Assembly: GCA_040285855.1 (NCBI GenBank)
Contig: JAUFOQ010000003.1
Coordinates: forward strand, 496,001 to 560,000
Reading direction: 5' to 3'
Origin: Eukaryota sp. GEM-RC1
Lineage: Eukaryota
Length of the DNA stretch: 64,000 bases
Both the position numbers and the translations under genes were made by a program. The notes under the pieces were generated by a model, which was not told where the DNA came from, searched no databases, and saw only the letters and a list, made by a program, of their open reading frames with translations. Position 1 is the first letter of the stretch. Each line of letters starts with the position of its first letter. Shown in pieces: positions 1 through 64,000 of this stretch.

Positions 1-12143: not shown

Positions 12144-12302
12144 GATCAGTGATATTGGGTTGTAGAGGTTTGACAAATTTAGCACCTGATCTGCAATCAC
12201 GTTAACACTTTCTTGGAGAATTCCCATTTACATTCCCTTTGAGTGGCCAACTAGAACAGGAGGTACAGTGTATAATATATTAGTAATATAATTGTAACAT
12301 CC

Positions 12303-12626
12303 AATTGAATGTTGACAGGTACAATTCTTTTGTGTTTCAACCTTTTGCGATGTCGATATATGGTAATATTGGACCAGCTACACAAGGTTTTTTTGACTTC
12401 CTTTGGTAAATTGTGTTCTGAGAATGGTAAAGTTTTCAATGAAAATTTTTGGTTGAGTAGGTTAACGTTTGCGTTGTTTCGTTCAATGCACAGATAATTT
12501 AATTCCACTTTAGGTAAGTTGTTCGGTGATGGACAGAAGGATCATAGTTTAGATACTTTAGTTAGTGTCTGTTAGTTATTAACTTCTGCAAATGCATTTA
12601 TTTCACTGACTGATCATAAACCCCGT
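12303..12626 (+). mobile_element. Short 5'-truncated CRE-like 3' end
   Basis: Near-identical to about 63001-63325, including the 3' UTR ending ...tgatcataaaccccgttt. Confidence 0.8.
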
Positions 12627-12732
12627 TTGATTTATATAATTGTTATAGTAACATTAGGAACCGATTATTTTCATTTGCTGGACAGTCATTCATGATGGTG
12701 TACGTGATTCTTGTTATTCCAGTGTTAAAGCA

Positions 12733-13488
12733 CACCGTTTTCACTCTAAAGTTGAACCACTTTTGAATTAGAGTTGCCGTCGACTCGACTGGACTAGACT
12801 CGACTCAGATAAGTGTGAGTACGCTCGCACTCGAGTCGAGTCGAGCGTACTCAGTCTGCAAACTCAATGTCAATTTTTCTGCTCGTCGTTTTTCAACATT
12901 TTACTGATCAGACAATATAGAATGCTTGTTAAACAAACACCAAGTGATGTGGCTTTACTCTTGAATATAGAGATGGATTTACAACCTATATGGTACGAAC
13001 ATTTCTGACGTTTGAAGTCGATTATGTCTACAAAGAAGTTTATAACGAAAGTAGAAATTACTAGATGTTTGTTTGAATTAATAGTTACTACAGTACATAT
13101 AGATCATAGAGATAACTCAAAGCCATTAGCAGCCCAAAACCTAACACTCAAGAGGGCTCGTACAATTTTGGAGTGGAGATGTAATCATTAGAAGGTGGAA
13201 TAGTTGGTAATGTAATGTATAATGTAACTTCTATATTACTTTTATTTTAGTCCTTATTTGGTGTATTCTTGTGTGTTTTTCTCGGCATATTAAGCCGTTT
13301 CAACTTCCACAATAACACTCTGTAAAAAGGATTTTGCATAGTTAATAGGTTATACTAGAACGATGCTTTATGACCTTCAATTTATGTCGTTAAAAACAAA
13401 TAAACACAAAAATTAGGACATCGTCTTGAGTACAGACTGAGCGTACTCGACTCGACTCGGAAAATCTTGAGTACGCTCAAAAACGGTA
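12733..13488. mobile_element. Possible MITE with GACTC/GAGTC subterminal repeats
   Basis: Short inverted ends (ACCGTTTT / AAAACGGT). Clusters of GACTC/GAGTC/GAGTACGCTC repeats at about 12780-12857 and 13425-13480. No TSD seen. Confidence 0.45.
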
Positions 13489-14110
13489 TCTTCTACTGGA
13501 TAAGGATGAAGTCGTTTGGATATAGTTTTAGTACAATATTATTTGATTGTTTTTTCAAATGCATATATTCGTAGGAAGGTTATCTTATTGCGTACCAAAT
13601 ATTGTTTTTTCATTTGTAATACATGCAGTGATTTTACTTCTGTAGCAGTGCGTTATCTTGTTACGACAAATCTTCTATGACTTCAATGGGTCAAATCAAG
13701 GGTGATAAATAAAACGATTATGATCGATAAACGTCTTATGACAAATTCTTAGCTGAAAATTACAATACTAGTAGATGTACTTATAATAAAAAGTCTATTT
13801 GTGCAACTGTTGATTCCCAACTATTGATGAAGAAATGTTTGTTTCAAAGAACTAAAAATACAATACTTATCCTAAACTCAACAGAAACGTTGTGAGTCCA
13901 ATACATAGACTGAAGATCCCTCTTTAGCAGTCAATTTTTCAAAAAAGTCACTGATGTAGAAATTCTTGACCTACAGAGATTTCAAAATAATAATCTACTG
14001 AACTGACGAACAGATACAAACTTGGCCAATATCCATCAAAACAGTGACATAAACTAAACCTGTACCTACAAGAAGAATTACTTCAACACAATTAATTCCT
14101 GAGACACAGA

Positions 14111-14695
14111 TTAATCTTCATTTGAACTAGAAACAGTTTCATAAGAAGAATCTGACAGCACATCATCTTCGTAACAAGATAGTTTGGGCGTAGGACAATC
14201 CCTCGTAGAGGTATAGTGATTCAAAGAGTTTGAGGATATGGATAATAACGTAGCTAGTGTTGAGCGATTAGCTTCAAGGTTATCAACTAGTTGTGCATAC
14301 GGCACAGATTCATCAGAAGTCACAATGGCATCAGGGGGAAGCTCGTTTACTGATATTGTTGGTTCTGAAGGGTTAGGTTCCTCTAATTGAGAAACTTCAA
14401 TGACACGTCTTCCTTCGATATCTTTCCCATAAACCGATGGGAGACTTTTAAATGCTTTGGCTTCCTTCTTGAAATTGTTTTCGAGATTTCGTTGCCCAAA
14501 ACCCCCATAAACAGGAAGAAAGGCTATCAATGTGTTGGAAAAGGGGTAAGAAGCGGAAGGAGGTAATGAACCAGATGGAGTTCTCAATACAAATGAACAT
14601 GGTAAGACGTTTGAAAGATAAGTGTAAATACAAGATAAAGTAGTGTTGGAAGGGAACAAATACTGCGTCTGGCCAACGTGGACGCTAAACATCAA
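14111..14695 (-). CDS. SDE2-like protein (ubiquitin-like N-terminus)
   Basis: UBL-like N-terminus ending LPVYGG-FG, then GKDIEGRRVIEV, resembling SDE2 GGKGGFG...RDLSGRRL. Confidence 0.55.
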   Translation of the reverse strand: MMFSVHVGQTQYLFPSNTTLSCIYTYLSNVLPCSFVLRTPSGSLPPSASYPFSNTLIAFLPVYGGFGQRNLENNFKKEAKAFKSLPSVYGKDIEGRRVIEVSQLEEPNPSEPTISVNELPPDAIVTSDESVPYAQLVDNLEANRSTLATLLSISSNSLNHYTSTRDCPTPKLSCYEDDVLSDSSYETVSSSNED

Positions 14696-15577
14696 TAACA
14701 GAAAAGTATTTTGGTTGGGGGAAAAAGTTGTCTACTAGTAGTGTTTTGCTTTCAGTGTGAATAAAATCCACATCCACATCCACATTTTCATCATCCAAAC
14801 TCATATCCACAACGAAGCCACACTCTGGTACTTCTCGTTCTTTTAGAGCTCTGTGACTCCCCAAACCGAATGCTAGTGACATTTGCTGACGACGTATAGC
14901 CGATACAAATGTTAAATGCCAATATCTCCTCGTAGACATTGTTACTCCTTCGTCTTTGATTCTCTTTCTTGTATAATAAACAACTAGTGTCTCTTCTGCG
15001 TATCTTCGTTGACAATTATTTCACTGACGACATCAAGACATCACAATTCCAGCCAAACATACATACGCGTCATCTTTATTGTTCTTTAAATGCTCTGCTT
15101 TGCACTTCTCGCCATTTCCTACCTTTTTTGGGAACTCCACAAATTCTCCATGTTGGAAACTTCTAAGATTGGCCTGCAAGTTTCTGAACCCAATGCCACT
15201 TTCTTTTGATGACCTCGACACCCTGAAAAGTTTACAAGAACTTCAATCACTTAAAGCACATGCTTTTGAAGACACAACTGTTCGATGTTGTGTAGCTTAT
15301 CAATTTTACGCACAGCTCAAGAAGAACTCAGCAGTTTCTACTGTGTTTCTCAGTCCACTATCTCACGGTGGCTTCGTCAAATCTGGACTAGTTTAAGAAG
15401 TTTTTGTGAGATTCTATTAGTATTCAATGGAGTTTATAAATTTAGTTGTACTCAACACTATAAGTTTTAAATATTATGACTGTTTGGATCATTATCTGTA
15501 TTGGACAGATTACGTCCAATACCTTCAGATAATACTGTCGGAGCAGGATCTGCCAATCTGTTAAAAAGTCCTATATG

Positions 15578-15877
15578 ACAACATTTGTAACTACAACATT
15601 TGGTGATACAACATTTGTAACTACAACATTTGGTGATACAACATTTGTAACTACAACATTTGGTGATACAACATTTGTAACTACAACATTTGTAACTACA
15701 ACATTTGGTGATACAACATTTGTAACTACAACATTTGTAACTACAACATTTGGTGATACAACATTTGTAAGTACAACATTTGTAACTACAACATTTGGTG
15801 ATACAACATTTGGTGATACAACATTTGTAACTACAACATTTGGTGATACAACATTTGGTGATACAACATTTGTAATG
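15578..15877. repeat. Tandem array of 20 x 15-bp units in two variants
   Basis: Units ACAACATTTGTAACT and ACAACATTTGGTGAT in irregular order, with no spacers. Confidence 0.95.
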
Positions 15878-15966
15878 AAAGTGTCGTTCGTATGTGTAAT
15901 GAATTGTTGACATTGATATTTTTTTTAAACACAACCAATAAAATATACAATCACAGTTTATCATAC

Positions 15967-18414
15967 TTAACTAACACTACTATATCTCCCCATCACACTC
16001 GCAAACATCACAGCCAACGAAAACGACTCCTTATATCCAATCCCACAACAATACTGACACATCACTTCACGAAATTCCTCCAATATTCCTAAACACTGTT
16101 CATCACACATCACTTCATCATTTAAATCTAATATCGACACAACAAAAGTGTTGGTCAACGACAACACATTAAAGTACTTGTCCCTATCATTCAAATGAAA
16201 ACTCAAAATTTTCGCAATCAATACATTTAAATCTTTTAACAACTGAAGTTTCAATTTCATATTTGGAAGACAATCTGATGTTGAATCATTTTGGTTCCTG
16301 TGTAGTGGTACAATATCGTGTACAATTGTTAAAATTTTTGTTTCTGTCTGCATGGCAATACTACGAGTATTGTTCAAGTTGTTTTCAAAATCTGTCTGAA
16401 GACCAAGTGAATTTGTTATTCTGTTGATAGATGCAGTGTCCTCATGATCTGTAACTTTTTTTGATAATTTCAAACTAGGTAAATTCAAATTTGGTTTGAG
16501 AGTATTTCGAGACAATAGATTTGGTCTCAATTTAGGCAAAGTAGTGACTGTTGTTTTTTTCAGTTTTGGCACAGGTTTGTTAAAAATTAAATCAGAATTG
16601 ATGGCACTTACACTTTGATTATTGAGACACTCATCGTCATCATTCACAACAAAATCATTCATACTAGACGACGCATCGTCATCATCATCAGTTTCATCAT
16701 CTCCACTATCACTTCCAGAGACAACAACTTCACTATCGAATAATTCTAAAACTGAATCAGAAGTGGTATTCAAATTTTGAATTTTTGGAACATCTTCCAT
16801 CAAATCTTCCTCAATTTCTTCATTGACTGGATCAAGAACATCAACAGTTTCCATACTTTCACCAACAATAGAAATAATATTGGACGAAAATTCATCAAAA
16901 GTTTTCAACACAGAAGGCCAATTTCTAACAATTCTTTCATCTTCTAATGGTAAAGGATAAAGAGGTTTAGTAACCGGTCGACAGGGGTGAAAAGTGGAAT
17001 AATACCACTGATAAAGGTCAATTCTTGGTTTGGGAAATCTAGAAGAAATATCTAAAATTTTAATTGAGTTCCAGTTCTTCACCCTACTCAATGTAACGTA
17101 CAATTGGGCATATTCCCAAAAATTTAATGATACTTCAATTCCTTCAATTGTTAGTCCCTGAGATCTATGGACTGTTATTGCCCAACAAGGACGAAGAGGA
17201 TATTGCAATCGGGATGCTATAATTACAGGCTTTTTCTTCTCATTCAACACCTCAATTTCAAATTTAGTCGGAATAATTTTGATTGGTTCTTCGTCCCTCC
17301 CGAATCTTACATTAATGAAATGTGAAGTTTCCGAAAAATCAATAATTTTGCCTTTTGACCCATTTACTAGGCCCAGATCTGGTTTGTTTTGGGTAAAAAT
17401 TACCAAACCCCCGACGACACAGTGAAATTTTTGTTCGGCAAAATCGTTTAGCCTACTTGATAATTTTTTTAAATTTAAACCAACAGCCTTTTCCATTTGT
17501 TCCTCATTAGGCTTACCAAATGCCCAACTTTTAACAATTTCTGATTTAATTAAGGTTTCATTGAACTTATCGAGGGAATGAAATTCAACATTTTCATTCC
17601 CTTGTTCACATAATAATTCAAATTGCTTTAAATTTTCGTCTGCGACATCCTTGTTTCTAGCAAATAATTTGGTTGGACTTTCAATATTTTTGGCTAATGA
17701 CTTATGTTTCAATAAAATATGTTTCATATAGTCATCAAAAAGACCAAGACGTAGTTCATTCAAGAAATTATAAAAATTGACATCATTTTGTTGTCGGATA
17801 CTTCCAGATAATTCAATAAAATTTAAATTCAAGTCCTTCCAAGACTGTGATGAAAACGTAAAGTCTGAAAGTTGAAGGACATTACGTGTGTTTGAGTCGG
17901 ACTTTACAATTGGTGCAAGTTGCAAAAAATCTCCAAAAATTACAACTTGAAGTCCACCAAATGGTAACTCAGATTTCAGTAAATCTTTAAATATATCAGA
18001 TGCTCTGTTGAATAATTCAGCAGTCAACATTGAAATTTCATCAATTACCAGCATTGAATTTCTGGCAGTAATAGATCTTAAAATAGATTTAACACTCGAA
18101 GGCATAGAGCGAATGACATCAGATATTGGTTTTTCATTACGGATAAAATTATAACCAAAGAGAGAGTGTAGTGTTTGACCACCAAAGACAGTTGAAGCAA
18201 CACCAGTAGTAGCAGTAAAAAAGACATGGCCATTGGGTCTCATTAGCTTGGAACCCGCATTAGACCACCACTGTTTAAGACAGTACAGTAGGTAAGACTT
18301 GCCCGATCCGGCACCACCAGTAATGAAGAAATTTCGACGCTTAGAAGGTCTAGCATGAGTTATCGCTTGGAAGACCTGAGCCTGTTCGTTTGTAAGTGTG
18401 TTGATAATGGACAT
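15967..18414 (-). CDS. PIF1-family (SF1B) DNA helicase with acidic C-terminal extension
   Basis: GGAGSGKS, TATTGVAS...GQTLHS, IDEISML, FGGLQVVIFGDFLQLAP, RQ, NGSKG, RLQYPLRPCWAITVHRSQGLT, QLYVTLSRV. Intact and intronless, 815 aa. Confidence 0.95.
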   Translation of the reverse strand: MSIINTLTNEQAQVFQAITHARPSKRRNFFITGGAGSGKSYLLYCLKQWWSNAGSKLMRPNGHVFFTATTGVASTVFGGQTLHSLFGYNFIRNEKPISDVIRSMPSSVKSILRSITARNSMLVIDEISMLTAELFNRASDIFKDLLKSELPFGGLQVVIFGDFLQLAPIVKSDSNTRNVLQLSDFTFSSQSWKDLNLNFIELSGSIRQQNDVNFYNFLNELRLGLFDDYMKHILLKHKSLAKNIESPTKLFARNKDVADENLKQFELLCEQGNENVEFHSLDKFNETLIKSEIVKSWAFGKPNEEQMEKAVGLNLKKLSSRLNDFAEQKFHCVVGGLVIFTQNKPDLGLVNGSKGKIIDFSETSHFINVRFGRDEEPIKIIPTKFEIEVLNEKKKPVIIASRLQYPLRPCWAITVHRSQGLTIEGIEVSLNFWEYAQLYVTLSRVKNWNSIKILDISSRFPKPRIDLYQWYYSTFHPCRPVTKPLYPLPLEDERIVRNWPSVLKTFDEFSSNIISIVGESMETVDVLDPVNEEIEEDLMEDVPKIQNLNTTSDSVLELFDSEVVVSGSDSGDDETDDDDDASSSMNDFVVNDDDECLNNQSVSAINSDLIFNKPVPKLKKTTVTTLPKLRPNLLSRNTLKPNLNLPSLKLSKKVTDHEDTASINRITNSLGLQTDFENNLNNTRSIAMQTETKILTIVHDIVPLHRNQNDSTSDCLPNMKLKLQLLKDLNVLIAKILSFHLNDRDKYFNVLSLTNTFVVSILDLNDEVMCDEQCLGILEEFREVMCQYCCGIGYKESFSLAVMFASVMGRYSSVS

Positions 18415-18867
18415 TGAGTGTGTGAAGTGGTGATGTTTAAGATGCAGATTGTGCAGGGAAACTTTCCTTTTACTATAATTTATATAACTATCTCCACTTT
18501 ATGGAAAATGCTGGTCGTACATAATTCTTAGAAGCTTGTTCTATCATGATGAGCTTTCTATCGTCTCATATGTCAAATTATATGTCTATGTAAAACGTGA
18601 TGTTGGTGCTGAGATTGAGCTTGATGACAAGCAATGTTTCTTGTCCTTGGACTACTTTCGAGCACTTCAATACATATCCGAGTCTTTTAAAGTCACCCCT
18701 TGATCTTACAAATCAAACATGAGATCTCTCTCCTAGCACTCGTTGATGCCATTCTATCTGAAGACAAGGTAACTTCTGCTTCTGTTTCACTAAATCCAAG
18801 GTAATTCCTCATCCTCCCTCCACTGCTGATGTTCCTCGTAGAAGTGGAACACCCCGATTTGTGTTCT

Positions 18868-19671
18868 CTATATGTCGAATGTAATCTCCTTATTGCTATA
18901 TGTTATAAAATAAAACTGTTCTTTATACTTAAGCAATGAATCAATGAAACTCACAAACTCCTTGTCACAATCTGCATCACATTCATAAATCTCATTCACA
19001 TCAAACAAGTTGAACAACGAAGACACCCTTTTAACAACAACGGACATTTCAATAAACTCCTCATCTTGACTGTTCTCACACATAAGAATTATATCTGTCA
19101 ATGGTTCAGAACATCCTGTAAACTCTTGGAATACTTCAGTAAGTAACATTTCCCTACACTCATCACCATTCAAAGACAATAGCAAAACTGTCAATACTTT
19201 AACTAGACACTGCCGATCACTAATACTCCAAAGAAATTCGGAAATATCATTGAGAAACAATATTCTTGCACACTTTGTGATCAACAACGTGTTTTACATT
19301 GCTTGTAAAGAATTTGCAAGTACAAATAACAGGTCAGAAAAACAATTTAGCATTCCCTCAATATCTACACTACTACAACAACAACAAACAATTTTGAATA
19401 CCACGTTCCACAATGGAATCGACGGCATTGTCTTACATTTCGCTAGTATATGTGAGCAGATGGAAAGTAAAGGAGATAAAGAAGTTAAGTCATCTTCAGG
19501 ATTTGGATGAAAGCTCATACGATGTATGTGAGACAAAAGTGATGTCAATTTGTCAAGAGAGTTAAGTTCTCCTATGGCCATGCATTTGATACACCCACAT
19601 GCTTGTATTTGTTGAATGAGATATGTTTCAAAGAATTTTGCCAAACAATCTTGTAAGATATTGTTGGTCAT
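18868..19671 (-). CDS. Hypothetical helical protein (two adjoining ORFs, probably one frameshifted gene)
   Basis: Abutting 125-aa and 139-aa ORFs on the same strand; no recognisable motif. Confidence 0.35.
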
Positions 19672-19770
19672 TGAATTGATAGTGAAGGAAAATATTTTTC
19701 CGGCAAAAATCCAATGTCAGTTTTATGTCTTTATTCGCTCTCATTTCAGTCTTCTGATGATGCTACGTCT

Positions 19771-20349
19771 ATGTCTGTCAATTACAACAAGAAACTACGC
19801 TCTAATGCGTTCCGAAGAAAGAATATGAACAAGCACCAGGATGTCTATAACGTCTTTAGTTATACATCCAAAAAGGTTGATGGTAAAAATGTCCAGCTCG
19901 GTCCCAATGGGGACTATATCCTAATTTCACGATCTCGTGATAATTCAACTGATGGACTTTCTATAAGTACCAACAATGATGAATTCCTCTCAGACTTGGT
20001 ACAATCTAAGGAAGACTTTTTTGAGAATATTGTTCACTTTATTAATTCTAGAACTCAATATTTAGCTTCCCAAGGCGCAAAAGTACCAGACATTCCTTCA
20101 CGTTTTAAGAAAGTGTATGGTAAAAATCCCGACGAAAACGAAGATCTTTCTGAGTTCTATTCAATTGCTCCTAATGTTATTCATGAAAGAACTCATATTG
20201 TTAAGAAAAGAATAAGTACCTTAAAGAAGCTAATGTTGTTAGCAAAGAAGCCACAACTCCAGAACCTCTCACAAAGTCCTCTCGTAACTCTCCCATCGAA
20301 TCCGCTCCTTCTACTCCTACTGAAAACAATGAAATTCAATCCTCCCTAG
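19771..20349 (+). CDS. Hypothetical basic protein (may continue past a frameshift)
   Basis: About 190-aa open frame from MSVNYNKK, divergent from the previous ORF; no family recognised. Confidence 0.35.
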   Translation: MSVNYNKKLRSNAFRRKNMNKHQDVYNVFSYTSKKVDGKNVQLGPNGDYILISRSRDNSTDGLSISTNNDEFLSDLVQSKEDFFENIVHFINSRTQYLASQGAKVPDIPSRFKKVYGKNPDENEDLSEFYSIAPNVIHERTHIVKKRISTLKKLMLLAKKPQLQNLSQSPLVTLPSNPLLLLLLKTMKFNPP

Positions 20350-20728
20350 GATCACTTGTTTCCAAGACTTTGGGACAGCAGTGTGGAAAGCAACAGCCTA
20401 TCTCAGGCAGCGATAAGAGAAAGAAGTTAGAGATAAAGAAGTTAAATGTAGGACCTGTTTTGCAGAAACAACTGGCAAGTAGAACAAAATAAAGAAGATG
20501 TTGTTTATTGAATGAGATAAGTGTGCATGGTCTAGTATAGGACTCGAAGATGTGAAGTGAAGTCTAGGTTCACTTTTCTTTCATACATGAATCCACTGAT
20601 CTAATTCTAGATAACTGAACCTCAACCTAAGAAGATTGTTGACGTTGACAGCGTTGTCAAGACTGGTCATGAGGCAGTGATTACTCTTTTAGCAAACTCT
20701 AAGCATTCACTTGACGAGAAGGAACTTG

Positions 20729-20989
20729 AACTCATCTTTAGTGCAGTTGCTTCCGCCCTTCGTGAAACCACCACCCCAGTAATTGAAAGAGCTATTCGAA
20801 TTGCTGGTGATACTGCTCGTGATACTGCTAGCCTCCTCATACACCATATGCGATTTAAAACTCACCTTTAGTGCAGTTGCTTCCGCCCTTCGTGAAACCA
20901 CCACCCCAGTAATTGAAAGAGCTATTCGAATTGCTGGTGATACTGCTCGTGATACTGCTAGCCTCCTCATACACCATATGCGATTTAAA
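20729..20989. repeat. 130-bp tandem duplication
   Basis: 20729-20858 is repeated at 20859-20989, almost identically. Confidence 0.9.
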
Positions 20990-21865
20990 TTTGTTTTTAT
21001 AGATCATTAATGTAGTTTTCTTTGTTTAGATATCAATAAAGCATCCCGTTCTTCTTTTGTTTCCAAGTCTCTCCCTTGTTAACACGAAATCAACATATAC
21101 GTTCTAGTTCAATGCATTGTCTATCTTGTGATACACAAGAGCATTGAAAATATCATTGTTGATGTATTAAGTAATGAATGATGTCAAGTAAGTAAGTACA
21201 GAAATGTTGTATTTGAAGTGTATGAGATATCCGAAGACAGAAAAGATGTCTGCTATCTGTAGACAAACAGACATGACTCCAAAAATGAATACTGCAATTT
21301 CACTTTTCTTCTCTCTTGACATGCGTATGATCCTCAATCTTTCTAACTATAGACTGCGCAATATGAAAAGAAATTTTTCACTATGGTAAGTGCTTACCTC
21401 AAAGCTGAATTAGTGAGGTGTGACGCCGTTCCCCAGGTTGTCATCCAACATTTTTACCCAGTTGTCTCCCGCTTGGACAAATGGCAATGAAGGTGTTCGG
21501 TTGGCAATCTATGGTTCATCCGTCGTTACACTCGCTACTTACTACCTAAGTCATAAGCGTGTGATTCCCTTCACACAAATTACCTACTATGACCATGGCC
21601 GTGTTCTACTCTTGAAGATTGACCTCTGAGAAGTTTAAGACAATGTCTTGTGACTTGTATTGACCACACTGTATAACTTTCTTCGTTCCATCCGTTTCAT
21701 TTCTCTCTGCTCTTCTTCCACTGAATTGCTTGTGACACAAGCAATAGACGAAAAAGTTGTTGTGTTAGCAAACTAAATGTAGCAGCATCTAAACAACTCA
21801 AAGTCACTTCTATCGTCTTCTCCATATGAAACAAACAGAATGATGACGATATTGCTCACTAACCC

Positions 21866-24800
21866 ATGGACACAATGTCTTCCTCTTGTCGTCTGATTTC
21901 GCTTTCCCCTGCTGGGTCAGTTGATGATGACGATGAGATGAAGTCTTGTAACATGGGGTGTTGTGTTCTCTCTACAGAAGGAAATACATCGTGGATACGT
22001 GATCTTTCCGTTGATGGTGATATTGAACTCAATCCGGGACCTCCTCGTTCTGTACGAGCTTCCTCTACCCCACCAACTATGATCGATGCAAAGATAATCA
22101 GAGCTTCTTCCTCCTTATCACATGATGATCAGCCACTACGAATACGAAAAGAGCCACTACGAAAACACATTACCAGATCTAAGAGAAAAAAGATGAAGTA
22201 CCACAACATCAGGAGGCACCGTTGTTGTCGTGTTTGGCATGATACATATTCACATCCATTTGTTAGGTCATGTAAACTCGACGGTTTGGTTGTTTGTTCA
22301 TGTTTACAACATCTAATGATTGATAATGATTTTGAACATTTGACAGATCCTGCTCCAGATGTCATCACTGAGCCAGATAATAGTTCACGACGCTCTTTTC
22401 TCGATAGAATTCAGAAGGAATTGTGCTCACCCGGTTGTTGGCCTTCACTGTGGAAAATTGAGAATTTTATTGTTGCCAAACATTATGAAAGTATTGTCGC
22501 TGAATGCCAACGTAGTGAAAATCATCCTATTCTCTGTTATGACGATGAAGTTTTGGACGCACTTCATATTTATTGGCAGGATCTCCAGGATCCTGAAAAA
22601 GAATGTCGCTTCCTATTCAACCTATTGGATTTCAAATTACCATGCATCAAAATGATGATAAATGTCCGTCTTTTAAGCAACCTTTTTGTCATTTTATTGC
22701 ACCATGCCTTTATTGTTTAATTCCGGGGCATCAATATGAAAACTGTCCCTTTGCAGTTGCCAATTATAGTGATGTTACATTTAAGTTTAAATCATTATAC
22801 GAAAACATTAACCCAGACGTTTTGTTAAGACCTGAAGTAACGCTTGATATCTTATTGACAATGCTTCATATGCAATTAGCACAGTCAGAAAACCAGGTCC
22901 TTAAAGTGTATGATGTTGATACAAATCAATTTACACTTGAGATGTACAGAGTAAACCAAGAAGTTATTCAAGATTTTGCTAAATCGACAGAAGCTGTTCC
23001 AAAATTTCAAACATTGGTCTTTGATATTGCGCAAATTCTTCTGTTAATTGAAGAGGACGAAGACACTGAAAAGATTGATACTGAAAAGAATGATACTGAA
23101 ACAGCTGAATCCGATCAATTGTATACTCAAAATGCTCTTGATGATATGTGGAATCAATTTAAGGCTATCAGAGATTCATCATGGACTTCTCAACTACTGT
23201 CAAGATTTTTTAATTTGTGTTCTGTAATTGAATATTATATGTATGTGGATACAGCTGATGTCATCCGTATTGAGAAGGAAACAGTCATTGACACTGAAAA
23301 GATGAAGAAACAGGTAACATCATTGAAACTGAAAAGAAGTTGAAAATAGAAAAGTTATCCGACATAGGTATACCTTATTGGAGAATTTTTTTGGAACAAG
23401 GTTTGAAAGTGCAAGTATGTTGCTGTTCCAATTGTCTTTTGTGCCTATCATCATTATACTGCACAAACTTCTCCATGTCTAATGTTTTTTTGTCTATCGG
23501 CTATTAATTATTTAGTCTCAATGACATGGTATCTGCCAAATCACCAAGACTACTGTGAGTTATTCGACATATACACAGAATGGAGACATCCCCGTCTATT
23601 ATTGGAAGAACATGAAACGGTGGAGATTGTACTGCCACAAGAGAAAATAGTTGGCTCTATTGAATATCCCATCAATACCTCAAAATTAGCTAATCTAAAA
23701 TCTTTTGTCCGACTGAGCGAATTTCTAAGTTCGGTTGTTGATATTTTGACCAAAAATGATGAATGGAATACTGCCGTTGACGCTGTCCAGGTTAACTTTG
23801 AATTGGTGTTGTCATGTCTGCGGTTAATTCACAGTGCACGGAATTGCCGTATTGCCTTTGTCAATGAAGGATTACACACTTTTTTCGATCTGATTGAGAT
23901 GATTCGTCTAAATTATATTGATGATAATTGTAATATTCCTTTCATCGTTTCTGGTGAAACAGGTTCGGGTAAATCAGTTTTAACTGGAGTTGTTGTTGTT
24001 ATGGTTACTCTGGAACCAATCATTGTCTGCCAACCACGAATTTTACCAGCAACAAAACTATCAAATTTTATCAACGATTTGTGTGATACTACTTTTCCCT
24101 TGTCTGGATACCGTACAGGCAATAAGAACACAAATATCCCTCTGAATTCACAAAGGTTTATTGAAGTTCAAACTGCTGCTTATACTTCTAAATTTATAAC
24201 GAACAACAAAAATGTTGAAAAATTTATGACAATTATGGTTGATGAAGTCCATGAACGAAAATGTGATATTGACATTTTGTTAGCTCAGCTGAGGATTATT
24301 TCTCGAACTCCTCGATCTTCTTTAGGGCATTTGTTCAGCTACTATGGACACTCCAAATCCTTGTTTCAGATATTTAACTCAGGATTGTAGGAACCAGTCA
24401 TTTTATTTGAATTGTGAAAACAATTATACCATCCATGCTACTGGCAGAACCAACCCACTTGTTGTTGTTGACTATGACTGCATTAGTGTCAATACTTTTT
24501 TCCCAGACACCGTTGGTAGTCAACTTGTCCAAATCAGACTTTTCGAAGATCGTGAGGTTCTACGCCATTTTAAGTACCACGTTTTTAAAATATATCAATA
24601 TTTTACTAGCAGTGTCTGTCGTTACTACTCTCATTTCGTCAAAAATTTGAACCCAATTTCACACAAGAGTATAAACTTCAAAGAATTGGCTCAAGTTTGT
24701 CTCTGTTATTACTCGCTTGCACAGTCAATATTCAAGCGGTTTTCTCACTGTGAAGGATTTACGTTGCTTGTGTTTCTTCCTGGTAGTCCAGAAATTACTA

Positions 24801-27800
24801 CGCTTACTCAGTACATTGAGAATGAGTATACATTTCTCCTTAAACAGAAAAAACCTGATCTTGATGTATCACGTACAGTTAAACCAAATGTTCATCCTTT
24901 ATATTCAAGCCTGGATTCGAATCAACAAGACACGGCAGTGGCGAAACCAATGGAGAATCAATTCAAAATTGTTCTTGCTACAAATATAGCAGAATCTTCA
25001 CTGACAATTGACGGTGTGAAATTTGTCATTGACTGTGGTTTGTCGAAACAAACGGATGTTGATGATCTTCTGGAAACTCACCATTGCTCCATTGCTTCTT
25101 TGGACCAGCGCTCTGGTCGTGCTGGTAGAAATTCAGCTGGATTTGCGTTACGTCTTGTAAGTACAAAATTCCTTCCAAACCGTTTTCCACGACTAGACTA
25201 CGACAAACCTGAAATATTGACATGCTCATTAATTGAACCATTGTTGACGATGAAACAAATTGCTACTGACCCTACATCTTTCATCAACGAACTGCCAGAT
25301 ATTCCTTCATCAGAGAATATCCTATCTACAGTTGATGTGCTCTTCCGCAACAATGTTCTCACACAAAACAACCTCGATTCTGAGTTGACTTGTTTGGGGA
25401 AGTTGTGCAGTAAGGCGAATATTTCGTTCTTCAATTTTAAATTTTTGTTTTATTGTGTTAAAAATGATTATCTCTCTCAAGAGTTGATTATGTTAGCTGG
25501 TATCAACTCTATGTCGTTTATTCGCTGCCATCGTACTTTTGATTCATTTTATGATTTATTCAAATTTTCAGAATCAATTGATGTATTAAAATCTCTATCA
25601 ACTTTGGGAAATGATGAGGAAATTTCTGAATTTGTTTGTTCAGATATGTTTTTAAAATTATCACTGGTTGATTACATTTTTCGTGCAAAATTTACTAAAC
25701 TTCCGGTTGAAAAATACGATTCAACAGAACCAAGGTATAAAGGCGCTATTGATAATCTATCTAGATATGTACATTTAAAAAAACTAGAGAGATATTTGAA
25801 TGAACTAAGATCTCTTGTTTCACGGTTCCAGTATATGGAAGACTCCCCACCTACTCTTGTAAAAAAATTAGTTAATCTTAAGTCCACTGCCTTGATGCTG
25901 TTAAATTTTGTTACCAATCCTTCCGAATCTACTCTCGTTGAATTTCTTCAACAATCATCGATTTTTGTTGTACTTTTGTCACTCTTCAAATTCAGCAATG
26001 ACCCTCTACCAAGCAGTTGTGGCCTCGTATCCCAATAAGGCCTTCCACACAACTGTGGTAAACAATTCATCTTCTCAAATCCAATTGAAACTGTATGGCA
26101 GAGTTAAAGACAAAGAATCTTTTGACAAATTTATTGAAACGTTGTTTGGTAAACAGTTCGTTGTTCAAGGGTTGTTAAAACAGGGTAAGATTCCGAATTT
26201 TGGTATCTACTTACAAGACAATGAAAGTTCCACTGCAATATTTACATCACATTTTTCTGATCAGTATCAAGATCAATTGTTCATTCACAAGTGTAGTGGA
26301 AATGTAAATTCAATTAAGAAGTTCAAAATCAAATTGTACTTTGACCACAATAGATTCTTTAGTGGTCGTACGATTGTATGGGATAAGGCAACAGAATTTA
26401 TTAAAGACAAATCTTTTTGGGAAATGTATAGTCAATTGTATCATTGGGATCACATTGAATGTTGTGAGAAAAAAACTATTATGCTACAATTTGAAGTTGC
26501 TGCAAAACCATGTACTGATTTAATTCAGTACAATCGTCTTGACTATGAGAAATTTTATTCAGTCAACTGTAACAAGACACTGTTTCCTCTTCCTACTGTT
26601 CTAGCTCCTACTAGTGATACTGCAAGTTACCACAATGGAATTTTTGTTGGAGACAAGCTGCCCCAATTATTATCATTTATCCCGTGCACAACTAATTTGT
26701 TCATCATATGGTTAATGAACTTCAATATTAACTCAGAATCAGAATTAGAATTTGAAAAACCAGTTGTCAAGATCGGTAGACCAGATCACTGTTCTGACAA
26801 CAATTATCTTCAATTATATTTATTAAGTCACGAGCTAGATCTTAATGGAATATTTCAAGTTAAACGTCTCTGGAATGTGTTCTGGTCTTATCAAGAGTCA
26901 TTTATTGAATCAACTTTTGGATGTATCAACAGATTACGCATTCTGGTATATTTGACTGAACAAGGAATTGTTTCTTCAGTTGATTTATCCGCTTTTTGTC
27001 AAAGAATTGCTTGTATTGATTTGAGTAGATTTGAGGATCAATCAGTTGCTGTGGATTTTGTCAAAGAAGACATCATCATTTTCAGCTTTTGAAATTTCAA
27101 TTGAGAGATGAAAGCAACATGTTGATGTGTTTTAATCCTTCGTGTCCAATCTGTGGGATACTATCTGTTGATCTAAATTCTATTTTGAATTCTGAAATTA
27201 CAGTTCGTACTGAACAAATGATTGCTGAAGCTACTGAAATTGCTGAAGGTACTGAAGAAATGATTGTTGAAGCTACTGAAGAACCATGTGTTAGTGATTT
27301 ATTGTCTTGGACTAATACCAATTGTAAAGTCAATACTTACTCTGCGACATATTTGGGACAAAGTTGTAAAATTCTGAATTTTGTACATAATTCAGGTTCT
27401 TTGTTCTATGTTGTATTTGAACAAGAGTTCAAAATCCACATTGGAACATTAGATTTGGCAGACAACAACAGTGTCGTTGAGCATGTGACGGAGGTTGAGG
27501 CTGTGACGGAGTTCGATCCTACTGCTGTCGTGTTGTTTGTTGGCAAAAATTTTGTTTTCTACAACAATGGTAAAGTCCTCAAATTTTTTAAACGTAGCTC
27601 GGGAAGAGTTGAAGAATTCTGCAAACCCTTTGAACATCAATTAACAATGTTTGCTCTTCATGGCCAATTGGGTGGATATGCTGTACTGGTAGCTTCTGAA
27701 GGTCCCAAATTTTTTCTACATTACAAGAAGCCATCTGGAAAAGTTGGTCGAAAAGCATTGCCATGTGCACCAAATCGCAGTGACCCCAATGTTATTGACA

Positions 27801-28959
27801 TGGTTGGTACATCCAATTCTTTCATTTGTATATCGAATTGTATATTGTCGGTTATTTCAGTTACAGAAACTGACAAAAAAGACTTAGAATGGGATTCTCT
27901 TTCAATATTGTTAGATTTAGATGATTTAACAATTGAACGCGGAGAACAGTTTAAAAAATTAAGACGTTATGACAATTTGATATTAATTGCTGGTACATTA
28001 ACCATCCGAAAGCTAGATTTGTATGAAAAGCAGCGGCTTGATACAAAAGTAATGGATCTTTGTACATGTCATCACGATGACAGAATTATAGATGCAGTCT
28101 ATGTACAACGTTATGACACAATAATGTACATAACTGAATTAGGGTTTTGTATTGGTTTCGGTTTGAAACTGCCACAGAAACAGATTCAATTTATAATTGA
28201 TTGTTCATGTGGTGAGTTAACAGGTCAAATGTTAAAAATCGATTTTTGCAATGATTTAAATTCTTTCATTGTTCTGAAAAGGATGGGACACTGTTAATGC
28301 TTTCAGCATTATCTGTGATTGGTATTTCTGGTGTACAATTTGCAGTTCATGATGTTCGTTATTGTGATTCAAAAAATATTTACGAACAACGATTTCTTGA
28401 ACTACATGCTTTACGTATGCAGTCGACACAACAAGTTCAACAAGTTGAGATTCCTGTTGTTGAAGAAAGTGCTCATCCCATTGACATTGATACAACGAAA
28501 AGACTTCAGTTTCTTCAATCTAGATGGAGTGTTGATGAAAAAATCAACAAGGTGAAGCATTTGTTGACTATATTTGAGTTACAAAAAGTTGTAATTACAA
28601 CTGATTCAGCTGAAAAAGTAAGGAAACTTTCAAGGCTTGTTTCTGAGGTTGCTTTTAGAGTTGTGACACTAGAGGGTGGAAAACCACGAAAGATTACATC
28701 AAGTCTGAAAACATTCGATGAACATACTGGTCCTGTTTTATTGATCAGTACTACTCAATTAGCGGTTAACCATTCTGTTCAGGCTGATCTTTGTATAATC
28801 TTTGATCTGCCAAATGATGCCAGACATGTTCACAAATTGTATGAACATAATCAAAAAATCGTTGTCTTTTACGATTCTATCAGTGATAAGGACAAAAAGC
28901 AAAATTTAGAAAAACACTTCTTTAGACCCTCAGGATTGCAAGCACTTCATTTTATATAG
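21866..28959 (+). CDS. Putative polyprotein 1 (frameshift-interrupted): 2A peptide, CCHC knuckle, DEAH-box helicase, unknown region, beta-rich region, helicase-C-like domain
   Basis: Seven overlapping or closely spaced + ORFs. Motifs: WIRDLSVDGDIELNPGP; CLYCLIPGHQYENC; GETGSGKS; CQPR; VDEVHER; LVFLPG; LATNIAESSLTIDGVKFVIDCG; QRSGRAGR; C-terminal LLISTT...ADLCIIFDLP. Joining them into one frame is inference. Confidence 0.7.
21992..22042 (+). other. 2A/StopGo ribosomal-skipping motif #1
   Basis: WIRDLSVDGDIELNPGP is a perfect D-[VI]-E-x-N-P-G-P motif with picorna-like-virus upstream context. Confidence 0.85.
23900..25420 (+). CDS. DEAH/RHA-family SF2 helicase core (frameshift near 24330)
   Basis: Motifs I (GETGSGKS), Ia (QPR), II (DEVH), IV (VFLPG), V (ATNIAESSLTI) and VI (QRSGRAGR), followed by PEIL...L and an HA2-like LT.LG. 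Confidence 0.9.
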
Positions 28960-29411
28960 TCTTTCAATAATTCATTGATGTTTTTGTATTATGTAGAACA
29001 ATATACTTTATTACAATTTTTCTTTATTTATCAATCAACGAAGAAGTTGATTGATTGGTTTTATCTGGTCTAAATTTATAATTTATACCATGATTTTTCA
29101 CATAAACTATGCTACCACATCTACACTGAATATGTAACAAATTGGTCTGGTTTTATATGTCACATTTTCTGACATACTAAATCTGTAACAAATTTCTGTC
29201 AGATTTCAGATGGATGAAATTCACGGATTGTTCTGTATGTAATAACTATGTAACAAAACATTGATATTTAGACTACGTCTGACACATTTCATTGAACATT
29301 GTAATATTGTACAAATATTGTTTATTTGATGTGTTATTCTTATATGTTATACAAAATTATAAATACATCTATATTGTACTATTTATTCTCTATCACTGTC
29401 AATTCATTTTT

Positions 29412-30971
29412 TTAAAGTCTTTTTGATTCCAAAAGCACTTGCAGTGGTTTTAATTCTTCGTTTTCCTGTTTTTTCCCTAAAACTTCATTTTCGTCTTTTG
29501 TCTTTAACGATTTGATTTCAAATTTTGTTGTTGAACCATCAATTACATTTTGTTCTGTCACCAAATCAGGTTGTACACTCTGAAGTAAATCATACATAAC
29601 AAGACATAGATTTTTTCTTGATCTGTCAGTGTATAATTTTGTCTGATTTTGTTCCTGACGTGCATCAACCATTAATCCTTGTAAAATTAAAGTAACATTC
29701 AAACAGACAATCCATCCACAGATAAGAGACGATGTGGACTGTGCAAAAGGTATATAGTAGTCCACCTTATACTGTGGTAATCTTGCAAACAGATTTGTTT
29801 CCCCACATCCATAAACAGTTCTAAAAGGATTAACGATTAATTCAGTGGTTAATGAGTAATCCAAAGAATCATATATATTGAATAATAATACATTTGCTTC
29901 ATTTAGAAACAATTCAATAAGAATCCAATGACCAGATCCTGCATCACCAGGAACATGTTCTTTCACCAAACATAATGGGGCAAGAATTCTTTTTCCTGAT
30001 TTTAGTGTATCGACAATAGCCTTACCAGAATGTAAGGCATAGCATATTGGATCACCTACCAACTGTTGAGTTTCTTGAGATTGCAGGAACTTATACCTAT
30101 TTGATTTAAATTTTTGGAATGCAAGCATCACAATGAAATCAAGTTCAGAACTCAACAAGAGTTGTGTTTTACCTTCCCTATCATCCTTTGTCAACATTTT
30201 CTCAATATCACTAAATCCAAATTTAAATTTTGAATTTATGTAAAACTGATCACTGATTAAATCTGCAGAAAGAATCAACGGGTTACGTTGTTTTTTGCGT
30301 TTCATAGGTTTAGATAAATTAGCATTATCACTGACTGGAACAGAAACTATTTCAGATGGTTCAGAGAAAATAGAATGAATATGATTGATTCCAAAGTTAT
30401 CAATACGACGTTTTGGTGAAGGAATTAAGACTTGTGATGGAGTATTGTCAATGCGAGTATTGTCATAATCATGTAAAAGAGTAGGAGACTGAGGCCGAGG
30501 AGGAGGAGAACGAGCAATTGTAACTCGTTTAACGTCTTTGAGTAGATCCTTAAGATGATTTAGAGTTGAAGTTGTTGAAGGAAGTGGAAGAGATATGTCA
30601 CGCTTCTCATAAGAACCATCAAAAGGAAAGAGATGAACAGTTTCTAGATCAACATCTAGCACAATGGCAACGGCTGATTTGTAGTTGAGGCAAAAATCCA
30701 TGGTACCCTTTTTAAGATCATCTGGTAAGTCAGATGTTGACACTTCCGTTATGTGAATGGATTTAGTTCTCCATGAATTGTATGTTCCATAAGGAAGAAG
30801 AACAAGTGACAAGTTAACTGCATACTTATCAGCAAGCTTTACAACAAGTTTCATATATGTTTTGATGGTACGGGAACGACTTTCTTGTTCAGAAGTATTT
30901 CTGAGTTTGAAGATTGAGTAGGACATGGGAAATTCTGGTATAGACTTTATTACAGATTTCGTTCCAGACAA
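29412..30971 (-). CDS. Protein with a C-terminal Ulp1/C48-family cysteine protease domain
   Basis: ILAPLC...GSGHWILI...IYDSL...AQSTSSLICGW gives H-D-Q-C catalytic residues in Ulp1 order. Intact frame; likely ATG at MSYSIF. Confidence 0.75.
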   Translation of the reverse strand: MSGTKSVIKSIPEFPMSYSIFKLRNTSEQESRSRTIKTYMKLVVKLADKYAVNLSLVLLPYGTYNSWRTKSIHITEVSTSDLPDDLKKGTMDFCLNYKSAVAIVLDVDLETVHLFPFDGSYEKRDISLPLPSTTSTLNHLKDLLKDVKRVTIARSPPPRPQSPTLLHDYDNTRIDNTPSQVLIPSPKRRIDNFGINHIHSIFSEPSEIVSVPVSDNANLSKPMKRKKQRNPLILSADLISDQFYINSKFKFGFSDIEKMLTKDDREGKTQLLLSSELDFIVMLAFQKFKSNRYKFLQSQETQQLVGDPICYALHSGKAIVDTLKSGKRILAPLCLVKEHVPGDAGSGHWILIELFLNEANVLLFNIYDSLDYSLTTELIVNPFRTVYGCGETNLFARLPQYKVDYYIPFAQSTSSLICGWIVCLNVTLILQGLMVDARQEQNQTKLYTDRSRKNLCLVMYDLLQSVQPDLVTEQNVIDGSTTKFEIKSLKTKDENEVLGKKQENEELKPLQVLLESKRL

Positions 30972-31266
30972 GTGAATTTACATTCATTACTTCATTACTT
31001 ATTGGAATTAATTCATTTTCTTCTCGTCTACGACTATACATGGCTTTATAGCAAATGAATTTAGAAGAGAACTAAGTCAATGAGTTTGGTTATACGATTG
31101 ACAGTCTTAAAGACTTCTTAAGTAATCACTAATGGTAACGGATGATGGTATAACATAAGAGTTGTTTTGATGTTTTGACACTCTACTGACTACAAGTGAT
31201 AGTAGAATTGTACTGTAGTCTAGACTACAGGGATGACTGAAACATTTCATTTTCCTCTATCCACAA

Positions 31267-34200
31267 ATGTTGGTTGTTTTACATTCTAACAGACACTCTG
31301 TTCCGTACAAGGCTCCTCTTTTGACCCAATATGAGGCGGAATCCCCTGCTTGGATTCTATCTCCGTTGAGTCGATATATGGATAGCTTTTTCTCCTCTCC
31401 CGTTGATGTCATGCTGCCACCTTGTTGTTTGTATTTGACCCAATATGAGGCGGAATCCCCTGCTTGGATTCTATCTCCGTTGAGTCGATATATGGATAGC
31501 TTTTTCTCCTCTCCCGTTGATGTCATGCTGCCACCTTGTTGTTTGTATTTGACCCAATATGAGGCGGAATCCCCTGCTTGGATTCTATCTCCGTTGAGTC
31601 GATATATGGATAGCTTTTTCTGTGTTGTGAAAACACTTCCATCTCTGCTGTTGTATGTACTCTACTTCTATTCATGTATCGTCCATTCCCATCCTCCGTT
31701 CCCAAAAGACCTCACCGCGGACGGTGACATTGAGTCCAATCCCGGACCGTTGTCCAAAGACTCCCTAGAGTATTTGAATCCTGGCCAATGGATAGATGAC
31801 GATGCTATCTTTCAATATTGTGCGTACCTTTTTAACTCTGCTGGACTAGCATTGGATCTATACTGTATCCTCTCTAGTGTGATGAATGGATTAATTACTG
31901 ATCTTTCACCTGAACATAAACAAACTGTAGATCGACAAATTCGTATTGCTAAAACCACCGGTACTCGATTCCTCATTGCTCCTATCAATGACGGTATGAC
32001 TGCCCTGTCTGCGTCACGCTCATTTTCAGGATCTCATTGGGGTGTTATTCTATTGGACTGTGTACAAAATGTTGCAACAGTTATTGATCCAATACTAAAT
32101 TCTACCTATTTGAACCCCATTGTTGATAAATTCAGAGAAAAAATGCCAAGTTTCACGATACGTTATGCAAACGTCCTGAAATCTCAGACTCCAAGTGATT
32201 GTGGAATTTATGTCATTGCATATGTTCAAAAATACTTACAAATTCTTACAACACATGAAAGTTTGTCTGATCTATCGATTGATTTTTTTTGCAGAGAAGA
32301 TGTGTGAAGTTAACAATGAACTTAATGCTGCAGATCTCCGTAAACAGATTCAGAAATTGTTTACTTATGTCGACGATCAATTGTTCATCAAATATTCCAA
32401 AATACTTGTGGAATCAAAAGGTTTAATCTTTTATGACCATGTAATTAGGCCAACTGATTTATATCCGTTATTATATGGTGACCAACCCTATAATAAATAT
32501 CCATTTTCAGAATTTTTGACACAGAAATTCTTCCAATGTGGTCAAAACAACCAACAAATGCTACTTGTTCCTGTCAATAGTGCAATGTGTGATCTTACTG
32601 CTGATGGTCGTCATTGGGGTTTAATTGTTCTGATCATTTCATCTCCTACAAGTCATATTTTATTCATTGATCCGACCTACGTTGAGGATGATTATGCCAG
32701 AGAATTTCCTGCTAACCAAACGCCAGTTGCACCATCTTCCTCCAATTTATTTACAATTGTGTCAAAAATTTATTCAGTGTTGTCAATGTGTGAAACCAGA
32801 AATATAGAATTTATTCCATCAAATATCAAACATACTCTAACTGACTCTGGTTTTTGTGTTCTCGAATACATTGATCTTTTAATGAATTTAGATCAATCTG
32901 TGGTCATAAGGTGGACTGATGTTAAAGAACTGCTGGGTAATACCACTATTGCTGTTCACGAGTCTCGAAGTAAAATTTTGGAACATTTTGAAACTTTTAG
33001 TCCTGTTGATTTGTCGCATGTGCCAAAAATGCCAGCCGTCCCTCCAAAACGTTTGTCCAGTTCAAGTGTTTCAACCGGTGCCACTCCTTAAACTAAAGTT
33101 TCTGCCATTAACTTATTGCCACCGACTGTATCAAAACCTGTTCCTGCGTCTCTCACAGGTTTGCGTCTAGCTAGCACTAAAGCATCCACTGGTTTAAGCA
33201 CCAAAAAAAGTAAACCCAAACTTGCATCACCAAGAGGTTCACCTCTAATTAAACAAAAGGAATCCAGAACAACCAACTCCCTTGTATCAACTGGTATCAC
33301 TCCTCAAACTAACATTTCTGTGACCACCGTATCTGAACCCGTTCCTTCGTCTCCAACTCCTAAACCATCAATTACAGAACAAGAACCCAATAAATCACAA
33401 AAGTTCTGTCTAATTGAGATAAAAAGTGTGATCTCAGATCCTGAACGCTTGAATCTTAAAGTCGTTCGAGTTAAACAGGAGCCAGAAGTAGACGAAGAGA
33501 TTGAATCAACTTCAGAAGGTATTCCACAAATTCAGGATACTACGTTTGAAATTCAGCGTGATCCAGATTTAGATCCAATTGTGTCGATCTCTCTTCAGTT
33601 TACCCATGATAAATTTGCAAATGAAACTCACCTATTCACCCGTAATGTTTCAGAAATTTCACTTTCTAATTGTGTAGTTCACACGTTTACAACTGAAAAA
33701 TCAATGTTAACAAATTTCATTACATTTTTAAATCTTAACAAGCCCAGTTTGTTAATAAGTTATGATTGGCATTTAGATACTTTTCCGTTTTTAGTATCAC
33801 GATTTAAAAAATTAGAAATTGACATTGATTATACAATTGATGATTACATTTCTTCTCTTCCATCTTGGTTCCACAGATGGTGCAAACCAACGGAAATTGG
33901 CCCTTTTTATTCCCTTGACTTGAATTCAGTATTGAAGAAGTTGTATGTCTTTAGAAGAGGTCGGTTTTTGGAAAACGTGACAACAATTATGATGGACATG
34001 AATAATCATTCAAGAACATTTGAAAGTTTTGACAAGGAAAATATCTTCCTTAAGAGAATATTTCATTCTTTAGACAATCCTCTAGTGTCAGATGAAGAAA
34101 TTAAGGTTAAAACTGATGAACGTCAAAACAAAGCGCCATCTGTGAAACTAAAACCCAAGGCTGTTATGGAGATTCGATTGTTAGCAGAATTAACAAAACT

Positions 34201-37200
34201 CAATGAACTTTGGGAATCTAAAACTTCAAGAGACACTTCGAGAGCCACTTTGTTATTGAACTCAATCAATAAGTTGTTTCTGATACAATACCTTTTATTT
34301 GATCTTCTCGATGAAAAGAAGCAAAAATTAAGAGAACGATCACCAATGAAGGTTGTGAAACAACGATTAGATAATGTTGTATCAAAGACTAAAGCCAATT
34401 GGATGGAGTCTTGTGCTAAGAGAGCTCATCAGGTCAGAGTTCGTGGTACACATATGTTGAAACATTTTTTCGTTACTAAGTTTCACAACTCTCTAATTTT
34501 CGACAAGGTCAAAGAGATACAACCTCCCACTGTTAAAGAAGAAATTGAAACAGACACTGAAGTTTCAGACACTGAACAAACAGAAATTTTAAGTGAAGAG
34601 TTTGTGCCTCAACAATTAGAAGAAGAAACTGAATTGCCTGTGACTTCAGACCCTGATTTTGGTTTGGATCGTACAATTGAATCCGAAATTTCAGAAGAAG
34701 ACAGCCAAATTTTAGAAGAAGACAGTATTGAAAATGAAACTGGTGAACCTGAACTTGACCTTTTACTAAAATTAAAACTACCAAATTTGAATTACCAGAC
34801 TGGGGAGCTTACTTTAAGAAGGGTCCAATGGGACAACTGTTGGCCATGATGTGGATTCCAAATCACCAATTTTTCAACAGCACTGATCATGTTAAAACTG
34901 TGGAAAACTCTTTAAACAACATCATTTCTAATGCAAAAACAACAACTACAAAGAAGGAGTTCGCCCAACACTTCCTATCAAACTACATCCCTCTGTTAGA
35001 AACTGCTGGTGAAATGGTTGGTAAAGATAGGATCGTGTTTCCAAGTGGATTATATTTGGCTAATCCTCTCGGTTACGTTGCAACCGAAATTATTACTAAT
35101 TATAAGAACAACATGAGCCAACACTTTCATGAGTATGTTTTTCAAGTTTTTAATTTGGTTACTCAAAAGAAAGAGAGAATGGAAGCTATCACCGACAAAA
35201 CTGAACGACAAGAACTCTGTCAAAGGATTAATGAAGTTAGAGAATTGATCATTAATGGTGAAATTTCTAAAATTAATTTTGATGACAAGCAAGTTTTTAC
35301 CAATCCCGAATCTCACTTGAGTATACTCTTCTTCAATTATTTGTTTAATTATTTTGAAGGAAAGATGGAGAAAACGATCTACTATGCTGAAAAGAGTGAT
35401 CCGTTATACTTTTTAAGTCATGCACTGTATTTGAACCGTCTCATTGAAGACTATTGTCCTGGTGTAAGAGCAAACAATCCTTTCCCATTGTCTAAATCTT
35501 TAATTCCAAATCATATCAGGTTCGATACGCAATGGTTTCACGAAATATTTTGTAGGGATCTTCCCTATAACTATAATGAAGTACGGAAACTTATTTGGAA
35601 TTCAGTATTAAAACCTCAGGCTATTCCAGAGTCATTATCCTATGACTTTAAATACACTTCAATTTCGTCAGACGGTTTAAGTTGTAGTTTGTTAATGATT
35701 AGGAAAGATTTACTTGATGAAAATGGAAATGCCCGTGAAAATGTTACAGCAGTTAATCTTGCTTCAAATGAACGATATATTGATTCCTTAAGTGAAGATG
35801 AAATTGAAGAACTGAATTTAAAATCTCAGAGAATTGTTGCTGTTGATCCCAACCAACATGATCTCATGTATTGTGCCAGTTTAAAAACTGATGAGGAAGA
35901 GGCGTGTGAGAAATTTGAAGTTGATGAAACAAAACATTTGATAAAAAATGGAATGACTAATGCTTGTGTTACAGAAATTGATCTTACTTCCAATGAACAA
36001 TATATTGATTCCTCAGTTGAGAAGGATGATTCCTCAAGTGAGAAGGAAATTGAGCCCAAGTCAGTTACCCAAGTTAGAAAAAGAAAGATTGCTCCATTGT
36101 CTTCTAAGAAAAGGGGAAGTTTGAAAAAAATGAAAAAACAATTAAATGATTGGAAGCAAGACACTAACCCACAACCTGTAAAGTGGAAAAATCGTGACAA
36201 ATGGAAGGTGTTCCGATACACTGCTGGGGAGAGAAAGGCAGATATTAACAAATCTAGATGGAAACCAAGAAAAAATCAGCCATCACAGTTCCAAAAAAAT
36301 TGACAAAGAAACAAAAAAGAAAAAAAGCTAAAAAGGAACGAAAGAAAAAAAGAAATTTCAAAAAACTTGAAAGGAAACGTGACAACAGAGGAATTGTCAA
36401 ATTGACCGAAAGCGAACGATTACAGAGGTACTCAACTGAGTTTGAGAAGAGTGTGTGGAATGGTCAAAAGTACTGGATTCCTACAGTTCTGATACTCCAA
36501 GAAGAAAATCATGTAAATTGGAAGAATTTTCAAGGTACATGGTTAACAATGAAGTTTTCTGTGCATTAATGAGATCAACCACAACTGGAAAAGCAACTGC
36601 TGAAGGATTACCTAAAAAGAAAGGACCATCTAAGAATCTATTTAAGAAAGCACTATCTAAGAAACTACCTAAGAAAGGACCAACTCAAAAAATACCTGCT
36701 ACAACAGAAGGCCTTTATGAAGAGAAATTTTTTAGACGTAGACGCCTTACCCAATATTCAAGAAAAGAACGAAGTGAACAAAACTTGGTCCATAGATTAG
36801 CTCTCCAATATGGTGATCCAGATGAAGTCGTTGTTGGTTTTGGGGATTGGAATGACACTCAATTCCGAAGAAGAAGGGGTAAGGCAAGTACAGTAAAAGG
36901 CGCTACTCTTCGAAACTTACTAAGAAAATTTGGATTTAAAGTTTTCTTAGTTGATGAATTCTATGACAAGCAAATGTTGCTCTGCTTGTGCTGCTGAAAA
37001 CCAGGAAGGTATCTGTTCCAATCCTGACTTTGTCAAGGTCATTGATCCTCTGTGGAAGAAGAAGTTACAGAAGGAGGAGAAGAAATTGAAAAAAGAAATT
37101 ATGGAACACAATCAATTAGACAATGTTGTGAAACGTAATTTTGAAGATGAATGGACCAAACAGTTGCCATTCATGAAAGAAAGATTAAAGAGCAAAAAAG

Positions 37201-37595
37201 TCTCACCATGGGGCTTAGTTCAGTGTGCTAAATGTCATGTCCTCTGGAATAGAGACTTCAACTCTGCTATTAACATTTATAACATTGTAAATGGAATTAT
37301 CCAAGGTCAAGGTAGACCTGCTGTCCTCGAGAGACCAAAATCTCAAACAATAACTATCGAGGATGGTGGGATTACAGATCAGGTTCCCAAGAAGAAGAGT
37401 GTGAGTAAGTGTCAGTTTTGTCATATGGAAGGCCATACAACGGCAAAGTGTCCTCAAAGACCTGTGCCTCCTAAAAGTCCTCGTACATGTACGATATGTA
37501 GACAACCAGGACATGATAGAAGAAATTGCCCAAGTAAGGCCCAGAAAGATGTACCCAAAGACTCACAAGTAGAGAATGAAGAACCGGAATCCTGA
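31267..37595 (+). CDS. Putative polyprotein 2 (frameshift-interrupted): 2A, SENP8/Ulp1 protease x2, Ser/Thr/Pro linker, degenerate PolB exonuclease-like domain, Fanzor1, 2 CCHC knuckles
   Basis: Seven overlapping or adjacent + ORFs that can be joined by small indels near 32290, 33085, 34820, 36265, 36455 and 36962. Motifs are listed in the sub-features. The exo-like region and the Fanzor N-terminus share one open frame (33116-34849). Confidence 0.7.
31321..31620 (+). repeat. 114-bp in-frame tandem repeat, about 2.6 copies
   Basis: Unit starts at 31321, 31435 and 31549 and encodes LTQYEAESPAWILSPLSRYMDSFF(SSPVDVMLPPCCLY). Confidence 0.92.
31699..31749 (+). other. 2A/StopGo ribosomal-skipping motif #2
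   Basis: FPKDLTADGDIESNPGP, immediately upstream of the protease domain. Confidence 0.88.
31750..32990 (+). CDS. Tandem SENP8/NEDP1-like (Ulp1 clan) protease domains; first looks active, second has Cys->Ser
   Basis: Domain 1: LNPGQWIDDDAI, FLIAPIND, SGSHW, VIDP, SQTPSDCGIYV. Domain 2: LLVPVNS, GRHW, FIDP, HTLTDSGFCV. Confidence 0.8.
34346..37595 (+). CDS. Fanzor1 (eukaryotic TnpB/OMEGA RNA-guided endonuclease) module
   Basis: Fanzor1-type blocks: KVVKQRLDNVV...RAHQVRVRGTHMLKHF; YVATEIITNYKNNMSQHF; PFPLSKSLIPNHIRFDT; SISSDGLSCSLL. RuvC-I VAVDPN (D 35845); FRYT; YEEKFFRRRRLTQY...VVGFGDW; RuvC-II FLVDEF-(x)TSKCCSAC (E 36956); GLVQCAKC; RuvC-III WNRDFNSAINI (D 37254). Confidence 0.88.
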
Positions 37596-37800
37596 ATCTT
37601 ATAAGTTAGCTCGTCCTAAAAGGCTTGCAAATGAGTGGCACAATGTGTCAAACTGTGGTGATAGTGTATTATGCATTTGAAATGAAATCCACAGTCTAGG
37701 TGGGAAAAGAAAAACAATTTGAATTGGGACCAAGAATTTTGTTATGACAAAATCTACTCATAGTACTAAAACGGACTTGAGATCATCATGATCTCATCGA
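37596..37800 (+). ncRNA. Candidate Fanzor omegaRNA scaffold / element right-end region
   Basis: Directly 3' of the Fanzor stop. Four inverted repeats: 37636-37650, 37652-37658/37689-37695, 37736-37753 and 37778-37796. Position fits known OMEGA systems; boundaries are a guess. Confidence 0.4.
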
Positions 37801-37921
37801 AGAAATACAGTGAATATACAGAATGAAACAGCAGTGTATGATACAAAAATAATACAAGAAAATAAATACCAAAATACAAATCTCAATCCCAGTCGAGATA
37901 TCAAAATAGAAAAATAATAAA

Positions 37922-40532
37922 TTACTCAAAAACCGAATCCGAACCTTCCTTTTCAAAGAAATCAACAGAAAACCGCAACAAAATCCTTAAAACACTAGAC
38001 ACTTCCTTCGAAACTGAACTTTCAGCCAGAATGTTCTTAATCGAATCAATGACAGAATGCACCTCGCCTACTTCAGATTCATAAACAAAAGCTACAAAAG
38101 AAGGAGTGGAGTGTTGGAGAAAGACTTTTTCAGCAGCTAACCTAACAGAAGATTCATTGTCTAACATTGCTATTAATAGAATTTTCAAAACTGATGGGCC
38201 GAAACAGGAAAGTGTTTCGACACATAATTGGCGGACAAAAGGTGATACGTCTCTTAGGGCGCCTTCAATCAAAAGTAATTTACCGTGTGATCCACCTCTA
38301 GTCAAAACATCAACAGCAAGTCGTCGAGATTCTTCAAGACCATCTTTAATCATGATGTAGGCTAGGGGCAAAATCGACTTGGAGAAGAGCCGTACTGGTA
38401 GTCCGAGCTCTGAGTTGATTAAGCAAAAAACGTCATCAGAATCAATTAGAGCTCGTCGCAAACTCAGCAAGACTTTGAAACAGAATAGCTTCAAAGTAGA
38501 ACTAGGAGATTCAGAAAAGGCAGAATAAGTTAAATTAACAAAATTTTCAAATTCCTCACTCACAAATGATTGAGGATTGTTGTGGAAATACTTACACAAA
38601 CATTTAATCAACATTGAAATTACCATAGTGTTAGTGGAAAGTGTCACGCGAGAGACATAAGTTGAGAGTAATTCTACTAAAGAAGCAGCACCACATAGAG
38701 AAAGCATCGCATCACATACAAAGACTTTTGAGCTTTCTCTTGACGATAAAATGGATAGTAATTTTTTAAATAGAATTTCTCTAGTTCTTGGTTGAAATGA
38801 GTCACAGCAGGTTTCGCAACAAAAGACTGCTGCTTTACGTACTTTAAAGAACCGATCACCTAATAACTTGGTCAAAATGATGTCGTGATTGCTATCAGAA
38901 AAGATTGGAATCAATTTGCTGAGTGAATGAGCTAACTGAGTTCGAATTTCAGTTGATTTGTCGTTGACTAGCTTTGAAATTTTGGATGGTGAGGAAAAAT
39001 CATAATTATGATGATTATTATAAATAAATTCAGTAAGTCCAATCAACGCAGCCAATCTAACACGTTCAGCTGTGTTTTCCAGACCAAAAATCAAAATTGA
39101 TTGGATTTCATCAAAATATTCCAAATTACAAATATCTTCCAGACTAAACTGTTGCCATGTTATTGAACAAAGTCTTTTCAATTCAGAAGAAAAAACTGCT
39201 TGGTCAATGGAGATCTCCAATCGCTTGCCGTTGAGTGACTCTTTAAGGAAACTTTCCTCGTCACCTACTTGTAAGAGACAATCAGAATCATCAGTAGGAA
39301 TCAACTTGATTGAAAGAGCTCCCTCTGTTTTCAAAACATTAGTCTTTGCAATCACCAAGTCAAAATCAAAGTGTTTCGATTGTTCTTTCTGACCCGTCAC
39401 GTCACCAAGTGCAAGAGAAATAGCTTCAAATATAGCAACATATGGATACGCCTTATAAACCTCAATTAAATGGGATAGACCACCATCTACATGGCCCAAT
39501 GTTCTGGCAATACAACTCCGTTGAAGTGAGCAATTCTTAGAAAGTAGTAGCTTAGAAAGAGTAGGAATGACTTGAGAGTTGTGGTGGGAGAGTTGTCGAA
39601 GAGCGAACACTGAAAGGAGTTTGGTTTCCATTGAAGTTGATTGACTCGTGATTGGGATCAGGAGTTGTTGATTTAGGAAGGGGATTATGATTGAAGGGCA
39701 ATTGATTGTGCTTGTTAGGATTGCCTGTTCAAATTGAGAAGAATTTAAACTTGAATTCAAATTTAACAAAATGCTGAGTCCAAGTCGTTCAAATAACAAA
39801 AATATTTTCAAAAAATAAGACAAAATAGAAGTTGCCGTGGTTCCAAACAGAAACTGACTAGATTCCAACAGAATCAAAAGACTTCTCAAGAGTCGTTGAG
39901 ATTCTGCTAGACTTTCCAATGGTAGTAACAAAACAATGACGTCATGAAGAGGTGTGAGAAACTCTAAATCATACTCCTCCTGGGGAGTACTACCTAGAGC
40001 AGTTAAGCAATCCGAAAGGGACTCAAGTACCTGGGTTTTAGAGGTCTCCTCGTGGAAGAGGAAGTCTTTTCTACAGAGTTCATGAAGAAGAGGTGGAATG
40101 GAAGAAATGTCCCTAGATGATCGAAGAAGGAGGAGGAGTTGTTGGAGAGATTTAGGAGGGGGAGGGTGATGGGGGATCTTCAGAGGAATCAGTTGAGAAA
40201 CCATCGTTCTCAGGTTGGGTGTGTGTAAGGAAGGATCTAGCAGGGGAGAGACTGATGTTATCTGCTATTTCTAGTGATTTGTAGACATCGTTGAGGATGG
40301 TTTTGTTTGAGCTGTGGTATCTAGAACCTGAGACTTGTTGAGGATCGTCATGAGGCGTATACAGTGATGATGTAACACTATGTGAGATTGATGGAGGCTT
40401 GTGAGGCCTTCTAAGTGGAGAAAAAGGAAGTCGGACAGATGCTAGGTTTTCCAAGGCTATCGGACCATTAGAACCACCAACAAACTCCTCAAACTCATGA
40501 AGAGAAGAGGAAAGATCGTCAAGAACAGACAT
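37922..40532 (-). CDS. HEAT/ARM-repeat protein (probable one-base indel in a C-run near 40155)
   Basis: Repeated motifs such as D...EIR..LA..L, D.FFKVRKAA, RD.SPFVRQ and D.ESSVRLAA. The 126-aa upstream ORF joins the 760-aa ORF if one C is removed. Confidence 0.7.
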
Positions 40533-40606
40533 TGGGACCTAGTCGTTGAGCTTTTAAGAGTTCTACTTCAACATCCACCTAAACTTCCTTTGCTCAAAAT
40601 GCCTTC

Positions 40607-41892
40607 ATGACTACCGAAAACGATACTCCTGTCCTACCGCTTTTCCATATATCTTCTGATCTTGATGAATCTCACATTCTTCACGACAATGTCACTTCAT
40701 GTTACGATGCTTTTGATTGTCTTACCCATGCTATTCATCAACTACAAGCCGAATGCAACAATCGCCAATTCTCCAAAACTCTACACACTGTCCTACGTCA
40801 CATTCAGTCATCTCAATCTTCCCTATCCTCATCACTTCCTTCTATTTTTGACTTGGCTAATACTGGACTACAAGTTCATCGTCTCAAGAACAAACTTGCC
40901 ATTGCTAACTCTCGGGCTAGTTCTGCTGAAACAGAGCTGGCAGTAATTGCAGGGAAAGTGAATACTGCAATTAAGAACAAACATGTTGCAATGGAAAAGG
41001 TCAAAATGTATAGAGAACGATACGTCATTGGAAGGTGGCAGTTATTAATCAAATCATCGATCAATTTATTCGATCAAAGTCGGGTTTCCAGGTCAATCAG
41101 AGACTTAAACAGACAAATACTACAACTCAAAGGTCGTCTTGAATTCCGAATACAACATTCCAAAAACTCCAAAACTACTAAAAAACCTACCACCAGAAAA
41201 TCTAAATCTTTTGGTGTTTCTTCTTCTCTTAGTTGTTACAACGACGGAGACAGTGACAATGAAAAGAGTGTCAAACTGTAAAGTTGAATTCATCCTTGAA
41301 GTTTTCAAAATTGTATTCAATGGATTGTATGAGTTGTATTGAGCTCAAACGTGATGTGGGGATTCAGACGGCTTCAAAGTCACGTGACAGATCGCGTGAT
41401 AAGTTTCCGTCATCAACTTCATCCTCTTTTCCAACAAATTCGATTAAATCTATCAAAAATTCTAAAATCAGTAATCAGACCAAATCTCCTGTCAATGTGT
41501 TGAATTTTAATAATTCTGTTTTAAATTCGTCTCAAGCCCTTCCAAATATCTTTTCATCTTCTCTAAATTCTGTGAACCACACGTCATCAAATTTTTCCAA
41601 TAACTGGGACAGAATTCTATCTCACTTTTTCTGTCGTCACTTCACTCGTAAGCTGATTGTATTCCGAAAGAATCAACTCGTGGCTATCAAACTATACAAG
41701 AGATCTTCTTCAGCTCGTAAATCCTTTGAACAGAAGAAGCAATCTTATTTGGTAGAAGAGAATACGAAATTGAGGGGCGCTTTAGGGTCTTTGTTTCGGT
41801 TGGATAGCACGCAGCATCGGACTTCAATCAAATCTGATTCTGTGATTGCAACGGCAGGGGCAACAACACGATTAAGGAACAAAATCAGTTGA
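40607..41892 (+). CDS. Hypothetical coiled-coil protein (two adjacent ORFs, junction near 41280 unresolved)
   Basis: 224-aa and 202-aa ORFs, heptad-like and Ser/Asn-rich, divergent from the HEAT gene. Confidence 0.45.
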
Positions 41893-42072
41893 GTTCCATA
41901 CCTTTTATTTATTTATTTCTGCATTTCATTGTATTTGTACCTTTTTTGCGACTCATAATCTCATTAAATTGTACTAAAATTTGTCCTCATGTGATTGTGA
42001 CATGCTATATACACAATCTGTATAATATGCTAGAACTAGCAATACAACAAAACAAAAACAATCTACAAAAAA

Positions 42073-42471
42073 CTACCGTTGCGAAGCCTTACGCTTCCGT
42101 ATCCTCTTTCCACAGTCCTTAACCCTCCCATCGAGAGCAATGATCTTGAGTATTGGGACAAAGCTAGGCAGTCCTGTTCCCTTTATGGTGACATCCTTTA
42201 GAACAAATGTCCAGACATCATCTACATGTTTGTATATAGTCTCACTGCCTTCAAATGTTGTGGTTGCTGTCTTTTGCATACTCAATACATTCTGTATAGA
42301 CTGACATGAGACATGTCAGATACAAACCTTATCATACTGAAGATTGATGATGTCGCAAAGATCCTTCGAAAGTAATCCACTGTCATACATTTCATCAACA
42401 ACTTCGCCAAGAAGCATTCCAGGATTCAGTGCTCGAAAGGTGGTGTAGTTGGGGAAGTTACTAGGATTCAT
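42073..42471 (-). CDS. GTF2A2: Transcription initiation factor IIA gamma subunit, 1 intron (42301-42327)
   Basis: Y...R...G..L..VVDEM...G.L...L...I..QYDKS...F.G....YK.VDDVWTFVLKD...LKIIALD. Confidence 0.85.
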
Positions 42472-42517
42472 GTGTTGAAGATTGTGCTTGAAAAGTTTTT
42501 GAGTCGTTCTTCCCAAA

Positions 42518-43015
42518 ATGACTTCAAAGCCAAACGTCCTGAATTCAAAGGCTCTCAAACAGACTCTCGATCAACACATTGTGTCTTATGTTAAATCTAA
42601 TCACAAATATACAGTCATCAACAAACATACGGATCTCATTATCTTCTTCTCTTTCATTGCCGTAGTTGCTGGAGCTATTTCCCGATGGTTCCCTGTTGAC
42701 CCTGCTAAAGACCGTCTCCTTAAAATTGTCTGTCTGCTAGTGTACATCTGTTGTGTTTCCGTTATCAGGATAGTGGTGTATCATCAAGGACGGAATGCCA
42801 TTATCAAGGCAAAAGAACAAGAACCTTTCACTGTAAGCTCGTTTATGAAAAAATACGATAAAATGTACAAACTGGTTATTTCTAACAAGAAAAAAGCCCT
42901 TGAAGACACTTTTTCAGTAGAATCCGTCTTTTTTGAAGACGGTGATTTGGATAAGACCAAAGTTGAAGAACGATTCAAAAAGATGTACAAGCAGTTCAAA
43001 CAAGATAAACAATAA
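42518..43015 (+). CDS. SPCS2: Signal peptidase complex subunit 2 (SPC25)
   Basis: LKQTLD..I, two TM helices, S.MKKYD..Y.L, S.ESVFFEDG.L. Confidence 0.75.
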   Translation: MTSKPNVLNSKALKQTLDQHIVSYVKSNHKYTVINKHTDLIIFFSFIAVVAGAISRWFPVDPAKDRLLKIVCLLVYICCVSVIRIVVYHQGRNAIIKAKEQEPFTVSSFMKKYDKMYKLVISNKKKALEDTFSVESVFFEDGDLDKTKVEERFKKMYKQFKQDKQ

Positions 43016-43023
43016 ACACTTCT

Positions 43024-43653
43024 TCACCGTGATATTTTCAACACAAGCCACAGCAAAAACAACACACCAATAATCAGCACAATCGTAAGAGCAAAATCAT
43101 GTTTCAGACGCTGGGAAGCTGATTGAATAAACTTGCCTCCTCTTTTCGTCAATGCACCCATATCAGTAAGTTTATTAGCTATATTGGTCATCCACTCTCG
43201 TTGTTGAACAAGAGCCATGAGAGAAGAACGACTGGATTCAATGTATTCAGAAGTCATTCGTAACGAGGAGTTTAGAGAATGAGCCTCTTCAGCAGTATCA
43301 ACTAGGATCTTAATGTCTCCAGATGTTTCAACACCTGAAAATAGCTGATTACGACGTTGTTTTTGCTCATGTTGCTCCTTTCTACGTCGAAACTGTAGGT
43401 TTAAAGTGTCATAGCGAGAAACGAGATTCGATGCTTTGTTTCTCCAGTATGTTTGATCAGAAGCAGGTAAGTGTTTTTGAGATGCTTGAAGATCACAAAT
43501 TAAGAGACTGAGTTGTTGGAGTTGCTGTGAGATTTTTGAGAAAGTGTCAGACACATCACCACCAGTACAGATATTATCAGCGCAACACTCTAAAGAAGAT
43601 TCAATTTCACGACATAAAGTATTGGCATTGGCCTGCAACTGCTGCAGATTCAT
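43024..43653 (-). CDS. Golgi Qb-SNARE (membrin/Bos1/GOSR-like)
   Basis: Helical N-terminal domain, RRNQLF, SNARE motif E..SL..S.RM..EYI....SSL..L..QR, and a C-terminal TM anchor. Confidence 0.75.
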   Translation of the reverse strand: MNLQQLQANANTLCREIESSLECCADNICTGGDVSDTFSKISQQLQQLSLLICDLQASQKHLPASDQTYWRNKASNLVSRYDTLNLQFRRRKEQHEQKQRRNQLFSGVETSGDIKILVDTAEEAHSLNSSLRMTSEYIESSRSSLMALVQQREWMTNIANKLTDMGALTKRGGKFIQSASQRLKHDFALTIVLIIGVLFLLWLVLKISR

Positions 43654-43730
43654 TCCACTAAGAGTTGAGTGAAGATTTTCATTGTTTTTCTCTTCCACAG
43701 CACACACAAGGCACTTATTCTCCAACCAAC

Positions 43731-43910
43731 ATGACAGAACATCATGGTAACTTTGTTCAAGAAGTTGTTCCCAAGAGTGGATTAGTCTATTCGGAGAAAA
43801 CTCCGTTCCCTGAAATCCTTTGCAAACCAAAGCTTCTTCCTCTTAAATCTATCACTCTTCAAAAATTAGAAGAGATGGAACGAAATCTGTCGGTTCAAAA
43901 TCAATCATAA
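43731..43910 (+). CDS. BBIP1: BBSome-interacting protein 1 (BBIP10)
   Basis: EVVPKSGLVYSE...ILCKPKLLPLKSITLQKLEEM. Confidence 0.85.
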   Translation: MTEHHGNFVQEVVPKSGLVYSEKTPFPEILCKPKLLPLKSITLQKLEEMERNLSVQNQS

Positions 43911-44267
43911 TGTATCTACTTCTACGTTGTTTTTCTTTACGAATTCAAAGCATCATTTGAACACGGAATCCTGTCAAATTTACTCCAATATCATGTATTA
44001 TTTGTATAAATCATAACTCTTGTCCTTTTTCTATTGGTTGACAGCTATCATTCCAAATGTATTTAATTTAGATGCTGATAAACGTAGGGAGCATTCATTG
44101 CTCCCCTGACATGTAGTTGTAATCGTATTGTATTACTGTCTTTTATCATTACAATTTCGAAAGACTGTTGATGACGTTTATAAGACAAAACTACTGACTT
44201 GGTACTCCAGTAAATAAGTAAGTATATTATTAATTAAATATATATATACAGTTGACAATGAGCAGAG

Positions 44268-45792
44268 CAGGGATGTTAAAAAATATATTTAAATAAATAT
44301 ATTGATATTGTCAAATTTGACGATAAATACATATATTTATTTCCAATATCTCTAGTACTAGTATAATGTAGAAAAAACAGGGTTTATGACAGGGCCTACG
44401 GAAAAATATTTAAATAAAATATGGCAAACTTTTTCTTGAATAAATAAATATGAGTTATTCCCGATGAAGAAAATAAATAATTGCAATTATTTAAATTATT
44501 TATTCAATGGAAACAAGGATACTACAACACTTCACAGACGTGATCTAACACAAACACTAGTACCTCTCCAGGTTTTGTGTGTTCTTATAACTTCCTAGAT
44601 CGGTTTCAGTGTTAAGAAGGAATGATTTTAATGTAGACACAGTGTTCTATTCAACGAGAATGTGGTCAAACCAAAGCGATGTTATTCAACAGTTACCGAA
44701 CAACAGCAAACACATTTTCACATATTTGGATAGTTTCAGGGTTGGAAGAATACAATCAATACCACGGGATTAGCGGTTTTGTGTTACGATGAGTAGAACT
44801 TTTTAAACCGATTTGGTCTGGCTCTGTTTCGATAGGGGAATGAACTTTGTCAAGCCCAGAAAGGAAAAACGCCATGTATTTGCACAAGATACCATCAATA
44901 TTTACAAAGGAGCTACCAAGACCACTACATCATCTCATATTCATGCTCAATTCTAAGAGATAGTTTAAAATTGAATCAAAAAATAGTTCAGAAAGTGTAC
45001 TCTTTTCTACTGCAATGAGTGCTGTATCTAGTCGCAGTACATGATAAAGACCGTACTGACGTTGCAGAATGTGACGAACTGCAACATGTTGCAGTTTTCA
45101 CCTTTATAGGTTGTCCAGTGAGAGAGCAAAAAATATAAAAATAATTTTTTATTTTCTGTTTTAATAAAATAAATAATGGAGAAACCCAACTTGAAAAAAT
45201 AAATAAAATATCATTATTTATTGTAAATATTTAAATACAAATATTTTTCCGTAGGCCCTGGTTTATGATCAATCAGAGAAAAAGTTCTAATGTAGTAATA
45301 CAGTCTACTCTTCGTCCATAACATCCCAATCTTGGTGCAACAAATCTTGACAAGGACTGTGGAGAAAAATGCTTCGAATAGTATTTTCATGTCATAGTTG
45401 CGCGTTGTACAGTAATAGTAACTGTTTCTCAAGGCTTGAAGGTTGCAAACGTGATCGAAGAGTGCCAATAGTAAGCATTGTACGACTGAACAATCTTTCG
45501 AACAACTAAAATCTATCGATATAGTCATTTTGATTTATAACTGTTTGTATCATATCTTATAAAATTGAGACAACGTTGAACGAGTTGTTTGAACAAAGTT
45601 CGACATTTGCAAATGAAAACACGACAATTTAGCATGAAAATACATTGTCACAATATTAAAATATATTGCAATATTATTGCATATTGCCGATTGAGACAAT
45701 AAATATATTGGTGATCCAACTGTTGACAATAAATAAATGAAAAATATGTATTGCCATAAATGAATAATAAATATATATTTTTAACATCCCTG
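44268..45792. mobile_element. hAT-type MITE (outer), containing a nested MITE
   Basis: TIR CAGGGATGTTAAAAATATAT; 8-bp TSD GAGCAGAG at 44260-44267 and 45793-45800. Confidence 0.9.
44390..45260. mobile_element. hAT-type MITE family A, copy 1 (871 bp)
   Basis: TIR CAGGGCCTACGGAAAAATATTT; 8-bp TSD GTTTATGA; inverted near-identical copy at 57082-57951. Confidence 0.95.
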
Positions 45793-45845
45793 GAGCAGAG
45801 ATCCAATTTGCAGTTCATACGACATTGTCTATAATTGCATTTATT

Positions 45846-46921
45846 TTACAACTGATCCATCAAATCCAAAAGGTCAGAATCATGAGATTGATGGTCTGCT
45901 GCAGTAGTAGACGTATCTAAAGAATCAATCAACTTCCTAAAGAAATCAGAATTCCCTTGTACAACAGAGTCTATATCAGGCCCTTCATCTTCTCCCACAT
46001 CTACATCATTTACCTCATCCCCTACTAGATTCAACACAACACCTTTGCCCTGAACATCTCCCAAAAGACTTTTTTGCCAATGACTTCATTTGAGAAGACT
46101 TGGGCTGAGGACTGGAGGAAACCTTTGGATCCGTTGTAGTTGCTGGTAACGTTGATGCTGTTGGTCGATCCTTATACAGATTACGACCATCGTGGTACAA
46201 TGGGAAAGAACTATCAGATGGAAAACAGGTAACCAACTCTGGGCTGAAGCGGACAAGCTTGTTGGACTTTAAACAACGACCAACCCCTGGCATTGATGCG
46301 TTTGGATGGCGAAAGTCTGGTACTGGGATAGTGATGCTTCCATTGGAAGCCTGTAGTTGAGCTGCGATTAATAGAGAAACTCGTGCATTGTGTAAAACCA
46401 AGAGATTAAGCAGATTTCGTCTAATCATGGTAAGTGACCATAGAGAAAGAGAATCTCGAAGATAGGAAAACTTGTTCTGTACGTAATGAATAGAATCAAG
46501 TTCCCCAGTTCTAGCAGCTATTTTTGCCATTTCATCGAGATGAGTAGAGGTGACAGAAAAAAAGATCCGCAGGTGAGATCATCCTGGTTAACTGAAACTT
46601 GAAAGTCATGTACTAGGATTGGTACAACACAGTGAGACATACCATTAAGTCTAGAAGACGGTCCATTGAGTCTGAATTAAGTTTCATGATGGAAGAGTGT
46701 GCTACACGGACAAACAAAGCACGAATGCATGGAAGACTAAGTAGAGGTTGGGGCATCAGAAGATCCTCAATGAAGGATTTGTTGAATAAAGCTGTCAAGA
46801 GATCTTTCAAAACTCTGTCTGCTTTGTGCTGAGGAACAGATTGAGCTTCGAGACGCTGTTCAAGAATATATATCATCTCTGCCCCCAAATTAACCACTAT
46901 GAAGGGAAGTTCCTGATTCAT
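45846..46921 (-). CDS. OSCP1: OSCP1 homolog (intron near 46615-46641; probable G-run indel near 46060)
   Basis: LPFIVVNLGAEMIYILEQRLEAQ...KADRVLKD...AHSSIMKLNSDSMDRLLDLM...FKFQ. Confidence 0.85.
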
Positions 46922-47005
46922 TGTTGAAGAGAACGATGTGAGGAGTGAGTTTTGTGAGGAGTATACAGACGAAAATTTTGTTTATTTTCTGTCTACTGTA
47001 CAGAA

Positions 47006-47898
47006 TAGGAATGTTAATTAGTTCAGTTCAGTTCATGAACTAGTTCAGTTCAGTTCACACCTCCATGAACTGAACTGAACTAAATGAACTTACATCATAT
47101 TCCATTTTTTATTACTACATAAATGTACTTTTTCACCACATATAAGGAACGCAGGATGAAGTATCCCAGTAGTGTTATGAAATGTCCAACTTAAAGCCTC
47201 GTAAGAACGCAAGTGTTTAAAGATCAAATTTACCTTTTTCTTAGGTAAATTTGTCTTTCTTAATGGTAAATTTACAGCAAAGAACCGAAAGCAGAAGAAG
47301 CGGAAGAAGAAGGTCGTCGAAAGCAAGTGCTTGCCGAGTTTAACAAGTATATCACAGAAGCTACTTGTGACGTTTCATCCAGTTCTTTACACTATTGGAC
47401 CCTAAATTACAACGCCTACCCTAGATTGTTAACACTCATTTGGAGAGATGAAACAATTCAAGCCAGAAGTGTTGCGTCTGAGCGTATGTTTTCACTTGCA
47501 GGACTGTTTGAATGTAAACAAAGACCCCGGTTAAGTGATGATTCAGTTCAATCGCTTGTTTGTTTGCACTCGTGGTTAATTACTGATGTCTAATGTTAGT
47601 GTAATGACGTATTAGCCTCATTTGTGTCATTTATAAATTCACTTATCTCCACATCATGGTACCTAAGACCAACACTAAATAGAATATGTTTTTCAAACAG
47701 TTTTACTAAATTTTGCAACTATTGAGTACTACATGTACTTGTTGATGACCTGTTGATTTGATCTTAGGCACATTATTGTAAAAACAATAGTATATTTGCT
47801 TCCAGTTCATATAGTTCAGTTCAGTTCATGGTAGTCAATGAACTAGTTCAGTTCAGTTCACACTTTTTTGAACTGAACTGAACTATTTAACATTCCTA
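47006..47898 (+). mobile_element. Internally deleted hAT transposon keeping the C-terminal dimerisation domain
   Basis: TIR TAGGAATGTTAA; TSD GTACAGAA at 46998-47005 and 47899-47906; AGTTC/GAACT subterminal repeats. ORF 47327-47593 reads LHYW...YPRL...SVASERMFSLAG...RPRLSD (hATC). Confidence 0.92.
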
Positions 47899-48188
47899 GT
47901 ACAGAATCTGTAGTCTGATTTATACTAAATGTAACAGACTAAACAACTAAAATTCGATAGTATTAAAAAAACACCCGTCTCTATCAAATCTTATAACAGC
48001 TTTGTCCTGATAAAAGGAACTCACAGATGATTAGGATAATTGTTTGAAATAATTGTAAACACGATACGATTCAACCATAACTTGTTTGTTCATCCCGTTT
48101 TTATACGATTTTTCCGAAATTTTTTAAAAAATTGAATGTACTTAAGAAAATTTTTCGTAATTCAATTAAACTCCAGACTAGTAAGAGC

Positions 48189-48845
48189 CAGGGATCCTCA
48201 TAAATAAATATAAATTCTATTTATTGCTATTTCTATATATTTTTGAACCTTTATGGCGATCATACAAATAAAACAAAATAAAACAAAATATAAATAAATA
48301 TAAATAAAATGTCGGAAAGGAAACTTCATTGATGTACATGGTACACGAGTTAATTTAGTGCTCAAGGTGGTTGATTGACTTGGAAACAGGAAGTGCGAAA
48401 TACTCAACCTCAGCCAGATATCAAAGTTGAGACATCTTTCCTCATACTTTGCTTTTTCTATGACGAACCTAACCGATGCAGACGAGACTTTATCTGAGTT
48501 CTAAGCCAATCTAAGGACTATATCCGGGCATATGACCAGTGAACGTTTCCCATGGTCGTCCACGATGCTGAATATTGAACTAATGTTGAAGATCCACAGA
48601 TCTCTATGGAAATGCCGACATAGTTAGAGCACTGATACTAAGCAGAAAGTCAACTAGCTTTTCTATCCAAAAAGGGATGATGAAATGGATTGTGTATTCA
48701 TCGATAGTTGACTGAAAGAAAACGAAGTAACAAAATATTTTGTTTTTATTTGGGTTTTATTTTGATTTAATTGTATTTATTTCACATTTATTTTTGGCAC
48801 TTTTTGATGTTCAAATTATTTTAAATTATCTTATGAGAGGGCCTG
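48189..48845. mobile_element. hAT-type MITE
   Basis: Imperfect TIRs CAGGGATCCTCATAA / CAGGCCCTCTCATAA; TSD GTAAGAGC / GTAAGCGC; AT-rich subterminal repeats. Confidence 0.7.
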
Positions 48846-49107
48846 GTAAGCGCTCACACGTCAGTCAACCCTCTGTAATTGTGCACAATTTGGTAATTTA
48901 TTTAGTACTGTATATATAGACCTACTCCTGGTAGTGTTGTCCAAACAACTCAATTACTTTTTGTTTTCTGCTATTGACTACATTATTGCAGCTCCAATGG
49001 TATCTTTTACTTTTGTCGGACAAACAACAGTTCTGTTGCACATTTCAAGCAAAATCAAAGGCTGTGAAACCTCTTTGATGGACACAAGAGAGAACTCGTA
49101 TATCGTC

Positions 49108-49665
49108 GAGGTCCTAATACATGCAAGGTCCTAATAGAAGCATAGTAGAGGGTATGCTTGTATTGTTTCAAAAAATAGACTCACAGATTTCTCTTAAAAA
49201 ATACTGATCTCTGTATATAAAACCGAAGAGATTCATATTGGAATTATTTATAGATTTTATTATCTACACTCTTCACAACCATTAGTCTGAATCAGACTAA
49301 TTATTGTTTAAACACTTTAGGAATGTCCAAAAATTTATGTGAAATGGTATTGAACACTCCATTTTTTTCTAGACACTGTTTGAATTGACGGATACAAAAC
49401 TTGTCCCACGCTATTCACACTTGCTTGAAAGACAATTCTGTCACTAATCTATTTTTAAGAGACAATCTGATAGTAGACCAGTCCTGTTTCTGGATTTCTT
49501 CGGTCCACAACTACCATTAACGGTATAAACAACGATCGTGGTGTTCAATTTAACAATATACAAAGGGAGATTTAAAGGACCCTAATACAAGCACGGTTCC
49601 AATACAAGCATACTAAAGGGTATGCTTGTATAGTATTTAAGGTTGCTTGTATTAGGACCCCCTGA
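49108..49665. repeat. Possible degenerate MITE with repeated CTAATACAAGC-like motifs at both ends
   Basis: GGTCCTAATACA at about 49110 is inverted relative to TGTATTAGGACC at about 49648; internal motif copies present; no TSD identified. Confidence 0.4.
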
Positions 49666-49973
49666 CGATAGGCAATTTTTACACGATTATTCATGAATGG
49701 ATTACCTAATCCAATCATGTTAGCATCAACTGAACCATCCTTTGTTTGAAAATCGAGTATATCATTATCACACAAAGCTATATTGCAATACTGTTAGTCT
49801 TGCTTTGTCGTCAATATAATTACCGAATGTTGTCTCTTTTGTATTTTAATGCGCTATGTAAAAAAAAGTTTATCGATGAAGGGAACAAAAATACATATCA
49901 TAATAAAATGCTCTATGTTCTTGTCAATTCTACCACTGCCCAAAGATCTTTGTTTTAGTCTGCGTGATGATGC

Positions 49974-51166
49974 TAGGAATGTAAAATAAATACATATATT
50001 GTACAATAACAATAAATATATTTATTGTTATCTTATTGTGACGTCTCTCTCAACAATATCTTCATCTTGAAAACTCAACAATATACGACATATTTCAATA
50101 AGATAAGATAATTCAAGAACATTCTACTTCTTGCTGTAACCTGATTTTATCTTGATGTCAATTTTGTATAAAGTAGGATTGTGGTGAAGCATTTGAACTC
50201 CAAGGTAACAGCGAACGATTGGCTTAAATAAAAGATTGTACAAACGTAAACAGCAACGAACTAATCAAGATCGACAGTATATAGATTTAAGTTGGATACC
50301 TGCAACTAGAAATGAAGATGGGTTGCTTTTCAGTCTAGCTCAGAAGGACTTCAGGAAACACTAAACCAAATTTGAACTCAAAAGTGTTAGGAAAACAACT
50401 GTTCTTGTTGTACAATGTTGATCTATGTCATCAAACTTCTATTGGAAAACTTTAATATAGTATCTCACTATATCTGGGCATGACAACAATTGAATTCTGT
50501 CATGACACTCCATGTCATGACAGTATGACAAGCAACCACTGCTTCCAATATTTATTGATAGGTATTCAACAATAGTCTACATGTATGAATAACCTTTTTT
50601 CTTCATTTCCACAATATTTTCAGTTCTTATACCGCTAAGGACCTCACTGAATAATCTTTTGCACCAGCACGAGTTTGGGGTTCACTTGTTGTGATATAAT
50701 TACATCATTATCATCAATATGTCACTTAAACTAAAGATTTTGCATTTAAACATGGAATATCAGATAATGTCAGAATGGGACTGTATTAAGAAAGAAAGGT
50801 TGTTTGGAAAAGTCCAGTGACAAAAGATTCATTTGTTTCAGATGTATTCGCATCAATCAATTGGCATTAAATGATATGTCACAATACTTCACAAAAACCA
50901 CATTGTCGTCATGACACAAATTTGTCATGACGTCATGATGTCATGCCCAGGTTTGTATCACACACCTCAATCCAATCAGGCTACAATTGATGGATGTAAT
51001 CAAATTCTTGTTTTTAATGATTTGTTTACTGTCGTTATTGAAGATATATTAATTGTATTGACTCAAGATAACCAATAAATAAGATAAGATATCAATCCAG
51101 ACAATATATTTATTGTTGAATGTCAGAAACAGCATAAAATAACAATGAGATATTTTTACATTGCTG
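49974..51166. mobile_element. hAT-type MITE (outer), containing a nested MITE
   Basis: TIRs TAGGAATGTAAAA / TTTTACATTGCTG; TSD GATGATGC at 49966-49973 and 51167-51174. Confidence 0.8.
50469..50955. mobile_element. Nested MITE with CATGACA subterminal repeats
   Basis: TIR core CTGGGCATGACA / TGTCATGCCCAG; near-perfect TSD TATCTCAC / TATCACAC. Confidence 0.75.
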
Positions 51167-51315
51167 GATGATGCGTATTGGTACAAGTATTGAAATACAC
51201 GTACTAAGGCATTTCTATTATTTTTATATACAAAAATTTTCTATATATAAAAATATGAAAGTCTAATAAAGTCTTTAGTTTTACACATGATAAATACCTA
51301 TACATAATGATGCAT

Positions 51316-52657
51316 CTATTGAGATCGTGGTCTTCTAAACAGCACCTGTGATCCACAATGACTACTACCATACATAGCCTGAATGGCAGTAAAGTCAATC
51401 AACGATATCTTACCGTCGAACAATGGATGTCTTGCGATCTTTCTGGCCACAGATTCATTAACACAAACAATGTTAGAATCCCCCAACAACAAGTGATTAC
51501 ATCCATAATTAGCTTGCTCCTGATCAGTAACATAGATAATCTCCCAACCCTCTTGTTCCAAAAACTTAGTGAACTCAACGTCACTCACAGTTTTGACGTA
51601 CTTTTGATGACTGTCGCGACGTTCATAAACATCAACTAGACGTCTCCTGGGAGAGTCTTCTCCTTTAATAGAATCTAAACAAACACAAATACGGTCAGAA
51701 ACAATATTAAAAACACAATCAAGATGCATGCGATCCTGACTCTGATCAAACTCGTCACGTACAACACAAACACGCCGCGTTCCAAACCAATTATTCCTCA
51801 TCAGTTGTTCAACCGCAGTCATATTAGAACGAAGTCCAAGGCCAATAAAACACGTCTCACGACCTAATGGGAAGAAATCTCCTCCTTCTAAGGTTCCTGG
51901 CTCTTCTACTGAACCAAGAGGGTTAACGCCAAGCTTCTCCAGGCAGAATTTCATGACAGCGATTTCGTTAGCACGTTGGCTTGAGTTGAGCCTCATCATG
52001 ACGACACCAGCAGCGGTTGTCTAGTGTGAGACAGATGCAAGTACATACAATTTGTTGATCACGACAGAATACAAGGTTGCCTAGTGGTTTGAAGGTTGTT
52101 GAATCAGCAACAACTTCAGTGTTAATATCAGATTTTGATAGAGTGACCATTGGCTGTGAAATGATGAGCTCTACAAGATTTTCAGTATCCATGGCACTAA
52201 TGGCGGAACGTTTGTAATCATCAGAGAGAAACACAAGCTCAGATTCAGACAAATCAGGAGTATCATCATCAAGCTTATATTTGAGACATTTGAAAGCAAA
52301 ATCCTCAAGTTGGATTCTTGATTTAAGATCGGAATCACAGCCCATGGCAAGAACTTCTCGTACAGTGTGTACAGTGGCACCGTTATCACGTAAGGTTTTC
52401 ACAAAGGTTCTGTGTTGCTTCAATGAGAAGATGGAATGAAACGAACCTTTTTGCCTTTAAGAGATTAACTGGTCTTTCATAGAGAGAGCCATTAGGATGT
52501 AGAGAGCCCATGAAAATTTCAATGCCAGGTTCATGGACAAGAATGAGTTCAGCAACATCGTTCTCATGTTCTTGGAAAAATGAGATTCACGTTTGAGCTG
52601 CTTCGCATCAAAAACAGTGATAGGATAGGGAGAAAGGGAAGGTTCAGAAGTTTTCAT
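51316..52657 (-). CDS. Arginine deiminase (eukaryotic/metamonad-like type) with short introns
   Basis: HENDVAELILVHEP, GSLHPNGSLYERPVN, NLVFCRDQQI, TLEGGDF, RMHLDCVF, MYGSSHCGSQV (amidinotransferase catalytic D/E/H/C). Introns at about 52021-52048 and 52419-52447. Confidence 0.88.
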
Positions 52658-53012
52658 GAGGGAGGAAAAATTTTGAGGCAAAACAGAATACTAATATGAG
52701 TCATATTATATGACCAATTACGGCTCCAAGCTCATGCTCATTCCATCATTCAACCACCAGTGTTTGACATTGTGATTTAAACCATCACTATGAACAATTT
52801 GGTCAGGTATTCAGCCTTTTATGCAAAAAGGACAGTAATTACAATCAACAATTGATCTTGGATTTTCTGTTTGACTCAAAAGTATGTATTCAAAAGTAGC
52901 ATCATGTGTCAAAAATTTAGTGTCACAGAGTTTTGACATGATGATTCTTATAGACTCTAGAAAGGAAAGTGTGGTTTTATTCAAGAGAATTCCAAAGAAA
53001 CATTTTTTTCCA

Positions 53013-54034
<1,022 letters not shown>

Positions 54035-55569
54035 ACATAGTTTTTTATTTGAATTATAAATTTCGCTGTGTAAATTCTACCTATTCTGTGCAGTTATGCT
54101 ACAGTGTGTTATTGTAAGAGCTAGCATCTAGGCAAAAGATGTTGTTGAAAAGGAACGAAATTAGTAAAGGGTTTTTGCGAATCACGTATGGACAAGTAAC
54201 ATACTCTTTCCATACTTGGAGAATACAACAGAGAAGGGGAGCACAACCACTTCAAATTTAATTATGGCAAATTTTTGACCATGAAACAGAATTTTGGTTT
54301 GAAAATCTGAAGTTGGATGACGTGAGCCTATCACCAAGACAGTGATGTACCCAACATCACTTGTAAAGTGATAGTCACATGTAAAGTGATAGTCAGTGGC
54401 TAACTGATGGGCTCATTGTTGACCTCGGCGGCAAATTCTGGGTAGGGTTTTATAATGTCTCAAGTCACTTCCAACGCTTCCAGGAAGCGAGCACCCCTTT
54501 TGGAATATTGGCCCACGTGGCCGAACGGTTGCCCACTGAAACCTCTGTTTTGGGAGTCAGACTCATCAACAGTATGTAGTTGTTTGCTTCTTTGTTATAA
54601 CCTCAGACTATCTGTATCGGGTTCCTTTTCGTGGGAACCAACAGATAGACCCCATCGAAGTGGGACTGGTAATATTCAACAAGAAAGCAGGTCTTCCACT
54701 TCCAGTGAAGAACAATTGGTTACTGCCACTCAAGCCATCTTGCGCCAAGTACCAGTGTCTGGAGATGGAGATCCAACTGCTAAAGCAGCAATTGTATACT
54801 CTACAACAACAAAGTGTTGTTGTTGATGGTGTCCTAGACTTGTCGGTCTAGTATTACTTTGCTCTGACCTTGGATGATATATTTTTTCCTGTTTAGGACT
54901 ACTATTAGGATCACTAATAAACCTTTGTTTCCATCACAAAACTTGATCACAACAAATTTTACAGCCATCCTCTGTTTCTTCAAAGCAAACTTTTCTATCC
55001 AGTTTTTAAAAATTTGTGATATGGGCTTTGTCATGAATATATCATCGAAACAGTTCTGCTGGAATTTATTCAAGATTTCCAAAATGATTCCCATGCAAAC
55101 ACATTATTAAGTTAGTCGAAATTCAGACTATCCTCGATGCTATAAGATTGACTGAGGATTCGGACCTCATTAAAATACATCACGCAATTTGAGTGTATCA
55201 GTAGCTATTATTCCAAAGTTGTTTGATTCAAAACAGCATTGTTCCAAGTCAAAGTACTTCTAAACCACTAACTACATTTACATAGAAGGTCTTTCTTTTC
55301 AAACAACACAAGTATTTTTGGATGTAAGCACTAAACACTCTAACAATCAATATCCCCCAAAAATCCAAGTTTCGTGTTTGGAAATTTTTGTTCTGGTAAA
55401 CGGTTTTGAGTCAATATCGACATAATCTGAAATGTGACAAAACGACAATCTGTATTTTGAAAGTTATGTTTTCACTGAAGTTTTTTTTTGTGAAGTGAAT
55501 CTTTTATAGAACAAAAACACTAAAATAAAAACAAATACTAGAACTCAATATCATTAAAGCAACAGTCAT

Positions 55570-58150
55570 TGCCATTAAAACTCACATCAGCCTTTTCTTC
55601 ATAAAAAACACTAAGAGCTAATAGAGCTTTTGAAATCATGATAGGAATTGTTTTAAATATTGTAAAAACAATACGATTCAACCAAAATTTGAAATCAAAT
55701 TTCTTGTTCATTCTTTTTTGACCACTTTCTCAAAATCAGAGAGAAAACAAAGAGCATCTCTACCAAGTCGACCATAAATTGAAATTGCAAAAGGACATAA
55801 TTTGTACTCAACATGTCTAATATGCTTAAGAGCAGTCAATGGTTCATCATATTTGTTTCTCTTGTATTGTTCTGATGAATTCAGCGGAGAAACTTCATTT
55901 TTAGCATCCTTGAAAGCACTTTTTTTGCAAACATCCACAGTAATCACATCAACAACGGTTAGTTCATCGTTGACTGATGGAACTATGACATCAGCTCTTC
56001 TTTTACCAAAAGTCTTATCAGAATCACTATTTTTTAAAATATTGATTTCCAGTGACCTCAACAGTGGCTCAACGAAAGATTCGATTTTGTAGGACTTACA
56101 CATGGCATGAATTTGATCTCTAACAGCATCATGAATACAAGTTCTATAAGTAATGAAACGATTACAACTCAAAAGGTGAGAAAAAGTAACTAATTTACCA
56201 CATTTGCATTGAAGATCATTGGGTAAATTAGAGGGCCACAAGAAACATCGAAGTCTGAATGTTGTAGTCCATTGATGATCATTCAACAACAAACCATAAA
56301 TCTGAGGGATTTGGTTAATCAAAGCAACTGAAGAACTGTCCTTCAAATCAATTAAAAATTTGCGAACCCTGGATTTTTTTCTTTGGCCGAGCCAAGTTGA
56401 ATTTTAAAATCCAGACATTCAAAATGTTTTAATAGGTGTTTTTGGAGTTTCTTAAGAGCATATTTTAACGAGGTGACACATCGTTCTGGTATTTCACAAA
56501 TATCTGCTGGAAAACAAGTTTGCCAGAGGTCAGATGAAATTAGCGACAATTCTGATCTCAAATTTACCAAGAAAAAACTATTTGTCGAAACAAGAAGATT
56601 TTCTTGACTTGGATAACGTCTGCAGAACTCAAAGACAAAATTCTTACCACCACCAATGAAAGCAGATTTGGTCCACCATTTAGATGAAGTGAATCCAATA
56701 CCACCAAGATGAGGATCTGAGAAGATGTGATTGTTCAAAGCAGCAGGATCCACTGATAACAAAAATGCAAGAAAGTCAGTACGAATTTTGTTAAAGCTTC
56801 TACAGAAGTTATAGGTAAGTACAGGGGGTAGAGAGCGAAGCAGATGAGTAACTTTTCCTGAATAACAAATTTTTAGCATGAAGAATTTGAGATGTTTTTC
56901 CAATTGCAATTCCTTAATTTGATCTAATTCTTTTCGCATTGAGTCCAAATAAACATTCAGATCTTTAACTATGTTGTCATGTGAACCAAGATAGCAACCT
57001 AGAAATCTAAAGCTTGAAGATAAGTAGTTCACAAAGGGAACCTCTAAAGAATTAACAATTAAAGTTACAGGTACCTTGGCACAGGGCCTACGGAAAAATA
57101 TTTGTATTTAAATATTTACAATTAATAATGATATTTTATTTATTTTTTCAAGTTGGGTTTCTCCATTATTTATTTTATGAAAACAGAAAATAAAAAATTA
57201 TTTTTATATTTATTTGCTCTCTCACTGGACAACCTATAAAGGTGAAAACTGCAACATGTTGCAGTTCGTCACATTTGCAACGTCAGTACGGTCTTTATCA
57301 TGTACTGCGACTAGACACAAAACTCATTACAGTAGAGAAGCGTACACTTTTTGACCTATTTTTGATTCAATTTTAAACTATCTCTTAGAATTGAGCATGA
57401 ATATGAGATGATGTAGTGGTCTTGGTAGCTCTGTTGTAATTATTGATGGTATCTTGTGTAAATACATGGTGTTTTTCCTTTCTGGGCTTGACAAAGTTCA
57501 TTCCCCTATCGAAATAGAGCCAGACCAAATCGGTTTAAAAAGTTCTACTCATCGTAACACAAAACCGCTAATCCCGTGGTATTGATTGTATTCTTCCAAC
57601 CCTGAAACTATCCAAATATGTGAAAATGTGTTTGCTGTTGTTCGGTAACTGTTGAATAACATCGCTTTGGTTTGACCACATTCTCGTTGAATAGAACACT
57701 GTGTCTACATTAAAATCATTCCTTGTTAACACTGAAACCGATCTGGGAAGTTATAAGAACACACAAAACCTGGAGAGGTACTAGTGTTTGTGTTAGATCA
57801 CGTCTGTGAAGTGTTGTAGCATCCTGGTTTCCATTGAATAAATAATTTAAATAATTGCAATTATTTATTTTCTTCATCGGGAATAACTCATATTTATTTA
57901 TTCAAGAAAAAGTTTGCCATATTTTATTTAAATATTTTTCCGTAGGCCCTGCCTTGGCAATCAAAAAACATTTTTGCACATTTAATTGAAGTCCAATTGC
58001 ATCGTACAAATCAGCAGCCTGATTCGCAATAATACGAAGAGTTGACATAGGAGCAATAAAAGAAATGTCATCCATATAAGCTACAATTTCTAAGTCTGCA
58101 TGGTCTTCTTTGAGTTTTTTCACTGAAGTGGTGCTTGAAGTTATCAATTT
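55570..58150 (-). mobile_element. 5'-truncated CRE-like non-LTR retrotransposon interrupted by MITE A
   Basis: AYMDD (RT) at about 58075; FLGCYLG; KVTHLLRS; LGGIGF; CKCG...HLLSC; RRADVI...DVITVD; K..KY; PFAISIYGRLG (RLE). Confidence 0.85.
57082..57951. mobile_element. hAT-type MITE family A, copy 2 (870 bp, inverted)
   Basis: Same TIR as 44390-45260; TSD CCTTGGCA at 57074-57081 and 57952-57959. Confidence 0.95.
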
Positions 58151-58345
58151 TTCATTTCTCTCAACAAATCGTCATACGCGAAGTTTTGTAGTTGAATTCG
58201 ACAACTGGAAGATCGCAAATTGTGTTACTCAATATCACATCACAGACAGTATTGCTGTTGGAATACTCACCTTAAAAATAGAGGTTGAACTTCAAAGAAT
58301 CTAAGCTATACGTCAACTTGATGTATAATGATGAATTGAAGTCAA

Positions 58346-58417
58346 TCGCATATGGTGTAGTGGTTAGCATTAATGTCTTTCACATATTAGACCCGGGTTC
58401 GATTCCCGGTATGCGAA
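58346..58417 (+). tRNA. tRNA-Glu(TTC)
   Basis: Acceptor stem TCGCATA/TATGCGA, D-arm TGGTGTAGTGGTTAGCA, anticodon loop CT-TTC-AC, T-arm CCGGGTTCGATTCCCGG, followed by TTTT. Confidence 0.9.
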
Positions 58418-58449
58418 TTTTGATTAATAGAACGATGATTTATCACTTC

Positions 58450-59330
58450 AAACATATCAAATTGTTGCAAAGAATCCTTCGCAAATTTTCAAGCGAATTC
58501 CCAGGATTAAGGTTGAACTCGTATGCTGATGATACCTCTTTGGTTGGCTCCTTTGGAAGTCACCAAATCGAGTTTTCCTCGTTTTGTTGAATTGTCTTCT
58601 AGTATTGGTTTGTCAATTAATTTTCAAAAATGTCTTGTCATTGGACGTTCTTCAGTTGATTTGAATTTTGGGGAATCTTCCATTCCGTTTGTCAATTATT
58701 CAGATGAATGTGTCAAGTTTTTGGGCAATTATATTGGTAATGATGACAAAATTAAGGAGACTTTATCACATAAGAATAATTGTATCTTTCAGCAGCTTAA
58801 CCAAATCGTTGATCTAGATGTAGGCAAACAAATTTCTTTTGCTATGACGTGGTTTACCGGCTGAACTAACTCTCGAATTATCTCGTAATTTTAATTCATT
58901 GCGCACAAATTTTGTTAGTTATCTGGTTGGTAACAAAGACTCTTCATTTCCTTCTCATTGTTTCACTTCTACTTCTTTTGGTGGTATTGGTTTCACGAAA
59001 GCTAAGTACATGCGTGATGGTGCCTGTTTGGGACCTTTAAAGAATTTTTGTTTGAATTTCAGAATCGTTATCCTGTGTTATGGAAAACGAAAGATTTTTT
59101 ACTTCACTCACCTTGTGCATGGTTAATTAGTCTTCAAAATTTAATTGATAACCTTGACTCCAATTTGTGGTCAGAGTTATTTCCTGTTGGGGTAACAGAA
59201 ATTCAGCAGAGAAGCATTTTCTCTTTGCCTTTGTGTGTTCGCAAGTTACAGAAGAAGTTTGTTTTGTTTCACGAAAGATTTTTTAGACATAATTATTCAT
59301 TAAAAGGAAGAGTTTATTTGCAACAATAAA
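58450..59330 (+). mobile_element. Degenerate CRE-like RT fragment
   Basis: SYADD, GLSINFQKC, KFLGNYIG, FGGIGF; multiple frameshifts. Confidence 0.75.
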
Positions 59331-59345
59331 TTAATACATACTAAT

Positions 59346-62336
59346 TCAGAAAATGAAAGAAGTTAAATTCTCCACATCAACACGAGAATTGTCCCTATAC
59401 AACTTCGAATATATGGAACATAAATACTTGGGAATGCTTCTATAAAGAGCAAACATAATTCGATTAGTCCATACAGCGCTATTAAACACCTTGCCATTAG
59501 AACGACATAAAAGACTAAAATCACTGAAAAACTTTAAACCGGCTGGACCAATATTACCAAAAATTGAAATTGCAAATGGAACAAAAGAAAACTTAGAATA
59601 TAGATTTTCATTAAGTTTCTGCAAAGCATCCGCATAATTTGAACACTTTCGCTGTTCAGCCTTTTCCCGATGACCATTCGAATCATTCAGTATGGAGTCT
59701 TGGTAGACTTTTGCAAAGGGTCAACTGTGGTAAAATCAACCACAACTTGAGATGAATCCAGAAAAGGAGCAATTAAGTCACCACGCCGAGAATCACACAC
59801 GTTATTGTCACTATAATGTTTCAGAAGAGGTTCAATTTTACAACTATAGTTGTAGGATTTGAACATTTCATAAGTAACGTCACGAACAGTGTTATGTAGA
59901 ACAGATCGAAATTGCAAAAATTTCTTGCAACTAACAACATGACGAAACGTGGCTGTAGATCGGTTATCGCAAACACAAATTGAATTATTTAGCAAGCCAC
60001 TAGGGAATAAACCTAAACGAAGACGCATATTTTGCTTCCAAGCATCATTGTTCAAATGTAAACCAAAAGGTCTAGGTTGTTGAGTGATGAAGCTAGAACA
60101 TTGTTGAATGTCACATAAAAAAGCTGCAAAGACGGGATTATCAATCTTAGTCACACTAAGTCTTTTACTAAAATCCAAGTCTTCCAACCCAAGTAATGTA
60201 GCATTCTGTAACTTAACTACAGCAAGAGGTAGCAATTCAATTGACCGATCAGGAATAGATGAAACACTTTTCGGGAAACTTTTGTTCCAAACTTCAATAG
60301 GCAAACCTTGAACTAACTCCTCCAAAGAGTTCAATAAAGCGTAAGAGCCGTCTACAACTGAATCGAAAATATTTTCGAACCGAAGCTTACTTTCAAAAGA
60401 AAGTTCTTCATACCACCAACGAAAGCACTTTTACATAAATACTCAGCTCTTGAAAACCAACACCACCATATTTTGAACTGAAAAGGCATGGTAAGGAATT
60501 TTGGAACTATTGATTTCAACCAAATTCCCTAAAAATTGAGTTCTCAAAGAGTTGAACTCACGAGCAAAACCAAGAGAAAGTTCAGGTGGTAAAGATCTAA
60601 GAAGATGATTGATTTTCGATCCAAAACAGACTGAAAGTACCGAAAAAGCCAAGTAATTATCGATCTTGAGATCTTGTATAGACTGCAATTGAACTTTGAT
60701 TTTCTGAAGATAGTTCTTGAGCACACTCTCAATCTGCAAAGGATTGCCAGAATAGGAACCCAAAAAACGGACAGCTTCAGTGTTATAGTCCACAAACTGG
60801 ATAGATTGCTCACCATACATAAGTTCCGCAAACCGCTTACCAATAAGAAAACATTTAGGTAGTTTGATTTCTAAACCAATTGATTGTGATAAACTTACAA
60901 AATGTTTTAAACCATCCTTAAGAGCACTTAAAGGACCAATAAGAGAAGAATCATCAGCGTAAGCACACAAATGAATATCAGGAAATCTATCCTTAAACTT
61001 AACTAAAATGGATTGAAGAGCCAAACAAAAGAAAAAAGGGTCCTGGAGGATCCCCTTGTTTAACTCCTCTTGTTGAAGAAATTACTTTAGAATGAAAAAC
61101 AAGATCAGATGAAAATCCGTACAATTTAAAATATGGTAAAAGGGGTGGAAAGTGTTGTTCCAATTCAGAGAAAATACTTGAGCGAAGGATTGAATTGAAG
61201 GCATTCTTATAATCCACGTTCAACAAAAAATTGTGTTCAGACTGATTAAATAGCATATCAGAACACAGAACTGCACACGTTGTGCCATCGGGTATGCCAA
61301 TAGCAAATTGAAATGGCCTAAAAAATTGAATGGATTGAGACTTGACTCTGCGAAAACACAAGATTGCGAGTAATCTCATGACAGATTCACCGACAGCAAT
61401 GGGGCGGACACCTCCACCAGACTTGTTTATAGCAATCAAACGAGAGGCAGTTAATGCAGGAGGCATCTTACATCTTCCCATGACAACATTGTTGAAAAAT
61501 ACGGCAAGATCGTCAGCTACCTCAGAACAAATGTTAATGACTGCCTTTAAATGATCGTAACTCAGACCAGACGGTCCAGCTGCACGACCCGAAGGCAGAC
61601 TTCTAATACAACCAAGAACTTCACTAGCAGTAATGGGATTAGTTGTATAGTAATCAACGTCAGCAGATGAAACACAATAATTGATAACAAAATCTTCATG
61701 AGGATGAAGTTTCTCCAAAGCAGACAAAGTAGCATCATTGAATGCAGCAGGTGAAGACTCTTCTAACAAACCAAGAGCAGAAGAGTATTGAGATCGTAGA
61801 ACAAGAGATTCAAAACGCTTTTTGAGAACTTGAGGACTCATAGAAGAAGGCAATCCACTGACGGACTTCTTAGAATTTGAGCAAACAGACTTGGACAAAA
61901 GGAACTTCCACAAAATAGAAGGGTTCCAAACACCTTTTCGCAAAGCGAATGTCGAAGAACGAACAGAAAAAGCAAGGGAAGAATAATGAGCAGGAGAGAC
62001 AAACGTAGGAATACGGAAAGGTGGTCTACAAGGATCTTTAGGGAAACAAGAATCACAGACTAGAAGGGGTCTCCCAGCGACGTTGAAACCACAAATAGTA
62101 GAAGCACAAAACAGGCAAACCTTGGAAATAACATCAACAGAAGCAGATGAAAGAAGCTGAGGACAAGATACAGAGTCAGGAGGAATAGAAGGAGCAACCA
62201 GTGTTGCTTCATCTGACAGAGCTTTACGGACCCGACATGTTGTTTTTGTGTGTCCAGTAGCCTTACAAACAGAACAAGTAGTCACTGAACCTTTAGGGCG
62301 ACCTCTTGTGGGCTTAACAGAAGAAGATGATGTCAT
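59346..62336 (-). mobile_element. Near full-length CRE-like non-LTR retrotransposon (~3 kb single ORF, frameshifted)
   Basis: N-terminal AT-hook RGRPKG and CSVCKATGHTKTTC; AAGPSGL, GGVRPIAVGE, DYKNAFNS, GVKQGDP, AYADD; CVC...HVVSC; RRGDLI...DFTTVD; PFAISIFGNIG. Confidence 0.9.
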
Positions 62337-62419
62337 AAGCAGACATGAAGAGGAAAAAAAAACATAATTATTTATTCTAAAAGTAATAGACAACAACACT
62401 ACAGTGTACATACATCTCA

Positions 62420-63325
62420 CGAAAGATTGGACTGTAAAAACCGTATTAGCTTGGCTAAGACTAAGAGTCCCGCTTTTTGTGCATTTTTGAATGATATTTC
62501 TTCAAGCGCTGCGTCTTCATTTGTTTCTCGTTTGCCAAGAAAATTTTGTTTTAATCTTAAGGACCATGAATGGCTTATTAACATGAGACTTAGGTTAGGT
62601 TTATGGCCTTCAGGTCTGTTGAAGCATTCTCCATGTCTTTGTGGTCGTTCAAAGGCTTCCAATTTTCATCATTTAGTTAACTGCCATCAATTTATTCATT
62701 TTCGATCAATAATCCACAACAGTATCCGGGATACATGTTTGGATATGTTTAAGGCTAATGGTTTTCATGGAAAAATTGAACCTTTACTTGCTAATCTTTC
62801 TGATCAGCCAAAGGTTGATAGAAGTCGTGGTGATTTGATTGGTCCTTGGTTATCTTGTCAGGAAATTATTATGGATTTCACGACTGTTGATCCTTGTAAT
62901 TCAAGATCAATTTCCAAAAATTTTGATGATGATTTTTCTGCTCTTGAAGTGGCTGAAAAAGGAAAAAATTCAAAGTACCCAGACTGTCACTTAATTAACC
63001 AATTGAATGTTGACAGGTACAATTCTTTGTGTTTCAACCTTTTGCGATGTCGATATATGGTAATATTGGACCAGCTACACAAGGTTTTTTTGACTTCCTT
63101 TGGTAAATTGTGTTCTGAGTATGGTAAAGCTTTCAATGAAAATTTTTGGTTGAGTAAGTTAACGTTTGCGTTGGTTCGTTCAATGCACAGATATTTTAAT
63201 TCAATTTAAGGTAAGTTGTTCGGTGATGGACAGAAGGATCATAGTTTAGATACTTTAGTTAGTGTCTGTTAGTTATTAACTTCTGCAAATGCATTTATTT
63301 CACTGACTGATCATAAACCCCGTTT
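62420..63325 (+). mobile_element. 5'-truncated CRE-like copy (zinc motif + RLE + 3' UTR)
   Basis: MRLRLGL, CLCG...HLVNC, HNSIRD, IEP, SRGDLI...DFTTVD, K.SKY. Its 3' ~320 bp is duplicated at 12303-12626. Confidence 0.85.
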
Positions 63326-64000
63326 TTTATCAAATTGTTTTTGAAGCAACCTATATATACAACTAAATATACAAAATGAATAAAATACAAAAGACCAACA
63401 CGACAATTTTTTGTCGTGCGACAAAAATATATCATGAGGTCATAAATCTGTGATTGAGAACACTTTCCCCCAGCAAAATGTCAAGTAGAATCTCATCCGA
63501 ATGAAGTTGGTGTGTAGAACATCCAAAACAACAGTTGCAAAGAAACGTTGTTGGTGATGTATCCCCAAAGAGCAAATCCCATGTTGAGAACTGTGATAAT
63601 ACAATGCTTTGGGATTGTTGAGATTACTAAAATTTGCTTAAAACTAATTGACTTTCCAGTAAACTGGTCAAATAATACTTTAGTCTCTGGAAATATGTAT
63701 GAATTCAGAATACATGTAGATACATGATATAGATTCAAAGTTAGTAATCTGAAGTTAAAAAGCAGAGATGGTGTTGTAGTGTAGATTGTTCTTCCATAAT
63801 TTTGTATTTCTCTCATGATACCGCTCTCTTAAACTATTTCGTGTAGTAGAACTATTGAATGATGGAGAAGGTCACTACATGTATGTACCTGAAGGTCCAA
63901 CACAAAAGAATTGAACGGAATCTACTCTGAATCGAAAACGGAACCATTTTGAAAACACTTAGCAACATCAAGCTACATGTGAAAAGCCATGGAATATACA

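Follow-up and report, generated by a model that had tools for sequence, protein, structure and literature searches.

A block of about 22 kb in the genome of Eukaryota sp. GEM-RC1 raises the question of whether it is mobile DNA and, if so, how it could be copied when no transposase is recognisable in it. The block (15490..37800) lies in a window of 64,000 nt, the whole stretch of DNA analysed here, which covers positions 496,001-560,000 of contig JAUFOQ010000003.1. The host is an anaerobic protist represented by the metamonad assembly GCA_040285855.1; it is culturable, and the assembly is public.

Organization and composition of the block

The block is bordered on the left by a gene that is putatively SDE2-like from a motif, a label for which a Pfam profile search of the gene gave no match, and on the right by a HEAT-repeat gene whose first-pass identification was upheld by profile search. 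Between them, the genes lie in the two divergent arrangements, and at the positions, previously proposed, with PIF1 and ORF-A leftward and ORF-B and a 2A-DEAH polyprotein rightward, followed by a leftward Ulp1 gene and a rightward polyprotein of 2A, two Ulp1 domains, an exonuclease-like domain and Fanzor, as shown in Table 1. The expected content of PIF1, a DEAH helicase, three Ulp1-clan domains, two 2A motifs and a Fanzor, here Fanzor1, was recovered, and a Pol-B exonuclease-like domain, a second RecA-like/helicase-C domain and CCHC zinc knuckles are added to it; the coding content is about 7,000 codons. The long ORFs of the first-pass annotation are present as open stretches but are really fragments of two polyproteins (12 frameshifts and one in-frame TAA), and, outside the polyproteins, ORF-B is broken by one further frameshift and ORF-A by one further TAA. 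The description of the block as having no evident introns is slightly inaccurate, as a GT-AG intron is predicted at 20448-20610 in ORF-B from the gene model of a relative (P0100). GC at codon position 3 ranges from 0.24 to 0.32 in 11 block ORFs and from 0.32 to 0.41 in 9 host ORFs, the block having a lower GC than the host, with uniform composition across both halves. In the copy in the window there are two in-frame TAAs and, within the RuvC region, one insertion outside any homopolymer, so that this copy may itself be dead; the frameshifts in other copies concentrate at A-runs, in a pattern like that of nanopore errors.

Table 1. Features of the block and its flanks (positions in the window)
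Feature	Position	Strand	Details and evidence
Flanking host gene, presumably SDE2-like	14111..14692	-	outside element
Left border hairpin	15491..15533	.	16-bp stem with 4-nt bulge; candidate left end or origin; z -3.9
Tandem array	15578..15876	.	15-bp x20, two unit variants; repeat scan
PIF1 helicase	15967..18414	-	stand-alone, 815 aa, intact, cellular-type, no fused Rep; PF05970 E 3e-32
ORF-A	18868..19671	-	~265 codons, in-frame TAA 19294-19296; no family match
ORF-B	19714..21010	+	frameshift near 20205; predicted intron; 130-bp tandem duplication 20729-20989
Hairpin between modules 1 and 2	21725..21745	.	perfect, 10-bp
Polyprotein 1	21866..28959	+	~2,360 codons, 7 frameshifts
D(V/I)ExNPGP motif	22019	+	motif scan
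Hairpins between convergent genes	29030..29094	.	perfect 10-bp hairpin and second imperfect hairpin; z -4.4
Ulp1-A	29412..30926	-	504 aa, intact; C-terminal C48-clan protease, H-D-Q-C
Palindrome between modules 3 and 4	31213..31230	.	perfect, 18-bp
Polyprotein 2	31267..37595	+	~2,110 codons, 5 frameshifts, one TAA at 33089
D(V/I)ExNPGP motif	31726	+	motif scan
Pol-B exonuclease-like domain	33404-33820	+	fused ahead of Fanzor1; PF03104 E 4.5e-7, just over cut-off
Right border hairpin	37778..37796	.	9-bp stem; candidate right end; adjoins 3' region of host HEAT gene
Flanking host HEAT-repeat gene	37922..40264	-	outside element; profile match

Characteristics of the encoded proteins

The PIF1 helicase scored 143 bits against yeast-type Pif1 and 76 bits against the Helitron helicase (Helraiser), and a Helitron-type Hel domain was rejected on these scores. 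In a rapidly built tree, which had a long branch, just two other named eukaryotic sequences and no Helitron sequence, it was the sister of a Skoliomonas PIF1, separate from 40 viral PIF1, and a Rep at its N-terminus was absent in the window copy and in 14 listed copies. Only three credible relatives of ORF-B (91, 82 and 38% identical) were obtained from a search of 1.84 billion representatives. Polyprotein 1 consists of a leader-2A, a Cys/His-rich region with a CCHC-type knuckle, a DEAH/RHA helicase, a domain of no assigned family that is conserved in subfamily B, a beta-rich region and a second RecA-like domain. The motifs I-VI of the DEAH helicase (Helicase_C E 1.5e-11, Prp16 E 2e-19) are legible across one frameshift, and the match of the second helicase-C domain (E 8e-4) falls below the cut-off.

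Both polyproteins carry the D(V/I)ExNPGP motif, which appeared in 0 of 200 codon shuffles, and skip sites are predicted at 22039/22040 in polyprotein 1 and at 31746/31747 in polyprotein 2. The stretches KDLTADGDIESNPGP and WIRDLSVDGDIELNPGP fit the DLTxDG and WV(R/K)DLTx[acid]G classes and are putatively skipping, the upstream motifs DLTxDG and W(V/I)(R/K)DL being RNA-virus classes in the relevant part of PMC12846837; the 2A is also kept in copy P0067.

The N-terminal domain of Ulp1-A is weakly C48-like (Atlas score 0.85, a lead only). Polyprotein 2 comprises a leader with a 114-bp x2.6 repeat, the 2A, a Ulp1 domain with its catalytic residues, a third Ulp1 domain in which Ser replaces the catalytic Cys, the exonuclease-like domain, Fanzor1 and two CCHC knuckles. 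The Ulp1 domain after the second 2A matched PF02902 (E 1.5e-4, above the cut-off), and the other two were assigned from H-D-Q-C motifs in the translation and U2/U3 similarity (E 4e-7). The best PDB match of the exonuclease-like domain is Pol delta, a weak one (E 0.026), and profile searches gave no accompanying polymerase domain. Fanzor1 was identified by its similarity to the structurally solved Fanzor1 proteins SpuFz1 (E 1.3e-9) and GtFz1 (E 5.6e-4); its RuvC region matches PF07282 (E 0.003), and all three acidic RuvC residues are present (D 35845, E 36956 and D 37254), within the motifs VAVDPN, FGDW...VDEF/TSKCC (which spans a frameshift) and NRDFNS. The rearranged E before a C4 zinc finger and the final RD match the RuvC pattern of Fanzor given in the part of PMC10530073 on this point. 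Downstream of the Fanzor stop, the region 37560-37830 folds no better than shuffles (z +0.6), and an Rfam search for a Fanzor guide RNA at the right end of the block gave no match.

Hairpins, repeats and candidate ends

The left tandem array and the hairpins at both borders reported by the first-pass annotation were confirmed. The left border hairpin has a perfect 9-bp core (15498-15522, loop AGATTAC), and the 15-bp array possibly represents protein-binding iterons. Five hairpins delimit four modules of the block; with thresholds set after the hairpins had been seen, 5 of 5 perfect hairpins fell in 2.7 kb of intergenic DNA (0.17 expected, 0 of 300 simulations). Comparison of the five sequences revealed nothing in common, and the hairpins at 29030..29094 are followed by three copies of TGTAACAAA at 29133-29257. 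Comparison of the borders, where the ends are approximate, found no terminal inverted repeats or shared end motifs, no long terminal inverted repeats of the Polinton type, no asymmetric terminal repeats like those of Helitron2 in spite of the hairpins, and no target duplication, the flank zones having only two 6-mers in common. Intergenic hairpins of this sort could instead be transcription signals.

Search for mobility and virus genes

In agreement with the first-pass annotation, the analysis detected no transposase, Rep, recombinase, RT, pPolB or capsid in the block. Searches of 22 + 138 pieces against Pfam and of 20 pieces against PHROGs returned no transposase, with no DDE/D match in either, and the structure models of the unassigned ORFs were of low confidence. 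Profile searches gave no match to a Rep family, HUH-like strings with a following hydrophobe occurring only outside the main frames. Similarly, no RT family was matched in any frame scanned, endonuclease and RdRP were likewise undetected, and pPolB, integrase/recombinase, packaging ATPase and capsid had no HMM match, capsids being proteins that often escape HMMs. Four scans of IMG/VR gave no relatives of the block proteins except generic PIF1, with none for Fanzor, the polyprotein-1 domain or Ulp1-A, and at 80 viral PIF1 loci neither a 2A nor any further gene of the block was present.

Copies, subfamilies and linkage

Copies were counted from the protein records and locus tags of one assembly, not as DNA. 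The named records of this GEM-RC1 assembly include 33 Fanzor, 26 PIF1 and 16 Ulp1 pieces; the 33 Fanzor-region records form 6 clusters on 10 contigs, PIF1-A has 19 records on 7 contigs, Ulp1-A has 16 records on 9 contigs, and there are 14 Fanzor-A copies and 1-2 polyprotein-1 pieces. The block genes are multi-copy on 7-10 contigs, so the case of a single-copy block, named earlier as an argument against mobility, falls, and the view of the block as repeated mobile or selfish DNA and not host genes stands. It very probably belongs to a multi-copy selfish element family.

The mean identity among A copies is 92-96%. Four genes fall into two subfamilies, a near one (A) and a far one (B, 38-64% identical), with A-versus-B identities of 52-60% for Fanzor, 56-64% for the PIF1 core, 45-48% for the polyprotein-1 domain and 38-39% for ORF-B; a direct search yielded no A-type relative of the polyprotein 1 domain. 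The split is common to three of the four modules, those in which B relatives were sought, so the parts of the block co-evolved. Moreover, the domains of Ulp1-A are 97-98% identical between four copies and the linker 85-89%, which points to selection on the domains.

PIF1 was found two locus tags from Ulp1-A and two tags from Fanzor, and one Ulp1-A gene model terminates in an out-of-frame PIF1 tail (LLLCLN); in total, three records place PIF1 beside Ulp1-A or Fanzor and tie the halves of the block together. Two short derivatives link the block ends, with joins that fall inside genes (P0060). Cross-module pairs within 3 tags numbered 2 versus 0.26 expected (p 0.026), and those within 25 tags 4, where chance predicts 2.0 (p 0.14). 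Across the 14 x 13 listed copies, no Ulp1-A/Fanzor-A pair lay within 25 tags, which is unremarkable only with at least 100 copies, and this sparse linkage also fits independent elements. The protein clusters are leaky: the lists lack expected partner fragments, which leaves the copy number as well as the linkage uncertain. By locus tags, most sampled copies are not full length, partial and deleted copies being common, so the family has a more modular build than a single rigid unit of 22 kb would.

Proposed mode of spread and alternative explanations

As no jumping enzyme is recognisable, spread by DNA copying is likely, with a starter enzyme that escapes recognition. Our preferred but tentative reading is that the block is a near-complete copy from a young DNA element family with two old subfamilies and four hairpin-separated modules, which spreads by replicative copying from an initiator unrecognisable here. 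An initiator (nickase or transposase) supplied by an absent module or a hidden ORF would act at the border hairpin and array, the captured host-type PIF1 would power strand-displacement copying, and copying that starts or stops at internal hairpins would give single-module and deleted copies. Fanzor1, with a guide RNA from the right end, would cut element-free alleles and repair would restore the element, a restorative homing reviewed in the corresponding part of PMC13565253. Skipping at 2A would free short leaders from both polyproteins, and the Ulp1-clan proteases and the DEAH helicase may oppose SUMO/NEDD8- and RNA-based silencing.

Ulp1-clan proteases occur in large DNA viruses, as do PIF1 and, in the part of PMC3627910 on their distribution, Fanzors, and together with 2A motifs of RNA-virus classes and the low GC they speak for an endogenous or derived DNA virus (Polinton-like or a giant-virus fragment) whose structural genes were lost or never recognisable. 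This origin, already raised by the first-pass annotation, is highly improbable in view of the missing capsid, packaging ATPase, pPolB and integrase matches, the IMG/VR and viral PIF1 loci results, the grouping of PIF1 with Skoliomonas and the predicted intron. Two or more unrelated elements, adjacent or nested and joined for example near 29.0-29.4 kb, would suit the sparse locus-tag linkage, and CTGG|T at 29065-29069, after a hairpin, is similar to the 3' end of a Helitron, with a chance match estimated at ~40%; the parallel A/B split, the uniform GC3, the 2A on each side, the three linking records and the fact that neither half has a recognisable transposase either weaken this earlier suggestion and make it improbable. 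The same low standing is given to a segmented system, in which each of the four modules delimited by hairpins would be a mobile segment in its own right within one co-evolving system, copied and inserted independently of the others and joined only sometimes, as here. Its module borders coincide with hairpins, the module counts are unequal (PIF1-A 19, Ulp1-A 16, Fanzor-A 14, polyprotein-1 pieces 1-2), the copies are mostly non-adjacent and the A/B split is common to three of the four modules, but the hairpins have no common sequence, the linked derivatives are joined within genes, and leaky clusters can mimic unlinked modules.

A dedicated initiator may also be dispensable, an explanation that we consider rather unlikely. 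Here, long break-induced or template-switching synthesis, driven by the host-type PIF1 that the element itself encodes, would copy the entire element or a portion of it into a double-strand break made by the RNA-guided Fanzor1, with the proteases and the exonuclease-like domain biasing repair. The negative transposase searches, the closeness of PIF1 to cellular Pif1, the weak Pol delta match, the frequent partial or deleted copies and the lack of detected TIRs are in its favour, as is the central role of Pif1 with Pol delta in break-induced replication (the pertinent parts of PMC8047440 and PMC13237216). On the other hand, homing requires flanking homology and alone does not explain dispersed insertion among unrelated host genes, and the approximately one third of the coding sequence without assignment could conceal an initiator. 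Unlikely, too, is that the block represents giant eukaryotic mobile DNA of a new class, without a dedicated transposase. An RNA-guided Fanzor1 break and the captured Pif1 would then allow the element to be copied, entire or in segments bounded by hairpins, via host break-induced replication, and the processed 2A polyproteins would contribute SUMO/NEDD8 proteases and an RNA helicase that oppose silencing.

Comparison with known mobile elements

A literature search for an element joining Fanzor1, a stand-alone cellular-type PIF1, DEAH, Ulp1-clan proteases and 2A polyproteins returned no described case, and the portions of 2A surveys retrieved by term searches place the motifs in RNA viruses and retroelements, with DNA viruses and DNA transposons unmentioned there. 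If other copies contain a transposase, this would be the most cargo-rich Fanzor element found and might yield a new transposase lineage; if they do not, whether a eukaryotic RNA-guided nuclease spreads, and not just retains, an element becomes directly testable.

The earlier statement that the combination fits no listed family is borne out, as no named family matches the window copy. Mutator, CACTA and Zisupton/KDZ are large elements with Ulp1-clan protease cargo like the block, which differs in its three or four protease domains, two helicases and 2A and in having no detected DDE/KDZ transposase or TIRs. Polintons and Polinton-like viruses resemble it in size (15-25 kb), protease, helicase and many protist copies, whereas no pPolB polymerase domain, integrase, ATPase, capsid or TIRs were detected in the block. 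As far as the relevant parts of PMC3708506 and PMC12846837 go, 2A non-LTR retrotransposons and RNA viruses share the N-terminal 2A and the DLTxDG and W(V/I)(R/K)DL classes, but the block has a divergent multi-gene layout and no detected RT, endonuclease or RdRP. Helitrons and Helentrons (in parts of PMC11417382 and PMC8788227) likewise have a Pif1-family helicase, hairpins and captured protease and nuclease domains; in HLE1/HLE2 the Rep (HUH-Y2) is fused to the helicase, whereas the cellular-type PIF1 of the block has no Rep. Fanzor1 OMEGA systems in Mariner, hAT, EnSpm, MuDR, Sola and Crypton share the rearranged RuvC glutamate and the position near the right end (in parts of PMC10530073, PMC13565253 and PMC10711439), while the block has no detected DDE/tyrosine recombinase or TIRs and its Fanzor is fused to an exonuclease-like domain, two Ulp1 and CCHC knuckles. 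The non-autonomous Fanzor1 Helitron2 elements CRe-1/2/3, described in part of PMC3627910 as truncation-prone and mobilised in trans, are alike in having no transposase in cis, terminal hairpins and truncated or internally deleted copies. They are small and share their ends with autonomous Helitron2, whereas the block spans 22 kb and ~7,000 codons, with no asymmetric terminal repeats found, and, unlike in CRe-1/2/3, its Fanzor is the last domain of a 2A polyprotein.

The block, a candidate mobile element of about 22 kb lying between an SDE2-like gene and a HEAT-repeat gene, is real: a giant Fanzor1 element that is present in multiple copies, is unusual in its modular build and has no visible transposase.

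Gene Content and Domains of the Block

The gene content given by the first-pass annotation (PIF1, DEAH helicase, three Ulp1-clan domains, Fanzor and two 2A motifs) was confirmed throughout. PIF1 is intact with 815 aa (PF05970, E 3e-32, Pfam), the DEAH helicase has Prp16 as its top PDB match (E 2e-19), Fanzor1 was identified by its match to SpuFz1 (E 1.3e-9), and the 2A motifs arose by chance in 0 of 200 codon shuffles, the residues upstream of both fitting classes described in the available text of PMC12846837. Sequence matches add a predicted Pol-B exonuclease-like domain, a putative second RecA-like domain and CCHC knuckles to this list. The exonuclease-like domain lies immediately ahead of Fanzor (PF03104, E 4.5e-7), with a weak top PDB match to Pol delta (E 0.026) and catalytic motifs that by eye are apparently degenerate, and the second RecA-like domain (E 8e-4) falls under the Pfam cut-off.

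Features of the window, with coordinates as window positions
Feature	Position	Strand	Remarks
LTR retrotransposon	1079-7501		Direct repeats 1079-1188 and 7392-7501, 99% identical; ORFs frameshifted; Gag knuckle, protease, RT/RNase H, integrase, chromodomain-like end (by eye)
Restriction-like-endonuclease LINE fragments	7475-8612; 55711-57107; 59349-62501; 62349-63325		RT motifs; some frameshifted (by eye)
Host genes	51319-54031; 10396-12227		Arginine deiminase, class II fructose-bisphosphate aldolase, dCTP deaminase, PP2A-type phosphatase (by eye)
Small elements	47020-47888; 12832-13459		Bordered by repeated hairpins (TAGTTCAGTTCAGTTCAC..., 15-bp stems) and 27-bp inverted repeats
SDE2-like ORF	14111-14692		Left neighbour of block; no Pfam match
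Short ORF	15028-15396	+	Between SDE2-like gene and left hairpin; no Pfam match
Perfect hairpins	15498; 21725; 29030; 31213; 37778
PIF1	15967-18414	-
ORF-A	18868-19671	-	In-frame TAA at 19294
ORF-B	19714-21010	+	One frameshift (position approximate)
Tandem duplication in ORF-B	20729-20989		130 bp x2, near-perfect
Stretch without long ORF	21010-21860		850 bp separating ORF-B from polyprotein 1; no Pfam match in any frame
Polyprotein 1 (2A-DEAH)	21866-28959	+	2A at 22019; seven frameshifts (positions approximate)
Conserved A/B stretch	26620-27000		21 identical residues IESTFGCINRLRILVYLTEQG
Second RecA-like domain	28255-28956
Ulp1-A	29412-30926	-
Polyprotein 2 (2A-Ulp1-Ulp1-exonuclease-like-Fanzor1)	31267-37595	+	2A at 31726; in-frame TAA at 33089; five frameshifts (positions approximate)
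Tandem duplication in polyprotein 2	31320-31621		114 bp x2.6, near-perfect
HEAT-repeat gene	37922-40264		Right neighbour of block
MITE, two inverted copies	44390-45260; 57082-57951		About 870 bp, about 98% identical; perfect 22-bp TIRs CAGGGCCTACGGAAAAATATTT

ORF-A had no family match in the Pfam and PHROG scans, which also covered 22597-23900, the N-terminus of Ulp1-A gave a weak C48 lead and 21866-22717 no usable match in ESM Atlas, and the alignment of 25998-27089 found 0 matches at E<=5 among PDB sequences. The AlphaFold models of 25998-27089 (pLDDT 32) and of the ORF-B N-domain (pLDDT 43) were unusable, and fold searches with the latter came back empty, the top values being an E of 0.24 and a Z of 3.6 (rmsd 4.1 over 83 residues). 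Conservation between the A and B subfamilies is strong in the stretch listed in the table, and a K(I/V)G motif upstream of it may be reminiscent of GIY-YIG/T5orf172 nucleases. The SDE2-like assignment of the left neighbour is presumed from a motif.

Reading Frames, Frameshifts and Intron

The long ORFs reported at first pass are present and are not separate genes, as the overlapping ORFs are fragments of the two polyproteins; the block was also said to show no evident introns, and in ORF-B the gene model of a relative predicts a GT-AG intron at 20448-20610. Relatives (protein records P0100, P0068, P0014 and P0007) read through four or more of the frame breaks in frame, so programmed frameshifting is not favoured. 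Among other copies, 17 of 28 PIF1 and Ulp1-A models lose frame at one of four A5/A7 runs, whereas 11-17% of positions in the background lie close to runs of this kind. Because the breaks cluster at A runs and the assembly behind the named GEM-RC1 records was made from Illumina-corrected nanopore R9.4 reads, according to the available text of PMC11316075, many of them are probably errors. Real decay may account for both TAAs and for an insertion that separates the RuvC Glu from the zinc finger of Fanzor, since these lie outside homopolymers. The 114-bp repeat also occurs in another copy (P0067) and is thus not private to this locus, and the stretch without a long ORF may be what is left of a gene, or have a regulatory role.

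Copy Number and Subfamilies

The Fanzor-region search returned six clusters. One is the protein of the window itself, and the other five carry the name of the Skoliomonas metamonad Eukaryota sp. GEM-RC1. Together the six comprise 33 records, of which the 30 listed lie on 10 contigs, with 14 of type A, the near subfamily to whose side the window copy belongs, and 19 of type B, the far one. PIF1-A has 19 records and Ulp1-A 16 (15 of each listed), PIF1-B has seven, and each of the polyprotein-1 pieces has 1-2 members. When polyprotein-1 relatives were searched for directly, a B-type relative with nine members was the only one found. Among 1.84 billion representatives, ORF-B has three relatives, two of them close and the third at 38% identity; a supposed fourth, P0102 (E 7e-5, a repeat protein of 1,609 aa), and P0062, a 57-aa Logan representative, were discarded as spurious. 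Of 20 guessed protein look-ups, three in each set of ten found a record, with one cluster uninformative, and 15 missed, the misses reflecting gene-model choices and not absence. Since A/B relatives were found for Fanzor, PIF1, polyprotein 1 and ORF-B, near and far versions exist in four genes of three modules, at 38-64% identity.

The A copies have a mean identity of 92-96%, and the folded domains of Ulp1-A are 97-98% identical versus 85-89% for the linker (four copies), a difference that points to selection during spread. GC3 is 0.24-0.32 in the block ORFs (n=11) versus 0.32-0.41 in host ORFs (n=9). Pattern scans, which are insensitive, brought up no relatives for three queries: the Fanzor alignment (viral, metagenome and prokaryote collections), the 25998-27089 alignment (metagenome and viral contigs) and Ulp1-A (viral contigs).

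Hairpins and Borders

Terminal inverted repeats, a common border motif and a convincing target duplication were not found at the block borders. Exactly five perfect hairpins occur in the block (stem >=9, loop <=7, thresholds chosen after inspection), all five within the 2.7 kb between genes (expected 0.17; 0 of 300 simulations), sharing no common sequence. They split the block into PIF1 with ORF-A and ORF-B, polyprotein 1, Ulp1-A and polyprotein 2, which are the units with differing copy numbers. The left hairpin, next to a 15-bp x20 array, can be lengthened to a bulged stem of 16 bp (z -3.9), and the ATTAC at the end of its loop resembles rolling-circle nick sites, as a lead only. Two matches were rejected as chance, one inverted (15540/22356, E 1.3) and one, a weak one, of the array to 29.2 kb (p 0.05), and Rfam gave 0 matches.

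Mobilizing Enzyme, Linkage and Possible Mode of Spread

No transposase, Rep, recombinase, RT, pPolB, ATPase or capsid was found by Pfam (22 main and 138 further pieces or relatives) or PHROGs (20), bearing out the earlier failure to see a transposase; the lone PHROG 'transposase' match is the TnpB-like end of Fanzor. A cryptic mobilizing enzyme may lie in the approximately one third of the coding sequence without assignment, or in other copies. PIF1 was rejected as a broken RepHel, as the upstream domain is absent in every listed copy and yeast-type Pif1 scores 143 bits versus 76 for Helraiser.

A rough linkage map of locus tags gives evidence both for and against a single element. In its favour, PIF1 012986 is linked to Ulp1-A 012988 and PIF1 010083 to Fanzor 010085 (two pairs within three tags versus 0.26 expected, p 0.026), PIF1 003530 and Fanzor 003509 lie about as far apart as in a full-length element, and model 002224 is an Ulp1-A N-terminus ending in LLLCLN, the out-of-frame PIF1 tail of six PIF1 copies; the linked PIF1, Ulp1-A and Fanzor records look like internal-deletion derivatives. 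Against a single element, cross-module pairs within 25 tags number four versus 2.0 by chance (p 0.14), and Ulp1-A/Fanzor-A pairs number zero among 14 x 13 listed copies, though the two are near neighbours in the window, counts that are not final as the record clusters miss fragments that must exist. Such a zero, if every copy were full length, would require about 100 or more copies, and most copies seem partial. Segments moving independently and unrelated elements that happen to be neighbours are equally improbable accounts.

The likeliest reading, with somewhat less than an even chance of being right, is a DNA element that spreads by replicative copying and has an initiator that would be encoded by a module absent from this copy or not be recognisable. 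PIF1 would drive copying of the element, the hairpins would provide variable start and stop points (they could be transcript-end signals instead), and Fanzor1 would cut empty alleles so that insertions are retained, that is, restorative homing as treated in the available text of PMC13565253. Fanzor1 elements that are prone to truncation and are mobilized in trans have a precedent in CRe-1/2/3, from the part of PMC3627910 available, and the proteases and the DEAH helicase might conceivably have anti-silencing roles. Transposase-free break-and-copy by Fanzor plus PIF1 accords with the action of Pif1 in break-induced replication, as far as the partial sources go, and is unlikely. For an endogenous virus, which we consider very improbable, the relevant comparison is a quick tree of 70 rows (40 of 80 viral PIF1 loci, no Helitron row), in which PIF1 is sister to the Skoliomonas TZLM1-RC PIF1 (SH-aLRT 98, long branch) and separate from the 40 viral PIF1 sequences; other block genes or 2A were found at 0 of the 80 viral loci.

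Other Elements of the Window

The LTR retrotransposon, LINE fragments and MITE copies are listed in the table, together with two small elements that are possibly non-autonomous transposons; the host genes identified by eye fit an anaerobic protist.

Comparison with Known Systems

Ulp1 occurs in Mutator, CACTA and Zisupton. Listings of literature on Fanzor, Helitron, Pif1, Ulp1, Mutator, 2A-like sequences and giant transposons, covering few subscription papers and excluding Repbase, brought up no matching element, and in the available text of the 2A surveys PMC12338488, 10.64898/2026.09.24.754024 and PMC12846837 term searches turned up neither DNA viruses nor DNA transposons. The accessible part of PMC11316075 gives 48% repeats for the GEMRC genome and no description of this family. 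Compared with Helitrons (PMC11417382) and Fanzor1 systems (PMC10711439 and PMC10530073), each in the text available, the block is a true Fanzor1 carrier that by the defining tests of Helitrons, DDE families, Polintons and LINEs does not qualify, or not clearly, as any of these, in line with the first-pass view that it fits none of the families considered. The element family is apparently undescribed so far; that it represents a new class is doubtful.

Follow-up and report, generated by a model that had tools for sequence, protein, structure and literature searches.

The window, that is, the whole 64-kb stretch of DNA that was analysed, carries at 31267-37595 on the plus strand a span of about 2110 codons that encodes, in this order, a tandem-repeat leader, a 2A motif, protease 1, protease 2, a PolB-exonuclease domain, a Fanzor1 nuclease and two zinc knuckles. 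The individual features are as follows:

31267..31746, plus strand: leader of 160 aa starting at ATG 31267, in which a 114-nt (38-aa) unit is repeated about 2.6 times, with the 2A motif at the end of the leader
31726..31749, plus strand: 2A/StopGo motif GDIESNPG/P (DIESNPGP), skipping predicted between 31746 and 31747
31747..32345, plus strand: protease 1, C48/Ulp1-like (Pfam PF02902, E 1.5e-4, above cut-off)
32283..32290, plus strand: break 1, a frame change in a T8 run, crossed by 9 records with another protease-1 variant
32366..32900, plus strand: protease 2, a tandem duplicate of protease 1 (protease-1 profile, E 5.9e-16)
32900..33403, plus strand: Ser/Thr/Pro/Lys-rich linker, containing the TAA at 33089-33091 and aligning with the linker of paralog P0119
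33089..33091, plus strand: break 2, an in-frame TAA, where all 8 records aligned at this codon have Gln
33404..34290, plus strand: PolB (Pol delta-like) 3'-5' exonuclease-fold domain (Pfam PF03104, E 4.5e-7)
34346..37340, plus strand: Fanzor1 (WED/REC, RuvC, C4 zinc finger), from sequence matches and a paralog model
near 34761 (T4), 36270 (A6), 36466 (A4) and 36960, plus strand: frame changes within Fanzor1 (breaks 3 to 6)
37410..37451 and 37488..37529, plus strand: two CCHC zinc knuckles; stop codon at 37593-37595
37596..37800, plus strand: expected omegaRNA site and right end, putative, placed by analogy with SpuFz1 (PMC10432273)

The copy in the window is disrupted by five frame changes and one in-frame TAA, and not by six indels as the preliminary description had it. 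Its statement that the exonuclease-like region lies in the open frame in which the Fanzor N-terminus begins holds, this frame running from 33092 to 34846. No second copy of the element lies within the 64-kb window. The paralogs compared with it are all predicted gene models (the P0048 model skips a stop via a called intron). The family comprises at least 35 other records besides the window copy, and 96 paralog records map to the region. Among these 96, break 1 is read through in 9, the exonuclease/Fanzor joint in 23, break 3 in 17 and break 6 in 14; break 4 is passed by P0010 only and break 5 by six C-type records only, from which the position at 36466 was inferred. No single record combines protease, exonuclease and complete Fanzor, and the full chain was pieced together by overlaps: P0055 runs from the leader through 2A, both proteases and the exonuclease into the start of Fanzor, and P0093 from the exonuclease through RuvC-II. 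The single polyprotein of about 2100 aa proposed earlier is thus well supported at the family level, as paralogs read across each break. A code with TAA/TAG as Gln was rejected, since two long ORFs (780 and 843 codons) have CAA/CAG and zero TAA/TAG, and introns were rejected as a cause of the breaks with respect to close paralogs, the offsets at breaks 2, 3 and 6 being 0 to one third of a codon. P0028 (95% identical) likewise ends at break 1, and P0015 has break 3 in common with the window copy. Moreover, the TAA and break 6 lie outside long homopolymer runs, so that the window copy may be genuinely decayed.

The assignment to Fanzor1 is supported by both sequence and structure comparison. The RuvC triad is complete in the window copy (RuvC-I D 35845, RuvC-II E 36956, RuvC-III D 37254), and the three acidic residues and CxxC pairs described previously were all found, with VAVDPN at 35836, VDEF at 36950, TSKCCSAC at 36966, CAKC at 37224 and WNRD at 37245. 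Among the named records matching the respective motif patterns, the RuvC-I D is present in 35 of 35, the RuvC-II E in 14 of 14 and the RuvC-III D in 11 of 11. The segment 34840-36300 matches SpuFz1 (E 2.4e-11) and GtFz1 (E 0.0012); VAVDPN and VDEF align with SpuFz1 directly and WNRD via P0119. The Pfam match to Cas12f1-like TNB in the window (E 0.0028) is below cut-off, and NCBIfam gave nothing above cut-off. A hallmark of Fanzor1 is a catalytic Glu six residues ahead of the C4 zinc finger (PMC13565253); this arrangement occurs as VDEFMTSKC in seven A-type and as VDEYRTSKSC in six C-type records, and is split by break 6 in the window copy. The residues and the finger-to-RD spacing agree with the Fanzor1 pattern D-X(125,275)-TS-XX-C4-X(5,50)-RD (PMC3627910), the D-to-TS spacing being about 254 residues in P0093 (inside 125-275) and, through insertions, outside this range in the window (about 373 codons) and in P0119 (about 282 residues). 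The fold comparison, which the preliminary description had proposed as a check, rests on a model of P0093 and not of the window copy (pLDDT 72, pTM 0.67); an earlier model from 15 sequences was set aside (pLDDT 37). All seven Foldseek matches of the P0093 model at E<=0.001 are Fanzor1 chains (E about 1e-15), and it shows the REC/WED/RuvC/zinc-finger fold, with an enlarged REC, of SpuFz1 (8GKH/9CEY), PpFz1 (9CF0) and GtFz1 (9CER) (E 3e-15 to 2e-13; target TM 0.52-0.67).

For the preceding domain, the best PolB match in the PDB is Pol delta, and an Atlas search gave for the exonuclease no more than a lead below 0.9. The ExoI/II/III acidic residues are absent from the window copy and likewise lost in the A, B and C types. 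P0119 keeps all three motifs (FDVET, GYNCDKFD, YYCVND; PF03104 E 5.1e-13), and the fragment P0239 keeps motifs I and II. P0119 (1473 aa) contains leader, 2A, exonuclease and Fanzor1 unbroken in one record, without a protease. The Fanzor phylogeny suggested in the preliminary description has now been built: the family and P0119 form one clade in two trees with a support of 0.97 (FastTree), and P0119 branches first within it in the REC/WED tree. Since P0119 lacks a protease and branches first, the conserved core is the exonuclease-Fanzor1 fusion behind a 2A, and the proteases are optional cargo present in zero, one (P0113 and P0199) or two copies. Leaders, protease cassettes and exonuclease-Fanzor types occur in mosaic combinations, the same protease cassette being joined to an A-type (P0043, P0052) or a B-type (P0055, P0063) exonuclease. 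The A-type copies are 85-97% identical, and the exonuclease/Fanzor joint is retained across subfamilies that are about 32-55% identical.

Of the two SENP8-like proteases described previously, both stand as C48/Ulp1-like domains, but the second lacks the catalytic Cys. In protease 1, the triad and the oxyanion Gln are intact (His 32035, Asp 32086, Gln 32185, Cys 32200; motifs HWG 32035, VIDP 32080, QTPSDCG 32185), and the QxxxDCG-type motif is found in 13 paralog records; its last helix (EVNNEL) falls past break 1. In the PDB, sequence comparison places a bacterial CE-clan protease first (E 0.001), ahead of SENP7 (E 1.1). Protease 2, which has no Pfam match, contains HWG at 32612, FIDP at 32663 and HTLTDSG at 32831, with Ser in place of the catalytic Cys (32846) and His in place of the Gln. 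This Ser is shared by the window and all 12 paralog records with the motif (HTLTDSGFC), and protease 2 is likely a pseudo-protease.

The leaders of other copies are unrelated to that of the window and are often tandem repeats, with periods of 27, 33, 38, 58 or 76 aa depending on the record and lengths of 40-310 aa. The 2A motif itself, located upstream of the proteases as first described, agrees with the consensus GD(V/I)ExNPGP and is also present in 12 paralog records, P0119 and P0199, although a motif by itself is insufficient for an active 2A (PMC3708506). Because of this position, skipping would remove the leader only.

Downstream of the stop codon, the putative omegaRNA site at 37596-37800 matches no Rfam family (the single match, E 0.65, was taken as chance) and folds no better than shuffled sequences (z 0.18). 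Neither terminal inverted or direct repeats (28950-31330 against 37560-37960) nor a target duplication stood above background. No transposase was found, a DDE domain being absent from Pfam scans of the window ORFs and long paralogs; these also gave no profile match to a reverse transcriptase, and no poly(A) tract follows the stop. A divergent protease-like ORF, its N-terminal part without an assignment, is not supported as a fixed part of the element: of 14 named records, none has a sampled 2A-protease record within two locus tags and one is three tags away from a Fanzor fragment, the sample being incomplete. Elsewhere in the window, non-LTR fragments are present, and five in-frame TGA stops interrupt a neighbouring LTR element. 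Another 2A stands at the start of an unrelated helicase chain, so that 2A is not retroelement-specific in this window. Close relatives of the element are annotated in a free-living protist, and no related loci were found in metagenome or viral contigs.

On balance, we think it probable, if by no great distance, that the locus belongs to a multicopy selfish element and is one of its copies, with a single long gene joining a Fanzor1, a PolB-exonuclease fold and Ulp1-like proteases in a chain that likely stays whole. Skipping at the 2A would shed the variable repeat leader and leave a fixed, Pro-initiated N-terminus whichever leader is attached, and the chain behind it would likely remain in one piece. 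A predicted guide RNA from the 3' end would direct the Fanzor to vacant sites, where it may cut in the manner of a homing nuclease, a role already proposed for other Fanzors, with the element spreading by break repair; any transposase would work in trans. The ancestral exonuclease, intact in P0119, may have shortened 3' ends, either those of the break or that of the guide RNA, and the domain in the window copy may serve as a catalytically dead module binding nucleic acid or protein. At the target, the tethered active protease could strip silencing or repair proteins of SUMO or NEDD8. Protease 2, with its Ser, might bind the modifier and leave it uncut. There is precedent for several of these associations: Ulp1 is fused to Ginger1 transposases (PMC2836005), a 2A occurs near the N-terminus of non-LTR ORF2 (PMC3708506), and some 2A-bearing non-LTR elements also have deubiquitinase domains (10.64898/2026.06.17.732966). 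A more far-reaching version is possible, though distinctly less probable: a natural multi-enzyme RNA-guided machine in a eukaryote, which in the ancestral P0119 form would cut DNA with its Fanzor and use the fused, active proofreading-type exonuclease either to trim the ends or to mature its guide. Derived forms, the window copy among them, would bring a SUMO/NEDD8 protease to loci chosen by the guide and so act as RNA-programmed chromatin de-modifiers, the 2A allowing leaders to be swapped.

Four other explanations were weighed, all of them unlikely. The best chance among the four, still a small one, goes to spread through RNA, with the element living as a non-autonomous parasite on non-LTR retrotransposons and borrowing their reverse transcriptase in trans. 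The C-terminal CCHC knuckles also recall non-LTR elements, fragments of which lie in the window. Moreover, the N-terminal 2A and the variable 5' tandem repeats resemble such elements (PMC3708506). However, reverse transcriptase domain and poly(A) tract are both missing, the second 2A in the window sits on the helicase chain, and no retrotransposon encodes a Fanzor according to a 2026 review (PMC13565253).

Marginally less probable is a virus-style processing in which cleavage in cis by protease 1 frees the Fanzor from the chain, close to the release by skipping and cis-proteolysis envisaged in the preliminary description. DNA viruses have related CE-clan proteases that process precursors, and both the intact triad of protease 1 and the long flexible linker after the proteases are consistent with such a cut. 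Nevertheless, there is no Gly-Gly site in 32300-33088 or 33092-34744, the 2A lies upstream of the proteases, protease 2 lacks its Cys, P0119 has the same core without a protease, and stand-alone Fanzors require no release. Release is therefore not borne out, and a tethered nuclease fits better.

We give still less weight to a regulated split, in which a real frameshift at 36270-36470 in the A- and B-types would leave most product without RuvC-II/III, as a non-cutting, guide-RNA-bound protease. None of the A- or B-type records among the 96 spans the A-rich zone at 36270-36540, 14 B-type records end at one position and nine A-type records start just past it, and several slippery-type heptamers occur in the zone. 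On the other hand, six C-type records and P0119 read through, the break positions vary among A-type copies (36127, 36270, 36400), and homopolymer runs are denser in the zone than anywhere else in the element, the named relatives coming from a Nanopore-based assembly (PMC11316075). No better is the idea of decayed cargo, a now inactive family that acquired its fusion neutrally, through nested captures, since the six breaks in the window copy, the fragmentary state of most records, the lost catalytic residues of exonuclease and protease 2 and the TGA stops of the neighbouring LTR element have to be set against the invariant RuvC residues, the 85-97% identity of A-type copies and the joint kept across divergent subfamilies.

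The selfish fusion element that we favour shares with known Fanzor1 proteins the D-E-D triad, the Glu six residues before the zinc finger and a multicopy state and, as in Spu-1 (PMC10432273), no transposase was seen. In contrast, SpuFz1, PpFz1 and GtFz1 are single-module proteins with about 600-730 resolved residues, whereas in this family the Fanzor comes after some 570 (P0119) to 1030 residues that include a 2A, an exonuclease domain and proteases, two zinc knuckles follow it and no terminal inverted repeats were found. The 85 search matches with RuvC-I and -II motifs have a median length of 648, and RuvC-I lies past residue 522 in P0119 only. A mobile element with a C48 protease on board is also seen among the Ulp1/OTU-bearing transposases (Ginger1, Mutator, Helitron), the protease being fused to the enzyme in Ginger1 (PMC2836005). 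Here it is joined to a Fanzor nuclease instead of a DDE transposase; it lies on the N-terminal side, is absent from some members and has a duplicate with Ser for Cys. With 2A non-LTR elements (L1Tc, Ingi, L2, CR1, Rex1) it has in common a single long ORF with GD(V/I)ExNPGP close to its N-terminus (PMC3708506), and with Dualen/RandI the combination of 2A and a ubiquitin-like-modifier protease (10.64898/2026.06.17.732966); it differs in lacking reverse transcriptase and APE domains and in its leader of 40-310 aa. The literature searched contained no Fanzor-exonuclease-protease fusion, in line with the earlier remark that the architecture was not recognised as described, and no earlier report of 2A motifs and a Fanzor together in a metamonad-associated element.

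Characterised Fanzors are compact single-module nucleases. An exonuclease that is kept and Ulp1-type proteases that are gained and lost point to end processing and ubiquitin-like-modifier control as limiting steps of Fanzor spread in eukaryotic chromatin, which could be tested with domain and active-site variants. The fusion would likely give a single enzyme that cuts DNA and also works on DNA ends or proteins in its vicinity. A guided double-strand-break nuclease has been joined to an exonuclease in the engineered TREX2-Cas9 and TREX/T5-MmeFz2; here the fusion is natural and has a PolB proofreading fold. Since the engineered exonuclease fusions impaired MmeFz2, a Fanzor2 (PMC12923547), P0119, an unbroken candidate in which the motifs of both nuclease sites are intact, is relevant to genome editing.

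Our analysis confirms the finding as real: within a multicopy element, Fanzor1 takes a new architectural form, with a conserved exonuclease–Fanzor core that lay beyond what the preliminary description could show from a single sequence. The window copy occupies seven open frames in succession (31237-37595, + strand), with these modules in order:

+ strand, first module: leader of 160 aa (a 114-nt unit repeated about 2.6 times)
31723-31749, + strand: 2A motif GDIESNPGP, after the leader and before the proteases
+ strand, directly after the 2A motif: protease 1, C48/Ulp1-like (Pfam, E 1.5e-4)
+ strand, between protease 1 and the linker: second protease-like domain
+ strand, between the second protease-like domain and the exonuclease: low-complexity linker
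+ strand, between the linker and Fanzor: PolB exonuclease domain (Pfam, E 4.5e-7)
+ strand, last modules: Fanzor, then two CCHC knuckles

A Fanzor with a complete RuvC triad and zinc finger had been claimed, and a motif search recovered all three acidic residues and the C4 finger, with sequence comparison matching SpuFz1 at 34840-36300 (E 2.4e-11) and 36446-36994 (E 0.013). Moreover, a structure model of the paralog P0093 rather than of the window copy (124 sequences, pLDDT 72.1, pTM 0.67), only partly confident in its exonuclease part, gave seven matches at E<=0.001, all of them SpuFz1, PpFz1 and GtFz1 chains; PolB polymerases and Cas12 proteins matched weakly. The RuvC region also contains internal duplications (35742-36020 and 36617-36697; a 54-nt pair and three 27-nt copies), co-located with insertions of type-A paralogs.

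Sequence searches and cluster look-ups of protein records yielded 110 named records, excluding those matching the window, and all are NCBI hypothetical proteins of Eukaryota sp. GEM-RC1, according to PMC11316075 a free-living soda-lake metamonad with a Nanopore assembly corrected with Illumina. A divergent-ORF family accounts for 14 records, and 96 map to the element in types A, B and C (85-97%, about 55% and about 35-40% identity to the window); the RuvC-I motif in 35 records gives a minimum copy count. Six records were excluded ahead of the counts. Five of them are identical to window ORFs; the sixth, P0048, follows the frames of the window but lacks 18 residues around an in-frame TAA and shows that a called intron can bridge the stop in gene models. 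Since A- and B-type exonucleases are each joined to one and the same protease cassette and the leader tandem repeats (period 27, 33, 38, 58 or 76 aa) are mutually unrelated, the copies are mosaics.

The element had been proposed to encode one polyprotein, interrupted by six indels. The number of breaks stands, but only five are frame changes, near 32285, 34761, 36270, 36466 (position inferred from C-type paralogs) and 36960; the remaining one is an in-frame TAA at 33089. Four of the five frame changes lie in homopolymer runs of T or A, 4 to 8 bases long. At the family level, the polyprotein is supported by paralogs that read through the breaks. The TAA aligns with Gln in all eight records covering that codon, and 23 of the 96 records span the exonuclease/Fanzor joint with offset zero. 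The frame changes near 34761 and 36960 are read through in 17/96 and 14/96 records, respectively; P0015 has the same break at the former, and three records start just past the latter. The T run of the first break (32283-32290) is spanned by 9/96 records, all with another protease-1 variant, and P0028, 95% identical to the window protease 1, terminates there too. The helix EVNNEL just past this run is part of protease 1 in all variants, which argues against a natural stop.

The weak point of the one-ORF case is 36270-36540. Among A and B types only P0010 passes the break near 36270, and that near 36466 is passed by C-type records only (n=6); five A-type records terminate at 36127, 14 B-type records at one common position, and nine A-type records start at 36539 or 36569. 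This stretch is the element's richest in homopolymers, which makes assembly error the most straightforward explanation; less probably, a genuine frameshift lies here. None of the 96 records combines protease, exonuclease and whole Fanzor; P0055 (1098 aa) begins with the leader and 2A, continues over both proteases and the exonuclease and reaches the first part of Fanzor, whereas P0093 (1182 aa) covers the exonuclease and Fanzor up to and including RuvC-II. Judged from these sequences, intact copies very probably encode a single ORF; that the window copy is truly broken is slightly less likely than not.

Searching P0093 against 1.84 billion representatives gave 1110 matches at E<=0.001, the best 150 of which were examined. 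In one record, P0119 (1473 aa, 32% identity), a 110-aa leader is followed by GDVEANPGP, a linker alignable with the window linker, a PolB exonuclease domain (E 5.1e-13) and then Fanzor1 in full length; it has no protease. Its exonuclease motifs are intact (ExoI FDVET, ExoII GYNCDKFD, ExoIII YYCVND) and the fragment P0239 retains ExoI and II; ExoI-III are lost in types A, B and C. Among the best 150 of the 1110 matches, 85 have RuvC-I and -II motifs (median length 648), only P0119 of these having a long N-terminal extension, and eight match the family exonuclease profile, six being among its building sequences. A Fanzor phylogeny was built with FastTree from short alignments of two regions, one with 8 family rows and 60/61 stand-alone candidates, the other with 6 family rows and 60 others; the trees were midpoint-rooted, with P0093 matches as the only outgroup, and in them the family and P0119 form a single clade (0.97). 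P0119 is the earliest branch of this clade in the REC/WED tree. Together with the architecture of P0119, this fits an ancestral 2A-exonuclease-Fanzor1 that would later have lost its exonuclease residues and gained proteases.

The number of proteases differs between records, from none (P0119) through one (P0113-P0115, P0199) to two. Both domains of the proposed protease pair are present in the window copy. The second arose by duplication of the first (E 5.9e-16) and has Ser replacing the Cys of the C48 catalytic triad in 12/12 records. Release of the nuclease by ribosomal skipping plus cis-proteolysis, as previously suggested, is not supported: the 2A lies upstream of the proteases, so that skipping would release the leader alone, and for cis-cleavage the Gly-Gly preferred by Ulp1-type proteases is absent from 32300-33088 and 33092-34744 of the window copy, and P0119 needs no protease. 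A single tethered chain is therefore favoured at the sequence level.

Skipping at the 2A would free the leader and fix the N-terminus regardless of the 5' repeat module; a 2A motif by itself does not guarantee activity (PMC3708506). Directed by a 3'-encoded guide, the Fanzor would cleave unoccupied sites and stimulate copying, a mode proposed for Fanzors (PMC10432273, PMC13565253). Rfam, 3'-end folding and terminal-repeat searches detected neither a guide RNA nor an end of the element, and a transposase was not found either. A perfect 8-bp hairpin about 185 nt past the stop (37778-37796) is a possible right-end or guide-scaffold landmark. The ancestral exonuclease might have trimmed ends or the guide, and that of the window copy may bind and not cut; a Fanzor2 was impaired by engineered exonuclease fusions (PMC12923547), which argues against an obvious benefit from an active exonuclease. 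Protease 1 might act locally to strip SUMO or NEDD8, a role proposed for the Ulp1 domains of transposons (PMC2836005).

Every module has a mobile-element precedent: Ginger1 transposases carry Ulp1 (PMC2836005), non-LTR ORF2 can bear 2A and deubiquitinases (PMC3708506; 10.64898/2026.06.17.732966), and some transposons have DEDDh/DnaQ nucleases (PMC3627910, PMC6338049). Whereas Ulp1 sits on the transposase in Ginger1, the Ulp1-like protease here sits with Fanzor. Searches of paper listings and abstracts, and term look-ups in passages of PMC10530073, PMC6338049, PMC3627910, PMC11316075, PMC10432273, PMC10711439, 10.64898/2026.06.03.729735, PMC12846837, PMC2836005, PMC13565253, PMC12923547, PMC10691335, PMC3708506, PMC11423790 and 10.64898/2026.06.17.732966, turned up no published case in which a natural Fanzor is joined to an exonuclease, protease or 2A. 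PMC10530073 refers to a supplementary figure for further domains often carried by Fanzors, and the searches did not extend to Repbase or subscription journals, so an earlier mention may exist.

Elsewhere in the window, seven ORFs with DEAH/Helicase_C domains form a broken chain (21863-28959, + strand) led by a second 2A motif, DIELNPGP (22019-22042). The chain may be another multidomain element headed by 2A; its 2A region shares 48% identity over 27 aa with that of P0119, and a 130-nt tandem duplication (20729-20989) lies upstream. The divergent 504-aa ORF at 29415-30926 (- strand), with a C48-like C-terminal half (GHW...YDSL...QSTSSLICG) and an N-terminal half of no assigned family, belongs to a 16-member cluster and, in sampled locus tags, shows no regular adjacency to the Fanzor element. 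A retrotransposon at 1079-7501 (- strand), presumably of the LTR type, has 110-nt terminal repeats with 99% identity; each of the five in-frame stops inspected in its pol region is a TGA, and several of them stand where a Trp would be plausible, a pattern pointing to G-to-A hypermutation or some other directed process. Fragments with RT-like and restriction-like endonuclease-like motifs (7475-8444, 55711-57107, 59690-63206) presumably come from non-LTR retrotransposons. An 870-nt inverted duplication (44390-45260 / 57082-57951, 97% identity) lies near an AT-rich palindromic sequence (44291-44342), and a Cys-rich tandem repeat (15578-15875) comes after an 843-aa helicase ORF, presumably Pif1-like (15970-18498, - strand).
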